In this document: positions 1 to 64,000 of the stretch, piece by piece | Numbering within the stretch: position 1 is the stretch's first letter | How the letters are laid out: each line of letters opens with the position of its first letter | DNA from: an uncultured Desulfobacteraceae bacterium | Lineage (GTDB): Bacteria; Desulfobacterota; DSM-4660; Desulfatiglandales; Desulfatiglandaceae | NCBI GenBank assembly: GCA_964588535.1 | Contig: CAZPQA010000005.1 | Location: forward strand, 5,177-69,176 | Length of the DNA: 64,000 bases | Direction: 5' to 3' | Notes under the pieces: model-generated | Database searches by the model: none | Seen by the model: the letters and a program-made list of their open reading frames with translations, nothing else | What the model was told of the DNA's origin: nothing | Made by a program: the position numbers and the translations under genes

Positions 1-739
1 TCTCTATGAAATTACATGGGGGGACAGGCCCCACATACTTCAATCTTGTCCTGCCGCCATATGTTTCGCTTAATTTATTGATCTGCCGATCAAAGCCTTT
101 TTCATTCTCTTTTTTGACCAGGAAAGCGCTGTTGGTAATCATCTGGTCGCCCATGGTATGATTTGTTTTTTGATCGGTCCATAACGCTTTGAAGCAGCCC
201 AGGATAGCTTTTTCTTCCTTTTCATTTTTCATCTCAAGGGCGTTTTTTACCATTTCGCCCAATTTAACCTGGTCCCGCTGTGTGCCGCCCCTTCTTGATT
301 TGAGTCGATCTCTTAACAGCCTGATTTCCTTGTTTTCACGAACGAGTTCGATGAACAAGGTTTCCTTGTCCGTCCACAGGGCTTTGAGACCCAGTTCGAC
401 CTTGTCTTCCACATAAGTCAAAAGCGCTTTCAATTCATCATAACGGGCCTTCAAGACCTTTTCTTTGATAACCTCAGCGTTTTCGCCGATGGTTCCGAAT
501 CTTACGGGCAGCATGGGATAATCTGCCATGGTCTCTTCCATCACTTTCTGATGGGCCATGGTATTTGTCCTGTTTACGGAATATTTGATATCGGGCGAAG
601 GACTGATAACGGCCCCTATGTCTCTGTAGCAGATGCTATAAACAGAATCTTCCCGGTCGCCGATCCCTTTTGAAGAGAAATGGCGTTCTTCATCTGCTTC
701 GATAATGCAATATAAATAGTTGCCTTCCTTTTCGGTCAT
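1..739 (-). CDS. GvpF/GvpL family gas vesicle protein (3' end truncated by window edge)
   Basis: Not in the ORF track. Manual translation from ATG 739 gives MTEKEGNYLYCIIE...LPVRFGTI...VELGLKALW...KYVGPVPPCNFIE, a paralog of 4049..4801. Confidence 0.9.
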   Translation of the reverse strand, partial: MTEKEGNYLYCIIEADEERHFSSKGIGDREDSVYSICYRDIGAVISPSPDIKYSVNRTNTMAHQKVMEETMADYPMLPVRFGTIGENAEVIKEKVLKARYDELKALLTYVEDKVELGLKALWTDKETLFIELVRENKEIRLLRDRLKSRRGGTQRDQVKLGEMVKNALEMKNEKEEKAILGCFKALWTDQKTNHTMGDQMITNSAFLVKKENEKGFDRQINKLSETYGGRTRLKYVGPVPPCNFIE

Positions 740-793
740 TAAGCGTTGCGCTCCTCTTCAGATTGTTACGCCCCGTGGACGTTTTATTGTCGC

Positions 794-1834
794 CTACATG
801 GCGGCGGCTTGCTCCACGGCTTTGATGCTGATCCAATTTCTGACATCCGCCTCTTTGAAAGAACAGGCATCATTCTGGCAATAGCCCGTAAGCTTTTGAT
901 AGGATTTTGTTATGTTTTCAAACCGCTTTTGAGCTTCGGGGTCATCCGGAAACTTGTCAGGATGGTATTTCTTACTGAGACCCCAGTAGACTTCTTTGAT
1001 TTCAGCAGCCGTAGATTGTTCTCCCATGCCCATGACGTCTTTCGCGTGGTTAATTTCTCCAAAATCCACTTTTGTGATTTCCAGTGTGCGAAAGCTGTAA
1101 GGCGGAAGCGGCCCTACAATCCTGAAATTGATTTTGTCCTGGTAGTGGCGGTCGAGCGCCTCCACCTTTTTTTCCAATGCTTCCTGTTTGTCCTGGTTGA
1201 TCAGGAACGCCCCGTTCACGATCATGGCATCATCCATGATGGCGTGAGAAATGTGGTCTTCCGCGTCTTTTTTCAGGGTGTCCACAATCAGGGAAGCGCA
1301 TTCTTTTTTCCTTTTGTCGAGAGATGCCTTCACCAGTTTGCCGACGCTTAACTTGACCTCAAAAACCTTATCATCGGGTTTTGAGGCGGCTTCTTTCTTC
1401 AATTTCCTGACGGCGTCCTCTTCCCCTATTTCTTTCAGGATTGATTCAAAATCGCTCCATACGGCTGCCACGTTCAACTCGATTTTACCTTCCATCTCCC
1501 CAAGATGTTTTTCGATGGGGTCACAGGCGGTTTCAAGAAGGTTTTTGAGATCATGTTCGCTTACAATCGTCCCATACTTGACGGGGATGATGTGACGATT
1601 TTTCATGATCCTTTCGATGATGGCTTGATAGATGGCCAGATTCTGGAGAAGAAGTTCTTTTGGGAGGGCGCTGAATTGTTTAAACGCCATATCGCCGGCT
1701 ACAGCCGCAATATTCCGGTATGGAAACAGAAATACTTCCCCCTGGTCAATCCCTACGAGGTTCAGGTTCCGGTCTTTCTCCGCGCGTACAAACCCGTATA
1801 TGAATTTTCCGTTTGTCGTCATTTTTTTTACCAA
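794..1834 (-). CDS. GvpF/GvpL family protein fused to a C-terminal J-domain
   Basis: GvpF/L motifs (FIYGFV, IPVKYG, VGPLPPYSF) are followed by EIKEVYWGLSKKYHPDKFPDDPEAQKRFENITKSYQKL, a J-domain with the HPD motif. Confidence 0.9.
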   Translation of the reverse strand: MVKKMTTNGKFIYGFVRAEKDRNLNLVGIDQGEVFLFPYRNIAAVAGDMAFKQFSALPKELLLQNLAIYQAIIERIMKNRHIIPVKYGTIVSEHDLKNLLETACDPIEKHLGEMEGKIELNVAAVWSDFESILKEIGEEDAVRKLKKEAASKPDDKVFEVKLSVGKLVKASLDKRKKECASLIVDTLKKDAEDHISHAIMDDAMIVNGAFLINQDKQEALEKKVEALDRHYQDKINFRIVGPLPPYSFRTLEITKVDFGEINHAKDVMGMGEQSTAAEIKEVYWGLSKKYHPDKFPDDPEAQKRFENITKSYQKLTGYCQNDACSFKEADVRNWISIKAVEQAAAM

Positions 1835-1846
1835 ACTGGTTAGTGA

Positions 1847-3988
1847 TCAGTTGTCGGTTGTAGGTGTTAGAGATTTCTTAAAGTGCTGGTTTGAAATTTT
1901 GAAATCAGCGTAGTCTTCTTTCCCGCTCTCGATGAATTCTCGTATGGCCATCATAGCGGCTTTTCTGCAAACCGATTCTATGTCAGAGCCCATGAGACCC
2001 TCTGTAGATTTGGCCAGAGATTCGAGATCAACGTTCGGTCCCAGGGGTTTATCTCTTGTGTGGACTTTGAATATCTCAAGCCTTGCCTTCTGGTCAGGGG
2101 CAGGAAGCTCTAAGTGAAAATCAAACCTGCCGGCCCTGAGTAACGCCTGGTCGATAATGTCGAGCCGGTTGGTCGCTGCTAAAACAACGATCCCTTTCAG
2201 CTCCTCAATACCATCCAACTCAGTCAGAAACTGGCTGATGACCCTGTCGACTACGTGGGATGCGGCCTCCGAACCTCTCCTTGGCACCACACTGTCTATC
2301 TCATCGAAAAAAATGATGCAGGGAGATGCCTGCTTGGCTTTTTTAAATACCTCACGGACACCTTTCTCACTCTCACCAACCCACTTTGATAGTATTTCCG
2401 GGCCTTTCACCGAAATGAAGTTTACCTCTGATTCTGAAGCCACTGCCTTGGCAAGCAACGTCTTTCCGGTACCGGGTGGACCATAAAGGAGTATCCCTTT
2501 GGAGGGACTTGTATTGGCATGCTCGAATAATTTGGCGTATTTCAAGGGCCACTCAATGGTCTCCATTAAAACCCTCTTTACTTCAGCAAGGCCTCCCACA
2601 TCGTCCCAACCAACGTCCGGGATTTCAGTGAATACCTCCCTGATGGCAGAAGGTTCCACCTCTTTTAATGCTTCAGTGAAATCGTCCATGGTGACCTGAA
2701 GGTTCATCAAATCTTCATAGGGGATCTCCTCAAGCTCAAAGTCGATATTGGGAAAAATCTTCCTGAGGGTTGTCATGGCTGCTTCACGGGAAAGGGCCTC
2801 GAGATCGGCCCCAACAAACCCATGGGTGATCTCTGAAAGACGAGCCAGTTCCACATCTTCCGCCAGAGGCATACCCCTTGTGTGTATATTGAGGATGTCT
2901 AAGCGTCCGTTTTTGTCCGGTATGCTGATCTGAATTTCACGGTCAAAACGGCCCGGCCTTCTGAGAGCCGGATCAAGGACATTGGGAATATTGGTGGCGC
3001 CTATCACAATGACCTGTCCCCTTGAAGAAAGCCCGTCCATCAGCGCCAGAAGCTGTGCCACCACTCGCTTCTCTACCTGCTTTTCGCCACCCATCTCCTC
3101 ACGCTTCGGGGCAATGGCATCAATCTCGTCTAAGAATATGATGCTTGGCGCATGCGCGGTGGCATCATCGAATATCTTCCTTACATTGGCCTCGCTCTGG
3201 CCGTAAAACTTGTTCATGATCTCGGGGCCGCTGATCTGCGCGAAATATGCGTCCGTTTCATTGGCGACGGCCCGGGCAATCAGGGTCTTGCCGCATCCTG
3301 GAGGGCCATGTAGAAGAACGCCCTTTGGCGGATCGATGCCCAGGCGTTCAAAGATCTGGGGGTATTTCAAAGGGAGTTCTATCATTTCACGGATGCGCCT
3401 GATTTCCTTGCCAAGACCCCCGATATCCTCATAGGCTATCCTGGTCCTGACCTCCCCGGGTTCCCCCTTCGCCTGGATCTTCATGACGGTCTTGGGGTGG
3501 ATCATCACCACACCCGAAGGCTTGGTCGATACGACATTGAAGTCCTGGGTCCTGGTCCCGAAAAGCCTTGCCCTCACAATGTCCCCTTCCACCAGAGGAA
3601 GACCCTCCAACAGACTCCCGATGTAGCGGGCATCATGAGAACGCATCACGGTCAAAGGAGCAACGACAATGCTTTGAGCCGGGTTGAACTCCATCTTTTT
3701 GACGTCAACCTTTTCATCAATACCGGTCTTGGCATTATCCCGGGTGATACCGTCCAGTCGAATCAACCCTTTGCCGCGATCCTCCATATAGGCGGGAAGG
3801 ACCTTGGCAACGGTTTCCCTCTTCCCCTGGATGGCAACGACATCCCCCACTTCAACACCTATCTTCCTGAAGTCAACAGGATCCAGCCGCACAATCCCCC
3901 GACCTACGTCCTTGGACCCGGCCTCGGCGACCTTCAAGGTGAGGGGTTTAGGCTTCTTTGCCTTTTGTGTCTTCTTGACAGAAGTCAT
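1847..3988 (-). CDS. cdc48: CDC48/VCP/p97-family AAA+ ATPase
   Basis: Cdc48 N-domain ([10 protein letters not shown]) plus two AAA modules ([16 protein letters not shown]; Walker B FLDEID/FFDEID; [12 protein letters not shown]). Confidence 0.95.
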
Positions 3989-4048
3989 AATTTTACCTTA
4001 CACGTTGCGGGTTTCTGCCCGCTGACCATTTCCCAATCATCAATCCGT

Positions 4049-4801
4049 TCACCATTTCACCACAATATTCACAAAGTTAAATGGGGGCACCGGGCCGACG
4101 TATTTGAATGTAGCCCGGTCATCATATTCTTTGCCGAGATCTTCCACCAAGAAGTCAAACTCTTTCTCCCTCGTTCTGTCTATGAGGAAAGCTGCATTTA
4201 AAAACATGCCGTCCCCAAACACGTCATTTACCTTGACGTCAATGGCGCTCCGTTTGAACACCTTGACGACAGACCGGGTTTCATCAACCTTTTTGTTTTC
4301 AAGGGCATCTTTTACCGCCTTACCCAGAGTGATCTTGAGGGTATTGTCGCCTTTCCCGGATTTTTCCTGTGCCTTCTTCTTGAGCTTTCTGATCTCCTTG
4401 TTCCCTTCTCCTATCTCTTGAAAGATCCGGCTCACATCTTTCCAGACTGCCTTCAGACCCATCTCCACCTTATTGTCCATATCTCTCAGGAGGCCCTTGA
4501 ATTCCGAATGTCGTCTTCTCAGGAGGCTTCGAACCTCTTCGACGCTGGCCGCGATGGTACAGAATCTCACCGGAAGTACCGTATAATCTTTCATCACTTC
4601 TTCGATGACCTTTTCATGGGCTGTCATGTTTTCCCTATTGATCACGTACTTTGCCATGGGTGAACTGCTGATGACAGCGCTGATATCGTTGAACCCGATG
4701 GTTGAGACGATATCCCCGCGCTGACCGATACCGATCGGTCCGAAATTCCGACCTCCGTTACTTTCAATAATACAGTAAACGTATTGTCCTTCTTTAGCCA
4801 T
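4049..4801 (-). CDS. GvpF/GvpL family gas vesicle protein
   Basis: Motifs YVYCII, AHEKVIEEVM, VLPVRF and YVGPVPPFNFVNI. Confidence 0.92.
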   Translation of the reverse strand: MAKEGQYVYCIIESNGGRNFGPIGIGQRGDIVSTIGFNDISAVISSSPMAKYVINRENMTAHEKVIEEVMKDYTVLPVRFCTIAASVEEVRSLLRRRHSEFKGLLRDMDNKVEMGLKAVWKDVSRIFQEIGEGNKEIRKLKKKAQEKSGKGDNTLKITLGKAVKDALENKKVDETRSVVKVFKRSAIDVKVNDVFGDGMFLNAAFLIDRTREKEFDFLVEDLGKEYDDRATFKYVGPVPPFNFVNIVVKW

Positions 4802-4835
4802 TGTCTCTCCAGTTTCTACCTATTATTATTAGCCC

Positions 4836-5756
4836 TCAACATACCTGATTAATCGTATCCATTATTGCCTGTCTGACTTCGCCTTCGGGTTGCCCTTTGA
4901 ACCCGTTTGAATCAAAGTTGAGGACATCCAGGCATGCATCAACGAAATCGCTGTCATCCGCTTGGGGGGTGGAACCGGTTGTACTCAATACCTTGGCGAT
5001 CATAATGCTTGCCCGGACACTGGGCTGAAGGCTATTTTCTCTCGTATCCCTGATAGAACGTACAAGATCCACCACTCTTGCGGTCTCAGCTTCAGGTAAC
5101 CCTGATTTTTCCTCGACAATGGAAGCCTCGCTTTCCCGGTCGTAGTGCCGCAGCCTGATTGTTATCATGCGGTCTTTCAGGGCATCCTGCGCCTTGTGCA
5201 CACCCGCATATTCCTCAGGATTGCTGGTAAAGATCGCTCGAAACTCCGGCGAGACTCGCAGATAACCATCTTCCCCCCGCGCCGCCGGGAGATCTAACAT
5301 CTTTTCCTCCAATATGGGGAGGAGTACATTATTGGCTTCCGGTCTGGAACGGGTGAATTCGTCATAGATAAGCGTGTATCCATGTTTGCATGCCACGGTT
5401 ACCCGGTTGTCCACCCATTCCGGAGAGACATTTTCCTCCGATTTCAGGACCGAATGGATAAAGTTATCCACCATTTTTTTCCTCCGGTAGCCGTACTGAC
5501 CACCGATCAGGTCGGAGGTGCCGAACTCATCGTCGCCGTGGATCAATATGACAGGCCGCCCGATCTGGGCCGCCAAATACATTCCCATGGTAGTCTTCCC
5601 AGTGCCTGCCGGTCCGCTGAGGTGGATGGGGAATCCCGCGTTCATGTAGGTCGCACCCCTCCTTAAGACCCCTTTGATGTAATCGGACTGAACGAATCCG
5701 GGCTGATCCTTATCAATGATAATAGGCGTTACTTCTGAGCTTCTTTCAGTTCCCAC
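4836..5756 (-). CDS. gvpN: Gas vesicle AAA ATPase GvpN (copy 2)
   Basis: GPAGTGKTT, DNFIHSVLK, YDEFTRSRPEANNVLL and TSNPEEYAGVH are GvpN hallmarks. Confidence 0.95.
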   Translation of the reverse strand: MGTERSSEVTPIIIDKDQPGFVQSDYIKGVLRRGATYMNAGFPIHLSGPAGTGKTTMGMYLAAQIGRPVILIHGDDEFGTSDLIGGQYGYRRKKMVDNFIHSVLKSEENVSPEWVDNRVTVACKHGYTLIYDEFTRSRPEANNVLLPILEEKMLDLPAARGEDGYLRVSPEFRAIFTSNPEEYAGVHKAQDALKDRMITIRLRHYDRESEASIVEEKSGLPEAETARVVDLVRSIRDTRENSLQPSVRASIMIAKVLSTTGSTPQADDSDFVDACLDVLNFDSNGFKGQPEGEVRQAIMDTINQVC

Positions 5757-5778
5757 CGCTATCCCCTTTCAAAGTTGG

Positions 5779-6963
5779 TCATTGCGTTAGTACGTCCTGC
5801 CCCTTTACACAACTTATGTTTTCAAATCCGTTATCTGCCTTGATCACATAGGTCATAATGGGAGTTCGGCCTCCGCGCTCTATGTTTCGAATCCGCATCT
5901 CTTCCCAGGGCTCCACTACAATTTTCCAGCCCTCATCCACCTCCGCTGATTTAACGATTCGACCCCCTTCCGCGATGGCATCTTCAAAGGTGTCCAGATC
6001 CTGGCGCGGCGAGTTCCTGAAATTTGACATTATATTCTTCAATATCAGCTCATTCCGGGTTTGCTCAAGAAACTCAGGGTTCCTGACCCTTTCATAGGAG
6101 GCGAGCATCAGATTATCATCAACGGTGGCCTCAAACACGGCGGGCGTCATTTCTCCGTTCTTCCGTCTCAGCCTCCGTTCTTCCCATGGCTCGATCAGAA
6201 TTTGACACCCGTCTTCCTGCCAGGTTATGTTTATGAATTCCCCTGTATCCGTAAGGGCGGTCTCAAGGAGGGCCTCGGCAGTTTCCGGGGGCACAGGCTT
6301 GGAGGCTGTCAGGAGGGCCCGCCCAAAGGATCTGAGGGCCTCTTCTAAAACTTCCCTCAGCTCACTGGCCCTTTTCGCTTCCATCTCCTTCCTCTCTTTT
6401 TCTGCCTCCTTTTTCTGTCTGAACTCTTCTGCATTTCGTTCAACAACAGACTTATCATCTTCTACGCTCCTACTACAGCCCAATGCCGCCGCCCACTCTC
6501 TTGCCATGATTTTGCGGGCTATAAGCGAAACCGAGGCAGGGTTCAAATTCTTAGGCTTCGTTTCAACCTTGCCCTGCTCTGATTCATATGGCTTCCAGTT
6601 AAATTCCCGGTTTGTCTCCGACTCTCTTTCAGAAGACCTGGATTCGCCCTCCGGACCAAATGCCCCGGGAATTGTCTTTGCAGCCACTTCATGGAAGACC
6701 GGCAATTCACCTCCGTTTTCTTCGTTTGATTCCGGGGTCCCTGTTTCGGGTTTTGCGGCCAGGACGTCGGCAGGTTTTTGCGAGGGGTCATCCGGGACCA
6801 ATGGATATACAGGGTCCTGTTTCTCCACTTCTTCCTGCCGCCTCCATTCCCGGGCCTCAGACTCGAGTGCAGATGTGGCCGGTCGGCTCGCCGCAAGACC
6901 CAAGGCGCATGCCCGCTCCATTGCTGCCAGTTTGCCTATGGATATGGTATTTCTGTCTTCCAT
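5779..6963 (-). CDS. Gas vesicle-associated protein with two C-terminal GvpO-like repeats and two N-terminal helical repeats
   Basis: Twin motifs EDGCQILIEPWEE...FEATVDDNL.LASYERV and DEGWKIVVEPWEE...YVIKADNG resemble the GvpO pattern GW.V.VE..E....YEV.LD. Operon context agrees. Confidence 0.5.
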   Translation of the reverse strand: MEDRNTISIGKLAAMERACALGLAASRPATSALESEAREWRRQEEVEKQDPVYPLVPDDPSQKPADVLAAKPETGTPESNEENGGELPVFHEVAAKTIPGAFGPEGESRSSERESETNREFNWKPYESEQGKVETKPKNLNPASVSLIARKIMAREWAAALGCSRSVEDDKSVVERNAEEFRQKKEAEKERKEMEAKRASELREVLEEALRSFGRALLTASKPVPPETAEALLETALTDTGEFINITWQEDGCQILIEPWEERRLRRKNGEMTPAVFEATVDDNLMLASYERVRNPEFLEQTRNELILKNIMSNFRNSPRQDLDTFEDAIAEGGRIVKSAEVDEGWKIVVEPWEEMRIRNIERGGRTPIMTYVIKADNGFENISCVKGQDVLTQ

Positions 6964-6966
6964 TGA

Positions 6967-7353
6967 TCACCCTTTCGCTGTGACAACGCCTTTTCCCCGG
7001 CACGCGGTACAGGGGAGCTTGTTATGGGGGTCTTTCCCCTTGCCCCGACACTTGGGACAGGGCTCAAGGGGCTCCTTCACGCTGACATGGCCTTTACCCC
7101 TGCATACGGTGCAGGTCAGATTGCTTCGGGGCTTCTCCTTTCCCGTTCCCCTGCAGTAGGCACATTCAATGGCCGGGGGCTGGACCGAAACATTACCGCT
7201 GCCGCCGCAAACAGAGCACCTCGATCCCTTTGGTTTTTCCCCTTTGCCCGCGCAAAAAGCGCAATCAAGCTTATTGCTGTTGCTTGAGACCTTTATCACC
7301 TCGGGCGGTTTATCTGCGCTTTCCTTAGTGCCCGACGACCATTTCCATTCCAC
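6967..7353 (-). CDS. Stand-alone DnaJ-type zinc-finger protein
   Basis: Six CxxCxGxG repeats and no J-domain. Confidence 0.85.
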   Translation of the reverse strand: MEWKWSSGTKESADKPPEVIKVSSNSNKLDCAFCAGKGEKPKGSRCSVCGGSGNVSVQPPAIECAYCRGTGKEKPRSNLTCTVCRGKGHVSVKEPLEPCPKCRGKGKDPHNKLPCTACRGKGVVTAKG

Positions 7354-7368
7354 AGGTTTAGTCCTCTC

Positions 7369-7692
7369 TTAATATTCTATGGTCATTGTTTTCACCATCT
7401 TCTTCGTTTCTGAAATTTTTGAACGGCTCTGTTTTTCAGTTCTTAGATTGTAGTCTTTGGTTTCAGAGACGGTTTCCTGTAAATCCTGGAGTTCTTCGTC
7501 TATAAAAATGATATCTTTATCAACCTGTTCCTTTTTCTTTTCAATGTTTTCCATTTCCTGTTCCAGCCGCGCTTTGTTTTTCTCCAGGATAAACATCTCT
7601 AAGAATTCCGACCCTCGCACCTTTGGTTTGGATCGGATCTTGGCCCTTAAAGCCGTCTTGATATCAGAGACCGTGCGCCTTTTACTGCCCAT
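7369..7692 (-). CDS. GvpV-like small coiled-coil gas vesicle protein
   Basis: Basic N-terminus and an FLEMFILEKNKARLEQEM coiled coil; lies just downstream of gvpN as GvpV-type genes do. Confidence 0.55.
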   Translation of the reverse strand: MGSKRRTVSDIKTALRAKIRSKPKVRGSEFLEMFILEKNKARLEQEMENIEKKKEQVDKDIIFIDEELQDLQETVSETKDYNLRTEKQSRSKISETKKMVKTMTIEY

Positions 7693-7750
7693 AACATCTC
7701 CCTTAACTTAGAACAGGGCCAACTTGCTGATTTCCAAGAATAATACCCGC

Positions 7751-7921
7751 CTATCTTGCACTCTGCCGCTTGTGGATCACAACAAACGGAGCCCGATTAG
7801 GGCCTGACACTTTGATCTCCACCCTCTGGCCCTCTCTAAGACCCACCTCTCTCCTGATATTGTTCGGGATGGAAATCTTCCCATCCTCATCCACCTTTGA
7901 AAAACCTCTCATCAAAGCCAT
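7751..7921 (-). CDS. AbrB/SpoVT/MazE-type small DNA-binding protein (56 aa)
   Basis: Below the ORF-track cutoff. Translation: MALMRGFSKVDEDGKISIPNNIRREVGLREGQRVEIKV... GAGGGGG SD upstream. Confidence 0.8.
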   Translation of the reverse strand: MALMRGFSKVDEDGKISIPNNIRREVGLREGQRVEIKVSGPNRAPFVVIHKRQSAR

Positions 7922-7994
7922 TTGCTTACCCCCCTCTGGATTGATTATTGATTATTGAATATTGACGATTGAAAAACCCGCAACTCGCAACTAC

Positions 7995-8912
7995 TTAACA
8001 GTGCTTGTCAACCAATTCACCGATCACTTCTTTGACCCTGTCCTGATTGGTCTTGCTTCCGATGCGGCTGGTCTCCGAGGCCAATATGTCCATACAGGTC
8101 TGTCTGAAAACCGGATCATTTTTGTCCACCGGGGACTTTCGGACCTTGAGGGTCTTGGCAATCATGACGGAGCCCCTTATGGTTGGGGCAAATTCATAGA
8201 CGTCAGAATCCCTGAGGCCCCTGACGACCTTTACGATCTTTGAGGCATCACCATTTTCCAGGCCAGATTTGGATTCGGTGATACGGATCTCTGTCTCTTC
8301 GTCAAAATGCTCGAGATCCATGGTGATCATGCGGTCTCGAAGGGCGTCCTGACTGCGGTGCACACCGGCGTATTCCTCCGGATTGCTGGTAAAGAGGGCC
8401 GTAAAGTCCGGGTCCACCCTCAGATAGTTGCTGTCGCCCTCCCGTGCCGAAGGCAGGTCTAACATTTTCTCCTGAAGCACGGAGAGGAGCACATTATTGG
8501 CCTCCGGTCTTGAGCGGGTAAACTCATCATATATGAGTGTGAACCCGTACTTACAGGCAATTGTCAGACGGTTGTCCACCCACTTTTTTCTCATATCCTC
8601 CTCGGTCTTGAGCACCGAGTGGATGAAATTATCCACCACCTTGCGTATTTTATATCCATATTCGCCGCCAACCAGGTCCGATGTGGAAAACTCCTCATCC
8701 CCGTGGATCATGACCACCGGTCTGCCGATCTGGCTGGCCACATGCATGGCCATGGTGGTCTTGCCCGTCCCGGAAATCCCCCGGAAATGGAGAGGAAAGC
8801 CCGCCGCCACATAGCCCAGGGCCCTCTCGGTAATATCTTTTACAAACGGGGTTTCAACAAAGTTGGGCAGGGAACGCGGTTCCAACACGGTCGTTATTTC
8901 ATCTATCGACAT
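7995..8912 (-). CDS. gvpN: Gas vesicle AAA ATPase GvpN (copy 1)
   Basis: FVETPFV, GISGTGKTT, YDEFTRSRPEANNVLLSVL and TSNPEEYAGVHRSQDALRDR. Confidence 0.96.
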   Translation of the reverse strand: MSIDEITTVLEPRSLPNFVETPFVKDITERALGYVAAGFPLHFRGISGTGKTTMAMHVASQIGRPVVMIHGDEEFSTSDLVGGEYGYKIRKVVDNFIHSVLKTEEDMRKKWVDNRLTIACKYGFTLIYDEFTRSRPEANNVLLSVLQEKMLDLPSAREGDSNYLRVDPDFTALFTSNPEEYAGVHRSQDALRDRMITMDLEHFDEETEIRITESKSGLENGDASKIVKVVRGLRDSDVYEFAPTIRGSVMIAKTLKVRKSPVDKNDPVFRQTCMDILASETSRIGSKTNQDRVKEVIGELVDKHC

Positions 8913-9012
8913 ATCATCCTCCTAAAATTAATAGATTCGGCAGGCGGCATAAAGGGCCCGGTGGGCCACAGGCAGATATGATTAATACCGCCTGCGGCGC
9001 ACCGCATTCCGC

Positions 9013-9366
9013 CTACTTCTTAGTAATGACTCCCCCGCCTCTACATTTGAGACAGGGGAGGTAATCACCGGCAAGGACGCCCTTGCCCTTGCAGTCTGGG
9101 CACGTCTCAATCGGTTCCTTTACTCCCATTATTCCTTTTCCACCGCATACATCACACGTCAGTCGCTGGTCGCGGTGAACGCCGGTCCCTCCGCAAAAAA
9201 TACAACGGATGGCAGGCGCAGGGACAGACACCTCTTTACGACCACCACAAACCTGGCATACAGAGACCTTGGACAAGAGTCCAAACGGATCGACTCCCTC
9301 TCCCTTGCAAAAGGCACATGTGGCGATGACCTTTCCCCCTTCTCCTTTTATTACTTCGACGCTCAT
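9013..9366 (-). CDS. Stand-alone DnaJ-type zinc-finger protein
   Basis: Six CxxCxGx(G/K) repeats; paralog of 6967..7353. Confidence 0.85.
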   Translation of the reverse strand: MSVEVIKGEGGKVIATCAFCKGEGVDPFGLLSKVSVCQVCGGRKEVSVPAPAIRCIFCGGTGVHRDQRLTCDVCGGKGIMGVKEPIETCPDCKGKGVLAGDYLPCLKCRGGGVITKK

Positions 9367-9520
9367 TTTATTTGCCTCCCTTATTTGACTACCGTTATGA
9401 GTGAAAAGCGCTGCTTTTTAACGGTTGGAAACTGGACATAAGACAAATTGAAGATTGAGCGTTTCTGGACATACTCTTCAATATTCAATCAGGTTGCCCG
9501 GTCTCCATGGCCGCACCTCT

Positions 9521-11035
9521 TTAGACAGCGTAATAGGTTGAATCTTCTTTCGTTACTTCTCCTTCATCAAGAAGTTGTCTCATAACGGGAATCAGGGACC
9601 TCCAGTTTTCAATACCGAGGAAGTCTGCAATCTCGACCATCCTAAGGCCATTGGGGTTGTCCCCAAGTAACACTACGATCTCACTCCCGAGATCATCTTC
9701 TTCATACTCCTCTTCCTCGGTCACATCTTCTCCCAGTTCCATTTCCTTGGGCGCTTGTTCCTCGGTCACCCCTTCTCCCAGTTCCATTTCCTCGGGTGCT
9801 TCTTCCTCGAGCGCTTCATCAACTGTTGCGACCTCCACTGCGGCCTCTATCCCTGCCGGGCCGGTTATGGTCACCTTTTCTCTGAGAGAAGTCATCCCTG
9901 CAAGGAGTGCCTTCCAGGCAGCTGCGGTTTCTTCCTGCTCTTTCCTGAATTCATCGAGCATCCCCCTGACAGTCTCTTTTCGTTCTTTGATCTCGGCCTG
10001 ATCTGCCTTTTTGCGTGCACCTTCAGCCGCATCTAACTCAGGCTTCACCTTGGCCAATTCAGCCCTCAGATTATCCGCCATCTCCTGATGCGCCCTGTCA
10101 AAATCCGATAACAGGTCCTCTATATAGGCCTCTCGTTCCTTGATCTCGGCCTGATCTGCCTTTTTGCGTGCACCTTCAGCCGCATCTAACTCAGGCTTCA
10201 CCTTGGCCAATTCAGCCCTCAGATTATCCGCCATCTCCTGATGCGCCCTGTCAAAATCCGATAACAGGTCCTCTATATAGGCCTCTCGTTCCTTGATCTC
10301 GGCCTGATCTGCCTTTTTGCGTGCACCTTCAGCCGCATCTAACTCAGGCTTCACCTTGGCCAATTCAGCCCTCAGATTATCCGCCATCTCCTGATGCGCC
10401 TTGTCAAAATCAGCTAACAGATTTTCTATATAGGCCTCTCGTTCCTTGATCTCGGCCTGATCTGCTTTTTTGCGTGCATCTTCAACCACCTCTAACTCAG
10501 GCTTCACCTTGGCTAATTCAGCCCTCAGATTATCCGCCATTCCCTGATGTTCTTCATCAAAATCAGCCAAAAGGTTTTCTATATAGGCCTCTCGTTCCTT
10601 GATCTCGGCCTGATCTGCCTTTTTGCGTGCACCTTCAGCCGCATCTAACTCAGGCTTCACCTTGGCTAATTCAGCCCTCAGATTATCCGCCATCTCCTGG
10701 TGGGCCTCATCAAAATCCGATAACAGGTCCTCTATATAGGCCTCTCGTTCCTTGATCTCGGCCTGATCTGCCTTTTTGCGTGCACCTTCAGCCGCATCTA
10801 ACTCAGGCTTCACCTTGGCTAATTCAGCCCTGACCTCTCTCCCCATCTTCAAACGCGCATCATTAAACTCCGCTAGCAGCCTTTCTATCTGAATCTCCCG
10901 ACCTTCGATTTCCTCGCGAGTCTCTGCCAAAAAAGCTGCGGTATCTCTTTTTATGTTTGAAATACTCTGGATCCTTTCCTCATAGGCATTCGCCACCTCT
11001 TGAGCCAACCTTCCCAAATCGTCTGAATTTGCCAT
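9521..11035 (-). CDS. GvpC-like repeat protein with acidic linker and C-terminal winged-helix-like domain
   Basis: About 5.5 helical 51-aa repeats; lies between gvpA and gvpN. Start placed at ATG 11035 (AAGGAG SD) rather than 11116. Confidence 0.7.
   Translation of the reverse strand: MANSDDLGRLAQEVANAYEERIQSISNIKRDTAAFLAETREEIEGREIQIERLLAEFNDARLKMGREVRAELAKVKPELDAAEGARKKADQAEIKEREAYIEDLLSDFDEAHQEMADNLRAELAKVKPELDAAEGARKKADQAEIKEREAYIENLLADFDEEHQGMADNLRAELAKVKPELEVVEDARKKADQAEIKEREAYIENLLADFDKAHQEMADNLRAELAKVKPELDAAEGARKKADQAEIKEREAYIEDLLSDFDRAHQEMADNLRAELAKVKPELDAAEGARKKADQAEIKEREAYIEDLLSDFDRAHQEMADNLRAELAKVKPELDAAEGARKKADQAEIKERKETVRGMLDEFRKEQEETAAAWKALLAGMTSLREKVTITGPAGIEAAVEVATVDEALEEEAPEEMELGEGVTEEQAPKEMELGEDVTEEEEYEEDDLGSEIVVLLGDNPNGLRMVEIADFLGIENWRSLIPVMRQLLDEGEVTKEDSTYYAV
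9981..10831. repeat. Coding tandem repeat, 153-bp unit, about 5.5 near-identical copies
   Basis: TGATCTCGGCCTGATCTGC recurs every 153 bp (about 9988, 10141, 10294, 10447, 10600, 10753). Confidence 0.95.
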
Positions 11036-11280
11036 GTCTTTTTCTCCTTTCTTGATCCCCCCCCCCCATGTATATTTGGTGGAGGCGTCATCTAAAAGAC
11101 ATACTCGGGAATACATTTTGCGCCTATAGAGGGGTGACTTACACCTCTATTTCCTCAAGGACGTCCTGGAAGTTTCTATAAGCGAACCTTCTGTGAGTAC
11201 AAAATCTACCCGCAGAGATTGGCGAAAAAATCAAGTGTTCAGTGTTCAGAAACCTGCAACTGTTCACCGCCCACTGTCCA

Positions 11281-11916
11281 CTACCCACTAACCCCCGCCA
11301 CCGATTGCCATTGGCCCTGGACCCTGGTCCTGACCACATCAAACTCATCCAGCATCTTAGTCAAATCAGCGTCACGATCACCCTGCTGGACCCTCAGAGA
11401 CTTGATCATGACCCTGAAGTCTTTGACCTTGACCCCTTCTCCTTTTTCCAAAAGACTCCTGAGGGCGATCCTCAGATCCTCCTGCTCGATCTGCAACCGT
11501 TTCATGGCCGTGATGATGTTCTTCTCGCGCTCTTTCTGACGTCGCGAGATATCTTCCTTAATGGCGGCCATATCTCCCAGGGTTGAGCCGCTCCCGCCGA
11601 GCACAATCTTCCTGAGCCGGCCGATCATCTCCCCTTCTTCTTCCTGGAAGATCTGAAGGCCCTCCCTTGTCTCTTTCTCAGTCTGATGGCGGCGTTCGAT
11701 CACATCACCGATCATACGGTCAAAGTCCTTTTTCCTCAGGCTTTCCGCCCTGGCGAGATTGTCCCTCAGCCGAACGATCATGTCTTCGAGTTCCATCTGA
11801 AAACCCTTGAGGAATTGATATGCCTGGTCCATCAGGCCGTTCACCGTCCTCACCCGCATTTCATAGGAATCGATAATGCTGTTAGCAAGCGCCTTTAAAT
11901 CTTCTCCTGTTCCCAC
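11281..11916 (-). CDS. Coiled-coil gas vesicle-associated protein; N-terminus resembles the GvpC-like protein
   Basis: EDLKALANSIIDSYEMRV aligns with DDLGRLAQEVANAYEERI of the next gene. GAGGTG SD. Confidence 0.65.
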   Translation of the reverse strand: MGTGEDLKALANSIIDSYEMRVRTVNGLMDQAYQFLKGFQMELEDMIVRLRDNLARAESLRKKDFDRMIGDVIERRHQTEKETREGLQIFQEEEGEMIGRLRKIVLGGSGSTLGDMAAIKEDISRRQKEREKNIITAMKRLQIEQEDLRIALRSLLEKGEGVKVKDFRVMIKSLRVQQGDRDADLTKMLDEFDVVRTRVQGQWQSVAGVSG

Positions 11917-12147
11917 CTTTTCACCTCACATAAAAAAACCGCAGATAACTCGGACAATTACACCTGATCTTTAAAACAGAAGGGAGTATTGTCAGACTTA
12001 TTTACGGTCTTTCAAAACAGTGTCGGAGATTTCAGATATGCCCAAGATTTGCCTTTTGAAATCCTTAATATGCGGCAGAGGGGTTTATAACGCCTCTACG
12101 TTCCCAAGGATATCTGGCAATCTCCCTTCAATATTCAACCAAAAAAC

Positions 12148-12351
12148 TTACGCTGTAGCAGTGAGTCCAATGGCTTCGGCATATTTCAGGAATGTCTCAA
12201 CGCCGGCCACAACCACTCTGGCCTCAACAGCGAGTAACTCGATGCCCACGAGGGAAACCCTGACCCACGCGTCCACGACCACGCCCTTGTCCAGAATTCT
12301 GTCCACCACTTCTACCAAACTTGAAGATGCTATCGCTTTTTCTACGGCCAT
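12148..12351 (-). CDS. gvpA: Gas vesicle structural protein GvpA
   Basis: [63 protein letters not shown]. Confidence 0.98.
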
Positions 12352-12426
12352 TGTAATTCTCCTTTTTAATCCGGTGTTTAAAAAATGGGTGTTTCCTTAA
12401 TGCAAATGAGCCTTCCGGTCACCGTT

Positions 12427-12630
12427 TTACGCGGTGGCGGTCAGTCCAATGGCTTCTGCATATTTCAGGAAAGTCTCGACACCGGCGACCACGACCCTGG
12501 CTTCAATGGCGACCAGCTCGATGCCCACGAGGGAAACCCTGACCCACGCGTCCACGACCACGCCCTTGTCCAGAATTCTGTCCACCACTTCTACCAAACT
12601 TGAAGATGCAATTGCTTTTTCTACGGCCAT
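12427..12630 (-). CDS. gvpA: Gas vesicle structural protein GvpA (tandem copy, 2 aa different)
   Basis: Canonical GvpA sequence; AGGAGG SD. Confidence 0.98.
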
Positions 12631-12806
12631 AACGAATTACCTCCTTTCTTAGAAATTTTGGAAGAAATGCCTGATGTGACACCCTTCCGTTAAATGCCTG
12701 CTCTCACAGGCTCACACACCGGTTAAACTTTAAAACCGCTGTGCTCAGAACCTCAAACCCCCGTCCCTTGATTTTCTCTCGGGCGTTTGTTGTTGGCTCT
12801 CTAAGA

Positions 12807-12824
12807 TTGCACTTTGTGTGCCAA
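12807..12824 (-). promoter_or_regulatory. Sigma54 (-24/-12) promoter of the gvp operon
   Basis: Minus strand reads TTGGCACACAAAGTGCAA (GG-N10-GC), about 180 bp upstream of gvpA. Confidence 0.75.
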
Positions 12825-12908
12825 AATGAAGGAAGATTTTATACGACTGGAATCACTGGATTAATTCGTATGCTGTTCGCAGAAAGGAAAATATGGGGTA
12901 TGAAAGGG

Positions 12909-12946
12909 TATGGCACTGATGTCCTAATTGGGGCATGGATGCCATA
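12909..12946. promoter_or_regulatory. Imperfect inverted repeat, candidate upstream activator sequence
   Basis: TATGGCActgATGtCC-N6-GGgCATggaTGCCATA, about 85-120 bp upstream of the -24 element. Confidence 0.4.
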
Positions 12947-12981
12947 GTTAGTGCCCATCCACAAACGTGGACGGACACTGG

Positions 12982-14814
12982 TCAGGGGGAGGAAACTCGC
13001 TCCCGCAACTGGAACTGAAACCGCCACCGATGAAGGCTTCGGGTGGATTTGCACCACAGGGCCAGGGTGCCCACTTCCGTGTAATGGGCAGCCACTTTCA
13101 CCGGAATAGAAACCCCTTTGGATTTCTTGCCGAATTTGATGACCGTATGAAGCGGCGGAAGGGGGGTGAGGGAGTCATCCACCCGCACAATGTCGCCCAC
13201 CCGGTCGCCGCTGCGATAACTGGAACTGTACAGGTAGAATCGCACCGGCTGGTTGGTCAGAACCGTGAATTTTTTTTCACCGAGTTCGTTTTGGGTTCCC
13301 TCGCTCATGCCGCGTTCCATCAGACAGAGTGCCGATTCAGGGGCATGGTTCGGGGCTTTTCCCGTTCCTTGGGCGTTTCCCAGGTATACCCCCAGATAGT
13401 AGGCCCTTGCACTGCCGCTGTTCACCTGCACCCCGTACCCTTTTCGAACCCGGCCGTAATAGGATGCCCCCAGGGCCACGGCAAGATCCAGCTCCGGATT
13501 TACCAGCACCCTTGGCGCGGTTTTTTCTGTTTCATGAAACCGGGTGCAAACCGCTGCTCTGATCCTGTCCTGGATGGAAGCGGGTTTGAGGGCCGCTCCA
13601 TTAAACATGATCAGATCAGGTGCAATTTTTTCCCTGCCCAGCCGCTGTTTGAGGTCGTCTCCATGTTGTTCCAGAAATCGGATCATGTGCCGGGTAATGG
13701 CGGGATCCTGGGCATAGGGGAGCCCGAATTCGGTGATCCCCCGGCGTGTTTTTAGAGCGACGGATTCTTCGGGGGAAACCAGGGGAAAAAATCCGTCCAG
13801 GATGACGTCTTCCACATCCGAACGATCGAGTTTCGCGGACATTGTATCGGCGATCAGTTTTCGGCCTCCGCCGATTAGGGTGATGGTCTTTTCTTCCGTC
13901 AGCTCCCCCAGGATCTCTTCTTTGGCCCGGCGGCACTGATTGCAGAGGGACTGCCGGCGATCCGTGCTCAAATGCCCTTTCCGGGCTCCCTTTAGACGGC
14001 TTTCCATGAGATGGGCCAGGGCCAGGTCCATGTTGTCTCCGCCGAGAATCAGGTGATCGCCCACGGCGATGCGTTCAAACCCGGGCTTTCCGTTTCTCTC
14101 ACAAAGGGTAATGAGGGTGAAGTCCGTGGTTCCGCCGCCCACGTCGCAGATCAGGATCAGCTCACCGGGCTTCACAAGGCGGTCCCATTCCCGGTCATGC
14201 TCATCCAGCCAACTGTAAAAGGCGGCCAGGGGTTCTTCCAGAAGGGTAATGTTGTTGATGCCGGTCCGAGATGCCGCTTCCACGGTCAGGTCCCGGGCCA
14301 CTTCGTCAAAGGAGGCGGGTACCGTGATCACCACGGCCTGGTTTTCCAGGCAATGGGCTTCTTCCCTTTTCACGCTGTGGTTCCAGGCGTTTTTGATATG
14401 GTTCAAATAGGCGGCGGTGACCGCAATGGGAGACTGCTTTTCCACCGGGTCATCCGCGGCCCACGGCAGGATTTGCGCTCGGCGATCCACTTTTTCGTGG
14501 CAGAGCCAGCTTTTGGCCGAAGCCACCATGCGCTTGGGGACTTTTACCCCCTGCTCCCGGGCGAGAATTCCGGCAAAGCCCTTTTCGTCGGTATCCCAGG
14601 GTAGTTTCCAGGCTTCTTTTTTCAGCTCGTGTTCACCGGGCACATAGAGAAACGAGGGGAGCACTTTACGCTTTGATATTTCACCCGGGCCTGTCAGTTG
14701 GGCAATGTCAAACCTTTGGATGGGGACTTTGGATGGGTCCTGATGTCCGGATAAATCAACATAGGTGACTGCGGAATTGGTTGTGCCCAGATCAATTCCG
14801 ATAATATATTTCAT
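12982..14814 (-). CDS. Atypical Hsp70-family protein, C-terminally truncated paralog of 26650..29451
   Basis: GIDLGTTNS, TVPASFD, EEPLAA, DVGGGTTD and GGDNMD motifs. Ends right after WRFQFQLR, where the paralog continues for about 320 aa. Confidence 0.88.
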   Translation of the reverse strand: MKYIIGIDLGTTNSAVTYVDLSGHQDPSKVPIQRFDIAQLTGPGEISKRKVLPSFLYVPGEHELKKEAWKLPWDTDEKGFAGILAREQGVKVPKRMVASAKSWLCHEKVDRRAQILPWAADDPVEKQSPIAVTAAYLNHIKNAWNHSVKREEAHCLENQAVVITVPASFDEVARDLTVEAASRTGINNITLLEEPLAAFYSWLDEHDREWDRLVKPGELILICDVGGGTTDFTLITLCERNGKPGFERIAVGDHLILGGDNMDLALAHLMESRLKGARKGHLSTDRRQSLCNQCRRAKEEILGELTEEKTITLIGGGRKLIADTMSAKLDRSDVEDVILDGFFPLVSPEESVALKTRRGITEFGLPYAQDPAITRHMIRFLEQHGDDLKQRLGREKIAPDLIMFNGAALKPASIQDRIRAAVCTRFHETEKTAPRVLVNPELDLAVALGASYYGRVRKGYGVQVNSGSARAYYLGVYLGNAQGTGKAPNHAPESALCLMERGMSEGTQNELGEKKFTVLTNQPVRFYLYSSSYRSGDRVGDIVRVDDSLTPLPPLHTVIKFGKKSKGVSIPVKVAAHYTEVGTLALWCKSTRSLHRWRFQFQLRERVSSP

Positions 14815-14817
14815 GAA

Positions 14818-16650
14818 TTATTCGATCTCTTTTTCTCTGACATTGAATTCAAGCTTGAACTTTTTTTCGTCCTCCCGGGAAACGCACCACAGTTCCAGGG
14901 TGCCCACCTCCGTGACCCGGGTTTCGAGGGTTACCGGGACAATGGCGCCGGTTTCGCCTTCCAGCCGGGTTTCGAGGGTCGTGATCGGTTCAATTTCTCC
15001 TTTCCAGTCTTCCGTTACCGATCCCATGACATCGCGGCGGCGGGTGTTGGATCCAAGGAAGTCAAACTTGACCGGTTCGCCCACCACCAGTCCGAATTCC
15101 TTGCCGGGCAGGTCGGCTTCGGTCCCTTCTTCCATGCCGAAAGGGGCCACGCACAGGGCTTTGATGGGGGTGGGAATACCCGGTACCGCTGGCAAAGCCG
15201 CCTCCACGCCGATGTAATACGTTTTGGCAAGGCCGCCGCGAATGCGAACCCCTTTTCCTTTTCGGGCCAGGCCATAATAGGCGGCGCCCCGGGCCACGGC
15301 CAGGTCGAAATCTCCGGTTTTGATTTCCCTGGGGGCGGTCTGGTTTTCCACGGCGGACCAGGATGAGAGGATGTCCAGCACCCGGTTCCTCAATCCTTGG
15401 GCCTTCATGACGCCACCGTTGAAAAGGACGGCGGTGGGGCAGATAAAGTCATTGCCCGTTGTTTCGGAAGGATCCCCTTGATCCAGGAATTGTGCCAGAT
15501 GATGGGTAATGGCCGGGTCCGATGTGTAGGAAAGCCCCATTTCCCTCATCCCTGTCCGGCGTTGCTCCCGGGGACGTGAATCGTGCCCGCACTCGGGGAA
15601 AAATCCGGTTTCCAGGACCGTTTTAACCTGATCTCGCGTCAATTCGGTCTTGACAGTACCGCCGATGAGCTTGCTTCCCCGGCCCAGGATGGTGATGGGA
15701 TAAGAATCGGCCGCTTCGTTGGAAAATAGATGTTCTTTGGCCCCGCGGCAGGCATGACACAATCCTCTCATCTGATAGGCATCCAGCTTTTGTCCCTTGG
15801 TGGCCAGATTTCCGGCCACGGCGTAAGCCAGGGTCAAGTCCATATTATCCCCGCCCACCAGCAGGTGCTGTCCCACCGATACCCGTTCCAGGTTTAAGTT
15901 TCCTTGTGTTTCCGTGACCTTAATCAGGCTGAGGTCTGTGGTGCCCCCGCCCACGTCCGCCACCAGTATGCGGTCGTTCACCTTGACCCTGTCCCGCCAT
16001 TTGCCCCGGGTGCCGTCAATCCAGGCATAGAATGCCGCCTGGGGTTCCTCAAGCAGTGTGGCTTTTGGAAAGCCGGCCATTTCGGCGGCCTTGACGGTCA
16101 GGTTCCGGGCCACTGCATCGAAGGAAGCGGGAACGGTCAGATAAACCTCCTGGTTTTCCAGGCGCAGTCCATCGTCTTCCCGGGCCATGTAATGGTTCCA
16201 GCTCTCCCTGATGTGTCTCAGGATAGCCGCCGAAGCTTCTACAGGGGAGAGTTTTTGCCGGTCATCGGGGCCTTCCCATGGGAGAATCGCTTTGTTTCGA
16301 TCCACGCCGGTGTGACAGAGCCAGGATTTGGCGGAGGCGATCATGCGCATGGGAATTTCAGCCCCCCGGTCCCGGGCAAAAGCCCCCACGGCCAGGGTGC
16401 TTTCCGGGTCCCATGGCAGGGCCAGTCCACCTTCCGGCACATCATGGGGACCCGGCAGCAGCAAGAAAGAGGGCAGGGTGCTTTGTTCCCCCAGAGAGCC
16501 GGATGCCACCAGTTGAGGGATGTTGAAAATTCGAATGTCAAGCTCCGTTAGATCATCATACCGGGCTTCCGTGTAGGCGACAACGCTGTTGGTGGTGCCC
16601 AGGTCGATGCCTATCACATAGATGGGATCAGCTTTGGTTTCATTTGTCAT
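14818..16650 (-). CDS. Atypical Hsp70-family protein (short type)
   Basis: GIDLGTTNS, TVPASFD, EEPQAA and DVGGGTTD motifs; ends LELWC...KLEFNVRE. Confidence 0.9.
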   Translation of the reverse strand: MTNETKADPIYVIGIDLGTTNSVVAYTEARYDDLTELDIRIFNIPQLVASGSLGEQSTLPSFLLLPGPHDVPEGGLALPWDPESTLAVGAFARDRGAEIPMRMIASAKSWLCHTGVDRNKAILPWEGPDDRQKLSPVEASAAILRHIRESWNHYMAREDDGLRLENQEVYLTVPASFDAVARNLTVKAAEMAGFPKATLLEEPQAAFYAWIDGTRGKWRDRVKVNDRILVADVGGGTTDLSLIKVTETQGNLNLERVSVGQHLLVGGDNMDLTLAYAVAGNLATKGQKLDAYQMRGLCHACRGAKEHLFSNEAADSYPITILGRGSKLIGGTVKTELTRDQVKTVLETGFFPECGHDSRPREQRRTGMREMGLSYTSDPAITHHLAQFLDQGDPSETTGNDFICPTAVLFNGGVMKAQGLRNRVLDILSSWSAVENQTAPREIKTGDFDLAVARGAAYYGLARKGKGVRIRGGLAKTYYIGVEAALPAVPGIPTPIKALCVAPFGMEEGTEADLPGKEFGLVVGEPVKFDFLGSNTRRRDVMGSVTEDWKGEIEPITTLETRLEGETGAIVPVTLETRVTEVGTLELWCVSREDEKKFKLEFNVREKEIE

Positions 16651-16812
16651 TTTTTTACTCGTTATCTGTCATCAATCCCGGTAATGAATTGCCGGGCTGT
16701 TTCCCATGTCCTACGGGACTCATTGCATTTACTTGAATCCGGCCACCGACCTCTGATCTCCGTCAAGGAATTTCCACGACCAATAACCAGCAACATAAAA
16801 AGGATCTGAGGG

Positions 16813-18261
16813 TTATGGAGAAAGCCCGTGTGCCTTGATCTTCCTGAGGAGGGTTTTGTAGTCAACCTGGAGTTTCCGGGCCGCCTGGCTTTTGTTCCCG
16901 TTTGCCTCCTCTAAAACCTTTCCGATGATTTGTTTCTCGACGGCCTCCACATGGGCGTTGACGATTTCCTTGAGTGGTTTGTCGCCATCAGGGATTGTTC
17001 CCGAAACACCCGGATTTCCGGTTCCTGAGATGGATTTCTGATCGCCGAACATCAAGTGCCGTCTCTCGATGCGGGCATTTTCTTCACAAAGGAGCACGGC
17101 CTGGCGGATCACGTTTCGCAGCTCGCGCACATTTCCAGGCCAATGATAGATATTCAGAGCGAGCAGGGCTTCCTTGGAGAACCCACCGCACTTCCTGCCC
17201 AGTTCCATCTCGACTTCATCCACGAATTTCTTGGCCAGATAAGGAATATCCTCCGACCTTTCTTTGAGAGATGGCATTTTCAGGGAAAATTCGTTCAGCC
17301 GAAAGTACAGATCGGATCTGAAATTTCCTGATTTCACATCCCTTTCCAGGGACTGGTTGGTGGCGGCAATGATTCGGACATTTACGGGCACGGATTTTTT
17401 GCCGCCCAGTCTTCTGATCTTCCGTTCCTGAATCGCCCGAAGGAGTTTCTGCTGCACGGTATAGGGAAGGTTTCCCACTTCGTCCAGGAAGAGCGTCCCG
17501 GTATGGGCCAGTTCGAAATGGCCCGGTTTGTTTTTGTCTGCGCCGGTAAACGTGCCTTTCATGTAGCCGAACAGCTCGCTTTCAACCAGCGTTTCGGGTA
17601 TGGCACCGCAGTCCAGGGCCACAAAAGGCCCATCCTTTACGTGGCTCAGATTGTGGATGGCGCGGGCGATGAGCTCCTTGCCCGTACCGCTCTCTCCTCC
17701 TACGAGAACCGTGAACAGGGTGGGCGCTACCTTTTCCACATGCCGAATCAGTTTTTTGATGGGGTCGCTGTTTCCCATCAGTTTGTAAAGGAAGGTTCGT
17801 TCATTCAGAACCGTTCTCAGATATTCCACTTCCTGCACCAGGTTCTGTTTTTCCAGGGCCCGCTTGATGGTGAAAAGGAGATCGTTGTTGTCCACGGGTT
17901 TTGTAATGTAATCGTACATGCCCATCTTCATGGCCGTGACCGCCGAATCGATTTTCCCATAGGCGGTGACCATGATGATGGGCACCGCCGGTATTATCCG
18001 CTTCATTTCTGCCGCTACCGTTAATCCGTCCTGCCCGGGCATACGGTGGTCCAAGAGCACCAGATTGGGAATGTCTTTTTCCAGAAAGTCCAGTGCTTCA
18101 CGGCCGTTCCGGGCTTTAATGACGCGGTATCCGGCGGCATTCAAAATGTTTTCTGTGGCCCATCGAAAGTCGTGGTCGTCGTCCACCAGAAGTATTTTGA
18201 TTTTGGGTTCGATTTCCGGTTCAATGCTCATGGTTGTGTCCCTAACATGTTGGAATGGCAT
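16813..18261 (-). CDS. Sigma54-dependent NtrC-family response regulator
   Basis: REC domain (LVDDD, LLDHRMPG), AAA domain (GESGTGKE, ESELFG..KGTFTGA, WPGNVREL) and Fis-type HTH. Confidence 0.95.
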   Translation of the reverse strand: MPFQHVRDTTMSIEPEIEPKIKILLVDDDHDFRWATENILNAAGYRVIKARNGREALDFLEKDIPNLVLLDHRMPGQDGLTVAAEMKRIIPAVPIIMVTAYGKIDSAVTAMKMGMYDYITKPVDNNDLLFTIKRALEKQNLVQEVEYLRTVLNERTFLYKLMGNSDPIKKLIRHVEKVAPTLFTVLVGGESGTGKELIARAIHNLSHVKDGPFVALDCGAIPETLVESELFGYMKGTFTGADKNKPGHFELAHTGTLFLDEVGNLPYTVQQKLLRAIQERKIRRLGGKKSVPVNVRIIAATNQSLERDVKSGNFRSDLYFRLNEFSLKMPSLKERSEDIPYLAKKFVDEVEMELGRKCGGFSKEALLALNIYHWPGNVRELRNVIRQAVLLCEENARIERRHLMFGDQKSISGTGNPGVSGTIPDGDKPLKEIVNAHVEAVEKQIIGKVLEEANGNKSQAARKLQVDYKTLLRKIKAHGLSP

Positions 18262-18408
18262 GTTAAATCAGTCTATAGCGAGGAGCAAAAGATAGGGGGA
18301 TGCTACTCCGGTTGAACGGAGAATGTCAAGGGGAGATCCGAGAAATCGCCAGGTGAAACATCCCAATGGATCGACCGCTGGTGTTGATTAAGGAGAATCC
18401 CGGCGGCG

Positions 18409-19113
18409 TTACGCCTGCCTGTGGCGGGGTTCGGAAAGGACTTCTCTCACGGGGGTAATCATGTAGGCTGCCAGTTTTTCGAATTTTTCCACGGGCCCCC
18501 GTGCGTTTAATGTTTTGAAATAGTCCTGTACTTTCTTGATGTTTTTTATTTCAATGATTTCAATATCGTCTGCAAGATAAGGGCGCACATGATGGTAGGC
18601 GCCCATGAAAAGCACCCCTTTGTTTTTGAGGGTTTCATTGATGCTTTTGGCAACGAATCTGTCTCTTTCCTCCATCAACCGATCTCCATCAAATTCATTC
18701 TGTATTTCGGAGGTATTTTTTTCCAGTGCTGAATCAGCCTGGACAAGCTGGAGTATTCGTTGCAGCTCCATTTTAAGCAGTTTAATGTTTTCGGTTTTTT
18801 TAATCGTTCCGCCCCTGTTGATTAAATCAAGGACAATTTGATAATTGCTGCTTCCCCTTTTGGCCCCTTCGCGGATGATCTTATGTCCCAGTTCATCTTC
18901 GGTCATCAGACCATCCTGGTATATTGAAAGGCCCTCGGGATCGAGTTTGTTGAAAAATTTTCTGATGTTTTCCCAAAAGACCGTCACGATTTCGTGATGT
19001 CTCTCCCACAGCGCGCGTCCACACGTTTCCCCGCTTTTCTTCTGGATGGATGCGGCTGCGCTTCCCAAATCAGATTCCTCATGAATCACAGGAACGTAAA
19101 ACAGCTTTCTCAT
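18409..19113 (-). CDS. Hypothetical protein, possibly TraB/ChaN-like fold
   Basis: Motifs YVPVIH, IYQDGL, ERDRFVAKSINETL and GVLFMGAYH. The fold is an inference. Confidence 0.55.
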   Translation of the reverse strand: MRKLFYVPVIHEESDLGSAAASIQKKSGETCGRALWERHHEIVTVFWENIRKFFNKLDPEGLSIYQDGLMTEDELGHKIIREGAKRGSSNYQIVLDLINRGGTIKKTENIKLLKMELQRILQLVQADSALEKNTSEIQNEFDGDRLMEERDRFVAKSINETLKNKGVLFMGAYHHVRPYLADDIEIIEIKNIKKVQDYFKTLNARGPVEKFEKLAAYMITPVREVLSEPRHRQA

Positions 19114-19199
19114 TGCAGAATAGCCCTTTATGAATTGATGGTTGCTGGTTTAATAAAACGCGGCCCGTAAATGAGGGTCCAAGGCCAAACGACAAATGA

Positions 19200-20300
19200 T
19201 CAACGATCGTTACCCACCGCAATTTTAATTTCCAACATCCCATTCTTATAAGACCAGGTCATCTGATCGTCCTTTGCTTCGCGGGAGAGGAGAATCTCTT
19301 TTTGATATTTCCTGTTCTTGCCTTCAGCGTTGATATTCAGGATGTCTCCCTTGATTTCAAGCTGAACATCCTTTTCATCGATCCCCGGCATTTCGGCCAC
19401 CACATTAATCTCTTCCGGTTCCTCAAAGATGTCCACGATCGGTTCACGCACCTCTTCCACCACCGGGCCTTTGGGCGTCTTTTTGATATTCCCGAAGGGT
19501 TGAACCGACGGACTGCCGTCGGCCATGGTGCGGACCCTCACACCGTAGACCCCTTTCAGGTCTTTGAGCCCTTTGATCTTGTTAAGTCCACTGAAGTCAA
19601 TTTCGCCCGATTTGGATAGCGCTTCGCCCTTTTCCGCCAGTTTTGAAGCCGTGTCGATAAGGTCGCCCAGCCCTTTAAAAAGGCCTCCAAGACCAAAATC
19701 CACATTTACCCCTGTTTTTTTCTCATCCATGTCTGTTCCCTCCTGTTTTGATTGTTTAGAACCTGTATTCTTTTTCTCCTGTTTACTTATTTCCCAAACC
19801 CCCTCTCTTTCCGTGCAGTTCAGATCGTTTGCTTCAAGAATTGCTTTCAGCCCTTTTACCAGACCGTATCCGGCCAGACTCGAAAGAACAGGGACGGCGC
19901 TCACAACGGATGTGGACAGATTTAATGATGCGCCCGCGATGGTTCCCAGGCCGGCCAGGATGCCCGCAGGCGTAAGGGTCTTCACCATATGGGCGGCAGC
20001 GGCGCTCGAAAAATCATCGGGGTTTTCCCCGATCTCATTCATGAACAGGGTGAAATGATCCCTGTCTTTTTCAGACAGTGCTCGAAATTTGGATATGCCG
20101 ATCAGTTGAATGGCTTTCAGTCGATTCAAAAGGTCCTCCGAGGGGAAGGTCTGTCCGGCTTCGATCCTCATGACCGTACTTCGAGATACGCCGAGTGTTT
20201 TTGCAAGGTCCGCCATGGACATGCTGCCGAATTTCTGGCGTAGTTCTTTGAGGACACTTCCACAGTTTTCACGGGTAACCCATTGGGGCATTTTTTTCAT
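19200..20300 (-). CDS. XRE-HTH domain fused in frame to an archaeal-type Hsp20/GvpH-like domain (internal start at 19730)
   Basis: HTH: MSMADLAKTLGVSRSTVMRIEAG. Alpha-crystallin domain: REPIVDIFEE...VVAEMPG...YKNGMLEI. AGGAGG SD precedes MDEKK. Confidence 0.8.
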   Translation of the reverse strand: MKKMPQWVTRENCGSVLKELRQKFGSMSMADLAKTLGVSRSTVMRIEAGQTFPSEDLLNRLKAIQLIGISKFRALSEKDRDHFTLFMNEIGENPDDFSSAAAAHMVKTLTPAGILAGLGTIAGASLNLSTSVVSAVPVLSSLAGYGLVKGLKAILEANDLNCTEREGVWEISKQEKKNTGSKQSKQEGTDMDEKKTGVNVDFGLGGLFKGLGDLIDTASKLAEKGEALSKSGEIDFSGLNKIKGLKDLKGVYGVRVRTMADGSPSVQPFGNIKKTPKGPVVEEVREPIVDIFEEPEEINVVAEMPGIDEKDVQLEIKGDILNINAEGKNRKYQKEILLSREAKDDQMTWSYKNGMLEIKIAVGNDR

Positions 20301-20573
20301 GGTGAGGATTCCTTCATCCTTCAGTCCGCGTTTTCGGTTGCAAGATGTTGCATGTTGGTCCAAGTAGCGTCAAAGTTAACCATTCGCGACCACGTGTCAA
20401 CATTTTTATCCGGAACCGATACGGCAGGGCGGGCAAATTTTCCCAAACGACTTTGTTTTGACATTTGCTAGCGCTTGTATGAGACTGGAAAGCTGGAAAG
20501 AAGGCGTAATGGTTTGGCGAAGAGGCCCATGGGAAAAAGTAGATGTTGGAAATAGGGTGCTGGGTATTTGGCA

Positions 20574-20830
20574 TCAATCCCCCAGGGCGTCCCTCACGGC
20601 CTTCCCTGACTGATCCATGGCAAAAGGCTTGGTAATGGTGCCGCAAAAACCGTATTCACTGAAATGGGTTATGATCGGATCATTGGAATAAGCACTGGCA
20701 ACAACGGCCTTCACATTGGCGTCGATTTCTTTTAACCTTTTTATGGCATCCCGTCTTCCCCAGCGTCTGGCATGCCAGATTTCTAATTGACTCCTCATCG
20801 TCCATGACCAGGAGCCTGGCGGTCCCCTTA
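20574..20830 (-). pseudogene. Decayed receiver domain detached from the upstream hybrid kinase
   Basis: A shifted frame reads KGTARLLVMDDEESIRNLACQTL, then jumps to DAIKRLKEIDANVKAVVASAYSNDP...KPF. The middle, including the phospho-Asp strand, is missing. Confidence 0.75.
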
Positions 20831-22879
20831 TATTAGATCCCTCTCCAGAGCCCCTGTTTTAGCGATTTCTCCTCCAGAGGCGTTAAGATAAAAGTGAAAT
20901 GATGCCCCTGCACCAAGTTCTGAATCCACTGCAATATGGCCGCCATGCTTCTTGATAATGGAATGGGCCATGGCAAGACCAAGCCCGCTCCCCTTGTCTT
21001 TGGTGGAGAAGTAGGGGTCAAATAGCTTTGGGAGGTGTTTTGTGGATATACCGATCCCCTCATCCTTGACGCACACATGGACATATTTTCCAGATGGGAG
21101 AGGTAAAGCGTCTTTTGTCCATATTATTTTGTTTTCCATCTCAATCTTGATAACCCCACCATCCGGCATTGCCTGATCCGCATTGATGATCAGATTCTGG
21201 ATAACCTGACTGATCTGCCCCACATCGATCTCCGTCGGCCAGATATCTTCCGGGATGGTGAAATTACATCTGACGTTTGACCCCTTCAACACAAAACTGC
21301 TTGACTCTCTGATCACCTCAGGCAGAGATGCGGTCTCCTTGACCAGCGAACCCCCCATGGAAAGCGTCATCAGTTGCTGGATGATACTCTTGGCCCTATG
21401 GGACGCAGTTTCAGCGTCATTCAGGGCTTCATAGGCCTCAGATGCCGGGTCCATAGCCATTTTTACAAACGAAATATTGCCCATAATGGTTGTCAGGATG
21501 TTATTGAAGTCATGGCCGAGACCGCCTGCAAGGATTCCCAGGGATTCAAGCTTTTCCACTTTAAGACGCTCTTCCTCCAGTTTATGCCTTTCTGTATTGT
21601 CATTTACCATCAGGAGTAGGCCCCCTGAGGAGAAAGGGACAAGATAAGCGTCAACTTTGACTTCCTTTCCAAAAGTTGATTCAACTACCAAATCATGACG
21701 TTTGATGGACTGTTGTTCGACTGCACTCTTTGCCTTTTCAAGAAACCCGGACTCTTCCCACGATTCAATATTGTTATAGTTTTGTTGAAGGACCTTCTCT
21801 TTTGTAGTGCCAATAATCTTTGCTAATGAATCATTTGCCTCCATACATTGCCCAGACGCATCATAAATTGATATGCCAACCGGTGATTCAGAAATGATAT
21901 TTCGATATACCTCCTGGCTCTCCCGCAGCGCCTCCTTAGCCTTTTTGAGCTCAGTAATGTCTAGGAGTTGCCCCATAGTGGCTATGGTCTTTCCCCTGTC
22001 ATCATGGATCGCCGAAACGGTTATACTCCCCCACACAATATGTCCATCTTTATGAACGTAACGTTTTTCCATAGCAAAGCCGTTGCTTTCGCCCGTCCAT
22101 AATTTTTCTACAATATCATTCCTTTGAACCACTTCGTCAGAATAAGAAATGTCTCGGATCGTCATGGAGAGCAATTCCTCTCGGGTATAACCCAGAATCT
22201 GGGACATACTACGATTGACTTCCAGATACCGACCATCTCGATCAGTAAGTACCTTGCCGAGCGCTGAATCCTCAAACATACTGCGGAACTTCTCTTCACT
22301 CTCCTTAATCGTTGCTACAGTTCGCTTGAGGTTGTCTATGTGGCTCAGCACTCCTCGAAATCGTGTGAGTTCGCCATCATCATCCTTTATGACTATGGAC
22401 TTCAATTGGCCATAAAATTGAGTGCCATCCTCTCTTGCGAGTCTTAGTTCACAACTTTCCCTGATCTTTGTTTCAAAAAGCCTTTTACGGTGTAAGTAAA
22501 AGGAGTCCTGGTCATCCCTGGTGATAAAATCGGAGAAAGGCCTGCCTATCAACAACATTCTCTCCACGCCAAGCATAGCGGCACCCGTGAGATTTCCCTC
22601 CAGAATCACTCCCTTATCACTGATGGTGAAATAACCGACCGGGGCATAGTCATAGAGCTCGGAATACTTATCCCGTGCCTCTTCCAGTTCACGTTGTGCC
22701 CGGCGGAGTTCCTCGTTCTGCATCTCCAGTTCTACCTGGTGAATCTGCAGATCCTCGACCAGAGCCTTCACGTCCTTGGGCTGCATTTTGCTGATGTATG
22801 AAGGGTTCTTATTCACGAATTCTTCAGCCTTTTTTCGCATTGTGTCAGATTGCTTTGATTTGGCTTTTTTCCCTTTCAT
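20828..22879 (-). CDS. Multi-PAS sensor histidine kinase
   Basis: ELEMQNEEL coiled coil, three PAS-like blocks, H-box GHDFNNIL, NLIINADQAM and FSTKDKGSGLGL. Confidence 0.93.
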   Translation of the reverse strand: MKGKKAKSKQSDTMRKKAEEFVNKNPSYISKMQPKDVKALVEDLQIHQVELEMQNEELRRAQRELEEARDKYSELYDYAPVGYFTISDKGVILEGNLTGAAMLGVERMLLIGRPFSDFITRDDQDSFYLHRKRLFETKIRESCELRLAREDGTQFYGQLKSIVIKDDDGELTRFRGVLSHIDNLKRTVATIKESEEKFRSMFEDSALGKVLTDRDGRYLEVNRSMSQILGYTREELLSMTIRDISYSDEVVQRNDIVEKLWTGESNGFAMEKRYVHKDGHIVWGSITVSAIHDDRGKTIATMGQLLDITELKKAKEALRESQEVYRNIISESPVGISIYDASGQCMEANDSLAKIIGTTKEKVLQQNYNNIESWEESGFLEKAKSAVEQQSIKRHDLVVESTFGKEVKVDAYLVPFSSGGLLLMVNDNTERHKLEEERLKVEKLESLGILAGGLGHDFNNILTTIMGNISFVKMAMDPASEAYEALNDAETASHRAKSIIQQLMTLSMGGSLVKETASLPEVIRESSSFVLKGSNVRCNFTIPEDIWPTEIDVGQISQVIQNLIINADQAMPDGGVIKIEMENKIIWTKDALPLPSGKYVHVCVKDEGIGISTKHLPKLFDPYFSTKDKGSGLGLAMAHSIIKKHGGHIAVDSELGAGASFHFYLNASGGEIAKTGALERDLI

Positions 22880-23252
22880 CGCCTCTCCTCGTCAACTGTT
22901 TGTTCAAAAGCCCGGGCTCACCGTTATACAAAGGAATTTAAGTTAAAAAAAGGCTCTTTGACAACATTGGCAACATCTATTGGGGCGGAGTGATAAGATT
23001 TTGCCTTTTTAAAGGTCGACTATAGGGAAAACCGGATTGTAGATCAAGAAAAATGGACCACAACATGTGTGGTATTGGTCTGGAAAGCATCAAACGTATT
23101 TTCAGAGAGGTCGGGATCCCCACCCCCGTTCTTCCCTTGACATCCCTATCTTAGCTGGAGTAGCATTTTTTGAGCTCTACCACCGATGCCTGACTTATCT
23201 TAAGATATCCAATGATTGAGAGCAGTTGTACCAGCCTCCAGAGGCGATAAAT

Positions 23253-25538
23253 ATGCCTGAAAAAAACATCCTGATTGCCGATGACGAAGATTTAATCCGT
23301 AAGATGCTCATTAGATTGCTTAACGATGAGGGCCACCGGTTCTTTGAGGCATCCAATGGAAAAGAGGCAGTGGAGGTTGTACAAAACCAGCCGATCGATC
23401 TGGCAATTATAGATATAGTCATGCCGGAAATGAACGGGATCAAAGCCTTGAAGCGGATCAAAGAGATAGACAATACGATAGAGGTTTTGATGATTACCGG
23501 GAAGATACAAGTTGAATTGTTGAGGGAGATCATTTTCGAGCATGGTGCTTTCGATTACATTCTCAAACCGTTTATTATTGATGAACTTAAGCTCACGATT
23601 CAGAAGGCACTGCACAACAGAAAATTAATTCTAAAAGGCGGGTTTCTTAAGAAGGAGTTAGAGAATCGCGTCTTTGAATTGGAAAGGGATTTCAAAAAGA
23701 GGACGTATGAGTTGAGGAGATCCCAGATCAAGTACAGGGGTCTTATCGAAAACTCAACTGATGCCATCGTGGTAACCCAGGACGGACACATAAAATTTGC
23801 AAATAGCGTGGCCAGTAAATTGACAGGCTATTCCACGAAAGAGATGTTGAGTATTCCTTTTGTCGAAATACTTTACCCTGATGACATCGCCGAGACAGTG
23901 GAAAGATACAATAAACGATTAAAGGGTGAGGACATATCCAGCATCTCTACTTTCAGGGTAATGAGAAAGGACGGGAGTTTTTTCTGGGTTGAAAACAATG
24001 CGGTAAGAACCTTGTGGGGAGAGAAACCGGCCGTTTTGAATATGGTGAGAGATCTATCCGAGCGCATTGACCTCCAGGACGCATTAGGCGTGCAGACCCA
24101 CAAACTCAATGAGCGCGTCAAGGAGATCACCTGCCTCTTCCGTATTTCTGAATTGGCACAGAACCCGGGCCTTTCGGAGAAAGAGATCAATCAGGAGATC
24201 GCGAACCTCATTCCTCAAGCCATGCAGTATCCGGAAATTGCCTGCGCCAGGATCATCTCAGATGATCAGGAGTTCAAAACCGATAATTTCAGAGAAACCC
24301 CCTGGAAACTTATTTACCCCATCAATATTGATGACAGACATCCAGGAACTTTAGAGGTCCGTTACTTAGAAAAAAAGCCGAATTTCGACAAAGGGCCATT
24401 TCTAAATGAGGAACGGATGATGTTCAAGGTGATTGCTGAGCGAATTGAAAGGATCGCCCGCCGCATTCGAACCGAGAAGAATGTGAAAATAAAGGATCAG
24501 GCCTTAGGTGCATCCATCAGTGGTATCGGCCTTGCAGATCTTCAAGGGAATATAACATATGTGAATCCGGCATTTCTCAAGATGTGGGGATATTCAGATG
24601 AGGAGGAGGTTGTTGGGGAATCGCTTCAAAGATTCACATATGAAGAAGGAAAATCTACAGAAATGATTGAGAGATTGTTCTCAACAGGGTTCTATGTAGA
24701 TCAAATCACCGCGATCAGAAAAGACGGGTCATTATTTGATGCTCAGATTTCCGCAAACATGGTTACAGATAAGTCGAACGGACCGATCTACATGATGGGT
24801 TCATTCCTTGACATTACACAACAGAAAATGGCCGAGCGGTTAATGATGCGGGCGGAGAAGCTTTCCTCTTTAGGGCAACTTTCGGCAGGTCTTGCCCACG
24901 AGCTGCGAAATCCATTGGCAGTGGTCAGTTCCTGCTCTCAATTCTGTCTTGAGAATATGAAGCTTGAACGTCTCGTGCGTAAGAACTTTCAGGTCATATA
25001 CCGGAACAGCCAGCGGGCCAGTAAACTCATCTCTGAGCTGTTGGTCTTTGCAAGACCGGATCAGTTAGAGTATAACGAGGTGGACATCAACGAGTTGTTG
25101 ATAGACGTATTGCAAATGACCAAACTTGAGGTGGACCCCTCCCATGTCAGCCTTGTACGTTATCTGAAAAAAGGGCTTCCAAAGATCATGGGAGATAAAG
25201 AGAAATTAAGTCAGGTCTTCCTTAATCTTATTCAGAACGCCATTCAAGCGGTCTCAAGCGGGGGGAAGATCAGCCTTAAATCGCAATTTATGGCAGCAGA
25301 TGATATGTTGGAAGTGAGGGTCAGCGATAACGGGCCCGGTATCCCGGAAGAGTACCGCGAGAAAGTTTTTGATCCGTTCTTTACCACTAAAGACGGAGGC
25401 ACCGGTCTGGGGTTGAGCATCTGCAATTCGATCGTGGCACAGCATCGGGGAATCCTAAAAATCGAAAATGATGAAGAAGGGAGAACCCAGGTCCTGGTGA
25501 GGCTGCCGGTGAAACAAGAAACGACAAAAGGAGTATGA
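23253..25538 (+). CDS. Hybrid REC-PAS-PAS histidine kinase
   Basis: LIADDE, IIDIVMP, H-box AHELRNPL and [13 protein letters not shown]. Start placed at MPEKN. Confidence 0.93.
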
Positions 25539-25623
25539 CAATGCCTGCTGAGCAGTAAACCATGCTTCAAAAGAAGATACTGCTTCAATTTCGGAAATTC
25601 CGGGGACATCTTATGATAAGTAA

Positions 25624-25783
25624 GGGTCTCGGCAAAAAATAAATGCGCAAGATTGCGCCGTATTTCGGTTCGTATACAAGGCGCATCCACCGGTGCATAT
25701 TAGTGGATATGTGCCGGTGGATGCAACGCAGTAGACGGACCAAAGGACAAGCCAGATTGTGTGTTTATTTTTTGCCGAGGCCC
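25624..25783. mobile_element. MITE, 160 bp, copy 1
   Basis: TIRs GGGtCTCGGCAAAAAATAA / TTATTTTTTGCCGAGgCCC, flanked by a TAA direct repeat. Homologous copy at 51367. Confidence 0.85.
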
Positions 25784-25940
25784 TAAAGTCAAGAGAAAAC
25801 TGTCCCCGGAATTCCTCTCGCTCCCCCTGATCCAGTCTGGCAACGCACAGGAGGTTGTAACGACAACCGAGTATCGACTTTTCGTTGACTTGACCATTCT
25901 AATTGACTACTATGCTTCAGTGTGGAAAGGGGGAGATTTC

Positions 25941-26174
25941 ATGGAAACCATGGGCATAAGTCAATTCAAGGCACACGCATTGAAGGTATTGGATCGAGTT
26001 GCTAAATCACAAGTGGGGATTATTGTAACAAAACGGGGCAAACCGCTTGCTCAGGTTATCCCGTACCGCAGCTCGGAAATGAAACCTGAACCCGGTAAGC
26101 TCGCGGACTATCTTGTCTTCGAAAAAGATATTGTCACCCCCCTTGGTGATGATATGTGGGATGCCTGCAAATGA
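25941..26174 (+). CDS. Phd/YefM-family antitoxin
   Basis: MGISQFKAHALKVLDRV...IIVTKRGKPLAQV; ATGA overlap with the toxin gene. Confidence 0.9.
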   Translation: METMGISQFKAHALKVLDRVAKSQVGIIVTKRGKPLAQVIPYRSSEMKPEPGKLADYLVFEKDIVTPLGDDMWDACK

Positions 26175-26569
26175 AATATCTGCTCGATACACATGCCTGG
26201 GTCTGGTGGTACATGAACCCTCAGAAATTGTCGCGTCGGGTGACGAATTTAATAGGGGATACAACCCGGTACGACGAACTCCTTCTGTCCGCAATTTCGC
26301 CCTGGGAATTCTGCAAGCTTCTTGAAAAGGGAAGGATTGCCATTTCCTGTAGTCCGGAAGACTGGCTGAATGCAGCTTTTGACCTGCCCAAGTTCAGGCT
26401 GGTTCCTCTTTCTCCTGTACTTGCTTACCGTTCGACCGTGTTACCGCAGCCTTTCCACAATGACCCCGCAGATCAGATTATCGCTGCAACAGCCCTGCAG
26501 GAAAATGCCGCCATTCTCACCAAAGACAGAAACATCCTCGAATATGAATACGTCAAGAGCCTTTGGTGA
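26171..26569 (+). CDS. vapC: VapC/PIN toxin
   Basis: Motifs YLLDTHAWVW, SAISPWE and HNDPADQIIAATA. Confidence 0.92.
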   Translation: MKYLLDTHAWVWWYMNPQKLSRRVTNLIGDTTRYDELLLSAISPWEFCKLLEKGRIAISCSPEDWLNAAFDLPKFRLVPLSPVLAYRSTVLPQPFHNDPADQIIAATALQENAAILTKDRNILEYEYVKSLW

Positions 26570-26649
26570 ATCCCCTTATTTCCACGCTCCAGTGGCAGTT
26601 CTGACAGCCGCCCAAAAGAAGGGGTCCGTCAATTAGGGCTTCGCATGAT

Positions 26650-29451
26650 TTATTCCATCCGCAAATGAATTCCAGAGGGTAGGGATTCCCCGAACATCCG
26701 GGTTTCCTCCAGATGGGCCAGCGGAACCACTTCCTTGAGAACACGGATATGTGAGGTTGCCCATTCGTGGGGTGAAAGCCAATGGATAACGTCTTGAATG
26801 ACCTCGGGATCCAGGTCCCGTTTTCGATCTCCGGTGAGCCGTGCCATCTGGGACAGGGCCATTCCCACGGGTCGAGGGTCTTTCCAGTTTTGACTCAGGA
26901 TGGTTTTGATCCATGCGGTCACCAGCCCGGGAGAAATGACCCGATCAATGGGGCCGTAAAGGGGTTCCCGCGCACCGATCCTGGAGAGGGACCACCAATG
27001 CTGAGGTCGGGATTTTTTTGGGTGAAGTTTTTTGACCAACTGTTTGCCCCTGGCGCTCTTGTCATCTTTGGAAAGTCGTTCCAGATTGGCCAATGTCATC
27101 CATAGTTCCATTTCTTCCTGGGGTGCCAGATTGGGTTTTTTCCCGCCTTTCCCAGGCTTTACCAAAGATGAAATAGTCAAGAATATCTGGCGCTGCTGGC
27201 TTGCGGAAAGGCCCCCTGCAATCCGGCGCCACAAAACCCACCATTCTGACCGCACCTGAACGTTCCTGGTATGAAACGGCCCAGTATGGAAAGATTTCCA
27301 CAATTTTTCCATACGGTGTTCGTCCAGGGCATCCCCGAACCCGGGCCTCATGCAGAATCCGATCAGGTTGAGCCAACGGCTTTCGTATTCAATGCCGCGT
27401 TTGCAGGATGAGTCCAGACTCATGAGCTCATCGGCCATTCGGCGAATAAATTCGAGAGGCCATTTTTCCTTTGGCGTGTTGACCGTTTGGGTGATGTCTT
27501 TGATGAGGCGAGGGGCTTTGGTTTTGGCTGGCTTTCCGGAGAAGGTGTCCCTGATCTCTGAAATAACCTCATTTACAAGGGATTCTTCAAATACCTCCCT
27601 GTCTGATACTTCGACAGGCTGCTCTATGGTGCGCAGCTGAAACTGGAAACGCCAGCGGTGAGGGCTTTTCAAAGATTGGCACCACAAGGCGAGTGTTCCC
27701 ATTTCGGTGTAATGGGCCGCCACTTTGACGGGGATGGAGACGCCCCCTTTGGCTTTTTTCCCGAATTTGATCACCGTGTGAAGGGGTGGGAGGGTTGTCA
27801 GTGTTTCGTCCACGGGGATGACATCGCCCACCGCATCTCCTGAGCGATAGCTGGAACTGTACAGGTGGAACCGGACCGGCTGGTTGGCCAGAACGGAAAA
27901 ATGCTTGTCATGGAGTTCGTTCCGGGTTCCCTCGGGCATGCCCCGTTCCACCAGACAGATGGCCGTCTCAGGGTCATGAGGATCGTTTTTTTCATTTGCG
28001 GACGTTTCTTCGGAAAGGTGAACGCCCAGGTAGTAGCCCCTGGCACTGCCGCTGTCCACCTGAACGCCGTATCCCTTCCGGACCCGCCCGTAATAGGATG
28101 CGCCCAGGGCTACCGCAATATCCAGATCCGGGTTTGCCAACACCCTCGGCGGGGAATCTTCTGTATTATGAAACCGAGTGGAGACGGCGGCCCGGATACG
28201 CTCCTGAAGGATGGCGGGTTTGAGGGCTGCGCCGTTAAACATGATCAGGTCCGGTTCAATGGAATCTCGATTAAGGGATTCTTTTAAGTCTTCTCGATGC
28301 TGTTCCAGAAACCGGATCAAATGCCGTGTGATGGCAGGGTCCTGGGCATAGGGAAGACCGAACTCCGTCATGCCTTGACGCGGTTTCAGGTGGAGCGGTT
28401 CGTCAGGGTAGACCAGAGGAAAGAACCCGTCCAGAATAACCTCTTCCACATCCGAACGATTAAGTTTGCTGGTTTTGGTGTCAGCAATCAGTTTGCGGCC
28501 TTCACCGATGAGGGTGATGGTTTTATCATCTTCAAGCCCCCCCAGTATGTCTTCTTTGGCCTGGCGACACTGGTTGCACAGGGACTGCCAGTGACCCATG
28601 CTCAATTTTTTCTTTTGCTTGCCCTGAAGCCGGCCCTCCGAGAGATGGGCCAGGGCCAGGTCCATGTTGTCCCCGCCGAGAATCAGGTGATCCCCCACGG
28701 CAATCCTTTCAAATACAGGCTTTCCGTCTTTTTCCCGTAGCGTGATGAGGGTGAAATCCGTGGTGCCCCCGCCCACATCGCAGATCAGAATCAGTTCCCC
28801 CGGGTCTACCAGTTGATCCCACTTTTGTTCGTTAATATTCAGCCAGCTGTAAAAGGCCGCCAGCGGTTCTTCAAGCAGGGTGATGTTGGGGATACCGGCT
28901 TTTGTGGCCGCTTCAACGGTCAGGTCCCGGGCCACTTCGTCAAAGGAAGCGGGAACAGTAATGACCACACCCTGGTTTTCAAGCCAGGCGCTTTCATCCT
29001 CGCCAACGTGATGGTTCCAGGCATCTTTAATATGTTTCAGAAAGGCGGATGTAACGGTGATGGGAGAGCGTTTTTGCGCTGGGTCATCTGCACCCCACGG
29101 CAGGATGGGGGCATGCCGATCCGCCTTTTCGTGACAGAGCCATGATTTGGCGGAGGAGATCATCCGGTTGGGGGATTTTGCGCCTTGCTCCCGCGCCAGG
29201 ATCCCCACAAAACCCGCTTTATTTGCCTTGCTCCACGGCAGGGCCAGGGCGTCAACCGGAAACTCGTGTGGCCCTGGCAGGTAGAGAAAGGACGGCAGCA
29301 CCTTGGCCTTTGATGTTTCACCCGAACCCGTGATTTGCGGGATTTCAAAATGGTGGATAACCGGTTCGGATCTTTCCTGGTTCAGCACGGGATCGATATA
29401 GGTGACGGCGGAATTGGTGGTGCCGAGGTCTATTCCGATGATATATTTCAT
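26650..29451 (-). CDS. Atypical Hsp70-family protein, long type with C-terminal DUF3731-like domain
   Basis: Hsp70 ATPase motifs plus WLNLIGFCMRPGFGDALD, WRRIAGGL, RIGAREPLYG and FGESLPSG. Confidence 0.92.
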   Translation of the reverse strand: MKYIIGIDLGTTNSAVTYIDPVLNQERSEPVIHHFEIPQITGSGETSKAKVLPSFLYLPGPHEFPVDALALPWSKANKAGFVGILAREQGAKSPNRMISSAKSWLCHEKADRHAPILPWGADDPAQKRSPITVTSAFLKHIKDAWNHHVGEDESAWLENQGVVITVPASFDEVARDLTVEAATKAGIPNITLLEEPLAAFYSWLNINEQKWDQLVDPGELILICDVGGGTTDFTLITLREKDGKPVFERIAVGDHLILGGDNMDLALAHLSEGRLQGKQKKKLSMGHWQSLCNQCRQAKEDILGGLEDDKTITLIGEGRKLIADTKTSKLNRSDVEEVILDGFFPLVYPDEPLHLKPRQGMTEFGLPYAQDPAITRHLIRFLEQHREDLKESLNRDSIEPDLIMFNGAALKPAILQERIRAAVSTRFHNTEDSPPRVLANPDLDIAVALGASYYGRVRKGYGVQVDSGSARGYYLGVHLSEETSANEKNDPHDPETAICLVERGMPEGTRNELHDKHFSVLANQPVRFHLYSSSYRSGDAVGDVIPVDETLTTLPPLHTVIKFGKKAKGGVSIPVKVAAHYTEMGTLALWCQSLKSPHRWRFQFQLRTIEQPVEVSDREVFEESLVNEVISEIRDTFSGKPAKTKAPRLIKDITQTVNTPKEKWPLEFIRRMADELMSLDSSCKRGIEYESRWLNLIGFCMRPGFGDALDEHRMEKLWKSFHTGPFHTRNVQVRSEWWVLWRRIAGGLSASQQRQIFLTISSLVKPGKGGKKPNLAPQEEMELWMTLANLERLSKDDKSARGKQLVKKLHPKKSRPQHWWSLSRIGAREPLYGPIDRVISPGLVTAWIKTILSQNWKDPRPVGMALSQMARLTGDRKRDLDPEVIQDVIHWLSPHEWATSHIRVLKEVVPLAHLEETRMFGESLPSGIHLRME

Positions 29452-29471
29452 AAGCTAGTTCCGGGGGACTT

Positions 29472-30275
29472 TTAAGGGATTTCCACTTCGGCGGGTGCAA
29501 TAATGGCCGGGTCCGGTGAACCGGAAAGGGTCGGCAGATCAAACTGTCCCACACGCCAGCCCCGGTGTTGCAGTGCTCCGGTAAAAGGCGGTTCTCCGGA
29601 GACGTTGCCCGTCAGCTTGATGGCGGAGGCATCAAATCCCTTTTCCACGGCAATCTCTTCACCTTCCTCCCTGTCGATGACCGCCTCGATTTTCAAGTAC
29701 TTCTTCAAAGCCTTCTGGCAGTTTTCCTGAATGTTGCGAACTGCGGCACCGATCTGAGCATCATCATAATCTTTAAGATTTTCCTCAAGAAAGTCCACCA
29801 GCCGGCCCTCTCTCTGAAGCAGGCTTAGCAAATGGAGGGTTCTTCGCTGGTTTTCCCGGGCCAACGCTTCTTTTTCTTCCAACGTGGGACGGGGCGGCAG
29901 GGTTTTCTTCACCTTTTTGGGGGCGGGTGTAACGGATTTGGGGACATCTATATTTGCCAAAGTCCGACGCGCGGAAGCGCGGAGTGTCAGCCAGAGAAGA
30001 ATGCCAAAAAGCACCAGGATTCCCCCAAGCACCTGAAGGAAGAGAATTCCGCTGTTTTGCAGCAGGGTCGCCAGTGTTTCCAGGTTTATCTGTTCCTGAA
30101 GGCTCTTATTTAAAATCCCCATCTGCCAGTATCCGAAACCGGCGAGAGCCAGCCCCATCAAGAGGAACCAGACGAATATCCAGAGGGATAGTTGGCCCGA
30201 AATTTTTTTGGCTGTTTCCATATTTGATTGTATCCTTTCTTTCTGGTATAAACCCGAATTGTTGTGAAGGGTCAT
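29472..30275 (-). CDS. DUF2760-like membrane protein (start may be 30221)
   Basis: Two TM segments, LLQREGRLVDFLEE, GALQHRGW and IIAPAEVE. Usual partner of these Hsp70s. Confidence 0.85.
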   Translation of the reverse strand: MTLHNNSGLYQKERIQSNMETAKKISGQLSLWIFVWFLLMGLALAGFGYWQMGILNKSLQEQINLETLATLLQNSGILFLQVLGGILVLFGILLWLTLRASARRTLANIDVPKSVTPAPKKVKKTLPPRPTLEEKEALARENQRRTLHLLSLLQREGRLVDFLEENLKDYDDAQIGAAVRNIQENCQKALKKYLKIEAVIDREEGEEIAVEKGFDASAIKLTGNVSGEPPFTGALQHRGWRVGQFDLPTLSGSPDPAIIAPAEVEIP

Positions 30276-30536
30276 AACATGCTGGAATTGCGAGCTAAGT
30301 GAGCCTTCAGCAAGGTCCAGGGAACGGGGCCGATGCTACTCCAGTTCGATTGAGAATGTCAAGGGTGGATATGCGGGCCGTCTAAGCCCTCAATATTTGT
30401 TAAAGCCTGTCAAATCTTTTGAATTTTCAGTTTGATCAATGAGGATTGGCTTCATATGCGACTTTGATTTGACATTTTTGATTGATTGTATGAAGCTGAC
30501 AGCAGGCTGGGAAGACAATAAAAGAAAGGTGTTTTC

Positions 30537-30764
30537 ATGAAACAAACGATTCTGGTTTTGATGATGATTGCAGTATTGGCGTTTGCGGGTTGTACGGGGA
30601 ATAATGCGGGCGAGCTTTTTGAAACCGCAGAATTTGAAGAATTACAGAAAAACCCCACCCATGCCGTCGAGCTGTATAAGGAAATCCTGGAAAAACATCC
30701 GGATAGCGAATATGCCCGGAAAGCCCGCGAGCGGTTGAAAGTACTGGAAAAGGCCCAATACTGA
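30537..30764 (+). CDS. Small TPR-like lipoprotein
   Basis: Signal peptide with lipobox FAGC, followed by YKEILEKHPDSEYA. Confidence 0.8.
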   Translation: MKQTILVLMMIAVLAFAGCTGNNAGELFETAEFEELQKNPTHAVELYKEILEKHPDSEYARKARERLKVLEKAQY

Positions 30765-30807
30765 TTGAGCTTTTTTTGGCAATTCACCGCAAAACAGGAG
30801 GTTCAAC

Positions 30808-31896
30808 ATTAAACCGATTATCCTTCACAATATTCTGGAAAGCATCCCGGTGGGTCTTCTGGTCATTGACCCGGGTGGAGAAATTGTCACCAGCAATGAT
30901 GCGGCATCTGAGATCCTGGGTTATGCCTGCCGCATGTTCGAAGGCAAGGGGTGGGGCGATCTGTTTCTGGAGGATTCAAGAAATCAGGCCTTTAATCAAA
31001 TCATCCTGGATGTGATAGAGGAGAAAAAGGTCAATCTCCATCGCAGGGTCCCCTATGTTCAACCGGGCGGCAAGACGCTTCAATTATCCATCACGGGGTC
31101 TCTTCTCAGGGAGAATGAACAGATCGCCGGTATCGTCCTGATTCTTCATGACGTAACGGAACTTCAATTGCTCCATGACCGGGAAAAGCAGGTCTTGAGG
31201 GAAAAACACCGCCTGGAGCGCGAGCGGGCGGAAGGGCTGACCCGGCTGGCCATGGCCATCGCCCACCAGATACGCAATCCCGTCATGAGTATCGGTGGTT
31301 TTGCCATACGGATTCTCAATAAAATTGATGGAAAGTCACCAATCGTTGCCTACTTGAAAAATATTTTGAGCGATGCCAGGCGACTCGAGGCCATTGTAAA
31401 AGTTGTGAGCGAATACACCCGGATTCCGATGGTCAAACCGATCAAGGTCCCTCTTTCAGATATTATTGAAAAGGAAATAGCCCGACTTCAGGTAAAAGCG
31501 GCCGAACTTTCAAAGCGTGTCACGTGGTCTTTAGAACTTTCAGTAGTGGAGTTCGCGGTTGACCCGGTGCTTTTCAGAAGAGCGGTTTACGAGGTCCTGC
31601 TCAATGCGGTGGAATTTCTTGAAAGTAATGAAGGGTCAGTGACGATTTTCCTATCGGAGGAGCAAAACGGCTTGTTAATGGAGATTGTAGACGACGGCGT
31701 CGGTATCTTGGAAAAAGATATGCCCTATGTCTTTGATCCGTTTTTTACCACCAAAGCGGTTGGCGTGGGTATGGGGCTGTGCCTCGTGAGGCGCATTATC
31801 GGTGAGCATGGCGGGGATGTACGAATCGACAGTGAGCCTGGAAAGGGTACCAAAGTCATCATGAGATTTCCCGATCAGGTACCGGAGCCGAATTAA
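30808..31896 (+). CDS. PAS sensor histidine kinase (start uncertain: ATT 30808 or GTG 30850)
   Basis: H-box AHQIRNP and FFTTKAVGVGMGL. AGGAGG SD precedes an in-frame ATT. Confidence 0.85.
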   Translation: MKPIILHNILESIPVGLLVIDPGGEIVTSNDAASEILGYACRMFEGKGWGDLFLEDSRNQAFNQIILDVIEEKKVNLHRRVPYVQPGGKTLQLSITGSLLRENEQIAGIVLILHDVTELQLLHDREKQVLREKHRLERERAEGLTRLAMAIAHQIRNPVMSIGGFAIRILNKIDGKSPIVAYLKNILSDARRLEAIVKVVSEYTRIPMVKPIKVPLSDIIEKEIARLQVKAAELSKRVTWSLELSVVEFAVDPVLFRRAVYEVLLNAVEFLESNEGSVTIFLSEEQNGLLMEIVDDGVGILEKDMPYVFDPFFTTKAVGVGMGLCLVRRIIGEHGGDVRIDSEPGKGTKVIMRFPDQVPEPN

Positions 31897-31905
31897 GGAA
31901 AACAC

Positions 31906-32781
31906 ATGAAAGTTCTGATTACGGGCGGTGACGGGCAGTTGGGGCGGGATTGCACGACGGTTCTGGAGAAAAGCCACCAAGTAATCCCAGTGGATTTAGA
32001 GGTCTTGGATATCGTTGACCGGATGGCCGTGAACGCGTTTGTTCACGATTTGAAACCGGATGTAATCCTGAACTGTGCGGCATTCACCCGGGTGGATGAC
32101 TGCGAAACCGAAAAGGAACTGGCTTGCAAGGTCAATGTGGAAGGGCCGAAGCATCTGGCTTCAGCGGCCGGGGCACGAGGGGCACGGATGATCCATATTT
32201 CCACGGACTATGTGTTTGATGGGAAAAAGCCGGTCCCAGAATGTTACACCGAAAACGATAACACCCAACCCATTTCCAATTATGGCCTCACGAAGCTGGA
32301 AGCGGAGAAAGCTGTTTGCGAGGAAACAGACCGTCACAGCATCATTAGAACGGCATGGCTTTATGGGGCAAATGGACAGAACTTCCTGAAGACCATGTTG
32401 AGGCTGGCGCTCGGTGATCCGGAAAGAGAGATCAAGGTGGTTCATGACCAGTTCGGTTCTCCCACGTGGTCTTATCGCCTGGCGGAGCAGATTGCAATCG
32501 TTATGGATGCTGATGTTAACGGGCTATTTCACGCCACATCGGAAGGGCATTGCACCTGGTACGAACTGGCCACCACGTTTTTGGGTGAAATGGAGGTCTC
32601 AAACGCTTTTGTCCCCTGTACCACCCGTGACTATCCCACCCCCGCGGAAAGGCCGGCCAACTCGATCCTGGAAAATCAACGGTTGAAGGATGAAGGCCTC
32701 AACATCATGCGGCATTGGCGGGCCGATCTGATTCAATTTGTCACCCTGTTCAAGGATCGTTTGATAGAAGAGGTGAAATGA
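31906..32781 (+). CDS. rfbD: dTDP-4-dehydrorhamnose reductase
   Basis: ITGGDGQLG, HISTDYVFDG, YGLTK and DQFGSPT. Confidence 0.95.
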   Translation: MKVLITGGDGQLGRDCTTVLEKSHQVIPVDLEVLDIVDRMAVNAFVHDLKPDVILNCAAFTRVDDCETEKELACKVNVEGPKHLASAAGARGARMIHISTDYVFDGKKPVPECYTENDNTQPISNYGLTKLEAEKAVCEETDRHSIIRTAWLYGANGQNFLKTMLRLALGDPEREIKVVHDQFGSPTWSYRLAEQIAIVMDADVNGLFHATSEGHCTWYELATTFLGEMEVSNAFVPCTTRDYPTPAERPANSILENQRLKDEGLNIMRHWRADLIQFVTLFKDRLIEEVK

Positions 32782-33833
32782 TGGAGAATATGCTGGTAAC
32801 CGGCGGATGTGGTTTTATTGGGAGCAATTTTATCCGTTATCTTCTGGGTGAAAGCGATTTTGAGGGACGGGTCATCAACTTGGATAGCCTGACCTATGCG
32901 GGAAACCCGGAGAATCTTACGGAGATTGAAGAAAAGTACGGTGATCGTTACGTTTTTGTTAAAGGGGATATCTGTGACAGGGAACGAATGGATGGGCTTT
33001 TTGATGAATACCATCTGGATTCGGTCTGCCATTTTGCCGCCGAATCCCACGTGGACCGATCCATTGTGGGGCCCGGCGCTTTCATCCAGACCAACATCGT
33101 AGGGACCTTTAATCTGCTGGAAGCGTCCCGCAGCCACCAGGCGCAGGTTGAATTGTTTCACCATATCAGCACCGACGAGGTGTTTGGAAGCCTCGGGAAA
33201 GAAGGGTCGTTTATGGAAACCACGCCATACCAGCCCAACAGCCCGTATTCCGCTTCAAAGGCCTCTTCCGATCACCTGGTTCGGGCCTATCACGAAACCT
33301 ACGGCCTGCCCGTCACCATCAGCAACTGTTCCAATAACTATGGGCCCTACCAGTTTCCCGAAAAGCTGATTCCCCTTGTGATTCTAAATGCCATGGAAGA
33401 TAAACCCCTTCCCATATATGGAGACGGCCTGAATGTTCGGGACTGGCTCTACGTTCTGGACCACTGCACGGCTGTGTGGACCATTATGAAAAGCGGGGGG
33501 AGGGGGGAGACCTATAATATCGGCGGCAACCACGAGATGGAAAACATCCGCATTGTGGAGACCATCTGCGATCTGATCGATGATCTTCCCGCCATGAAAG
33601 GCAAGCCCTCCAGGCGGACGTTGATCACCTATGTGAAGGACCGGCCCGGACATGACCGACGGTATGCCATTGATTCCAGCAAATTGCAAAGGGACCTAGG
33701 ATGGACTCCGGAGGAGTCTTTTCAATCGGGAATCGAGAAAACCCTTGCATGGTATCTGGCGCACCCGTCTTGGATCGAGCGCGTCAGGAGCGGGGCCTAT
33801 CAGGAGTGGATTCGCGAACACTATGAGGCTTAA
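32778..33833 (+). CDS. rfbB: dTDP-glucose 4,6-dehydratase
   Basis: TGGCGFIGSNF, AAESHVDRS, STDEV, PYSASK and DRPGHDRRY. Confidence 0.97.
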   Translation: MMENMLVTGGCGFIGSNFIRYLLGESDFEGRVINLDSLTYAGNPENLTEIEEKYGDRYVFVKGDICDRERMDGLFDEYHLDSVCHFAAESHVDRSIVGPGAFIQTNIVGTFNLLEASRSHQAQVELFHHISTDEVFGSLGKEGSFMETTPYQPNSPYSASKASSDHLVRAYHETYGLPVTISNCSNNYGPYQFPEKLIPLVILNAMEDKPLPIYGDGLNVRDWLYVLDHCTAVWTIMKSGGRGETYNIGGNHEMENIRIVETICDLIDDLPAMKGKPSRRTLITYVKDRPGHDRRYAIDSSKLQRDLGWTPEESFQSGIEKTLAWYLAHPSWIERVRSGAYQEWIREHYEA

Positions 33834-33898
33834 AAGTTTGGTATTGTGTCCCCGTAGTGGATACGAGCCGGGTTCCCGGTCGAGAGTGAAACAAATGA

Positions 33899-34768
33899 TT
33901 ATAGATTTTTCCTGCTATCTCTCTCATTAAAAATAGAGTCACAAACCGCACTAAACTCCGATTGCCATGGATGAGGCATAGCTCCTTCTGTTTCAGCTTT
34001 ATTTTTTCTGGCTACAATACGTACAAAACCTATGTATTGCCCAGCATCTTTTAAAAGTGTTTCTTCAACTGATGGAAAAATATTGAATCCTGCAAGATCC
34101 AAAGCTTTCTCCTGTTTTGCCCAGTGTTTATAGCCATCTTCCAAGGTGTCATTGGTTTCTACTTCCACCAGAGTTGTCTTCATCCAGTGACTTAACCACC
34201 AGTCCTTCGTGTGGAAAGTAAAGCAGTCAGGTTCCCAGAAAACATTGCCGTTTTTCTGAGGTTTAAGCAGATGCTCGGGAACTTTAAAATTGTCAAAGTC
34301 CTGCATCAAACCCGGTAAAGCTGCCGCTATGATTCCTCCCGGCTTTAGAAAGCTGGTGATATAAGACAGATATAGATCATCAGTTCCGAAATACCCATAG
34401 GAATCCACCGCAACGATTACATCGAAAAAGTTTTTGGCAAAGGGCAGGGCATGAGCCTCAGCTTTTATAGGAATAATTTTATCTTCCAGGCCAAATTCTA
34501 CAATGCGCTTCTGGTTTTCACTGACGTCTATCCAAAGGTCTGTTGCATATACCGTGGCCCCAAATTCTTTAGCCAGAAAAATAGAACTCATGGCGCGGCC
34601 GCAACCAAGGTCTAAAACCTTCATGTGTTCTTTTATCTCGATTTTTTCTGTGAGCCATTCCATAAGCCAGAGAGAGTTTGGTCCCATCTGATTTTTAGCA
34701 ACAAATTCCGGACTATAGTTGTTTGATTTAGGAAATCGACCATTGTACATCATAGTTTTCCAATCCAT
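33899..34768 (-). CDS. Class I SAM-dependent methyltransferase (probable integron cassette gene)
   Basis: VLDLGCGRA motif I; visibly AT-rich; starts about 20 bp after an attC core site. Confidence 0.88.
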   Translation of the reverse strand: MDWKTMMYNGRFPKSNNYSPEFVAKNQMGPNSLWLMEWLTEKIEIKEHMKVLDLGCGRAMSSIFLAKEFGATVYATDLWIDVSENQKRIVEFGLEDKIIPIKAEAHALPFAKNFFDVIVAVDSYGYFGTDDLYLSYITSFLKPGGIIAAALPGLMQDFDNFKVPEHLLKPQKNGNVFWEPDCFTFHTKDWWLSHWMKTTLVEVETNDTLEDGYKHWAKQEKALDLAGFNIFPSVEETLLKDAGQYIGFVRIVARKNKAETEGAMPHPWQSEFSAVCDSIFNERDSRKNL

Positions 34769-34790
34769 TATTATATCCTTTTAAAAATTT

Positions 34791-34876
34791 GTATAACGAC
34801 AAGCTCACCGGCCCCTGCACCTTACATCGCATTTACCCCGTCGCGTCCAGGGGTCCGGTGGAGCGTTTGGTTGGGC
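34791..34876 (-). mobile_element. Integron attC site (86 bp)
   Basis: Minus strand reads GCCCAAC-CAAACGCTCCACCGG...CCGGTGAGCTTGTC-GTTATAC, with R''/L''/L'/R' boxes and an extrahelical base. Confidence 0.85.
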
Positions 34877-34885
34877 GACTTTTCT

Positions 34886-35299
34886 TTAGACCAAACTTAT
34901 AAATTCCTGTGGGGTCAGGATGGCTATTCTACGGAATGGATTGAGAACCAATAAATCGCTGTCACCGCTGACTATGCAGGCGGCATTAGCGCTTACTGCC
35001 AGTTCGAGGAACCTATCGTCCTTGGGATCACAGCATTCTGCCACTCTTTCTGTGATGTCCACGATTTTGGCGTCACGAATGAAAGCTGCTAAGAACAAGA
35101 GTCGTTCCTCTTCTCGCAGGTAGCGATTGAATTTGGGACGACGAAGCACTTCATCCAATTCGCTGATGGTATCAGCAGATGCCAGAACAATCCCGTGGGC
35201 AAATGCAAAATCCACCGCTTGCCGTGGAACTGATCCTGGCAATAGGACCGCGCTGACAAGAACACCGGTATCCAAGACGAAACGAGGATCACTCGTCAT
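34886..35299 (-). CDS. PIN-domain toxin
   Basis: FVLDTGVLVSA, CDPKDDRFLELA and IVSGDSDLL. Confidence 0.9.
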   Translation of the reverse strand: MTSDPRFVLDTGVLVSAVLLPGSVPRQAVDFAFAHGIVLASADTISELDEVLRRPKFNRYLREEERLLFLAAFIRDAKIVDITERVAECCDPKDDRFLELAVSANAACIVSGDSDLLVLNPFRRIAILTPQEFISLV

Positions 35300-35519
35300 G
35301 GAGAAGATCGCTCATGATGTCAGGGGTTAAGCCTCGTGCCTTGGCCTTGGCTCCGATGTCGTCCATAATTTCAGCAAGTGAACGTGTCGGCAGTTCAGCC
35401 AATTCGCGCAGCCGCAATTGGAGAAGAACTTGAATCTTCTTTCGGTAATCCGGTGATGCCGTATGATATGCACGTGCAGTCTCGCCATCAACGGGGATTG
35501 AAATGGCAACCTTTGTCAT
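35289..35519 (-). CDS. Putative antitoxin of the PIN toxin
   Basis: 76-aa ORF overlapping the toxin start; contains AKARGLTPDI. Confidence 0.75.
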   Translation of the reverse strand: MTKVAISIPVDGETARAYHTASPDYRKKIQVLLQLRLRELAELPTRSLAEIMDDIGAKAKARGLTPDIMSDLLHDE

Positions 35520-35622
35520 TGTGTATCCCTTCTATCTGTTTCCCGAATTCCAGATTGTTTTCTCATTATAGCTCAGAACATTAGTGAAGTATAGGACTCT
35601 TTGGCTCTCGTACTAGGGACCA

Positions 35623-35708
35623 GCCCAACGATAAGCTCACCAGTGCCTCCTCCGGCTCCCGCCAGGACCGCAGGACTGTCAGGCGTCTGGTGAAGCGTTT
35701 GGTTCGCG
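35623..35708 (-). mobile_element. Integron attC site (86 bp)
   Basis: Minus strand reads CGCGAAC-CAAACGCTTCACCAG...CTGGTGAGCTTATC-GTTGGGC; arms match the 34791 site. Confidence 0.82.
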
Positions 35709-35782
35709 ATTCCATGGGCTAATTTGAATAAACGTGGTCTGTCCCCTATTACTCCCGATCAGGTGAACTGACGGGTTCTGCC

Positions 35783-36103
35783 TTAAAGATCCAGCTGGAT
35801 TGCGATAGCTCGGCCTATACCTTCCATCTCAGTGGAGGAAATCGATCCAGCCGGATTGATTAGCCGCATTTTGCTCACCGTTGTAAGCTGATCGGCCATA
35901 GCTTTGGCCTTTTTTCCACGAAAAGTCACATATGTTTCGCTTGGGTAAAGTTTGTTAGCGCTACTGGTCAGGGGCACGACTTGGACTCTATTAAGGAACT
36001 GGTTAGCAGCATCATTGCTTACGATGACCGCCGGTCGCTGCTTTCGGATTTCACCACCGATGGAAGGGTCAAAATTTATCCACCACACATCACCTCTCTT
36101 CAT
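35783..36103 (-). CDS. mazF: MazF/PemK toxin
   Basis: [31 protein letters not shown] and VVPLTS. Confidence 0.93.
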
Positions 36104-36320
36104 TATTTACATCTCCAAATGTGCCTTCGGCCCACTCAAGGGCCTCGGATTCCCGGACCTGATCAGCAGACATCTCTTTATATGCAGCATATATATCATT
36201 CTTGACAACATGCGGGCGAACTAACTCTTGGATAAAACGACTGATTTTTCGTGGCCCTATGACTGCCCGCAAGCCATTATAGACCTCCTCGTCGATGGTC
36301 AATGTAAGTTTCCTTTGCAT
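36090..36320 (-). CDS. Antitoxin for MazF
   Basis: [14 protein letters not shown] (RHH-like) and [18 protein letters not shown]; GGAGG SD. Confidence 0.8.
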
Positions 36321-36339
36321 CACAAACACCTCCTCGAAA

Positions 36340-36377
36340 ATTACACGTATAGTACACGTGTAATGGTTATATGTCAA
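36340..36377 (-). promoter_or_regulatory. Sigma70 promoter with overlapping palindromic operator of the mazF module
   Basis: TTGACA-N17-TACTAT on the minus strand; ATTACACGT-N7-ACGTGTAAT spans the -10 element. Confidence 0.75.
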
Positions 36378-36577
36378 GGTCCATATGAAAGAATATCTTG
36401 GTATAATTCCAGCTGCCGGTAAGTTCCCTGACTTATGATGCCTTCCGGTTTTTTCAACCGTTTGAGCGTCATGCCACAGAATTACTTCGTCAAATTCCCT
36501 GGCGGCCATCTTACAGTTTCATCAATAGCCCCTCAGAAGCATTTTCTCGTTTTCATAGACGACACGTCAAGTCGGCA

Positions 36578-37621
36578 TCAGCCGATCGTATATCGGGTAC
36601 CTTTACCCCGCCCTTGACTGAGCAAGCACCGTCCTTTAACCAGTTCACGCAGTTTGACCTTTATTGTATTCCTGTTCGCTTTGGTAATGGATTCAATCTC
36701 TGATATGGATAGTTCTCCATGATCCTTTACCAGTTCGAGAATTTGCCTTGATAACTTTGGCAGCTTTATAATGTTCTTTTCCCTTTCAATCTTACGGGCC
36801 AACATCTCCTTTTGAGTGTCAAGGGCATTTAAAAAAAATAAAATCCAGGGGCCATATTCAGGACGGTCGGATTCAAATGTGCCTTGGGTCCTTCTCAAAG
36901 CCAGATAATAGTTGTCCTTATTCCTTTCAATAACACTTTCCAGTGAACTGTAAGGAACATACTGATATCCCTTTTTAAGAAGCAACAAGGTTGTCAGTAT
37001 CCTCGACAGCCTTCCATTGCCGTCCTGGAAAGGATGTATCGCCAGAAAATGGACCGTAAATATTGATAGGGTCAAAAGGGGATGGAGTTCTTTTTCATTT
37101 AACTGCACGTCGCTCCATTCCATTAATTCTCTCATATCTTCCGGCGTATTGAAGGGTGATGAAGTTTCAAAAACAACCCCAAGGCTTTTACCGTCATGGT
37201 CAAAAGCTTCCACGTGATTGGGCATTTTTTTATATTCACCCCGGTGACGGATGTCCTTTGCACTGTATTTAAGAAGCATCTTATGCAATTGCTTGATATG
37301 ATTTTCCGTAAAAGGTATTTCTTCAAAAGATTCAAACACCGTGTTCATCACATCCGAATATCCTGCAACTTCCTGTTCATCCCTGGATTCAAAGGACTTT
37401 TTATCAAGCCCGGATAATAATCGTTCTATTTCCTGATCTGTAAGTTTTACGCCCTCTATACGGGTGGATGAACCGATGGATTCTATTGTTGCAACACGTT
37501 TCAGTGCATCAAGACGTTCCGGCGCCAGGTTCCCAATGGCTTTCCATTCCCCTTTAAACTCATCGATCCCCGCGATCAGGTTCAACATCTTTTTGGTTAT
37601 CTTTACAGAAGGATTTAACAT
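36578..37621 (-). CDS. Fic-family protein with C-terminal HTH
   Basis: HPFQDGNGRLSR catalytic motif and SSTRIEG inhibitory-type motif. Confidence 0.93.
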   Translation of the reverse strand: MLNPSVKITKKMLNLIAGIDEFKGEWKAIGNLAPERLDALKRVATIESIGSSTRIEGVKLTDQEIERLLSGLDKKSFESRDEQEVAGYSDVMNTVFESFEEIPFTENHIKQLHKMLLKYSAKDIRHRGEYKKMPNHVEAFDHDGKSLGVVFETSSPFNTPEDMRELMEWSDVQLNEKELHPLLTLSIFTVHFLAIHPFQDGNGRLSRILTTLLLLKKGYQYVPYSSLESVIERNKDNYYLALRRTQGTFESDRPEYGPWILFFLNALDTQKEMLARKIEREKNIIKLPKLSRQILELVKDHGELSISEIESITKANRNTIKVKLRELVKGRCLLSQGRGKGTRYTIG

Positions 37622-37894
37622 CGCACGCCCCTTAATATATAGCCATAAACATACCCATATTTACCCATAAACTTTTAAAAGTCAAGATCCCCCACAAAAA
37701 TACCCGCAAATACCCGTAAAGATTTCCCCTCATATCCTCCATTATAGGGGGTTGCGCTTTTCTCTAGAAAGCTCTAATCTCCAAGAGGTACCACAAATAT
37801 ATCATGGAGAATTCCGGGGACAATACTGACAACGGGTGCCGCCACGACATTTTTTCAATAGTATTTCGGTGTGATCTATGAGATCAGGTAAAAG

Positions 37895-38635
37895 ATGGTA
37901 CTGAATATGGGCGTATCTGAAGCGCTGAAATTGTCCATGGATTGGGTTGATCTCTGGTGGGAAGATATTGACAGTCAAATTAAAAGGGTCCCTGAGTTCT
38001 GGATTGCTTTGCCGGAAGATGAACGAAAACGGGCCGAGAGATTTCGGTTTGACCGTCACCGGGAGCGATTCATTGTTCAACGGGGCAGGCTCCGGGAAAT
38101 TCTGAGCGGTTATTCAAATGGGCTTCCGAACGCAATTCGATTCTGTAAAGGCCCGGGTGGGAAACCGGCCGTTAATGGGGTCAATCCCGAGATTCGTTTC
38201 AATCTCTCTCACTGCGGTGGGCATGCGCTTTATGCTGTTGCATGCGGCAGGGAAGTGGGGGTTGATGTTGAAGTAGTTCGGCCGAAACCGAAAGCCGCCG
38301 CACTGGTGGATCGGTTCTTTTCAGTCAACGAAAAGGCCGCTTTTCAAAGATTTCAACCCCACGAAGAAGCGGCGGCTTTTTTTGCCGGTTGGACGCGCAA
38401 GGAGGCTTATGTGAAGGCCGTGGGAAAGGGTTTGCGGTTTCCCCTGGATCAGTTCGATGTTTCCCTGAAGCCCGGGGATCAAAATGCCCTGCTTCGCGTG
38501 GAAGGTGCACCAGAAGAAGCGAAACGCTGGTCATTGCGGGATATCGACCTGGGTCCGGGCTTTCGGGCGGCGTTGGCGGTGGAGATGATTAACACAAATG
38601 CAGCAGAGGATATTTCAGTTCGCTTCAGGCGTTAA
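37895..38635 (+). CDS. Sfp-type 4'-phosphopantetheinyl transferase
   Basis: FNLSHC, VGVDVE and WTRKEAYVKAVGKG. Confidence 0.92.
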   Translation: MVLNMGVSEALKLSMDWVDLWWEDIDSQIKRVPEFWIALPEDERKRAERFRFDRHRERFIVQRGRLREILSGYSNGLPNAIRFCKGPGGKPAVNGVNPEIRFNLSHCGGHALYAVACGREVGVDVEVVRPKPKAAALVDRFFSVNEKAAFQRFQPHEEAAAFFAGWTRKEAYVKAVGKGLRFPLDQFDVSLKPGDQNALLRVEGAPEEAKRWSLRDIDLGPGFRAALAVEMINTNAAEDISVRFRR

Positions 38636-38667
38636 GGTTTTCTATAAGGATGCTCATGGGTTTTGGC

Positions 38668-39426
38668 TTATTGAAATAACCCATATTTCACAATGGCGTA
38701 AACGGCTTTGAAACCATCCTTCCAGCCGATTTTCTTTCCTTCTTCGTAACTCCTGCCGTAATAGGAGATGCCGACCTCGTAGATGCGGCATTTTTTTCTG
38801 GCGATTTTAGCAGTCAATTCGGGTTCGATGCCGAAGCGGTTCTGTTCGAGGGTAATATTCTTAATGATGTCGGTCCTGAAAGCTTTGTAACAGGTTTCCA
38901 TATCCGTCAGGTTCAGGTTCGTGAACATGTTGGAAAAAAGTGTGAGCATGCGGTTGCCCACGTAATGCCAGAACATGTGAACCCTGTGGGGACCGTCTCC
39001 CATGAACCGGGAACCATAAACCACATCGGCCCGCCCATCCAGAATGGGTCCCAGCAGCTTGGGGTACTCCATGGGGTCATATTCGAGATCAGCATCCTGA
39101 ATCAGCACGATGTCGCCGGTGACATGGTGAAGGCCGGATCTTATGGCCGCACCCTTGCCCATATTCCCGTCATGATAAACGGTTTTGGCCACTTCTTTTT
39201 CCAGCGTTTCCCGGATCAGTTCCGTTGTACCGTCACTGGAAGCGTCATCCACCAGGATAATTTCCTTATCTTCCACGGGGGATGCCATTACGCGTTGAAG
39301 TAGTGCGGGAATATGCGCTTTTTCATTATAGCAGGGGATGATAATGGATAGTTTCAAGAGATTGTCTCCGAATAAGGCCTTCATTTCAAACGCCAGGTGA
39401 TCAAGCTTGTGATTATTTTTGCGCAT
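38668..39426 (-). CDS. GT2 glycosyltransferase (DPM1-like; true start probably slightly downstream)
   Basis: [23 protein letters not shown] and DMETCYK. Confidence 0.92.
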
Positions 39427-39554
39427 TTAAGGCGTAAAGGCAAGCTGAACGTGGCAATCAATTTTTTGGCCTTGACGGGTGCGTTCTGAAATTCAATAAT
39501 GCTCTCTGAATTTTGAGAAAATATTGCTGATTTTTATCAAAAACTTATGGAGGT

Positions 39555-41168
39555 TTGTTTATGACGCATCAAAAAACAATGGACCCTGAACTTTTGAACA
39601 TGGTTCTGGATACCATTGATAAGTTAGAAAAAGAAAAGCTTCCCATTGATACAAAGCTTGAAATGGATCGCCAGGGGGATTTTCCAACCGAGCTGATCCA
39701 GTTTATGCTGGGTCCGGATATCGCGCTTCACCTTATTTTTATCCCGGAGGAATACGGGGGTCTGGGCGCAGGCGCCACGGAAATCGCCGTCGTGAGTGAG
39801 CGGATGGCCAAGATGGACCTGGCGGTGGCCACGTCTTTTCTGGCCATCTGTCTGGGGATGGACCCCATTCGGGTGGGTTCCACTCCGGAGCAGAAAGAAA
39901 AGTATATCGGAAAGATTGCCGATGAAGGCCTGGTGGTTGCCTACGGCGTTACCGAACCTGAGGCGGGCAGCAATGTTCAGTCGCTCAAGACCAAGGCGGT
40001 ACGTGTTCTGGATGAAAACGGTCAGGTTAAAGGATACCGGATCAACGGTCAGAAACAATTCATCACCAACGGCGGTGTGGCACAGCTTTACACCATTTTG
40101 GCCGATGCGCCGGACGGCCCTTCGTTCTTCATCGTTCCGGGCGGCGCCGAAGGCCTGGTACCCGGCAAACATGAAGACAAACACGGGATCCGTGCGTCGG
40201 ACACCTGCCCCCTGTCCCTGGAAGATCTCTATGTCCCTGTGGAGGATCTTGTGGGGGGCGTGGAAGGACAAGGTTTGAAGCAGGCCAACGAAGTGTTCGG
40301 GTACACCCGGCTCATGGTGGCCACATTCGGTCTGGGTGGCGGTGTGGCGGCGCTTGAACGGACCATAAAATACGCCAAGGAGCGGGTTCAGTTCGGTACG
40401 ACCCTGATTGAAAAGCAGGGCTATACGCACCAGCTCCTGGTGCCTCATGCCGTTCAGCTGGAGGCGGCCAGGGCCCATATCGAAGAAGTGGCCCGGCGTT
40501 TGGATACGGATGAAGAAGACTTGCAGGTGGAAGGCTCCATTGCCAAATACTTCGCCACCGAGGCGGGGGATGCCATGGCCAACGATGCGATTCAGGCATT
40601 CGGCGGGTATGGTTATATTCGGGAATACGAAGTGGAGAAGATCAAACGGGATGTGAAGATCCTGACCATTTATGAGGGAACCAGCGAAATTCAGCGGAGC
40701 ATCATCGCCATGTTCCGGCTCAGATCAACCGTCCGTTCCAAGGGCGGTTTCTACAATGAAATAGCGGACGGGCTGGCCCAATTGCCTGCCGAAACCGGCG
40801 GTCCCATGCTGGCGGATGCCATGCGGCTGATGAATGAAGTGATTCAAAGCGCTCGCAAAGGGAAACTCACCAAGAACCAGTACGTTATGTTCCAGCTGGC
40901 GGATATGATGACCTGGGCAGAGGTGGCAAATGCCCTTTGCCACAAGGCGGCCGCGGATGAAAGCGGCCCGGCATTTATGAGAGCCGCTGCACGGCTTTTT
41001 GCCCGGGAAGCCATTGGTAAGATTCACGCCAACGGCCTATCGATCAGCCAGGGGTGCGGAACGATTCTGGAGGATGTCGCATCAAAATTGAATGCGCTCA
41101 ATACGGAGCAGATTCTGACCGGCAGCCTGGCAGATATGGATATCGTTTCAAAGGAACTGGCGGCCTAG
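39555..41168 (+). CDS. Acyl-CoA dehydrogenase with C-terminal extension
   Basis: TEPEAGS, GQKQFITNG, RVQFG, GGYGYIREY and IYEGTSEIQR. Confidence 0.93.
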   Translation: MFMTHQKTMDPELLNMVLDTIDKLEKEKLPIDTKLEMDRQGDFPTELIQFMLGPDIALHLIFIPEEYGGLGAGATEIAVVSERMAKMDLAVATSFLAICLGMDPIRVGSTPEQKEKYIGKIADEGLVVAYGVTEPEAGSNVQSLKTKAVRVLDENGQVKGYRINGQKQFITNGGVAQLYTILADAPDGPSFFIVPGGAEGLVPGKHEDKHGIRASDTCPLSLEDLYVPVEDLVGGVEGQGLKQANEVFGYTRLMVATFGLGGGVAALERTIKYAKERVQFGTTLIEKQGYTHQLLVPHAVQLEAARAHIEEVARRLDTDEEDLQVEGSIAKYFATEAGDAMANDAIQAFGGYGYIREYEVEKIKRDVKILTIYEGTSEIQRSIIAMFRLRSTVRSKGGFYNEIADGLAQLPAETGGPMLADAMRLMNEVIQSARKGKLTKNQYVMFQLADMMTWAEVANALCHKAAADESGPAFMRAAARLFAREAIGKIHANGLSISQGCGTILEDVASKLNALNTEQILTGSLADMDIVSKELAA

Positions 41169-41172
41169 ATTA

Positions 41173-43878
41173 GTGTCCCAGAAAAGGCAATACCGAAAAC
41201 CGAGAAGGCCTCCCCGCTCCGGTAAGAAAACACTGCCCAGGAGCGGGGACAAGTATACCCGCCCGAAAATTGATCATGGCCTTAAATCAATTTTCGAAAG
41301 AATCGGCGTTCCCGACGAGACACCTTTTATTCCGGATCCGTTTCAGTTGGAAGCGGTTGACCTGGTTCAGAACGATGATGTTCTGGTCAGCGCACCGACC
41401 GGGTCAGGAAAAACCTGGATTGCCGTTCAGGCCATTGAGTCGTGCTTGGCAAGAGGTCTTAGAGTCTGGTACGCTTCTCCCCTGAAAGCCCTTTCCAATT
41501 CAATTTATCAGGAATTTACAGGACAATTCGGGGCCTCCCATTGCGGCATCCTGACCGGTGACCGAAAAGAGAACGCCGACGCCCCCGTGGTTGTGGGGAC
41601 CACTGAGATCCTCAGGAACCAGCTTTACGACGTCATGCACAAGGGGGTCAGTATTGGAACGGACCTGGTCATCCTTGATGAAGCACATTATCTGGCTGAT
41701 CCGGATCGAGGTGTTGTGTGGGAAGAAGTGCTGATTTATCTCCCATCACGTGTGAGACTGTTACTCCTTTCCGCCACCATCAGCAATTCCGAAGAGGTTT
41801 GTGCCTGGTTGAAGCAGGTTCGTGGTGTTTCCAACCGGTTCGTATTTTCAAAAGAACGCCCCGTACCCCTCAAAACACTGTTCCTGTTTCCGGATGGTCT
41901 TGTGACGGCGCTCGGTTCAAAAAAAGGATTGGGTCCCAAGGTCAAAAAATTCCTGGGTTCAAAAGAAGGACGGGGCAGGGGGCGGTCGGAAAAGATTGAA
42001 TACGGCAGAATACTGGCGTGTTTGAGGAAGCTGGACCTGCTGCCGGCAATCTTCTTCCTTAAATCGAGGGCTGACTGCGACCGGGCCCTTGCCACCTGTT
42101 CGAACGTAAAAAAGACACCCGCTACCCAGCGGCGCATGAAGGGCCTCGTTAAAGCCTTTGTCAAAGAATATCCACATCTTGAAGGACACCGTCAAATCAA
42201 ACCCCTTCTGGATTCCCTGGTGGGTTCCCATCACGGCGGGCAACTGCCCTATTGGAAGGTGCTTATTGAGCAGATGATGAACAAGGGGTTGCTGGAGGCT
42301 ATTTTTTCCACATCAACGGTCGCCGCGGGCGTCAATTTTCCGGCGAGATCGGTGGTGTTGTTCCAGAGCGATCGGTATAACGGCCGTGAATTCGCCGATC
42401 TCACCCCGACGGCCCTGCACCAGATGGTCGGACGAGCCGGAAGGCGGGGGATGGACAACATCGGCTTCGCACTGGTTGTGCCAGGGTATTATCAGAAACC
42501 CAAACTGATTCATGAGTTACTCTCTTCCCCCCCGGACCCCATATTGAGCCAGATTCACATCAATTTTTCCATGACCCTCAACCTGCTGTTGTCTCACACG
42601 CCTCTTGAGGTGAAAGATCTGCTGGAAAGATCGTTTGCCGCCTTTCAGGAGAAGGAGCGCGGCGGGGCGGATGAAAAGCGCCTGAGATCCCTCTTGTTGG
42701 ATTTGAAAGAAAGTCTGCCCCGGGCGTTCTGTGATACGTCCGATCCCTATGAAGTGCTTGAGTATATCCAGAAAACCGCTCGCGTTAAAGATGTTAGCGG
42801 CAGATCCCCCAAATCAATCGAATATGGCCGGCGGGTGACGGCAAGCCTGCCCTATCTGACACCCGGAAGACTCTTTCTTCACAAAAATGGAAACATTTAT
42901 GTGGTGTTCAAGGCTTATATGGATCAAGAGAGGCTGATCTGTGCCGCCCACAATATCCGTAAAAAAGAGGCTCGAACCCGGCGCCAGCTGACCTTGCGAC
43001 GGGTGGATCTGGCCCAGATCAAGACCATCTATGACCGGATGGTTCAGCTCCCTGATGATTATTCGCGGGATGGGCTGGATCGGCTCTTTGAGGGGGTATC
43101 CCGAAAAGACCTGAAGGTTCTGCAAATAGAAAATCCTGAAATCGAACCGGATGAAACGCCTGATGCGCCGCCGGACGAAGGCAAAAAAACGCCGTGTGAA
43201 GACTGCGCCCATTTGGATCTTTGCCATGGCAAAACAGACCGCCGTTTTAACCGTCTTCTTGCCGCCTTTCGGAACCAGAGGAAGCACATTGAAGTATCTG
43301 AGAGCGGGTTGTGGTTGAGTTTCAAGCAACATTTGCGTTTTCTGAAGGAAACCGGGTTCGTGGATACTGAGGACCGGTTGACCGCCGATGGCCGATGGGC
43401 TTCCAATCTGAGGGTGGATCAACCCCTCCTCATTGCCGAATCCATCCGGCAGGGTGCTTTCGACGGCATCCCGCCGGAGGTCTTTGCGGGTGGAATGGCG
43501 CCGTTTGTGTGGGACAGGTCTCAGGAAGTGGATTTGAAAGGCACGGCCGGCATGGATTTGACCCCGGTAGAAGGGTTGTTTCGCAGTATGCTTGACCACC
43601 TTCGAGAATTTATAGCCCTGAAAGACAGCCGAGGTTTCAAGACGCCTTCCATTTCGTTCTGGCCGTCTGCCATCCTTTTCATGTGGGCCAGGGGGGCCAC
43701 CTGGGAAACGCTTCTGGAAGTGGTTTCAGTGGGCGAGGGAGATCTGGCTTCCCTGATCATGAGAACCGCTGATCATTTAAGACAGGTGGCGGCGCTCAGG
43801 GAAACCCATCCCGAGTTGGCTGATACTGCCGCTAAAAGCATCGCACTGATCCTTCGCGAGCCGGTTTATCTTTTCTAG
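41173..43878 (+). CDS. Ski2/HelY-like DEAH-box helicase
   Basis: APTGSGKT, PLKALSN, DEAH, LSAT and QMVGRAGRRGMD. Confidence 0.93.
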   Translation: MSQKRQYRKPRRPPRSGKKTLPRSGDKYTRPKIDHGLKSIFERIGVPDETPFIPDPFQLEAVDLVQNDDVLVSAPTGSGKTWIAVQAIESCLARGLRVWYASPLKALSNSIYQEFTGQFGASHCGILTGDRKENADAPVVVGTTEILRNQLYDVMHKGVSIGTDLVILDEAHYLADPDRGVVWEEVLIYLPSRVRLLLLSATISNSEEVCAWLKQVRGVSNRFVFSKERPVPLKTLFLFPDGLVTALGSKKGLGPKVKKFLGSKEGRGRGRSEKIEYGRILACLRKLDLLPAIFFLKSRADCDRALATCSNVKKTPATQRRMKGLVKAFVKEYPHLEGHRQIKPLLDSLVGSHHGGQLPYWKVLIEQMMNKGLLEAIFSTSTVAAGVNFPARSVVLFQSDRYNGREFADLTPTALHQMVGRAGRRGMDNIGFALVVPGYYQKPKLIHELLSSPPDPILSQIHINFSMTLNLLLSHTPLEVKDLLERSFAAFQEKERGGADEKRLRSLLLDLKESLPRAFCDTSDPYEVLEYIQKTARVKDVSGRSPKSIEYGRRVTASLPYLTPGRLFLHKNGNIYVVFKAYMDQERLICAAHNIRKKEARTRRQLTLRRVDLAQIKTIYDRMVQLPDDYSRDGLDRLFEGVSRKDLKVLQIENPEIEPDETPDAPPDEGKKTPCEDCAHLDLCHGKTDRRFNRLLAAFRNQRKHIEVSESGLWLSFKQHLRFLKETGFVDTEDRLTADGRWASNLRVDQPLLIAESIRQGAFDGIPPEVFAGGMAPFVWDRSQEVDLKGTAGMDLTPVEGLFRSMLDHLREFIALKDSRGFKTPSISFWPSAILFMWARGATWETLLEVVSVGEGDLASLIMRTADHLRQVAALRETHPELADTAAKSIALILREPVYLF

Positions 43879-43928
43879 GGACGGGGGGACGTTCTCACTA
43901 TTCAATATTTGACACCGTTTACTTTTAC

Positions 43929-45638
43929 TCAGCTACTTTTTCCGGGAGAAGGCTCCGCAGCAAATTTCCGGAGCGCCTGGAAATAGGCAACGACCTCGGG
44001 CGGGATCGAGGTAAACCGAATCATGTGGGTGTGTCCGTCTTTACCCAAACGCTTGATCACCTTCCCATAGAAGTCATTGGCCGGAAACTCATCGTCCACA
44101 TCCCCCAAGTTCATCTTGAGGTTGGTTAGCAGCTCGACAGGCTCGTCCAGGGCAATCTCGACGCTTTTCTTCGAAAGCCGGATCACGAGCCCCTGTAGCC
44201 TTTCCCTCCCCACATGCTTGCCTTCAAGCATGGTGTAGCGAATGGGGATCTGTCGGGCGAGAGTGACCGGGGCCGGATCCTTTCCCTCAAGAATAAGGTT
44301 GTAGCTTCCGGCTATGCCGCCCACCTCGTAAATCCTCAGTGGTATTTCTGATCCTTTTGGAAACACGTCCCGATGGGAGTCAATGCGTAAAACCTCACCC
44401 GCCTTTTTTCGCACTGATTCGGAGATAAGGATCTGTCCACCCACCGTATATGACTCAATCCGGCTGGTCATGTTTACGCCGCTCCCGACCACAGAGTACT
44501 TGCTCCGCTTGCTCGAGCCGATGTTGCCAACAATCACTTCGGTCTCATTAAGACCAATTCCCATCTCCAACTCAGGAAGGGCCTCTGAACGGTTCTCCTT
44601 GTTTACCCGGGCCATAGCATTTTGCATGTCAATGGAACAGGCAATGGCTCGTTGGGTTCTGTCGGGCATCTCTTGCGGGGCGCCAAAGATGATAAGCAGG
44701 GCATCGCCTATAATCTCATTTATGGTGCCGTTGTATTTCAGGACCACCTCTACCATGACTTCGAAGTATAAGTTGAGCACCAGAACCACCTTTTCCGGTT
44801 CGAGACGCTCGGCAATGGCGGTAAAGCCCCTCAGGTCCGTCATCATGATGGTAACCTTGCGCCTCTCGCCCCCTAATTCAAGAGCCGATGGGTTCTCTAT
44901 GAGGGAATTCATTACCTCGGTCGAGAGATAGCGGCCGAACATTTTTTTGAGCATTGTAGTCAAATCAGCGAGCTGGGCTTCACGGTCTCTCCAGCGAGTG
45001 ATGATGTAGACAGACAGTGATAGAAACCCGAGATAAAAAATCAGGTAAGCGGGACCAATCACGAGAGCCCACAAGTTTGCGATCCTCTCGCCATCGTAAT
45101 GCGGAGCCGCCATCAAAGGCGCGTATGGGAAAAGGCCATACTGCGAGGCGATAATCGACCCTACCACAAGGAGCAGGGCAAAACCGAGTCCCACTAAAAC
45201 CACGGGTATCTCGAACAGGAGAAACGCCACGAAGCCTTGTCCCAAAAGCACCATGGCAGCAGGAGTGCTTAGCGGGCCGGCGCAGACAGCGGCGATTGCT
45301 TCTTGGCTCCACCATAAAAACACCGTCACGTAAACAAACGTACTATTTTCCGGTTTACGGTGCCGAAGCTGAAAACCGGCCACGAGAAGTATGCTCCAAG
45401 TGACCGTTAAACCCCAGCCAAGTGGCAAAAACTTCTTCATAAACACAGGGTCAAAGAACGGAACCTTCTCGGGATGGCTAATAAAATGGTGGAATAATAG
45501 GGTCACTAATGGTGCTAACAGCACCCAAAAACAGATGATGAGCAGGCACTTATCGACTGTACTCCACTCCAAGGGGTTGCCGATTCGGTCGATCAGCTTT
45601 TTTGAGAGCGGAATCCTTTTGGGCTCTTCCATGCTCAC
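43929..45638 (-). CDS. Membrane-bound class III adenylate/guanylate cyclase
   Basis: Multi-TM N-terminus; TDLRGFT, IGDA, GNIGSSKRSKYSVVGSGVN. Confidence 0.92.
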   Translation of the reverse strand: MSMEEPKRIPLSKKLIDRIGNPLEWSTVDKCLLIICFWVLLAPLVTLLFHHFISHPEKVPFFDPVFMKKFLPLGWGLTVTWSILLVAGFQLRHRKPENSTFVYVTVFLWWSQEAIAAVCAGPLSTPAAMVLLGQGFVAFLLFEIPVVLVGLGFALLLVVGSIIASQYGLFPYAPLMAAPHYDGERIANLWALVIGPAYLIFYLGFLSLSVYIITRWRDREAQLADLTTMLKKMFGRYLSTEVMNSLIENPSALELGGERRKVTIMMTDLRGFTAIAERLEPEKVVLVLNLYFEVMVEVVLKYNGTINEIIGDALLIIFGAPQEMPDRTQRAIACSIDMQNAMARVNKENRSEALPELEMGIGLNETEVIVGNIGSSKRSKYSVVGSGVNMTSRIESYTVGGQILISESVRKKAGEVLRIDSHRDVFPKGSEIPLRIYEVGGIAGSYNLILEGKDPAPVTLARQIPIRYTMLEGKHVGRERLQGLVIRLSKKSVEIALDEPVELLTNLKMNLGDVDDEFPANDFYGKVIKRLGKDGHTHMIRFTSIPPEVVAYFQALRKFAAEPSPGKSS

Positions 45639-45647
45639 CCCTCCTCT

Positions 45648-46067
45648 CTACAGTCGCAGGAAGTCCTGAACCGGATAAAGATAGCAAGTGCGCCAACTTA
45701 TCTCTTTTTCAACCAAGCTGGTGATATAGTCAATGAGTTGTTCTGCTTTCGAAATCCATGGCAGAACCTGCGATTCTTGAAACCTGACGAAATCGATGTA
45801 GTCACCCTCTTGACGTCTTTCAAAAAGATCATTGTAGGTCCGTGCCAAATTCTTCGGGATCGTACCTGCCTTCACATACTGCCTGTTGAATAGGCTGCGC
45901 ACGCCAGTGTGCTTGGATGAGGACAGACCGTGCCGTACAAGAAGAGCCGAGACCGCGTAGAAGCAGGCATAGTAGAGACGGTTCACACAGGCATTCCATC
46001 GGCCTGCATTTGCAAGAATACGAGCATCTTCCAGAGTCTCCTTCGCTCGGGCTATACGGTATAACAC
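45648..46067 (-). CDS. HEPN-domain protein (5' end possibly frameshifted)
   Basis: NRLYYACFYA, SKHTGV and ERRQEGDY; paired with an MNT gene. Confidence 0.85.
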   Translation of the reverse strand: MLYRIARAKETLEDARILANAGRWNACVNRLYYACFYAVSALLVRHGLSSSKHTGVRSLFNRQYVKAGTIPKNLARTYNDLFERRQEGDYIDFVRFQESQVLPWISKAEQLIDYITSLVEKEISWRTCYLYPVQDFLRL

Positions 46068-46086
46068 CAGATCTTTGCTTCATTTG

Positions 46087-46401
46087 TCACAGTCTGATCC
46101 CTTCCTGCTGGACTCGCTGGTGAAATGGTATGGCCTGATAGAGGTTACTATTCCATTCTCCACGGGTCCGCACAATCGAGGAGATGACTTCCCCAGATTC
46201 CCATTCTATTTCATAAAGTCTATGTCGAATCCGATCTGTACGTTCATCACCTAGAGGGCCATCAACCAGGATAAGGAAGTCCCAGTCTGACTCCGAGAGA
46301 GCATCGCCACGGGAGCGGGAACCGTAAAGAATAATCTCTGAATCAGGCTCCACTTCATAAACAACTTGCCTTATTTGTTCAATTAATTCATCTTGTTTCA
46401 T
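46087..46401 (-). CDS. Minimal nucleotidyltransferase (MNT)
   Basis: LYGSRSRGD..ESDWDFLIL. Confidence 0.9.
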   Translation of the reverse strand: MKQDELIEQIRQVVYEVEPDSEIILYGSRSRGDALSESDWDFLILVDGPLGDERTDRIRHRLYEIEWESGEVISSIVRTRGEWNSNLYQAIPFHQRVQQEGIRL

Positions 46402-46586
46402 ATGATCACCTCATTTTTTTGGAGCCCTAACCATTTTGGCACCAAAAATGAGCCTTTTTCACAAACAAAATCGTATGGTTTTAGCCAGTTGGCGTGGTCA
46501 GATCCCATTCGCCTTAACCTCCCATCCCTCGGGAATCTCCCCAATCCAATCAACCCTGCTGACCTTATATTTCTCGTAACGCTTCA

Positions 46587-47456
46587 TTATTTATCTTCCA
46601 GTGTGTTCTGCTCATTATCAGGCAACTGATCGGACAGATAATTCTCTTTGGAGATAACAGATCGTCCTAACTCTTTTTCGGTATCTTTTCTGGCGTTGCC
46701 GGCAACCTTGCCGCCGCGTCTGGCAACCTGTCTGTTTTCGGGGAAAGTCTCCGGTTTTTCCTGTTGTGATATTTCTGTGGTGACCTTCTCGCCCAGCATG
46801 GTGAAGATCAGTTCCAGGTCGGTCATATTGTCCCGCAGGTTGACCTTTGATTTGGCGGGGATATTCTTATGCTTTTTATACTCGCTTGGCGTCATACCAA
46901 AGGTGGCTCTGGAGATTTCAGCGGTCAGGATGGCGTAATCTTTCTGCTCTTTAATACCCCGTTCTTTCCATTCGTCTGTCAGGTTCTGGCGGATGGCCAT
47001 GCCGCGTAAGCGTTTGTCAATCCAGTCCTTGGGGTATCCCTTTTGCTCGTAGAGGGTTTTCATTCTTTTCTGAGCAAGCTCCGGGTTTTCTATCTCCTGC
47101 ACCCGCTCATAACCTACTGCTGCCAGCCACCGTTTGAAGGGTTCCGCTTTGGGGGAGGGGATGGATTGAATAATGCGGAAAAGGCCTTCAGTGTTGGCGC
47201 AGTCAGTTTTATATTTTTTGCCATCAGCCGCTTGCAGTTTCAGCCCGTGACAATTTGTCACGACCTCGCTTCCTTCCTTAATAAGCCGTTGTTTGAGCTT
47301 ACGCCAATAGGCTCCTGCGTCAACACTTTCTGTCAATACACGACACACATCAACAACCGAAAACCACCACTCCTCCTGATACCAGTCTCTGCGTATTTTC
47401 TGGCTCTCAAAAACGACAATCGCCGAGGTTTGTTTTTCCAAAGCAACCATGATCAA
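46587..47456 (-). CDS. BRO-N domain protein (phage antirepressor-like)
   Basis: WWFSVVDV, RIIQSIPSPKAEPFKRWLA and NLRDNMTDLEL. Confidence 0.85.
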   Translation of the reverse strand: MIMVALEKQTSAIVVFESQKIRRDWYQEEWWFSVVDVCRVLTESVDAGAYWRKLKQRLIKEGSEVVTNCHGLKLQAADGKKYKTDCANTEGLFRIIQSIPSPKAEPFKRWLAAVGYERVQEIENPELAQKRMKTLYEQKGYPKDWIDKRLRGMAIRQNLTDEWKERGIKEQKDYAILTAEISRATFGMTPSEYKKHKNIPAKSKVNLRDNMTDLELIFTMLGEKVTTEISQQEKPETFPENRQVARRGGKVAGNARKDTEKELGRSVISKENYLSDQLPDNEQNTLEDK

Positions 47457-47475
47457 TCCTCCAGAACTGTTTTTT

Positions 47476-47649
47476 CTCCATGAAAATAGTGATGCCGATG
47501 GTGATCAGAAATGACGGGGCGAGGATTTTGAGGGCGGGGTGATCCATGATGAAATTACCGATGAGACCGGCGATGACCAGTATATTGTCAACACCCAGGA
47601 CCGGTTCCAGGCCGATCAACAGCAGTAGGGTCGCTACCGCATCGGCTAT
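47476..47649 (-). pseudogene. Internally deleted TerC-family remnant
   Basis: The TerC N-terminal motif LE.VLGVDNI is joined directly to the C-terminal motif F...HP.LK.LA..FL..IG. Confidence 0.65.
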
Positions 47650-47673
47650 CCTGACACCCGCTCGAGATCTCTG

Positions 47674-48270
47674 TTAATCGTGTTCTTTTACGTCAAACTC
47701 CGGAAGGCTTTCCACCTGGTCCTTGTCGATTTTAAGGTATACATCGCCGTCTTCATAACGGTCAATCTGATTGACAGGTACCGCAATATCCTTTTTGCCC
47801 CACAGGTGCCCCTCCACCAGAACAAGGTGCGTAATGCGACCGCTTTTCCCTTCCACCAGGAACTCGTCAACCTTTCCCACTCGTTCGTCTTTGGCGAAGA
47901 CCTTTGCGCCCTTGTGTACCGCAAACCCGCCGGCTGGAATGGCTTCACGCTCCACAAACATGGCTGCGGGTATGCCCGCATACCAACCCTCCTGCTCGGC
48001 CATGTAAAGCATAATATTGGACGGGATGTAGTCTTCCTGGATGAAATGCTTCATTTTCTGAAGCTTTTTCTTGTCGATTCTGAGTTCTACCGTATCATGA
48101 TCAGCGGTTTTCACAAATTTTTCCGGAATCAGGCGCAGGGTGTTTGCAATGTCGTGTTCTTTGACCACCAGGTATGTAACCCTTTCCGCCTGGGGATTGA
48201 CGATAATATTTTCCAGGCGGCCGATACGGCCATCGGTACAGTCAACATGTGCTTTTAAATGAAGATCCAT
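47674..48270 (-). CDS. Tandem PRC-barrel domain protein
   Basis: Two repeats: DGRIGRLENIIV..VTYLVV and ERVGKVDEFLV..ITHLVL..GHLWG. Confidence 0.8.
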   Translation of the reverse strand: MDLHLKAHVDCTDGRIGRLENIIVNPQAERVTYLVVKEHDIANTLRLIPEKFVKTADHDTVELRIDKKKLQKMKHFIQEDYIPSNIMLYMAEQEGWYAGIPAAMFVEREAIPAGGFAVHKGAKVFAKDERVGKVDEFLVEGKSGRITHLVLVEGHLWGKKDIAVPVNQIDRYEDGDVYLKIDKDQVESLPEFDVKEHD

Positions 48271-48323
48271 GGGGTTTCCTCCATCAGGGGGTTTCAGAAT
48301 TCCAAGTGGGTCAAAGCAGTTAC

Positions 48324-48728
48324 TTACTGAACGGGTGCATGATGCTCTATGTACGAGATGATGTCCGTCGTCGTGGTACCCGGTCCGAACACCTCGGTGA
48401 TGCCGGCTTCCTTGAGTGCAGGGATGTCCTCGTCGGGGATGATGCCTCCTCCCAGGACCAGCATGTCGTTTACGCCTTTTTCTTTCAACAGTTCCATCAC
48501 CTTGGGGAAAAGGTAATCATGGGCGCCGCTCAAGATGCTCATGGCAATAACATCCACATCTTCCTGTACGGCAGCTTCCACGATCTGTGTGGGCGTTTGC
48601 CGCAAACCCGTGTAGACCACCTCCATACCCGCATTCATGAGGGCTAATGCCACCACCTTGATTCCCCTGTCATGACCATCGAGCCCCGGCTTTGCCGCCA
48701 GGATCCTGATTTTTTTTGCTTTATCCAT
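48324..48728 (-). CDS. Methylmalonyl-CoA mutase, cobalamin-binding subunit
   Basis: [17 protein letters not shown] and GGGIIP. Start placed at MDKAK. Confidence 0.93.
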
Positions 48729-48747
48729 TGTTTTGTCTCCTGTCTGA

Positions 48748-50427
48748 TTACCCCAGCGTGTTAATGGCCTGGTATTCGCCGAATACGCCGCGCAGCACGT
48801 CACAGATTTCACCCAGTGTGGCATAGCCTCTCACGGCTTCCATAATCAGGGGCATGAGGTTGTCGTTTCCGCGGGCGCCCTGATCCAGTGCCGCCAGTGC
48901 ATTCTTAACGCTTTCGTTGTTTCTCTCCGCTTTTAGTTTCCCGAGACGTTCCACCTGCCGGGTTCGAACCGCCGGGTCCACCCGCAACAGATTTTTGGGC
49001 TTCTCCTCCTCCATTTGAAAGCGGTTGAGCCCCACAACGATGCGTTCGTCCTTTTCAATTTCCCGCTGGTAGGCATACGCACTGTCCTGGATCTCCCGTT
49101 GAACGTATCCCTGTTCAATGGCGGCGGGCGCTCCGCCCATTTTGTCGATTTTCCGGATATAGTCGTAGGCCCGGTCGTAGATTTCACGGGTTAGGCTTTC
49201 AACGTAATAGGCGCCGGCCAGGGGATCCACCGTGTCGGTCGCGCCGGTTTCATAGGCGATCATCTGCTGGGTTTTCAGCGCAATCTGTACCGATTCTTCC
49301 GAAGGAAGGCTCAATGCCTCGTCCATGGAGTTGGTGTGCAGGCTCTGGGTGCCCCCCAGGACGGCGGAAAGGGCCTGATACGCCACTCGAACAATATTGT
49401 TTTTGGGCTGCTGGGCGGTCAGGGTGCATCCCGCGGTCTGCGTATGAAACCGGATCATCATGCTCTTGGGGTTTTTGGCGTGAAACCGCTCTTTCATGAT
49501 GTTGGCCCACAACTTCCGGGCGGCCCGGTATTTGGCCACTTCTTCCAGGAAGTCCAGGTGGGCGTTGAAGAAAAACGAGAGCCTGGGGCCGAATTTGTCC
49601 ACGTCCAGGCCGGCTTTTAGCGCCGCGTCCACATAGGCGATGCCGTTGGCCAGGGTAAAAGCGATTTCCTGCACGGCCGTTGAACCAGCTTCCCGAATGT
49701 GATACCCGCTGATGCTGATGGTGTTCCAGAGGGGCACCTTTTCGGCGCAATAGGAGAAGATATCCGTGATGATGCGCATGGAAGGTTTCGGAGGATAAAT
49801 ATAGGTGCCGCGAGACGAATACTCCTTTAAGATATCGTTCTGGATGGTGCCTTTCAGCTGTTTGGGATCTGCCCCCTGTTTTTCAGCCACCACGATGTAC
49901 ATGGCCAGCAACACGGCAGCCGGCGCATTGATGGTCATGGAGGTGCTGACCTTTTCAAGGGGGATCTCCTGAAACAGGGTTTCCACATCCGCCAGAGAGT
50001 CGATGGCCACGCCGACCTTTCCCACCTCTCCGATGGATATTTCATTGTCCGAATCGTATCCGATCTGGGTGGGAAGGTCAAAGGCCACCGATAGTCCGGT
50101 CTGGCCCTGGTCCAGGAGGAAGCGGTAGCGTTTGTTGGACTCCTCGGCGGAGGCAAACCCTGCATACTGCCGCATGGTCCAGAACCGTCCCCGGTACATG
50201 GTGGGCTGTACCCCCCGGGTATAGGGGTATTCACCTGGGAACCCAAGGTCATCAGCATAATTTTCCGCCGGATTATCCATGGGGGTATAGAGCCTCTTGA
50301 TGGGAATCCCGGAGGTATTCACAAACTCCGGTTTTCGTTCCGGCCGTTTTTCGACTTTCTGGTCCACTGCTTCGGACCATTTTTCTAAAGCACCGGCCAG
50401 CGATGCCTGGTTTTTTTCGTCAAACAT
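48748..50427 (-). CDS. Methylmalonyl-CoA mutase, catalytic (N-terminal) subunit
   Basis: [29 protein letters not shown] and QSLHTNS.DEA. Confidence 0.95.
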
Positions 50428-50472
50428 AGGCGAACCTCCATTCTTCCTGTCCCGTTTAACCGGGATCATTTT

Positions 50473-51348
50473 TCAAGCGTTTTTCATAACTTCCAGGGCG
50501 GTCTCCCCCAGATGGGAAAGGCTGGGGGCCACGGTGATGCCCGCCTGTTCCAGGGCCTTGATCTTGTCTTCGGCTTTCCCCTGTCCACCGGAGATAATGG
50601 CGCCCGCATGGCCCATCCGTTTTCCGGGGGGCGCGGTCTGTCCTGCGATAAAGGCCACCACCGGCTTGTTAATGGACGCCTTGATAAATTCGGCGGCTTC
50701 TTCTTCAGCAGTCCCCCCGATCTCCCCGATCAAAACCACCCCTTCCGTGCCCGGGTCTTCCTGAAAACGTTTGAGATGGTCGATAAAGGTGCTGCCGATA
50801 ATCGGATCTCCACCGATGCCGATGCAGGTGGACTGACCCATGCCGACCAGGGTCAGCTGGTATACCACTTCATAGGTGAGGGTTCCACTTCGGGATATGA
50901 CGGCCATGTTCCCAGGTTTGTGAATGTTTCCCGGCATGATGCCCACCTTGGTTTTGCCGGGGGAAATGATGCCGGGGCAGTTGGGACCGATCAAAACGGT
51001 GTCACTCCCCTTCAGGCAACGGCTCACTTTTACCATGTCCAGGGTGGGAATCCCCTCCGTAATACACACAATCACCTTGATATCGCTATAAATGGACTCC
51101 AAAACCGCATCCGCTGCAAAGGGCGGCGGAACAAAGACGATTGACACATCGGCGCCTTCCTTTTCCACAACCTCTCCCACCGTGTTAAACACGGGCACCC
51201 CTTCAACGGCTTGACCCCCTTTTCCCGGTGAGACGCCGCCCACCACATTCGTGCCGTAGGCCAGCATCTGTTGGGTATGAAAAGTACCTTCACGGCCGGT
51301 CATGCCCTGGACCACAATTCTGCTGTTTTCATCAACGAGTATGCTCAT
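50473..51348 (-). CDS. sucD: Succinyl-CoA synthetase alpha subunit
   Basis: [16 protein letters not shown] and RMGHAGA. Confidence 0.96.
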
Positions 51349-51366
51349 AATCAGTCTTTCCCCTTA

Positions 51367-51525
51367 GGGCCTCGGCAAAAAATAATTGGGCAAGATTGCG
51401 CCGAATTTTGGTTCGTATGCAAGGCGCATCCGCCAGTGCATATTGGTGGATATGTGCCGGTGGATGTAACGCAGTAGACGAGCCAAAAGACAAGCAAGAT
51501 GTTTAATTATTTATTGTCGAGGCCC
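51367..51525. mobile_element. MITE, 159 bp, copy 2, inserted in the last codons of sucC
   Basis: Same TIRs and body as 25624..25783; flanked by a TTA direct repeat. Confidence 0.85.
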
Positions 51526-52688
51526 TTAACCTGTCCGGCCACATGGTCCGCCGCTTCAGCCAGATCTTTTGCCAACAGGAATGATAAATCGGAATTTTCC
51601 AGTATTTTCCGGCCTTCTTCCACATTGGTGCCTTCGAGTCTTACGATTAACGGTACCTCAATTTGATTTTTTTTGGCCGCGGCCACCACGCCCCTGGCCA
51701 GGATGTCACACCGCAAAATACCGCCGAAAATGTTAACCAGTATCGCTTTGACCCGTGGATCCTTCAAGATGATTTCAAACCCTTTGGCAATCATCTCTTC
51801 ATTGGCACCGCCCCCTGCATCCAGAAAATTGGCCGGTTCTGCGCCGGCCGCTTTGATCAAATCGAGGGTGGCCATGGCCAGACCTGCGCCGTTGACCATG
51901 GCCCCGATGTTGCCGTCCAGGCGGATGTAGTTGAGGTTGTACTGCTTTGCCATCAAATCCAGGGGATCCTCTTCGCTGGGGTCATCCAGGGCCAGCAGGT
52001 CTTTATGCCGGAAGAGGGCGTTATCGTCCAGATTCATCTTGGCATCAACGGCAAAAACCTGGTCGCCTGCTGCAATGATCAGGGGGTTGATTTCAACCAG
52101 GGAGCAGTCCAGGGAGATGAATACATTGTAGATTTTAGCCATCACCGACATCAACCGTTTGACGACCGCGGGGGCCGGTAGGGGATCGAGTCTGTAGATC
52201 AGGTTTCGTGACTGGTAAGGGAGCCAGCCGGTGGCCGGGTCCACATATTCCTTCCAGATCAATTCCGGCGTTTCTTTGGCCACCTCCTCGATTTCCATGC
52301 CGCCGGCCTGGCTGAAAATCATTGCCGGCAACCCCATTTTGCGATCAATGACCATGCCCAGGTAAAGCTCCCTTTCGATGTTTACCCCCTGTTCCACGAG
52401 GACTTTGTGGACCTTAACACCACCCGGTCCTGTCTGTGGGGTCACCAGTGAGGTTTTGAGCAGTGATTCCGTTGTGGCAACCACCTCACGGGGGTCATGA
52501 ACCACTTTGACGCCGCCCCCTTTACCACGTCCCCCGGCATGTACCTGGGCTTTGACGACCCATGGCTGCCCGGCGATAACCCGGCTTGCCTGGGTGGCTT
52601 CATCCGGAGAGGTTACCACCTGACCTTCCGGTACCGGAACGCCGGCCTGCCTGAGAATGTCTTTTGCCTGATATTCATGAATTTTCAT
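51507..52688 (-). CDS. sucC: Succinyl-CoA synthetase beta subunit
   Basis: MKIHEYQAK, GGRGKGGGV, NGAGLAMAT and NIFGGILRCD. Confidence 0.96.
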   Translation of the reverse strand: MKIHEYQAKDILRQAGVPVPEGQVVTSPDEATQASRVIAGQPWVVKAQVHAGGRGKGGGVKVVHDPREVVATTESLLKTSLVTPQTGPGGVKVHKVLVEQGVNIERELYLGMVIDRKMGLPAMIFSQAGGMEIEEVAKETPELIWKEYVDPATGWLPYQSRNLIYRLDPLPAPAVVKRLMSVMAKIYNVFISLDCSLVEINPLIIAAGDQVFAVDAKMNLDDNALFRHKDLLALDDPSEEDPLDLMAKQYNLNYIRLDGNIGAMVNGAGLAMATLDLIKAAGAEPANFLDAGGGANEEMIAKGFEIILKDPRVKAILVNIFGGILRCDILARGVVAAAKKNQIEVPLIVRLEGTNVEEGRKILENSDLSFLLAKDLAEAADHVAGQVKGLDNK

Positions 52689-52706
52689 GGGTGATCCTTC
52701 TGTTTT

Positions 52707-54257
52707 CTAGAGGGGCACATTCCCGTGCCGCCTTTCGGGAATGGTCTCCTTCTTGTTTTTGAGCATCATCAACGCCTTGATCAACCTGGGGCGTGTGTTT
52801 TCCGGGAAAATGATCTGATCGATATATCCCAGTTCGGCGGCTTTAAAAGGGCTGGCGAAGTTGCTTCGATAATCATCGACCAACTCCTTTCTTCTGGCTT
52901 CTGGATCTTCGGCTTCGGCAAGCTCCTTTCTGAAGATGATATTGACGGCCCCTTCAGGCCCCATGACGGCGATTTCAGCGGTGGGGTAGGCATAGTTGAT
53001 GTCGCCCCCATGATGCTTGCTGCTCATGACGTCATAGGCGCCACCGTAGGCCTTCCGGGTTACCACCGTGATTTTCGGCACGGTGGCTTCACAGTAGGCG
53101 TAAATGATTTTGGCCCCGTGTTTGATGATACCCCCGTGTTCCTGGCCGACGCCCGGCAGAAAACCCGGTACATCCACGAAGGTGACCAGCGGAATGTTGA
53201 AGGCATCACAGGTTCGCACAAACCGCGCACATTTCATGGACGCGTCGATATTCAGGCATCCTGCCATATACTTTGGCTGGTTGGCCACAATTCCCACGGG
53301 CATGCCGTTTAAACGACCGAACCCGATGATCATGTTTTGCGCATAATGGCGCTGGATTTCCATAAACTGGTTATGGTCCAGAACAGATGTGATAATGTCC
53401 CTGATGTCGTAGGGAATCCTGGGATTGGTGGGGACCACATTGTTTAACCCCGGATCCGTGCGCATGGGGTCATCAGTGCAGGGGATCGCGGGGGGCATTT
53501 CACGATAACTTTGCGGCATAAAGGCCAGGATTTCTTTCACCCGGTCCAGGGCCGCGTGATCGGAATCCTCGGCGAAATGGGCCACGCCGCTTTTGGTGTT
53601 GTGGGCCATGGCGCCGCCAAGGGCTTCTGCGGTTACCTCCTCGCTGGTGACGGTTTTAATGACCTGGGGGCCGGTGACGAACATGTTGCTGGTTTTTTTG
53701 ACCATCACCGTAAAATCCGTGATGGCCGGTGAATAGACCGCCCCGCCGGCGCAGGGCCCCATGATGACCGATATCTGGGGAATGACGCCCGAGGACCACA
53801 CATTCCGTTTGAAGATTTCACCGTAGCTGCCTAAGGATACAACCCCTTCCTGAATTCTGGCGCCACCCGAATCGTTCAATCCGATGACCGGAGCGCCGTT
53901 CTTAAGCGCCAGGTCCATGATTTTGCAGACCTTCTCGCCAAAAGGGCCGCTCAAGGATCCGCCAAAGACCGTAAAATCCTGAGAAAAGATGAAGACTGAC
54001 CGGCCGCTGATGGTGCCATATCCCGTGACCACGCCATCACCGGGAATTTTCTGTTTCTCCATACCGAAATCCTGGCAGCGATGGACCACGAACTTGTCGA
54101 TTTCCTCAAAGCTCCCCTCGTCCAAGAGGTATTCAATCCTTTCCCGGGCCGTCAGTTTTCCCTTGGCGTGTTGTGAATCGATCCTTTTCTGGCCCCCGCC
54201 CAGGGCCGCTTCTTCGTTTCTTCTCTTAAGTTCACTGATTTTCGCTTCTATATCCAT
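52707..54257 (-). CDS. pccB: Propionyl-CoA/methylmalonyl-CoA carboxyltransferase subunit
   Basis: [30 protein letters not shown] and RKAYGGAY. Confidence 0.9.
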
Positions 54258-54335
54258 TTTGGTCTCCTTGGGGGTTACGATAACAGAAGGGCAGATGCCA
54301 AAGCCCGGTATGCACGGAGTGCTGAACTCTGGTTC

Positions 54336-54632
54336 TTAAGAACGGTTACGTTTCCAATTATGGTATTTTTGAAGGTCTTTTTCCAGAAGATAGATGCAAA
54401 ACAGCAGGATAAACGCGTCGTCAATTTGTCCCAGAAACGGGATAAAATCGGAAAGTATGTCAATGGGGCTGAGGACATAGACGATGGCCAGAACAAAGAC
54501 AGCAATGGATCCGAGAGAAACATCGCGATATTCCCCTTTCCAGTAATCTTTTATTAACGCGCCCAGAAGCTTGAAATCCTCAAGCAGTCGGCGCCACAAA
54601 CCGATTTTGAGCAGATTGTTTCCTTGCATCAT
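54336..54632 (-). CDS. YkvA/DUF1232-family membrane protein
   Basis: YVLSPIDILSDFIPFLGQIDD. Confidence 0.88.
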   Translation of the reverse strand: MMQGNNLLKIGLWRRLLEDFKLLGALIKDYWKGEYRDVSLGSIAVFVLAIVYVLSPIDILSDFIPFLGQIDDAFILLFCIYLLEKDLQKYHNWKRNRS

Positions 54633-54948
54633 AAACCACCTTGCCGAAAAGCGGCCCCATCATGTCAGGATTGTATGATAATTTCAATAAATTTCATCGG
54701 GGTGGATCGGGCGGGCTTCAAAATTATGTTCCGGGTTAGCATGAAGCGCTCTTAAAAAAGTACAAATATTCATTGAATCCAAATTATTAAGACTTGAGCA
54801 GGATCCTCTAATCGCATGATTTCTTCCTATACACATCACCGTGGAAAATAATTGAAAGATTCCCTAATATTGCCCCGAAGCCTGCTCGCGAACATGTTAA
54901 GCTTGGAATAGTGAGCATGAATTTGACATTTCCACCGGCGGCCTAAAT

Positions 54949-56205
54949 CTAAAGCCACAACATTGACAATGGCACAGCGTAATATGATTTCCCACTATTG
55001 CTAAACGGCAGCAATCTCGAACCCGTATAAAAAACAAGGCCATGTTTAAGTCGATCACCGACGAACTCTGCAAATTTTGACAATCCTTTAAAATCACTTT
55101 CTCTTATCGTACTGGAGGCTTTTACTTCAATACCGATCAAACGGCCATCATCCTGTTCAAGAATGATATCCACCTCGTTTTTCCTTTTATCCCGAAAATG
55201 GTACACATTCATCGGTTCTTCGGCCCATGTCATATGTTTAAAACATTCCATCACCACAAAGCTTTCCAGCAAACCACCATAAAAGGGTGATGACAGTAAC
55301 TGCTGTTTTTTCTTCAGTCCCAGTAAATAACATGCCAGGCCGGTATCAATCATGTGCAGTTTGACCATTGTCATTGTTTGACGTTTGGCAGGATTTTTCA
55401 CATAGGGATGTATACGTTTAACAATGAACATCCATTCCAATGCCTCAATATATGATTTGACCACCTTGTCATTCAGCCCAAGATCATTGGCCACATTGGC
55501 ATATTTTAAAAGATTACCACTGAGTCCCGCCAAATAAGGGATAAGTGCCGCAAGTTTTGTGTGATAGTCCCCTTTTGCTGTGTAAATACTTGAAAAATCT
55601 TTAAACAAACGACCCTGCAAATATGACTGCAACCATACTTGTCTGGCCCGGGGACTTTTCGCCTGCAGTTCCGGATAGCCTCCGTCGATCAATGTTTGGG
55701 CTAGTTGCTCTCGACTTATTACAGGAAGATTTACAGGCACAGATAAATTATCATCAAGCAAAAAGTCGATCAGATTAAAATCACCACCAACCTTTTCCGT
55801 GATAGATAAAGGATAAAGTTCAACTCTTGCCATGTGGCCGGGAAGCGCTTCCTGTGTTTTGGCGGAACTGAAAATATCAGCAGATCCCGTGAGAAAAAAA
55901 CGCCCCCGCTCATGGGGTTGTAACTGATCAGAGGCTAATTTAATGGCTTTAATCAATTCCGGAGCATATTGAAATTCATCCAAAACCACTGATTGCCCGG
56001 CAAAAGTATCAACAAAACCATGGGGATCATTAAGGGCTGAAGCAAACGCAGACTGTTCATCAAAAGAGACATAGCGCATCCCCTGATCTTTGGCAATTTC
56101 ACGAGCTAATGTGGTTTTCCCGGCCTGCCTGGGGCCTGTTAAGTACAGTATCCGAAATTCAGACAGTAATTCTTTTAGTAATCTTTTGCTATGGCGTGTG
56201 TACAT
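54949..56205 (-). CDS. AAA_14/DUF4143-type ATP-binding protein
   Basis: GPRQAGKTT, LDEFQ, LTGS, GGYPE, DTGL and EVD...IEVK; AT-rich. Confidence 0.88.
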   Translation of the reverse strand: MYTRHSKRLLKELLSEFRILYLTGPRQAGKTTLAREIAKDQGMRYVSFDEQSAFASALNDPHGFVDTFAGQSVVLDEFQYAPELIKAIKLASDQLQPHERGRFFLTGSADIFSSAKTQEALPGHMARVELYPLSITEKVGGDFNLIDFLLDDNLSVPVNLPVISREQLAQTLIDGGYPELQAKSPRARQVWLQSYLQGRLFKDFSSIYTAKGDYHTKLAALIPYLAGLSGNLLKYANVANDLGLNDKVVKSYIEALEWMFIVKRIHPYVKNPAKRQTMTMVKLHMIDTGLACYLLGLKKKQQLLSSPFYGGLLESFVVMECFKHMTWAEEPMNVYHFRDKRKNEVDIILEQDDGRLIGIEVKASSTIRESDFKGLSKFAEFVGDRLKHGLVFYTGSRLLPFSNSGKSYYAVPLSMLWL

Positions 56206-56497
56206 GATTCCCCAAATGGTATTTTACGAAAAAAACATTACAATAATGCGAATTATACTACACCATAATACTATTTTTACGCAACAATATTACGCGTTTT
56301 TTATCGCCTGAAGAACCAAGCGGCCAAGGTCATATTGGTTGGGAAGTGATGGGACGTCCCATAAGGCACATAAGGCATGGAGGTCATTATTGTTTTCTTC
56401 TCTCTTCCAGCATCGTCGGAATTTTAAAGTCAAAGAAACTGGGATTCAAATTTCGGCCCTTCCCGGCAGCCTTTGAGCCCAGAAAGGTTTTTTTGGC

Positions 56498-56526
56498 TTG
56501 CAAAGAATTTCGGACATAGTTACAAT
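56498..56526 (+). promoter_or_regulatory. Sigma70 promoter of the hdr operon
   Basis: TTGCAA-N17-TACAAT. Confidence 0.6.
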
Positions 56527-56611
56527 GTAGCTACATCTGAAGATTGGCGGGTTGCAACGTTCGGTTTCGGCGGGAATCCCGTTCTTTGGCAAAGGAAGAA
56601 GGAGATAATCA

Positions 56612-56995
56612 ATGACTGAAAAAGTAAAGGGTTCCGTACTGGTTGTGGGTGGTGGCATTTCCGGCATGCAATCGGCCCTGGATCTCGCCAACTCAGGCTA
56701 TTACGTATACCTTTTAGAGAAGAGCCCATCCATCGGGGGCGCTATGGCCCAGCTGGACAAGACCTTCCCCACCAACGACTGCGCCATGTGAATTATCTCT
56801 CCCAAACTGGTCGAGGTCGGCCGGCACTTGAACATTGAACTCATCACCTATGCGGACCTGGAATCGGTGGAAGGGTCCGCTGGGAATTTTAAAGTAAAAA
56901 TCAAGAAGCGCGCGCGAAGCATTGACATGAACCGCTGCACCGGATGCGGCAGTTGCGTCGAGGCCTGCCCGGTCACCCATCAGGCGGTGGTTTAG
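56612..56995 (+). CDS. hdrA: Selenocysteine-containing N-terminal HdrA fragment (127 aa)
   Basis: Not in the ORF track. [10 protein letters not shown]...[20 protein letters not shown]...[12 protein letters not shown]. The in-frame TGA at 56789 replaces the second Cys of the conserved CxxC. AAGGAG SD. Confidence 0.88.
56807..56824 (+). promoter_or_regulatory. Bacterial SECIS hairpin
   Basis: CTGGTCG-AGGT-CGGCCGG stem-loop starting 15 nt after the UGA, with a G-containing apical loop. Confidence 0.7.
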
Positions 56996-57000
56996 GGGAG

Positions 57001-57036
57001 AGTGACGAGTGACGAATGACAAATGACGAATGACGA
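57001..57036. repeat. Intergenic heptamer tandem repeat A(G/A)TGAC(G/A) x5
   Basis: Read directly from the sequence. Confidence 0.8.
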
Positions 57037-57085
57037 ACCGGGAAGGGGAAATCCATGGTTCGTCGCCCCTTGGAGTCTTTTTGTG

Positions 57086-57592
57086 ATGAATGAAAACAAA
57101 GCAACCGAAAATGATGCCGTTTTGGCCATAGACTATCTGGCGCTGGACCGGCTGGTGAGAGAACAATTCAACAACGACAAGGAAAACCTGATCATGATCC
57201 TTCAGGCCATCCAGGCGGAATATAACTATCTTCCCCGACCTGCCCTGGCCTATCTTTCCGAAAAAATAGAAATTCCCCTGAGCCATATTTACGGGGTGGC
57301 CACCTTTTACAGCACCTTCAGCCTGGAACCCCGAGGGAAAAACATCATCAGCATCTGTCTGGGCACCGCCTGCCATGTACGGGGGGCCGGCAAAGTGCTG
57401 GAACGGATTGAAGATACCTTGCACGTGGAAAATGGAAAAACCACTGAGGATGGCCAGTTTACCTTGGAATCGGTGCGGTGTATCGGCTGCTGCAGTCTGG
57501 GACCGGTGGTGAAAATCAACGAAGACGTGTATGGCCGAATCGCCTCAGAGGACCTGACGCAAATTCTGGATCATTACGGGGAATCCCAATAG
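57086..57592 (+). CDS. nuoE: NuoE/HydC-like [2Fe-2S] subunit
   Basis: GVATFYSTF, CLGTACHVRG and RCIGCCSLGP. Confidence 0.92.
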   Translation: MNENKATENDAVLAIDYLALDRLVREQFNNDKENLIMILQAIQAEYNYLPRPALAYLSEKIEIPLSHIYGVATFYSTFSLEPRGKNIISICLGTACHVRGAGKVLERIEDTLHVENGKTTEDGQFTLESVRCIGCCSLGPVVKINEDVYGRIASEDLTQILDHYGESQ

Positions 57593-57607
57593 AACAGGGC
57601 GGTTAAT

Positions 57608-59509
57608 ATGAAGATTCAGCAAATATCGGATATCGATGAAATAGGCCGGAAACAAAGAGATACCCTTTATTTTCCCAAAGAGATCACCATCAACACGGGG
57701 ATGGCGTCTTGCGGCATTGCGGCGGGAGCTGACAAAACCTTTGAGCGGGCCGTGGCCGAATTCGGTGAAAACAAGACGTTTCAAATTCGAAGAACCGGAT
57801 GCCTGGGGTTTTGTGAGATGGAGCCCCTGGTGGAAATCTACCAGAAAAATGGTCCACGGATTGTTTATAAGAATGCCACACAAGACAAAATTACGGATAT
57901 GGTCAATGGGTATACGGCGGGCCAATTTGATAAAAAATGGGTCCTGGGGCAGATGCGTGACCCCCGGTCCCTGCTGGAAGAAGACTTCCTTAATCCCCTC
58001 GAGGGATTTGAACCCGTTCCGGATATCCCCATTCTGGAGGATATCCCTTTTTATGGTCAGCAGATCAAAATCGCTCTGCGCAACTGCGGCTATATTGATC
58101 CTGAAAAAATTGAAGAATACATGGCCAGGGGCGGTTACAAGGCGTTTCTGATCGCTCTTGAAGCCGGTCAACCGGATGGCATCATCGCCGCCATCAAAGA
58201 TTCGGGGTTGCGGGGGCGCGGGGGTGGCGGGTTTCCAACGGGTGTCAAATGGGAGAGTTGCGCAGCTCACCATGGAGAACGCTTCATCATCTGCAACGCC
58301 GATGAGGGGGACCCGGGCGCTTACATGGACCGCAGCATTTTGGAAGGGGATCCCCACGCCATCATTGAGGGAATGCTCATCGCGGGGCTGGCCGTCGGCT
58401 CAAACAAAGGGTTCATCTATGTGCGCAACGAATATCCCCTGGCGGTCAAACGCCTGGTCACGGCTATCCGGCAGGCCACGGATTACGGCCTTTTAGGAGA
58501 ACAGATAGGGGGTTCTGATTTTTCCTTTGAAATGAAGATCTCAACCGGCGCCGGCGCTTTTGTCTGTGGGGAATCAACGGCGCTGATGGCTTCCCTTGAA
58601 GGGGAGGTGGGACGTCCCAGGGCCAAATACATCCACACGGTGGAAAAAGGGTTCCGTCAAAGCCCTTCCAACCTGAACAATGTGGAGACCTATGCCAATG
58701 TGCCGGCTATTTTGCTGAAAGGGTCCCAATGGTTTTCCCAACTGGGAACGGACCACAGCAAGGGAACCAAGGTGTTCAGCCTGGTGGGAAAAATCAAAAA
58801 TACGGGTCTGGTGGAAGTGCCCATGGGCACCAGCCTAAAAAGCATCATCTATGACATGGGTGGCGGGATTCCCAAAAAGAAAGCTTTTAAAGCAGTTCAG
58901 ACCGGTGGTCCTTCGGGGGGGTGCATACCGGAGGAGTTTCTGGACCTGGGGGTTGATTTCAGCGAACTGGCCAAGGTGGGTTCCATCATGGGTTCCGGCG
59001 GCATGATTGTCATGGACCAGGATAACTGCATGGTGGATGTGGCAAGATATTTCCTGGATTTCCTGAAAGAGGAATCCTGCGGTCAGTGCAATCCCTGCCG
59101 GGAAGGGATTAAACGGATGCTGGAGGTTTTGAACCGAATCTGCGAAGGGGACGGCAGGGAAGGGGACATTGAACTGCTTCAAGAGCTCGGTGGCATGGTC
59201 CGGAACTTTTCACTTTGCGGGCTGGGCACCTCCGCGCCCAACCCGGTGCTCACCACCATACGATATTTTAAAGATGAGTATGAGGCCCACATCCGGGACA
59301 AAAAGTGCCCGGCCGGGGTCTGCAAGCCCCTTTTCCATTACGAAATCGACGGGGATGCTTGCACCGGCTGCCGCGTCTGCGCCCGCAAATGCCCAGAGGA
59401 GGCCATCACCGGAGAAAAGAAAAAGCCCCATGAACTGGACCCGGAAAAATGCATCAAGTGCGGCATCTGTTACGACGTCTGTAAATTCGATGCCATCGTC
59501 ATTGCCTAA
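57608..59509 (+). CDS. nuoF: NuoF/HydB-like NAD(H)/FMN subunit with extra FeS domains
   Basis: GRGGGGFPTG, NADEGDPG, GGPSGG and ESCGQCNPCREG, plus an N-terminal [2Fe-2S] domain and C-terminal 2x[4Fe-4S]. Confidence 0.93.
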   Translation: MKIQQISDIDEIGRKQRDTLYFPKEITINTGMASCGIAAGADKTFERAVAEFGENKTFQIRRTGCLGFCEMEPLVEIYQKNGPRIVYKNATQDKITDMVNGYTAGQFDKKWVLGQMRDPRSLLEEDFLNPLEGFEPVPDIPILEDIPFYGQQIKIALRNCGYIDPEKIEEYMARGGYKAFLIALEAGQPDGIIAAIKDSGLRGRGGGGFPTGVKWESCAAHHGERFIICNADEGDPGAYMDRSILEGDPHAIIEGMLIAGLAVGSNKGFIYVRNEYPLAVKRLVTAIRQATDYGLLGEQIGGSDFSFEMKISTGAGAFVCGESTALMASLEGEVGRPRAKYIHTVEKGFRQSPSNLNNVETYANVPAILLKGSQWFSQLGTDHSKGTKVFSLVGKIKNTGLVEVPMGTSLKSIIYDMGGGIPKKKAFKAVQTGGPSGGCIPEEFLDLGVDFSELAKVGSIMGSGGMIVMDQDNCMVDVARYFLDFLKEESCGQCNPCREGIKRMLEVLNRICEGDGREGDIELLQELGGMVRNFSLCGLGTSAPNPVLTTIRYFKDEYEAHIRDKKCPAGVCKPLFHYEIDGDACTGCRVCARKCPEEAITGEKKKPHELDPEKCIKCGICYDVCKFDAIVIA

Positions 59510-59541
59510 CAGCCATAAGCCATGAGCCATGAGCCATGAGC
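59510..59541. repeat. Intergenic heptamer tandem repeat AGCCAT(G/A) x4.5
   Basis: Read directly from the sequence. Confidence 0.8.
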
Positions 59542-59558
59542 TAAAACAAGGATCACCC

Positions 59559-62500
59559 ATGATAACATTTAAAATCAATGACAGGGAAGTTCAGGGAGAG
59601 GAAGGGCAGTATATCCTTGACGTGGCCAAAAAGGCCGGCATGGAAATTCCCACCCTCTGCCATCATGAGGCCCTGGAGCCAGCGGGCATGTGCCGGCTAT
59701 GTACCGTTGAACTGTTTGACGGGCGAAAAACCAGATTTGTAACCGCCTGCAACTACCCCATCTGGGAAGGGATGGAGGTGTTTACGGATTCCGAATCTGT
59801 GACCCAGGGGCGCAAACTCATTGTGGAATTACTGCTGGCCCGCTGCCCCGATGTCCCGTTGCTCAAAGACCTAGGCCTCAAATACGGCATCAAAGAACCC
59901 CGTTTTGCGCCGGAGGGAGATGACTGCATCCTCTGCGGCCTTTGCGTTCGCATCTGTGAAAAGATGGGCAATAACGCCATCAGCTTCACGGGGCGCGGTG
60001 TGGAGATGAAGGTGGATACGCCCTTTAATGTGCAAACCGAATTCTGTATGGGGTGTGGATCGTGTGCCTCGGTCTGTCCCACGGGTCATATCAACCTGGA
60101 AGACATCGCCGTCCATCAGGTGAAGCCCATCCCTTCGGAATATGACATGGGGCTGAAAGGGAGAAAACCTATTTATGTCCCCTATGCCCAGGCCATTCCC
60201 AACATCCCGGCCATTGATCGGGACATGTGCGTGCATTTCAAGACCGGAGCCTGCCAGGTATGCACGGAATTCTGCGGTGTGGACGCCATTGATCATCTGC
60301 AGCAGGACGAGACCATCGAACTGGAAGTGGGGTCCATCATTCTGGCACCGGGATTCCAGCCTTTCGACCCCTCCGAATTAACCCACTATGGCTACGGCCG
60401 GCATCCCAATGTGATGACGGCAATGGAGTTTGAGCGTATTTTGTCGGCTTCGGGTCCCACCATGGGGCACCTCACGCGGCCGTCTGACGGAGAGGCGCCC
60501 AAAAAAATTGCCTGGATCCAATGCGTGGGATCCAGGGAGGAAAACCGCTGTGATCACGAATATTGTTCATCTGTGTGCTGTATGTACGCCATCAAGGAAG
60601 CGGTCATCGCCAAGGAACATGCGGGGGCCGATCTCGATTGCACCATCTTTTACATGGATATGCGGACCCACGGCAAGGATTTCGAGCGCTTTTATGACGA
60701 TGCCCGAAATAAGCATGGGGTCCGGTTTATCCGGTCCCGTGTCCCTGCCGTTGAGACCGTCAAAGGGCGGGATGAACTGGCCATTACCTATGTAAATGAA
60801 CAGATGACGCCCACGACGGAATCGTTTGATCTGGTGGTCCTGTCCGTGGGAATGGAAACCCCCCAAGCGCTGATGGAACTGGCAGATCGACTGGGTGTGG
60901 ATCTAACCGCGGGCCATTTCTGCGACACTCCTTCATTTCATCCCGTGGCCACATCCCGGGAAGGGATTTTCGTGTGCGGCGCCTTCGCAGGCCCGAAAGA
61001 TATCCCCCAGTCTGTTGTGGAAGCCAGTTCGGCAGCGGCTGAAGCAGGGGCCCTTCTAAAGGAAGCCCGAAACACCCTGACCCAACAGGAAACCTTTCCG
61101 GAGGAGCGGGTTATTGCCGGTGAGCGGCCCAGGATCGGCGTTTTTGTGTGCCAGTGCGGCATCAACATCAGTGGTGTGGTGGATGTCCCTGCTGTGCGGG
61201 ATTATGCCGCTTCGCTTCCGTACGTGGAATATGTGACCGACAACCTCTATACCTGCTCCCAGGACACTCAGGAGGCCATGGGCAAGGTCATTAGCGAAAA
61301 CAACCTCAACCGCATTGTGGTGGCCGCATGCACCCCCAAGACCCATGAGCCATTGTTCCAGGAAACCCTGGTGGCTGCCGGTCTCAACAAGTACCTCTTT
61401 GAGATGACCAACATTCGCAACCAGGATTCCTGGGTGCATAAGAATGATCCTCAAATGGCCACACAAAAGGCCAGGGACCTGGTGCGCATGGCGGTGGCCA
61501 AGGTAGCACTCATGGAACCCCTGGTGGAAACAGAGCTTGAGATCAACCAGAGGGCACTGGTGGTGGGGGCCGGCATCTCCGGTATGGCAGCCGCCACGAG
61601 CCTTTCGGATCAGGGTTATGAGGTTTGCCTGGTGGAGCGGGAACCGTTTCCGGGCGGGCAGGGGAGTCTTCTGTTTCGAACCTGGAAGGGCGAAGACGTA
61701 CAAATGAACCTCTCCCAAATGATGGATAAGGTCCAATCTAACCCGAATATTGACCTGCGCTTGAATACGGAACTGTCAGGCGTGGAAGGATTTGTGGGGA
61801 ATTTCAAAACGACCCTTTCTAGCGACGGCCATGAAGAACAGGTGGAACACGGCGTGGTGGTGATTGCCACGGGGGCGTTCGAAGGAAAGCCGAATGAGTA
61901 CCTTTACGGTGAGGATGATCGGGTGGTTACCCATCTGGAATTGGATCAGCGATTTATCGGAAACGACCCTGCCTTGAAAGAGATGAAGTCCGCTGTGTTT
62001 ATTCAATGCGTGGGGTCTCGTGAGCCCGAGCGTCCCTATTGTTCACGGGTCTGTTGCACCCATGCCATGGAAAGCGCCCTGCACCTGAAAAAACTGAACC
62101 CCCAAATGCGCGTGGTGGTCCTTTACCGGGACATTCGCACCTATGGAGAGCGGGAATACCTTTACCGGGACGCACGGATGGCAGGTGTTTTGTTCATCCC
62201 CTATAGTGTGGACCGGAAACCGGCGGTTTCCCTGGATGAGGGATCTCTCAAAATCCGGGTGATGGACCCGTTGCTGGGAAGAGAAGTGGCGCTGACAGCC
62301 GACCTGCTCTGCCTGGCTTCCGCCATTGTTCCTTACCGGGATGAAACGCTGGCCCAGATGTTCAAGGTCCCCATGAACGAGGACGGTTTTTTCGTGGAAG
62401 CCCATGCCAAGCTGGGACCGTCGGAGTTCGCCACGGATGGCGTCTTTTTATGCGGTATGGACCACTATCCAAAACCCATTGATGAATCTATCGCACAGGC

Positions 62501-62792
62501 GCTTGCCGCCGCGTCCCGGGCGGTGACCCTCCTGGCCCGGAAAACCGTTCGCATGAGCGGTACGGTGGCCCAGACCGATCCGAGCCAGTGCAGCAGCTGT
62601 GGCGTTTGTCTTGCCATCTGTCCCTATTCTGCGCCGGGGGTCAGGGAAAAAGACCCATTTTCCGGCAAGATCGAGATCAACCCGGCATTGTGCAAGGGAT
62701 GCGGTTTGTGCGTGGCATCCTGCAGATCGGGCGCCCTCAACCTGAAGGGTTTTGGGGAGAATCAAATCATGGCCATGATTAATACGATATAG
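59559..62792 (+). CDS. hdrA: NuoG/HydA-type FeS N-terminus fused to a double-module HdrA lacking its first Rossmann segment
   Basis: IPTLCHH...CRLCTVE and CILCGLCVRIC, followed by HdrA motifs RKPIYVPYAQAIP, QCVGSR, CSSVCC, VFVCQCG, VVGAGISG and CSRVCC. Confidence 0.9.
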   Translation: MITFKINDREVQGEEGQYILDVAKKAGMEIPTLCHHEALEPAGMCRLCTVELFDGRKTRFVTACNYPIWEGMEVFTDSESVTQGRKLIVELLLARCPDVPLLKDLGLKYGIKEPRFAPEGDDCILCGLCVRICEKMGNNAISFTGRGVEMKVDTPFNVQTEFCMGCGSCASVCPTGHINLEDIAVHQVKPIPSEYDMGLKGRKPIYVPYAQAIPNIPAIDRDMCVHFKTGACQVCTEFCGVDAIDHLQQDETIELEVGSIILAPGFQPFDPSELTHYGYGRHPNVMTAMEFERILSASGPTMGHLTRPSDGEAPKKIAWIQCVGSREENRCDHEYCSSVCCMYAIKEAVIAKEHAGADLDCTIFYMDMRTHGKDFERFYDDARNKHGVRFIRSRVPAVETVKGRDELAITYVNEQMTPTTESFDLVVLSVGMETPQALMELADRLGVDLTAGHFCDTPSFHPVATSREGIFVCGAFAGPKDIPQSVVEASSAAAEAGALLKEARNTLTQQETFPEERVIAGERPRIGVFVCQCGINISGVVDVPAVRDYAASLPYVEYVTDNLYTCSQDTQEAMGKVISENNLNRIVVAACTPKTHEPLFQETLVAAGLNKYLFEMTNIRNQDSWVHKNDPQMATQKARDLVRMAVAKVALMEPLVETELEINQRALVVGAGISGMAAATSLSDQGYEVCLVEREPFPGGQGSLLFRTWKGEDVQMNLSQMMDKVQSNPNIDLRLNTELSGVEGFVGNFKTTLSSDGHEEQVEHGVVVIATGAFEGKPNEYLYGEDDRVVTHLELDQRFIGNDPALKEMKSAVFIQCVGSREPERPYCSRVCCTHAMESALHLKKLNPQMRVVVLYRDIRTYGEREYLYRDARMAGVLFIPYSVDRKPAVSLDEGSLKIRVMDPLLGREVALTADLLCLASAIVPYRDETLAQMFKVPMNEDGFFVEAHAKLGPSEFATDGVFLCGMDHYPKPIDESIAQALAAASRAVTLLARKTVRMSGTVAQTDPSQCSSCGVCLAICPYSAPGVREKDPFSGKIEINPALCKGCGLCVASCRSGALNLKGFGENQIMAMINTI

Positions 62793-62809
62793 TTCTGGAG
62801 GACACAAGT

Positions 62810-63286
62810 ATGGGAGCCATTGATCTGGACCAATGCGATTCTGATTTTGTAAAAGAATTGGCCCAACAGCCTGAAGCCGAGAAAATTTCCGCCTGTTTCG
62901 TATGCCGCACCTGCGTTGCCGGATGCCCCATGTCGGCCGTAAACGATACCTTTAATCCGGCGCGGATTATTCGCATGGCCCTTTACGGCATGAAGGAAGA
63001 GATCCTCGAAAGTTCCTTCATCTGGCTCTGTTCCAGCTGCTATACCTGCCAGGAGCGCTGCCCGCAGGGGGTCCGGATTACGGATTTCATGACCCTGTTG
63101 AAAAACATGGCCGTCAAGGAAGGTCATGAACCGTCCGGCATAAAAGCACAGATGGGTTTGACAAAAGGGCAGGGAAGAATTTATCCACTTGACGACTTTG
63201 ATAATAAGAAACGGAAAAAGGCGGGGTTGCCCCAACTGCCCACAACGTGTGATGTGATCGGGGAACTGTTTCCGGATCAGGGGTGA
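62810..63286 (+). CDS. hdrC: Heterodisulfide reductase subunit C
   Basis: CFVCRTCVAGCP and WLCSSCYTCQERCPQGV. Confidence 0.92.
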   Translation: MGAIDLDQCDSDFVKELAQQPEAEKISACFVCRTCVAGCPMSAVNDTFNPARIIRMALYGMKEEILESSFIWLCSSCYTCQERCPQGVRITDFMTLLKNMAVKEGHEPSGIKAQMGLTKGQGRIYPLDDFDNKKRKKAGLPQLPTTCDVIGELFPDQG

Positions 63287-63332
63287 TTTTAGTTAGCTGT
63301 TAGCCTGGTCCCAAGCTCCAGCGTGGAAACCA

Positions 63333-63385
63333 GAAACTTGAAACTCAAAACTCAAAACTTGAAACTTGAAACTTGAAACTTAAAA
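63333..63385. repeat. Intergenic heptamer tandem repeat AAACT(TG/CA) x7
   Basis: Read directly from the sequence. Confidence 0.8.
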
Positions 63386-63414
63386 CCGCGGTTTGCCGCC
63401 TTAGGAACAACTCA

Positions 63415-64000
63415 ATGAAATACGCACTCTTTTTAGGTTGTACCATCCCCGCAAGGGCACGAAACTATGAGCTTTCCGCAAGACGGGTGGCGGAAAAAAC
63501 GGGGGTCGAGCTGGTGGATATGCAAGATTTCATCTGTTGCGGTTTTCCCACCAAGGCCGGGGACATGGATGCGTCCCTGTTGATGGCCGCCTATAATCTG
63601 GCCCTGGCCCGGAAGCATAATCTGGATGTATGCGCCCTGTGCAGTTCCTGTACGTCGGCTTTGTCTGAAGCCGCCCATCATTTATCAGAAAGTGAGGAAG
63701 ATCTTGCGAAGGTGAATGAACGATTGTCCGCCGTGGGATTGCAGTATGAGGGCTTCCCAAGAATCCGGCATTTTGCGCGGGTACTGTTTGAAGAAGTGGG
63801 GGCTGAAGAAATTCAAAAGCATTTTGAAAAGGACTTGAGTGGACTGAACATTGCGACGCACTACGGTTGTCACTATTTGAAACCTTCGGAAATCCACGAC
63901 GGCTTTGATGATCCGGAAAACCCCAACTCCCTGGAAACGATCGTGGCGCTGACCGGCGCAACCATTGTCGATTATCCGGGAAAAATGACCTGCTGTGGCG
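63415..64000 (+). CDS. hdrB: Heterodisulfide reductase subunit B (runs off the window)
   Basis: Manual translation gives MKYALFLGCTIP...FICCGFP...CSSC...HYGCHYLKP...TCCG (CCG domains). Confidence 0.92.
   Translation, partial: MKYALFLGCTIPARARNYELSARRVAEKTGVELVDMQDFICCGFPTKAGDMDASLLMAAYNLALARKHNLDVCALCSSCTSALSEAAHHLSESEEDLAKVNERLSAVGLQYEGFPRIRHFARVLFEEVGAEEIQKHFEKDLSGLNIATHYGCHYLKPSEIHDGFDDPENPNSLETIVALTGATIVDYPGKMTCCG

Follow-up and report, generated by a model that had tools for sequence, protein, structure and literature searches.

The window analysed here comprises 64,000 nt of contig CAZPQA010000005.1 (called C5), and coordinates are positions within it unless a contig is named. It holds part of a gas vesicle (gvp) gene cluster, in which every gene named in the original prediction was found in place on the minus strand, as are all features given below. 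The cluster continues beyond the left edge of the window, with gvpG, J, K, O and L on C5 just outside it, so that gvpA is accompanied by gvpN, F/L, G, J, K and O. Beyond the edge there are also genes for a true DnaK, more Hsp20-like proteins and a tandem ArsA. Linkage of contigs C5-C239-C214-C8 was inferred from split genes and the gene order of relatives, the sole sequence overlap being 21 nt between C214 and C8.

Two gvpA copies (12427..12630, PF00741; 12148..12351, above the cut-off of NF006874) are followed by a conserved 211-aa protein with homologues in relatives and no assigned family (11281..11916), and by a protein whose translation shows helical repeats with no family match (9521..11116), putatively GvpC-like by position and repeats. 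Two gvpN copies score above the TIGR02640 cut-off (copy 2, 7995..8912; copy 1, 4836..5756). A conserved 107-aa protein without family match lies 3' of gvpN (7369..7692) and has homologues in most clusters of the J-type described below. A 394-aa protein, likewise unmatched (5779..6963), has homologues in G002, G004, L103 and L108 and adjoins an extra gvpN in some relatives. Paralogues of gvpF/L occur at 4049..4801 (PF06386, E 2e-61) and at 2..739 (E 3e-58), the latter leaving the window (whole gene C5:5160-5915, 251 aa). Upstream of gvpA and downstream of an atypical Hsp70 pair, thereby separating the two, is a sigma-54 -24/-12 promoter-like motif (12808..12823), which is likewise present in 11 of 25 relatives and arises in 0-3.6% of shuffles. 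An NtrC-type sigma-54 activator was recognised by domain match (16813..18261), with a homologue preceding gvpA in many relatives. It is likely the regulator of gvpA, whose transcription would then be driven by NtrC and sigma-54.

The product of 794..1834 (ATG at 1822; 342 aa), here termed GvpF-J, combines a GvpL/F domain (PF06386, E 2e-48) with a C-terminal J-domain (887..1039; PF00226, E 5e-12), as had been predicted for a GvpF/L protein of this operon. Homologues numbering 204 were retrieved, and the HPD motif (956-964 here) was invariant in 75/75. Its AlphaFold model (pLDDT 90) matches GvpF structures 6l5d and 4qsg as well as J-domains in Foldseek, and the J fold together with HPD places it among class C J-domain proteins. 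At J-domain position 26 most family members carry W instead of K/R. The evidence supports a conserved family with a predicted Hsp70-recruiting J-domain, and the literature searched yielded no description of the fusion or of the cluster DnaK discussed below. The gas-vesicle maker Octadecabacter arcticus possesses GvpF-J and Hsp20, whereas the 25 kb viewed shows neither cdc48 nor dnaK; since cultured O. arcticus 238 carries the fusion, the proposed adaptor is testable now. Haloarchaeal and Bacillus GvpF bind monomeric GvpA-family protein (PMC7688916; PMC11445434).

A Cdc48/VAT-type AAA+ ATPase is encoded at 1847..3988, in agreement with the Cdc48 predicted for the operon. It scores 961 bits against TIGR01243 (cut-off 803) and consists of an N-domain and two AAA rings, in both of which Walker A/B, the aromatic pore loops and Arg fingers are intact. 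It is the only copy that tblastn found in this genome. Across a phylum sample of 401 genomes, Cdc48 occurs in 29/35 gvp-bearing and 16/366 other genomes, and was seen inside the gvp cluster in 27 of the 35; these counts, like those given below, are taken over related genomes, so Fisher values overstate. In nearly all clusters cdc48 stands among gvpF genes, and in the single case of G465 it is fused to GvpL/F. As the 63 Cdc48 C-termini compared share no common HbYX-like ending, there is no sign of proteasome coupling. At 19200..20300, an XRE-type HTH is fused to an archaeal-type Hsp20 (PF13560 and PF00011), the identical fusion being found in G003, G004, G009, G010, G048, G083 and G084. Hsp20 and Cdc48 together accompany gvp genes across the phylum sample.

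In archaea, Hsp20 and Cdc48 pair in the heat-shock response, and the chaperone genes could instead serve stress or dormancy in general, sharing regulation with vesicles through sigma-54 and two-component systems and not acting on Gvp proteins in particular. The archaeal type of the Hsp20, the many response regulators and kinases in the cluster and the presence of Cdc48 in those 16 genomes without gvp genes are compatible with this. It is nevertheless unlikely, given the interleaving of cdc48 with gvpF genes, its fusion in G465, the specialised rather than generalist pocket of the cluster DnaK (see below) and the J-domain of GvpF-J, whose covalent attachment to GvpF couples the recruitment of Hsp70 to a Gvp protein.

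Beside the Hsp20 gene lies that of a conserved 234-aa protein (18409..19113) with a predicted TIKI/TraB/ChaN fold. Weak TraB_PrgY_gumN Pfam matches were obtained for 18/37 members of its family (best E 0.001), together with a Foldseek match at E 0.11 and a VIA-align match to ChaN (rmsd 4.4 over 159 aligned residues) of moderate strength, Z 9.0, which says nothing on activity. H11, E108, E116, R150, D151 and H174 are invariant, and the family occurs in J-type and J-less gvp clusters, making it an additional conserved member of the gvp cluster. A protein of predicted TIKI/ChaN fold with conserved His, Glu and Arg travelling with the cluster, like the intact aromatic pore loops of Cdc48, would suit a kit whose main job is disassembly, with Cdc48, DnaK and a TIKI-fold hydrolase recycling collapsed or unwanted vesicles; model clusters also make vesicles without the chaperone-kit genes, according to the gene lists in PMC9501494. 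However, most kit genes are grouped with the assembly genes that follow gvpA, as would suit a role in building, and GvpF reportedly binds monomeric GvpA rather than the shell (PMC9501494). Disassembly as the principal function is accordingly given a low probability.

The original prediction had distributed the functions of a split DnaJ over Gvp factors, taking the zinc-finger proteins as its separated zinc finger and the atypical Hsp70s beside gvpA as partners of the J-domain. This reading is now very improbable. The two CxxCxGxG proteins are indeed present beside gvpN, one of 128 aa (6967..7353; PF00684 and Anti-TRAP motif matches) and one of 117 aa directly upstream of gvpN (9013..9366; domain match), and their Pfam name is DnaJ_CXXCXGXG. 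Alignment, however, gives each six CxxC motifs against four in DnaJ. Their distribution does not follow the J-domain: 11/20 J-less clusters have them, whereas J-bearing G024, G266 and G323 do not. None of the scanned cluster proteins on C5 and the linked contigs matched the DnaJ C-terminal domain (DnaJ_C). A class A DnaJ split into parts is not supported on these three grounds: motif number, lack of a DnaJ_C match among the scanned proteins and lack of co-occurrence with the J-domain.

The Hsp70 pair lies, as described, between gvpA and the NtrC and Hsp20 genes on the same strand. Hsp70 'a' (14818..16650, 610 aa) is homologous to members of the widespread DUF2760/Hsp70/Hsp70-DUF3731 cassette (PF10816, PF12531), and Hsp70 'b' (12982..14814, 610 aa) is a truncated DUF3731-type Hsp70 with no remnant of the DUF3731 tail downstream of its stop. 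PF00012 matches only their N-terminal half (E ~1e-18, about residues 125-345). The pair shares 60-80% identity and the a-b order with cassette members, and is thus assigned to the cassette. Here the cassette is broken, a and the tail-less b standing at gvpA with no DUF2760 upstream, while DUF2760, its first gene (29472..30275; PF10816, E 3e-52), and a full-length 933-aa Hsp70-DUF3731 (26650..29451; PF12531, E 5e-88), to which b is 73% identical, are found 10 kb off. Proximity to gvpA speaks for a partnership: in G000, G004, G009, G010 and G048, from two genera of the family, the cassette or a part of it is found upstream of gvpA at a distance of no more than ~10 kb, making 5/10 of the family genomes in which upstream DNA can be seen. 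It abuts ntrC in G009 and G010, DUF2760 overlapping the ntrC stop in the latter, and an extra tail-less copy is kept near gvpA in G000 and G004. Against this, the J-docking residues R167/N170/T173 and the hydrophobic linker are absent from 18/18 copies of the cassette Hsp70s, and the pair also lacks the canonical SBD of a DnaK. In the phylum sample, DUF3731 occurs in none of the 34 other gvp genomes and in 45 of the 366 without gvp genes, leaving no overlap with GvpL/F besides this genome where about 3.8 would be expected by chance. Furthermore, of 27 family genomes with DUF3731, 15 give no match to the GvpF-J cluster, and the cassette is absent from 32/32 metagenome loci viewed, about ten of which reach upstream of gvpA. 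The pair is most likely a passenger, an unrelated neighbour of the gvp cluster. At phylum level synteny thus fails for the Hsp70 pair; it persists for Cdc48, Hsp20 and GvpF-J, and a conserved chaperone kit of the sort that had been proposed is supported for these three, though not with the pair as its Hsp70.

A better candidate is the DnaK of the off-window cluster tail (contigs C239/C214), the third DnaK of a genome with two housekeeping ones. It comprises NBD, linker and SBD, retaining the J-docking residues R167/N170/T173 (PMC4022485) and a hydrophobic linker. A quick tree, from which one long row was left out, put 18 cluster and 16 housekeeping DnaKs on opposite sides of one branch (support 94); with that row kept, two changes are needed. 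Scored cluster DnaKs have E/Q at position 404 (17/17) where housekeeping ones have L (15/15), and M at position 436 (14/16) where the latter have V (16/16). The combination of M/L at arch position 404, a V436 pocket and a GrpE loop (PMC8215388) is therefore not that of the cluster DnaK, whose GrpE loop is degenerate. HscA carries M at pocket position 436 (PMC8215388), and these changes lead us to infer specialisation of the HscA kind. Identity with HscA was rejected, as F at the A429 arch position is lacking and the G009 protein falls below both main HscA models (555 against a cut-off of 709, and 552 against 620); it passes NF001413 (702 against 648) and is below the cut-off of TIGR02350 (687 against 823). 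Comparison with Geobacillus DnaK revealed no HscC-type L1,2 insertion.

Within the phylum sample, a DnaK lies inside 6/13 J-bearing and 0/20 J-less clusters viewed. Within the family it is present in 11/11 J-type relatives whose contigs reach its position (G002, G003, G004, G008, G009, G010, G017, G024, G048, G083 and G084). Many J-bearing clusters lack it, however (e.g., G495, L124, L138, L141, L157, L174 and L175), and only 4/32 metagenome loci of at least 8 kb, many of them incomplete, show it. Because the DnaK of this genome is split over two contigs, that of G009 was modelled in complex with the J-domain. The model scored 0.68 (best control 0.00), a score that says nothing on preference for cluster over housekeeping DnaK; of reference pairs, 116/157 solved ones and 2/215 mismatched ones attain the mark applied. 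HPD is placed on the linker, with 93% contact agreement between runs and partner pLDDT of at least 76. The pass may reflect likeness to solved DnaK-J structures such as 5nro. Where a cluster has a DnaK, as here, it is the likely partner of the J-domain.

Taken together, the preferred and reasonably probable explanation is that Hsp20, Cdc48, GvpF-J and the divergent DnaK keep shell proteins soluble and clear failed assemblies, the Hsp70 pair likely standing outside this kit. The GvpF domain would bind monomeric GvpA-family protein, and the fused J-domain, with HPD intact and docking predicted, would recruit and activate Hsp70. This would be the cluster DnaK, presumably specialised as HscA is (404 E/Q, 436 M, degenerate GrpE loop), or housekeeping DnaK in clusters without a private one. 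Going by gene linkage, aggregated Gvp proteins would be held by Hsp20 and extracted or unfolded by Cdc48, and the protein of predicted TIKI fold may join both as a hydrolase. Such a kit would be layered, with Hsp20 and Cdc48 as common core, GvpF-J as an add-on and the private DnaK as a further one. More tentatively, GvpF-J and a GrpE-independent, co-evolved DnaK (W26 facing H217, HscA-like pocket) might form a third specialised prokaryotic Hsp70 machine, beside HscA/HscB and HscC/DjlC, which feeds GvpA to the growing shell, with Cdc48, Hsp20 and a TIKI-fold protease as a dedicated disassembly and recycling line. If true, gas vesicles would have an organelle-specific proteostasis system of their own, one that could be transferred to engineered cells to increase vesicle yields.

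The kit would bear on how the very hydrophobic GvpA stays soluble and gets inserted, and on how vesicles are removed. According to the accessible text of the respective papers, proteotoxic stress limits heterologous vesicle production (PMC12848028), and only 5/15 tested clusters gave detectable vesicles in E. coli (PMC10344784). A natural GvpA-binder, GvpF, joined to a J-domain and accompanied by its own DnaK and Cdc48 is directly testable by HPD substitution and single deletions. It also offers components to those who engineer acoustic reporters and, for a bacterial Cdc48, a concrete client.

Several elements have known counterparts. The gene list of PMC9501494 includes Serratia 39006 gvpH, gvpZ and gvrA. 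Clusters with arsA and hsp20 are known from Polaribacter irgensii, Pelodictyon luteolum and Geobacter uraniireducens, where a chaperone role for Hsp20 was already presumed (Castillo and Saier, 2010; PMC2963123, accessible text). Hsp20 and ArsA in gvp clusters are hence already published, and the claim that the system is absent from model gvp clusters does not hold for Hsp20. Common to those clusters and ours are Hsp20, a tandem ArsA-type ATPase and several GvpL/F paralogues, while Cdc48, the J-fusion, private DnaK, six-motif zinc-finger and TIKI-fold proteins go unmentioned in that portion of the paper. Relative to archaeal Cdc48/VAT and Hsp20, the Cdc48 is a family member (TIGR01243) and the HTH-Hsp20 scores just below the NF041800 cut-off (134 against 140 bits), both here being bacterial and within a gvp cluster. 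The HscA/HscB and HscC/DjlC pairs (PMC8215388) likewise unite a dedicated Hsp70 with a client-binding J-protein, and the cluster DnaK resembles HscA in its short tail, the lack of a grpE gene and Met 436; unlike HscA and HscC, it is DnaK-derived, as its model scores indicate. Finally, the GvpF chaperones of Halobacterium (PMC7688916) and Bacillus pNL29 (PMC11445434) share PF06386 and the fold (Foldseek E 4e-16), whereas here one paralogue bears a C-terminal HPD J-domain, a fusion that would couple GvpA binding to ATP-driven Hsp70.

The genes named in the original prediction are all present and all lie on the minus strand. In reading direction the gas vesicle (gvp) cluster begins with an HTH-Hsp20 gene (window 19200-20300, minus strand), followed by genes for a 234-aa protein and NtrC, two 610-aa Hsp70-like genes and two copies of gvpA; then come a 211-aa protein, a repeat protein downstream of gvpA that may be GvpC-like, the CxxCxGxG protein Zn117, gvpN, a 107-aa protein and the similar Zn128, and finally a 394-aa protein, gvpN, gvpF, cdc48, gvpF-J (a GvpL/F domain fused to a C-terminal HPD J-domain) and a further gvpF. 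The second gvpN and the 394-aa protein preceding it, which has a repeated C-terminal domain (window 4836-6963), form a pair found only in some relatives. The window spans C5:5177-69176. The remaining 5 kb of contig C5 past its left edge encode gvpG, O, J, K and L together with a small Hsp20-like gene and a third Zn protein, before the sequence breaks off within a long gvpJ. Relatives with longer contigs show the order gvpL, long gvpJ, a kinase, a regulator, a DnaK of ~570 aa, an Hsp20-domain fusion, tandem ArsA and a second NtrC; in the present genome these tail genes are spread over contigs C239, C214 and C8, with gvpJ, dnaK and arsA each broken across adjoining contig ends and a sequence overlap of 21 nt between C214 and C8. 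Scans for sigma-70 promoters and terminators returned matches at chance level.

Several further features accompany this layout. The ~300-aa protein after the cluster dnaK (L215:1076-1963 on C214; L001:4098-5024) carries a C-terminal Hsp20-like domain (NF041800, E 8e-9), while its N-terminal part resembles the long GvpJ tail by eye; the protein gave no Pfam match. A response regulator within the cluster (L216:1347-1967, on C239) has an N-terminal GYF_2-like segment (E 8e-4) that is conserved in the family. In three other genomes (G024, G017 and G022; loci L012, L019 and L015) small genes of ~120 aa are inserted repeatedly among the gvp genes, presumably resembling four-helix-bundle intervening-sequence proteins.

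The chaperone feature of the gvp cluster is real, and GvpF-J is a genuine family. A cut-off of E 1e-20 gives 204 homologues, with both Pfam domains in 118 of 120 among the matches listed and the HPD motif kept in all 75 aligned (75 of the 120 listed; mean column identity 59%), and the predicted model (pLDDT 90) agrees with known structures of GvpF and of J-domains. The closest named record, from a Desulfobacteraceae bacterium, is 87% identical, and among the 35 gvp genomes in a phylum sample of 401, 13 carry the fusion. Of the matches from a contig search with a single GvpF-J protein, 1 was a true homologue and 79 were J-domain proteins of the ordinary kind. An Octadecabacter arcticus plasmid carries GvpF-J and Hsp20, while cdc48 and dnaK are both absent from the region viewed; the covered parts of the genome paper of this organism make no mention of a J-domain (PMC3646047). 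In two genomes (L272:6163-7083 in G230, L282:10014-10934 in G342) a shorter, distant GvpF-J (306 aa, 25% identity) lies upstream of a cluster whose type otherwise lacks the J-domain, possibly a separate acquisition.

Hsp20 and Cdc48 form the core of the chaperone kit. Cdc48 is intact in the window and occurs in 29 of 35 gvp genomes versus 16 of 366 others (phylum sample, two candidates scored per genome), lying within the gvp cluster in 27 of the 35; it is also found in 26 of the 32 metagenome loci of at least 8 kb (of 80 fetched). Hsp20 immediately precedes cdc48 in 16 of 20 clusters without GvpF-J. One genome (G465) encodes Cdc48 and GvpL/F as a single 892-aa ORF (L262:9075-11753), a lone case that could be an artefact. 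The Hsp20 of the window is of archaeal type and fused to an XRE-type HTH, and might serve as a stress-sensing regulator. The same Hsp20 is a free ~180-aa gene immediately before cdc48 in G024 and many metagenome loci, so that it has moved and become fused in the present lineage.

The original prediction holds in its outline, but its choice of Hsp70 does not: the DnaK in the off-window tail of the cluster is favoured over the atypical pair beside gvpA and looks like the partner of GvpF-J. This DnaK is additional to two housekeeping copies on C33 (beside grpE) and C15, the ordinary dnaJ being on C23. Its J-docking motif and linker are kept, with D or S at position 170 in a few distant copies and a failed motif search for the L166 copy, and Geobacillus DnaK is its best relative among solved structures. 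A 24-residue insert present in 16/16 housekeeping DnaKs is missing from the cluster DnaK, and the GrpE loop of the latter is degenerate. In a quick unrooted tree leaving out the long row G009hk3, one branch with support 94 splits 18 cluster from 16 housekeeping DnaKs; with that row included, two changes are needed. DnaK positions 404, 429 and 436 and J-domain positions 26 and 27 were mapped onto the present sequences by motif, from assumed anchors. At the arch position 404, 17/17 scored cluster DnaKs have E or Q versus L in 15/15 housekeeping ones, and the pocket residue 436 is M in 14/16 versus V in 16/16. Position 404 is reported as M or L in DnaKs, and V436M as rendering the pocket of HscA shallow (passages of PMC8215388). 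A pairing of W at J-domain position 26 with H at DnaK 217 is no more than a lead, being confounded with lineage; R26 occurs with H217 in G009, G024 and L121.

A model of the J-domain and cluster DnaK of one relative (G009) with ATP and Mg scored 0.68 versus 0.00 for the best control, passing a mark reached by 116 of 157 solved and 2 of 215 mismatched pairs, with 93% contact agreement, partner pLDDT of at least 76 and the HPD on the linker; the pass may reflect likeness, because such complexes are already solved. Within the phylum sample, where many contigs are short, DnaK lies in the cluster in 6/13 J-bearing versus 0/20 J-less cases, and also in that of G190, which falls outside this split; 4 of the 32 metagenome loci of at least 8 kb show it. 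The cluster DnaK is optional, being absent from several long J-bearing loci.

The atypical Hsp70 pair is most likely a system separate from the gvp kit. In all 18 of its proteins examined, T/L-L/I-L/I-E-E-P-Q/L stands at E. coli DnaK R167-I-I-N170-E-P-T173 (numbering counted on the alignment) and the hydrophobic linker is absent; R167, N170 and T173 are among the residues for DnaJ binding or stimulation (passages of PMC4022485). GvpL/F occurs in 35 and DUF3731 in 46 genomes of the phylum sample, both only in the present one, and the pair is found in 0 of the 32 metagenome loci of at least 8 kb, of 80 fetched. The proposal that these proteins serve the J-domain is thus not supported. The second member shares 73% identity with an Hsp70-DUF3731 protein of 933 aa (window 26650-29451), itself preceded by DUF2760, and relatives keep the unbroken cassette order DUF2760, first Hsp70, second Hsp70. 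The gvpA-side copy ends where the tail would start; an assembly error was rejected as cause of the truncation, no DUF3731 remnant lying behind the stop. The pair is separated from gvpA by a sigma-54 motif, so that it need not share the gvpA transcript; such a motif also occurs in 11/25 relatives tested (G266 and L143 may be one organism) versus 0-3.6% of shuffles.

The pair may instead reflect a lineage-specific co-option into the gvp system. Of the 10 family genomes with visible upstream DNA, 5 (the present genome, G000, together with G004, G009, G010 and G048) have all or part of the cassette upstream of gvpA, and the other 5 (G003, G022, G024, G083 and G084) do not. The cassette adjoins ntrC in G009 and G010, and DUF3731 occurs anywhere in 12/18 family genomes with a cluster match versus 15/87 others. 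Within the family the adjacency is local synteny, probably inherited. A Phd/PIN toxin-antitoxin pair separates the gvp region from the DUF2760 cassette (window 25761-26569), more PIN- and PemK-like genes are seen by eye at window 34886-36509, and a TumE-family gene lies in the cluster tail (L215:303-728); these genes point to mobile insertions close to the rearranged cassette.

The Zn proteins, placed next to gvpN, had been read as parts of a split DnaJ. This reading is not supported, since they carry six CxxCxGxG motifs, occur in 11/20 J-less clusters and are accompanied by no DnaJ C-terminal domain among the cluster proteins scanned; they are also missing from J-bearing G024, G266 and G323. 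Their motif spacing appears to resemble three tandem knuckles, and they are better taken as a possible GvpN adaptor or small holdase. The third six-motif protein (L243:2545-3693, on C5 just outside the window) is part of a basic protein of 382 aa, in which wHTH-like segments are seen by eye, near an AbrB-like 144-aa gene and double-zinc-ribbon genes. The 234-aa protein (window 18409-19113) occurs in J-type clusters and in 14/20 J-less ones, and its His, Glu and Arg-Asp residues include invariant positions. With weak TraB/PrgY/GumN matches in 18/37 members and ChaN as best structural match (Z 9.0, rmsd 4.4, 159 aligned), it is plausibly a TIKI-type hydrolase of predicted TIKI/TraB/ChaN fold, possibly a protease.

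GvpF binds GvpA and is proposed as its chaperone (passages of PMC7688916, PMC11445434 and PMC9501494). A J-domain on GvpF would bring an Hsp70 to GvpA, and Hsp20 with Cdc48 would handle aggregates. A literature search, with subscription papers and some supplements outside its scope, found no description of a J-fusion, Cdc48 or DnaK in gvp clusters and no match for DUF3731 or DUF2760. The terms dnaK, dnaJ, cdc48 and hsp20 are absent from the main text and supplement files searched of PMC10344784 (files 13-22 lying outside the search), the PMC10410713 supplement holds no gvp term, and the covered parts of PMC4390858, PMC12739157 and PMC12848028 hold nothing that bears on this. Hsp20 and ArsA within gvp clusters are already published (PMC2963123), and going by the covered parts of that paper these two genes are common to the published clusters and the present one.

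Follow-up and report, generated by a model that had tools for sequence, protein, structure and literature searches.

In this work, we have found that a gas-vesicle gene cluster of an uncultured Desulfobacteraceae bacterium encodes one protein, GvpF-J, in which a GvpF domain is followed by a J-domain. Gas vesicles are protein organelles that serve for flotation. Apparently this is an undescribed class C J-protein, and it likely has a dedicated Hsp70, a DnaK paralog which comes after gvpK, gvpL and a long gvpJ, usually with a kinase and a regulator between. With slightly better than even confidence, we propose that GvpF-J and this cluster DnaK are partners, a J-protein and an Hsp70 dedicated to the shell protein GvpA, in the manner of HscB and HscA. 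The window, i.e., the whole stretch of DNA that was analysed, is 64,000 nucleotides long.

An earlier note on this DNA had described an uninterrupted ORF at positions 794–1834. The ORF is real, though it lies on the minus strand and the plus frame is broken by stops. Its start is likely the ATG at 1822, where the recorded 342-aa form (P0002) begins and where 115 of 120 aligned homologues have Met in the same column. The features of the fusion are the following.

794..1822, minus strand: gvpF-J ORF, 342 aa from the ATG at 1822 (346 aa if the TTG at 1834 is the start)
1091..1807, minus strand: GvpL/GvpF domain (PF06386), GvpF branch; Pfam E 1.7e-48, Foldseek to 6L5D E 7e-16, tree
887..1039, minus strand: J-domain helices I–III (PF00226 positions 4–54 of 63); Pfam E 5.2e-12, 46.1 bits, rmsd 1.1 A over 53 residues to 2CTW
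956..964, minus strand: HPD tripeptide, aa 287–289 of 342
818..883, minus strand: Cys-containing tail in place of helix IV, common to small stand-alone J-proteins

A Pfam scan of the fusion gives matches to PF06386 and PF00226 only. The GvpL_GvpF match runs over aa 10–248 (346-aa numbering) and covers model positions 2–243 of 245, i.e., the domain is complete as had been claimed, and it closes with GPLPPYSF at positions 1091–1114. The DnaJ match lies at aa 266–316 in the same numbering, with 46.1 bits against a cut-off of 27.8, and falls within the region (aa ~262–320) on which the earlier note had made its J-domain depend. That note had also called the J-domain intact, which holds for helices I–III and the HPD but not for helix IV, whose place is occupied by a tail of the pattern Y-C-x4-C-S-F-x3-D-V. 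In an AlphaFold2 model (pLDDT 89.4, built from a 63-sequence alignment), this position is taken by a strand and a short helix. The model matches the GvpF structures 6L5D and 4QSG in Foldseek, with TM 0.78 on target for 6L5D, and helices I–III superpose on J-domains at 1.1–1.3 A over 53 residues. None of the 14 matched solved sequences has both domains together.

The fusion has neither a G/F region nor a zinc finger nor the C-terminal domains of DnaJ, and it scores far below the DnaJ equivalog cut-offs. It also misses the NCBIfam cut-off for cyanobacterial GvpF (82.5 vs 350) and that of NF050028, the model for the cold-adaptation J-protein AtcJ (22.2 bits vs 150). This architecture supports the assignment to the class C J-domain proteins, in agreement with the earlier proposal. 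The fusion is not an assembly artefact, since contigs from other runs (X1 record 5 and X5 record 19, although these runs may themselves be sources of the analysed DNA) cross the domain junction with zero differences, and 118 of 120 listed relatives have both Pfam domains. These relatives come from a homology search that gave 204 proteins.

Among the 120 listed close relatives, HPD is present in 119, and the exception looks frameshifted. We have further considered the best 150 listed representatives at 50% identity from a profile search, of which 145 have both domains and stand for clusters less than 50% identical to one another. HPD is kept by 143 of these 145, the others being one QPD and one apparent frameshift. 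H, P and D each rank in the top six columns by conservation in the fusion protein as a whole. This supports strong selection on HPD in the fusion family, and, as read from the alignments, the family is old. The source names of the relatives include Desulfobacterales, Syntrophales, Desulfuromonadales, Methanosarcinaceae and Methanocellales, and the closest titled relative is a Desulfobacteraceae MAG at 87% identity. An Atlas query with the homologue P0041 gave 13 clusters whose automatic names combine DnaJ and GvpL/GvpF; in the three clusters shown, the commonest phyla are Chloroflexota, Pseudomonadota and Omnitrophota. The domain pair is thus on record via automated annotation, but unnamed. 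At the genome level, 14 of 401 genomes sampled from the phylum have the fusion, as do 18 of 209 sampled from the class. An order-wide search matched 1 of 123 genomes and added no genome to the set, and a scan of genome contigs with the single protein found 1 true relative, 3 other matches being to the J part only.

The gvp cluster around the fusion includes gvpA, G, J, K and N. The order in the window is gvpA, gvpA, a 211-aa gene, a gvpC-like repeat protein (a label given in this analysis, the protein having no family match), two copies of gvpN, gvpF, cdc48, gvpF-J and gvpF, and beyond the window gvpG, O, J, K and L follow. The genes with assigned families are listed below.

1847..3988, minus strand: cdc48-family AAA+ ATPase, TIGR01243 961 bits vs cut-off 803; directly upstream of the fusion with a 24-base gap
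4049..4801, minus strand: gvpF paralog without J-domain, upstream of the fusion and separated from it by cdc48
2..739, minus strand: gvpF paralog without J-domain, downstream of the fusion and upstream of gvpG; ends 17 bases past the window
4836..5756, minus strand: gvpN, second copy, TIGR02640 over cut-off
7995..8912, minus strand: gvpN, TIGR02640 over cut-off
12148..12630, minus strand: two gvpA genes of 67 aa each, PF00741
G000:C5:1-5176, outside the window: cluster continuation with gvpG, O, J, K, L
G000:C239, outside the window: kinase, regulator and cluster DnaK (DnaK 1333-2, minus strand), with the DnaK C-terminus on C214

The window cdc48 is likely GvpZ of the Serratia nomenclature. 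Two GvpF/L paralogs had been said to flank the fusion and to stop at the GP.PP.NF motif. Both do terminate 7 residues beyond GPVPP(F/C)NF, but only the downstream one is an immediate neighbour, the other lying behind cdc48. The GvpA copy at 12148–12351 has zero proline, 15 Val and 11 Ala, and GvpA is the likely client of the fusion. As the earlier note stated, GvpF does interact with GvpA in studied systems, being the paralog reported to bind it (PMC7688916, PMC11445434).

This neighbourhood is common outside the window as well. In the best 80 of 548 metagenome loci, the fusion has HPD in all 80, and gas-vesicle-cluster neighbours stand beside it in 79 (a named gvp gene in 70, other cluster genes only in 9), with none in view in 1. 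Hsp20-like, cdc48 and GvpF-family genes follow one another here as in the gvrA-gvpH-gvpZ-gvpF2-gvpF3 order of Serratia 39006, and the J-less clusters examined follow the Serratia order quoted in PMC4982088. In the latter, on the other hand, the gene after cdc48 has no J-domain and belongs to another GvpF/L branch, and no DnaK is in view.

Of the best 80 of the 548 loci, 36 have cdc48 as the gene next upstream of the fusion, and 35 show an Hsp20-like gene. Such neighbours would suit the main rival of our reading, namely quality control or disassembly, in which GvpF-J, like auxilin, would recognise a misassembled, collapsed or surplus GvpA shell, and DnaK, Cdc48 and Hsp20 would dismantle it and recycle the subunits. 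It also agrees with this rival that well-studied clusters make vesicles while their published gene lists, as given in Table 1 of PMC9501494, have no J-protein or DnaK, that the native host Serratia can do without gvpH and gvpZ (PMC10344784), and that vesicle degradation is named as unexplored (PMC10903477). However, the genes are co-directional in an assembly cluster with short gaps, the GvpF domain is of the branch reported to bind unassembled GvpA, and Hsp20 and cdc48 do not need the fusion, since they occur also in J-less gvp clusters. We regard a role in quality control or disassembly as unlikely.

As to the origin of the two halves, a quick tree of 124 GvpF/L domains places the 24 fusion GvpF domains in one clade (SH-aLRT 82) inside a GvpF branch (SH-aLRT 99). 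This branch consists of the copies preceding gvpG; GvpL, which comes after gvpK, falls outside it, as do the J-less copies found behind cdc48 in other clusters. The tree, which was built without experimentally studied GvpF and without Serratia's own sequences, supports that the GvpF domain of the fusion belongs to the true GvpF branch, rather than being GvpL or GvpF2/F3-like. We also considered the fusion as a J-bearing GvpF2 orthologue, as it has the same place after cdc48, and rejected this on the basis of the tree. Among the 40 columns conserved in pre-gvpG GvpF, 26 are kept in the fusion and 14 are lost.

The C-terminal third of the fusion aligns end to end with 14 stand-alone J-proteins of 99–128 aa. 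These small proteins (~105 aa), whose whole J module can be aligned to that of the fusion with the tail included, have in common with it a helix I extension, a missing helix IV and a YC..Y.SF..EDV tail. They score 61–72 bits, compared with 37–48 for the DnaJ-like proteins of the window genome. They differ from the fusion in a Trp-rich end segment, and their genes are outside gvp clusters. They weakly resemble Shewanella AtcJ (NF050028) and have no NCBIfam name, the 5 scanned being far under every cut-off, AtcJ included. The simplest history would be that a GvpF duplicate captured a stand-alone J gene once.

These proteins also bear on the idea that the J-domain of the fusion is a passive passenger, or a pseudo-J without Hsp70 function. 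One may point to the missing helix IV, the eroded basic surface described below and the QPD in 1 of the 145 representatives. Yet HPD ranks with the most conserved residues over these 145 clusters, and the form without helix IV is common to a free-standing J family which has HPD in 14 of 14 members. We find it hardly credible that the J-domain is idle.

Of 43 genomes with the fusion, 31 have the cluster-type DnaK (for G523, the score comes from a locus that matches it). This is a count over kin genomes which inherit the cluster as a block and are not independent. In 11 relatives the contig extends to the cluster end (10 of the same family and 1 of the same order, with the complete same-genus genome G527 included), and in all 11 it carries both the fusion and dnaK, on the same strand. 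The two genes lie within ~4 kb of each other in 7 of 7 further genomes from another order. In G140, G182, G212, G379, G467, G475 and G513, the cluster-type DnaK is on another contig than the fusion. It is also seen in 6 of the best 80 of the 548 metagenome loci, most of which are too short to reach it. In the window genome, the kinase, the regulator and the first 451 aa of the cluster DnaK are on one small contig, C239, and its C-terminus is on another, C214. No public contig record joins C5 and C239, and over the C239 dnaK deep contigs differ by up to ~5% while low-depth contigs match. The link from dnaK to the cluster in this genome rests on synteny.

The pair is not obligatory, since 12 of the 43 fusion genomes are without the cluster DnaK. 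These are seven genomes of one family, the complete G638 among them, together with G291, G123, G245, G133 and G493, the last two being incomplete (79% and 71%). Conversely, none of 17 genomes with J-less gvp clusters has a cluster-type DnaK, although the G036 cluster is truncated where its contig stops and those of G229 and G384 look decayed. In the 401 genomes, each cluster DnaK that was seen had a fusion-type cluster, or a part of one, in the same genome; in G078 it is present and only half of the gvp cluster is assembled. A residue-pattern search of the same 401 genomes, which misses G182 and G270 by design, had hits in 23 of them, of which 13 were non-DnaK sequence, 2 were ordinary-type DnaKs (Q404, V436) and 8 were of cluster type.

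Two atypical Hsp70 genes in the window (12982–16650 and 26650–29451) were also considered as partners and rejected. Their HSP70 matches are weak and partial, and other fusion clusters do not have them ahead of gvpA; they are adjacent only in one same-genus genome.

We have also asked how the cluster DnaK relates to ordinary DnaK. In a careful tree of 52 rows, composed without Gram-positive or archaeal DnaK, the 34 ordinary DnaKs form a 100/100 group excluding all 16 cluster DnaKs. Monophyly of the cluster DnaKs is weak (73/12, or 88/63 without G270), and the subgroup holding that of the window genome has 100/99. L192 (not gvp-linked), L191 (long branch) and L156 (fragment) were left out of this tree. 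When aligned to E. coli DnaK and HscA, the cluster DnaKs have D8, T11, K70, P143, R151, R167, E171, T173, D194, T199 and L391 invariant. Because these catalytic and allosteric residues are invariant, we predict that the cluster DnaK is active as an ATPase and responds to J-domains.

The substrate site differs. M404 is replaced by E, Q or S in 17 of 17 cluster DnaKs, while 32 of 34 housekeeping ones have L there, and position 404 is described as M or L in DnaKs (PMC8215388). V436 becomes M, as in HscA (M433), in 16 of 17, and is V in 34 of 34 housekeeping DnaKs; M at this position gives HscA its shallow, proline-selective pocket (PMC8215388). Further changes are T428N (14/17), P470A (12/16) and V or I for L392 (16/17). 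In terms of aligned residues, then, the substrate pocket of the cluster DnaK is reshaped, with the note that Q404 alone is not diagnostic, as two ordinary-type DnaKs carry it. Profile scores against TIGR02350 (DnaK) are 687–744 bits, under the cut-off of 822.55, while PRK00290 is passed; against TIGR01991 (HscA) they are 543–567 bits and fail the cut-off of 708.55 in 3 of 3. Identity is 49–53% to DnaK and 40–45% to HscA. Overall, the cluster Hsp70 departs from housekeeping DnaK in E/Q/S404, in M436, in its gvp rather than grpE/dnaJ context and in its TIGR02350 score below cut-off.

The arrangement resembles HscB-HscA-IscU, in which a J-domain is fused to a client-recognition module and a dedicated Hsp70 paralog is encoded in the client's cluster. 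The cluster DnaK also has V436M, P470A and a short or missing C-terminal tail like HscA. In contrast to HscA, it is a DnaK offshoot that passes PRK00290 and fails both HscA cut-offs, and its arch is acidic or polar instead of Met/Phe and mostly keeps E264/E267. Moreover, the J-domain of the fusion is C-terminal, unlike that of HscB, the context is gvp and not the isc operon with IscU, the client is likely an organelle shell protein, and the pair is optional.

The pocket raises a further alternative, namely that the client of DnaK is the GvpF carrier itself. DnaK would grip the G-P-x-P-P loop and GvpA would be released, as HscA grips LPPVK of IscU. The HscA-type V436M and P470A are described as tailored for proline (PMC8215388), GvpA has no proline, and LPP occurs in 21 of 24 rows of the fusion, the pattern giving no match in the remaining 3. 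But G-P-x-P-P is family-wide, occurring in J-less clusters (as WPP) and in fusions from DnaK-less genomes, and the arch Phe of HscA (A429F) is absent from the cluster DnaK, whose arch is acidic. The LPP motif was tried as a DnaK-linked feature and did not discriminate DnaK-bearing from DnaK-less genomes. To us GvpF is an improbable client.

We then compared the surfaces by which J-domain and DnaK would meet. DnaK residues E206, D211, E217 and D477 face J residues R22, K26, R27, K48 and K51 (PMC8215388). At these positions (E. coli DnaJ 22, 26, 27, 48, 51), the J-domain of the window has K, W, G, E and T, i.e., 1 of 5 is basic, and position 26 is W in 18 of 37 fusions. On the other side, E217 becomes H in 8 of 15 cluster DnaKs and is E in 33 of 34 ordinary ones. 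The mean number of basic residues at the five positions is 1.9 (n=37, six metagenome loci included) with the cluster DnaK, compared with 2.9 (n=11, about four independent lineages) without it, and the two overlap widely. The contrast was sharp with 5 DnaK-less genomes and is weaker with 11. This is suggestive of co-adaptation between the J-domain and the cluster DnaK.

The same data bear on a simpler view, in which the J-domain mainly serves housekeeping DnaK or another Gvp (GvpG, J or K) and the cluster DnaK is an optional extra. The 12 of 43 fusion genomes lacking the paralog fit this view, as do the two ordinary DnaKs which the window genome has elsewhere and the contacts of GvpF-family proteins with several Gvp proteins (PMC11445434, PMC9501494). 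However, the cluster DnaK has a fixed signature and keeps to genomes with at least part of a fusion-type cluster, and the J surface in the window has lost most of the charges that housekeeping DnaK complements. We rate the chance of this view as low.

For the dedicated pair that we favour, the following cycle can be proposed. It agrees in part with the earlier note, which had the fusion delivering GvpA to an Hsp70 that it did not name; the purpose may equally be release, quality control or disassembly. HPD-bearing J-domains trigger ATP hydrolysis by Hsp70. First, the GvpF domain would bind unassembled GvpA or a GvpA-family paralog, as suggested by GvpF-GvpA binding in Halobacterium and Bacillus: GvpF is a GvpA partner in Halobacterium (PMC7688916, PMC9501494), and that of the B. 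megaterium operon is proposed as a transient chaperone of GvpA2 (PMC11445434). Here the J-less GvpF copies, two in the same cluster, may instead be the real GvpA binders. Second, the J-domain would dock on the ATP-bound cluster DnaK, which keeps the contact residues R167, L391 and T173, and the HPD would trigger hydrolysis as J-domain chemistry predicts. Third, DnaK would grip a segment of the client. Its pocket is predicted to be shallower and more polar (M404E, V436M), and so to favour GvpA, which is rich in Val and Ala, instead of the Leu-rich motifs of housekeeping DnaK. Fourth, nucleotide exchange would free the client for insertion into the growing shell. As none of the clusters showed a grpE, this exchange would probably fall to the housekeeping GrpE, and Hsp20 may act as holdase and Cdc48 as extractor, judging from their neighbourhood. 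In clusters without their own DnaK, the fusion would borrow housekeeping DnaK.

A more far-reaching version is that Hsp20, Cdc48, GvpF-J and a DnaK with an HscA-converged pocket form a complete private ATP-driven remodelling line in widespread gvp clusters of anaerobic bacteria and some archaea. In it, J-domain and DnaK would be co-adapted to exclude the housekeeping system, and DnaK would unload GvpA from the GvpF carrier or strip shells. We offer this version only tentatively and think it rather doubtful.

Auxilin and Hsc70 act in clathrin uncoating. There, too, a lattice-binding module with a C-terminal J-domain targets Hsp70 to a cage (the pair is named in PMC10410713), but auxilin is eukaryotic, and it is likened to the fusion by architecture, and here the direction may be assembly or disassembly. 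Known GvpF proteins (PF06386; 4QSG of Microcystis, 6L5D of Anabaena, and those of Halobacterium and Bacillus) are like the fusion in fold, family branch and cluster. The fusion differs from them in ~95 extra residues, i.e., the J-domain and tail, and in being an extra copy beside two ordinary GvpF.

Barriot et al. 2020 is the main survey of bacterial J-proteins and may list the GvpF-J architecture. Among the matches listed in the running text of open-access papers, we have found no published description of the fusion or of the cluster DnaK. The words 'Gvp' and 'gas vesicle' are absent from the text of PMC10410713 and its one supplement, DnaK, Hsp and heat shock are not mentioned in PMC9501494, and DnaK, DnaJ and hsp are absent from the text and 12 of the 22 supplements of PMC10344784.

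For acoustic reporter engineering, the position of dnaK matters, as it stands at the far cluster end behind the kinase-regulator pair and a cloned cluster could easily lose it. In one mining study, vesicles could not be detected in E. coli for 10 of 15 clusters, and its authors consider that further genes, outside the annotated operons, may be required (PMC10344784). A 2024 review names the solubility of the strongly hydrophobic GvpA, its guidance into the shell and active vesicle degradation as open questions (PMC10903477), and the chaperone role of GvpF is a hypothesis from interaction assays (PMC11445434, PMC7688916). The fusion makes a stated open question testable, with every functional step here being inferred: a natural GvpF-J fusion and its matched DnaK would give a simple ATPase read-out of what GvpF hands to whom. 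It would also be a further case of a J-protein with a dedicated Hsp70, one whose pocket came to resemble that of HscA independently. If the private remodelling line is true, it would, as far as we could find, be the first Hsp70 system described as dedicated to the construction or recycling of a protein organelle in prokaryotes.

In the gas-vesicle cluster of the window, some of the genes that accompany the GvpF-J fusion in its relatives lie elsewhere. Homologues of the 234-aa gene and of Hsp20 sit, in the relatives, between the fusion and cdc48, immediately after the fusion; in the window, the 234-aa gene and HTH-Hsp20 are found 6-7 kb upstream of gvpA. The gvpN gene is also present twice, and between the copies lie genes for an AbrB-like protein, a 107-aa protein, a zinc-finger protein and a 394-aa protein without a family. 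L009, L023 and L045 share this duplication. In most relatives, the cluster dnaK is flanked by a long GvpJ-like protein and a 319-aa protein, as listed for the relative L008.

Window 18409-19113: 234-aa gene, no Pfam family
Window 19200-20363: Hsp20, fused behind an HTH domain
Window 4836-5756 and 7995-8912: gvpN, two copies
L008:14939-16048: long GvpJ-like protein (GvpA domain and about 300 unassigned residues)
L008:19990-20949: 319-aa protein with an Hsp20-like end

The window also carries atypical Hsp70-like genes.

Window 12982-16650 and 26650-30275, minus strand: three atypical Hsp70-like genes and a DUF2760 gene

Their proteins are of 610, 610 and 933 aa, the last with DUF3731, and the gvpA-adjacent 610-aa copy resembles the 933-aa copy without its DUF3731 part. 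The trio DUF2760/Hsp70/Hsp70-DUF3731 lies immediately upstream of gvpA in a complete same-genus genome (L219), and it was not seen at that place in more distant clusters. A small gene pair on the plus strand (window 25761-26569) looks, by its sequence alone, like a Phd/PIN-type toxin-antitoxin module.

As for the cluster dnaK itself, its contig in the source genome (G000:C239, L197) resembles a mosaic of strains: over dnaK, deep public contigs diverge from it by up to about 5%, and shallow ones match its ends. In G379 the cluster-type dnaK is present twice (L186, L194). Divergent fusions occur in three genomes, at L126:12164 (G123), L128 (G245) and L131 (G291), two of them being 306 aa long; each of these genomes combines the fusion with a J-less-type cluster and lacks the cluster DnaK, and four of the five basic J residues are retained.

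ArsA/Get3-family ATPases, single or in tandem, are repeatedly present in fusion as well as J-less clusters, and the start of one lies on the small source-genome contig G000:C214. Get3-like proteins are chaperones for hydrophobic helices.

L037:4032-6080, L047:18315-20450, L077:6689-7624: ArsA/Get3-family ATPases

A volactin-family actin homologue is encoded within one gas-vesicle cluster (L060:12327-13373; PF25216, E 2e-95), with a relative in L039.

Stand-alone J-proteins of ~105 aa with a C-terminal Trp-rich segment (L277-L290, e.g. L281:2010-2327) form a widespread, unnamed family, which is likely the donor of the fusion's J module. Proteins of DnaJ-type zinc-finger repeats that have no J-domain occur repeatedly across the window's cluster and its relatives.

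Window 6967-7353 and 9013-9366; L001:2545-3693: CXXCXGXG repeat proteins without J-domain

These repeat proteins could be detached substrate-binding modules that serve the J/Hsp70 pair.

Follow-up and report, generated by a model that had tools for sequence, protein, structure and literature searches.

The window, the whole 64,000-nucleotide stretch that was analysed, ends in an operon that encodes HdrA, an energy-coupling flavoprotein, in two pieces, with a Nuo-like module, itself energy-coupling but unrelated to HdrA, between and partly within them. We propose, with confidence that stands about level, that the products form one soluble complex, in which a split fused-dimer HdrA and a Bfu (HydABC-type) module fused into its inserted ferredoxin domain would perform two bifurcation steps in series. 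Slightly less assured is the wider reading, in which hdrA'-bfuCBA serves as a portable front-end cassette, one that brings a complete second bifurcating machine to the low-potential exit of HdrA and has been joined to different HdrA bodies. It would act in sulfate reducers as a two-stage gearbox (~3 NADH : 2 disulfide : 1 ferredoxin pair), its wiring the reverse of that in class II benzoyl-CoA reductase; two polypeptides would jointly build the bifurcating FAD site and also each of two FeS clusters.

Operon Organization

The operon order is hdrA'(Sec)-bfuC(nuoE)-bfuB(nuoF)-bfuA::'hdrA-hdrC-hdrB, all on the forward strand; hdrB is the last gene, and a SixA-like phosphatase gene follows it. The gene order and coordinates given by the first-pass annotation were borne out by reading the window and the sequence past it, as were its Shine-Dalgarno sites, SD-like sequences being found before five genes (at 56612, 57086, 59559, 62810 and 63415). 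Downstream of the large gene lie hdrC (62810..63286, 158 aa) and hdrB (63415..64287, of which 63415..64000 is in the window; 290 aa).

The Selenocysteine Head and the HdrA Body

The head gene (hdrA', 56612..56995) encodes a selenoprotein of 127 aa, which aligns without gaps to residues 145-258 of HdrA in PDB 5ODC. It holds the FAD-binding GxGxxG (G13/G15/G18, present in 61/61 heads), a CxxU motif (C57-A-M-U60) and the first 4Fe-4S motif of the inserted ferredoxin domain (C109/112/115/119). The in-frame UGA at 56789..56791 encodes Sec60, at the position of Cys197; the residue is U in 59 of 61 homologues and C in 2. Head sequences share 85-99% identity over most loci, and their tail after CPV varies. 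Its stop codon lies at 56993, and 2.5 kb of other genes separate it from the body.

A bacterial SECIS-type hairpin (56807..56824; 7 bp stem, 4-nt loop) begins 15 nt past the UGA. Its folding energy is no better than that of shuffled sequences (z 0.03, -0.56, 0.20). All 7 pairs are retained in 60/61 distinct Sec-encoding rows vs 1/6 Cys-encoding rows, and at each of six positions the identical codon occurs in 59 to 61 of the 61 Sec-encoding rows, while flanking codons vary. The hairpin is fixed at synonymous sites, and tRNA-Sec is encoded in the same genome, in agreement with the earlier claim that Sec and SECIS are kept.

The large gene comprises a BfuA/NuoG-like part (59559..60098) and the 'HdrA body (60099..62792). 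Its probable start at 59559 gives 1077 aa, which matches most homologues in length; residue numbers are counted from the ATG at 59529. As first described, the Nuo module is inserted at the HdrA ferredoxin motif, and the large protein takes up HdrA again after its own CxxCxxCxxxCP and a 14-residue linker. The inserted ferredoxin domain has its second motif at C234/242/245/249. The remainder of TrxR1 carries K356 (Lys409 of 5ODC; conserved in 57/57 bodies), E300 and E302 (Glu354/356 equivalents) and the HA4 cysteines C332/346/350/351, residues expected at a bifurcating FAD site. An N-terminal-type FeS domain follows (C541/543/576/601), then TrxR2, where the bifurcation Lys is replaced (E848; E, D or other residues among homologues) and CxxC is missing, and finally a 2[4Fe-4S] domain. 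In the four ferredoxin motifs every Cys is invariant (61/61 heads, 57/57 bodies).

Judged by these motifs, both HdrA halves are intact, as the annotation held, and jointly supply every HdrA1 cofactor site. The bifurcating FAD site is predicted to span two chains, with GxGxxG and CxxU on the head and the Lys409 equivalent on the body, and each of the two 4Fe-4S clusters of the inserted domain is predicted to draw ligands from both chains. Together, head and body appear to be a BamE-type fused HdrA dimer that has been split; the Cys197/N-terminal-domain complementarity of fused dimers is present, with U60 on the head, N-terminal-type Cys on the body and TrxR2 lacking CxxC. The TrxR and inserted ferredoxin domains, which define a bifurcating HdrA as a single polypeptide, are here divided between genes.

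The Bfu Module

The inserted module carries, by sequence, the bifurcation signatures of the Bfu family. BfuC (57086..57592, 168 aa; frame open from 57023, probable start 57086) has one 2Fe-2S site, C1, whose Cys are kept in 66/66 homologues. BfuB (57608..59509, 633 aa, HydB type) has the FMN/NAD core with B1 and two C-terminal 4Fe-4S clusters, B3/B4, with Cys in 66-67/67 homologues, and B2-or-Zn ligands C474/C512/H561/C567/C572, spaced 38-49-6-5 as in A. mobile. The Losey signatures are present: A238 and M240 (A/E-x-M), F318 in GAGAF and G433-G437 (GGPSG); F376, by offset the other candidate for the Phe near FMN, is also Phe. Its N-terminal thioredoxin-like domain holds three Cys (35, 65, 69) of a putative B5 2Fe-2S site. 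The fourth (position 31) occurs in only 24/67 homologues and is missing in the window's BfuB and in 43/67, the same three-Cys pattern as in StnB of 8OH5.

Over about residues 11-190 the large protein resembles NuoG/BfuA; the best structure match of this part is 9MQX chain A. It contains a 2Fe-2S site (C44/55/58/74; A1) and two 4Fe-4S motifs (C133-143 and C173-183), all kept in 57/57 homologues; the His-ligated A3 motif was not found there. The second motif is taken to be A4, on the pattern of FeFe-hydrogenase structures.

HydB-type matches were far stronger than the NuoF profile, in line with the extra FeS domains that had been ascribed to this NuoF. A respiratory complex I N-module, defined by NuoF without extra FeS domains, full NuoG and membrane nuo genes, was considered and rejected, with scores under the NCBIfam cut-offs (NuoF 443.8 < 558.65; NuoE 128.2 < 142.4). 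The earlier label of a two-flavin-module complex is right as to two modules and falls short on flavins: three are predicted (FMN and two FAD), with the bifurcation lysine only at the split FAD.

Conservation and Predicted Assembly

The layout is conserved across dozens of genomes. Where at least 3.3 kb of sequence precedes the large gene (57 loci), the order head-E-F-large occurs in 54, 53 of them with Sec; the synteny survey suggested in the first-pass annotation shows that the architecture is not unique to this assembly. The head is fused to NuoE in 8/14 loci of one set and in L035; the fusion occurs in a divergent clade. In 3/57 loci the head is non-adjacent. Three genomes with no adjacent head (G016, G096, G402) retain a 134-135-aa head with TGA elsewhere, and in the two of these genomes that were inspected at that site the displaced head adjoins nuoE.

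The modelling of head and large piece, likewise suggested earlier, was carried out on a natural-Cys pair from L108, a homologue and not the window's own Sec protein. The complex scored 0.89 vs 0.00 for the best of 3 controls, a mark passed by 116/157 solved pairs and 2/215 mismatched pairs; contacts agree at 98% or above, with partner pLDDT of at least 89, and the pass may be owed to resemblance to solved HdrA. The modelled interface takes in the conserved Lys, the N-terminal-domain Cys, all four Cys of the body ferredoxin motif and, close to the second BfuA motif, residues 134, 138 and 166-174. Because the order is conserved, the head is fused to NuoE in some loci, displaced heads are retained and the complex model passes, head and body are predicted to assemble in trans, as had been surmised. 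It is very improbable that the head is vestigial and that the large protein suffices, using its own CxxCxxCxxxCP in place of that of the head and the second FAD for catalysis: the second BfuA motif does align to the first inserted-domain motif of HdrA and a few loci have no adjacent head, but head identity is high, Sec and SECIS are fixed, displaced heads persist and the second FAD module has neither Lys nor CxxC.

Downstream genes vary among relatives. mvhD lies directly behind the body gene in 40/54 informative loci, with flxCBA too in 35, and mvhD-flx loci often end in DsrC with both Cys. This commoner type is without hdrBC, and mvhD is behind the body in 0/12 loci of the window's hdrC type, so that neither common type is complete in cis; L035, L108, L118 and L122 have hdrCB upstream and mvhD downstream in the same locus. 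metV-metF follows mvhD in L035, L118, L121 and L126, and mvhG-mvhA in L120, L124, L128 and L129.

The window's operon has neither Mvh nor Flx genes, as was said of its visible part, and this holds now that its end is seen at hdrB. None of the genome's 15 MvhD domains is on the same contig; an mvhD-flxCBA set lies on contig C247. The genome also has an AOR-hdrC-like-hdrA(Sec) cluster on C222 and HdrL-/NfnB-fusion-like paralogues on C28 and C31. With dsrA and two dsrC, the host is a sulfate reducer. Both five-Cys CCG motifs of HdrB are whole (C9/41/42/76/79 and C152/193/194/229/232, aligned with 5ODC B) and fit the two non-cubane clusters of heterodisulfide reductase; the substrate is putative.

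Proposed Mechanism and Alternatives

In published structures, the inserted ferredoxin domain of HdrA is the low-potential exit, and A4 is the third-substrate port in BfuA without A3. The first-pass annotation had NADH feeding HdrA bifurcation through the Nuo module. The fusion of this module at the low-potential exit and mvhD behind the body in 40 of 54 relatives speak against this, and since mvhD so often follows the body, a separate mid-potential entry is proposed. The window's type, without mvhD in cis, may still run as first suggested.

In serial bifurcation, electrons of a mid-potential donor would come in at the C-terminal ferredoxin domain by way of MvhD as adaptor; in relatives they could stem from NADH (through Flx), from H2 (through MvhAG) or from MetVF. 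For the window's hdrCB type, MvhD is assumed to be shared in trans, from another locus of the genome. At the split FAD, one electron would pass to HdrC/HdrB and a disulfide, DsrC being likeliest, and the other through the Sec-ligated cluster and inserted ferredoxin domain to BfuA cluster A4. BfuBC would share four such low-potential electrons between NAD+ and ferredoxin. With an NADH donor the net would be 3 NADH + 2 disulfide + Fd(2e), vs 2:1:1 for Flx-Hdr. With published potentials and an assumed DsrC value (NADH -280, disulfide -140, Fd -500 mV), the cascade sums to +20 mV and the canonical reaction to -40 mV; with an assumed disulfide value of -200 mV at NADH -280 mV, the cascade gives -20 mV. 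Such altered gearing would let a weaker donor reach ferredoxin, and the complex would be reversible.

There is perhaps one chance in a few that the modules instead form a straight path, in which Bfu confurcates NADH and reduced ferredoxin, and electrons run from A4 through the inserted domain, the Sec-ligated cluster and FAD, as a relay, to HdrC, HdrB and DsrC, with no MvhD. The hdrC-type loci without mvhD, the stop of the window's operon at hdrB and the complete HdrB motifs agree with this, and BamGHI takes NADH and Fd electrons in the same direction. Ferredoxin would then, however, be consumed on an easy reduction, and the 57 aligned bodies, hdrC types included, keep the bifurcation Lys as well as the Cys of the C-terminal ferredoxin domain that serve MvhD entry; mvhD is present in most relatives.

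Improbable, though less so than what follows, is the same wiring run in the opposite direction, where NADH and ferredoxin (Bfu) and thiol electrons (HdrB) would confurcate at the split FAD onto a mid-potential acceptor via MvhD: methylene-THF via MetVF, protons via MvhAG or NAD+ via Flx. Enzymes of this type are reversible, and the metV-metF and mvhG-mvhA loci would suit such acceptors; but DsrC is a sink in a sulfate reducer such as the host, which has dsrA, and the NaphS2 orthologue is up on aromatic substrates, as are aprBA and further hdr genes, a pattern in keeping with the disposal of electrons from catabolism.

Less probable still is the 2010 proposal for NaphS2, whose orthologue was published as 'BamG-I homologs' (PMC2988823), that the lineage's class II benzoyl-CoA reductase, otherwise without BamGHI, is served by the three Nuo-like genes. 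NPH_6169-6171, so named there beside a bamB-F cluster reported without them, match the window's operon by gene order; the orthologue is transcribed, with NPH_6167 2.6-fold and NPH_6171 1.7-fold up on benzoate vs pyruvate, and a BfuA query of the NaphS2 genome at E <= 1e-20 returned only the fusion and one 300-aa frame. BamI, however, is a subunit of its own, with an end cluster that docks through BamF, while the equivalent end here is fused to, and modelled against, HdrA. Neither bamB nor bamC recurs as a neighbour family across 80 loci, and induction is unspecific, head genes being 2.0-fold up on naphthalene vs pyruvate and 12 hdr-annotated rows up on benzoate.

Comparison With Known Systems

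BamDEFGHI of Geobacter metallireducens (bioRxiv 10.64898/2026.04.10.717634) also combines a HydBC-type module with a fused HdrA dimer and an HdrBC-like output. BamE and the window's HdrA share a bifurcating FAD in TrxR1 with the conserved Lys, a non-bifurcating FAD in TrxR2 (B-FAD and NB-FAD in BamE) and CxxC beside the bridging cluster, here as predicted. BamE, however, is one chain, whereas the window's HdrA is split, with Sec in CxxU. Separate BamI feeds the C-terminal ferredoxin domain via BamF, the mid-potential entry, whereas the window's BfuA is fused into the inserted domain, which in BamE feeds BamBC; the window's operon lacks bamBC and has HdrB with both non-cubane motifs. Membership in class II benzoyl-CoA reductase was rejected, as bamB/bamC, BamF, a free BamI and a single-chain BamE were all missing from the cluster.

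The Bfu clade with A1/A2/A4-only BfuA, e.g. WorABCSL, shares the BfuBC signatures and the lack of A3; its third-substrate domain differs from the HdrA body fused here, and an Hdr-fused type is not among the Bfu types described in the accessible portions of PMC9304861 and PMC12318220. In FlxABCD-HdrABC of sulfate reducers, an intact HdrA reduces free ferredoxin, as described in PMC10553843. Here the Bfu module sits at the ferredoxin exit, and flxABCD and an intact hdrA are absent from the operon, so assignment to that system was rejected; the mvhD-flxCBA sets, often with dsrC, behind the body in 35/54 relatives are the likeness. HdrL and HdrA/NfnB fusions (PMC2702500, PMC9012536) likewise have an NAD(P)H module interrupting the inserted ferredoxin domain and Sec at the same position. 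Their insert is in-frame and GltD/NfnB-like in a single HdrA chain, ~35 residues further on, without FMN/Bfu core or split, and HdrL membership was also rejected. HdrABC-MvhAGD of methanogens (PDB 5ODC) shares all HdrA cofactor motifs, the Cys197 and Lys409 positions, HdrC and HdrB, but its HdrA is a homodimer of 654-aa chains, whereas the window's would be a split, permuted fused dimer.

The 2026 BCRII preprint (bioRxiv 10.64898/2026.04.10.717634) states that no earlier report had described two different bifurcation modules within a single complex, and in the literature searched the pairing is known for only one other enzyme. The window's arrangement would be a second case, commoner and much smaller, with the modules joined at a different port. 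It raises the question whether the low-potential electron of HdrA can pass to a second bifurcation step, and with what stoichiometry, and bears on ferredoxin reduction from NADH-level donors in complete-oxidising sulfate reducers. With head and body encoded separately, the head offers a handle on HdrA mechanism: the Sec/Cys197 residue and the FAD half-site could be altered on a 127-residue subunit. The architecture is concealed by annotation, for example by the gene calls of NaphS2, where the head is broken up into two HdrA-fragment entries and the body bears the name '4Fe-4S binding protein'.

Operon architecture and conservation

The split-HdrA operon is a real, conserved and uncharacterised variant in which two known bifurcating modules are joined; class II benzoyl-CoA reductase (BCRII) also joins two such modules, but differently. 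Its six genes lie on the plus strand of the window in the order described by the first-pass annotation: a selenocysteine (Sec) HdrA head, nuoE (bfuC), nuoF (bfuB), a large gene joining BfuA to the HdrA body, hdrC and hdrB. hdrB stops at window position 64287, on a contig that extends 955 bases beyond the window. The next gene encodes a SixA-like histidine phosphatase, and the redox genes of the operon therefore end with hdrB. Promoter and terminator scans stayed at chance (5 found against 5.2, and 14 against 10.4 ± 3.6). Three intergenic spacers of the operon (57003-57040, 59512-59543 and 63335-63385) are filled with short tandem heptamer-like repeats. Upstream, minus-strand genes that resemble methylmalonyl-CoA mutase, sucCD and a carboxyltransferase (47674-56205) form a cluster that is partly kept beside the operon in close relatives; in the window an AAA/DUF4143 ATPase gene (54949-56205) lies between the two.

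Reading UGA 56789 as Sec yields a head of 127 aa, which aligns without gaps to residues 145-258 of the HdrA of 5ODC, with U60 on Cys197. In the large protein, whose residues are counted from ATG 59529 and whose start is likely 59559, three stretches match HdrA, and its best match to BfuA/NuoG N-termini is 9MQX chain A, residues 29-192. All motif Cys are invariant, both in the head (61/61) and in the large protein with its three motifs (57/57); judged by these motifs, four ferredoxin motifs would serve four clusters, two inside BfuA and two shared by head and body. K356 holds the position of Lys409 in 5ODC and is invariant in the alignment of bodies, whereas the equivalent position in the second TrxR module varies (E, D, K, L or G). 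Head plus body make up the kind of permuted, fused HdrA dimer that the BCRII preprint describes for BamE, and the difference between the two modules matches BamE's bifurcating and non-bifurcating FAD.

The source genome contains a tRNA-Sec, and seven of its ten HdrA paralogues, found by motif, carry TGA at the Cys197-equivalent. Folding z-scores of the hairpin at 56807-56824 against shuffles were unexceptional and uninformative alone. Across related loci, all seven SECIS pairs are present in 60 of 61 distinct Sec rows, the single exception being a different paralogue; six codons of the hairpin are nearly fixed and neighbouring codons vary synonymously. Among the Cys rows, just one of six has at least six pairs. 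Pair and codon conservation across the Sec rows thus rules out UGA as a stop.

Uniqueness to this assembly, which would have undermined the annotation, did not hold: the full BfuA::HdrA junction was found in 24 of the 61 genomes searched around the source genome (27 places), which rules out an assembly artefact or recent breakage. It occurs in 9/10 other genomes of the genus, and one carrier genome is a single contig. Across the phylum, at least 16 of 401 sampled genomes contain it, a lower bound with eight candidates scored per genome. In GTDB genomes, 385 matches to the pattern turned up, of which 323 were confirmed; the best 80, which are kin and partly overlap the set of 61 genomes, were analysed and have titles mostly from Desulfobacterales, Desulfatiglandales and other deltaproteobacteria. 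In this synteny survey, which the annotation had proposed, the order head-nuoE-nuoF-large was conserved in 54 of the 57 loci with at least 3.3 kb upstream, 53 with Sec, and every head stops a few residues, variable in sequence, past CPV.

Expression in strain NaphS2 and literature

A locus of the window's exact type (84-97% identity) is found in strain NaphS2, in the order two HdrA fragments, nuoE, nuoF, large gene, hdrC, hdrB, SixA-like and FAA hydrolase. Mapped by gene order, it fits tags NPH_6167/6168 (HdrA), 6171 ('BamI'), 6173 (HdrB) and 6175 (fumarylacetoacetate hydrolase); NPH_1818-1823 was ruled out as the counterpart, being aprBA-qmoAB-hdrCB. Passages of the NaphS2 study (PMC2988823) name NPH_6169-6171 as BamG-I homologues and report NPH_6167 up 2.6-fold and NPH_6171 up 1.7-fold on benzoate versus pyruvate, NPH_6167 and NPH_6168 up 2.0-fold on naphthalene versus pyruvate, and HdrB detected in the proteome; many hdr and apr genes of the strain rise likewise. 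From the reported induction of NPH_6167/6168, the head gene appears to be transcribed in this relative. In two marine metatranscriptome assemblies from one study, pieces of relatives span the head and gene junctions (shares 0.08 and 0.06); these contigs have no silent control and were not counted as evidence.

Neither split nor fusion is described in the titles, abstract openings and passages covered, a set without Pereira 2011 and without Appel 2021, the review on HdrA where a listing would be likeliest. The supplement text of PMC9304861 (8,449 characters) gave no match, its table of 1558 BfuB lying outside the search, and the architecture is absent from passages of PMC5109826, PMC6129605, PMC12142623, PMC2702500, PMC7311640, PMC10553843, PMC9012536, PMC12318220 and bioRxiv 10.1101/2024.09.26.615249. 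In Desulfotignum, nuoEFG adjoins mvhD and hdrA, with no split or fusion mentioned in the passages seen (PMC4046663).

Probable assembly of HdrA in trans

Assembly of the split HdrA from head and body, as the annotation had claimed, is well supported and very probable. Head and NuoE form a single protein in a divergent group (L121-L124 and L126-L129, of 14 loci) and also in locus L035. Three genomes (G016, G096 and G402) retain a non-adjacent head elsewhere, as a 134-135-aa frame with TGA, and the displaced head adjoins nuoE in both loci fetched. Joint modelling of the two pieces, also proposed at first pass, was carried out on a homologous natural-Cys pair from locus L108, with residues 1-662 of the body (41 aligned rows) and the head (5 rows). 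The complex scored 0.89 in three runs, against 0.00 for the best control, a mark attained by 116/157 solved pairs and 2/215 mismatched pairs; contact agreement was at least 98% and partner pLDDT at least 89. The predicted interface completes the Rossmann sheet and takes in the four Cys of the body ferredoxin motif together with the Lys, the Cys of the N-terminal domain and residues near the second 4Fe-4S motif of BfuA. The pair resembles solved HdrA structures, and that likeness may account for the pass.

The Bfu module

NuoF matches the structures of StnB, NfnB and HydB best, and that of complex I NuoF much less well. Its five B2/Zn ligands follow the A. mobile spacing (taken from passages of PMC9304861) and B3/B4 are present, so that structure matches, motifs and ligand spacing agree on the HydB type originally assigned. 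NuoF also carries the A-x-M, GAGAF and GGPSG motifs that mark bifurcating beta subunits. Its candidate N-terminal 2Fe-2S site shows just three Cys, as does that of StnB. The A3 motif is absent from BfuA, so the third-substrate port would be A4, which we take to be the second BfuA motif. In loci L120 (12149-15499) and L126 (9642-12140), BfuB has a long C-terminal extension that by eye resembles the HdrL insert of GltD/NfnB type and may be a third NAD(P)H module.

Electron routing

The best mechanism, to which we give an even chance, is bifurcation in series, in which an MvhD-fed donor would supply HdrA and Bfu would take up the low-potential arm. The Bfu module sits on the low-potential exit of what would be a three-port HdrA, whose electrons at that exit would be split a second time by BfuBC and would need only about -390 mV. 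The net cascade would be 3:2:1 (NADH : disulfide : Fd(2e)), versus the canonical 2:1:1. With the disulfide assumed at -140 mV, redox sums give +20 mV for the cascade and -40 mV for the canonical ratio; at -200 mV they give -20 and -70 mV (other potentials from passages of PMC9304861).

Among 54 loci with enough downstream DNA, drawn from the best 80 of 323 (26/80 were too short), the gene behind the body, and with it the occupant of the entry port, varies: mvhD-flxC(BA) in 35, mvhD alone in 5, hdrC, as in the window, in 12 and another in 2; none has both mvhD and hdrC directly behind the body. The flx type often terminates in a DsrC with both C-terminal Cys, and mvhG-mvhA or metV-metF are additional genes in divergent loci, in some of which hdrCB lies upstream. 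In mvhD-flx loci (L048, L061, L069, L078, L079, L082, L084 and others), a sigma-54 response regulator and a two-receiver protein often precede the head (18 loci each), an arrangement that suggests signal-dependent control.

The source genome, whose operon is of the hdrCB type, has 15 MvhD domains, none on the window's contig, so an entry adaptor would have to come from elsewhere; mvhD-flxCBA lies on contig C247 and mvhD-mvhGA on C14. In genomes G009, G003, G006 and G010 the flx cluster is accompanied by an HdrA of its own close by; in G004 none lies directly upstream. Alternatively, Bfu may simply pass electrons from NADH/ferredoxin via FAD to disulfide reduction by HdrCB. MvhD is missing from the operon in the hdrCB type and from the window's contig, and it is this want of an entry adaptor in cis that keeps such direct transfer in consideration, as an unlikely reading. 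The genome encodes dsrA and two dsrC. HdrB has both non-cubane motifs intact, which according to the BCRII preprint is not so in most BamD.

History of the cassette and other interrupted HdrAs

In a tree of HdrA bodies (48 rows), split forms are scattered among unsplit and HdrL paralogues. A single origin of the split bodies was rejected by an AU test in which the 16 split rows were held to a single clade apart from 7 unsplit/HdrL rows (p 0.0027; 23 of the 48 rows, a quick tree without mixture model, run after the FastTree result was known). The front cassette therefore moved between bodies, or was lost, more than once.

The inserted ferredoxin domain of HdrA, interrupted here by the Bfu module, holds a GltD-like insert in HdrL, an NfnB-like insert in ANME-1 and a polyferredoxin insert, with or without a formate-dehydrogenase-like gene, in three loci. 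These carry, within the same family, a second kind of split HdrA (L132, 8063-14230; L134, 1007-5134; L136, 44-1398), with a 315-326-aa Sec head fused to polyferredoxin and a 1034-aa body, behind which L132 and L134 carry mvhD-flxCBA. In L132 and L136 a formate-dehydrogenase-alpha-like gene follows the fused head; its first frame ends after DHCARL, at what is probably another Sec.

A second operon copy, present in two genomes (L041, 7013-10861; L043, 2650-10861), encodes a body of 1282-1300 aa whose C-terminus is a glycine-cleavage-H (lipoyl-type) domain. The same domain recurs in an upstream 440-462-aa gene, and mvhD and then an unsplit Sec HdrA lie downstream. In L059, L063 and L064, of the hdrCB type, an opposite-strand prismane/CO-dehydrogenase gene replaces head and nuoE upstream of nuoF. 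On contig C222 of the source genome an AOR-family gene, an hdrC-like gene and the beginning of a Sec HdrA gene stand side by side, which may be a bamBCDE cluster truncated where the contig ends.
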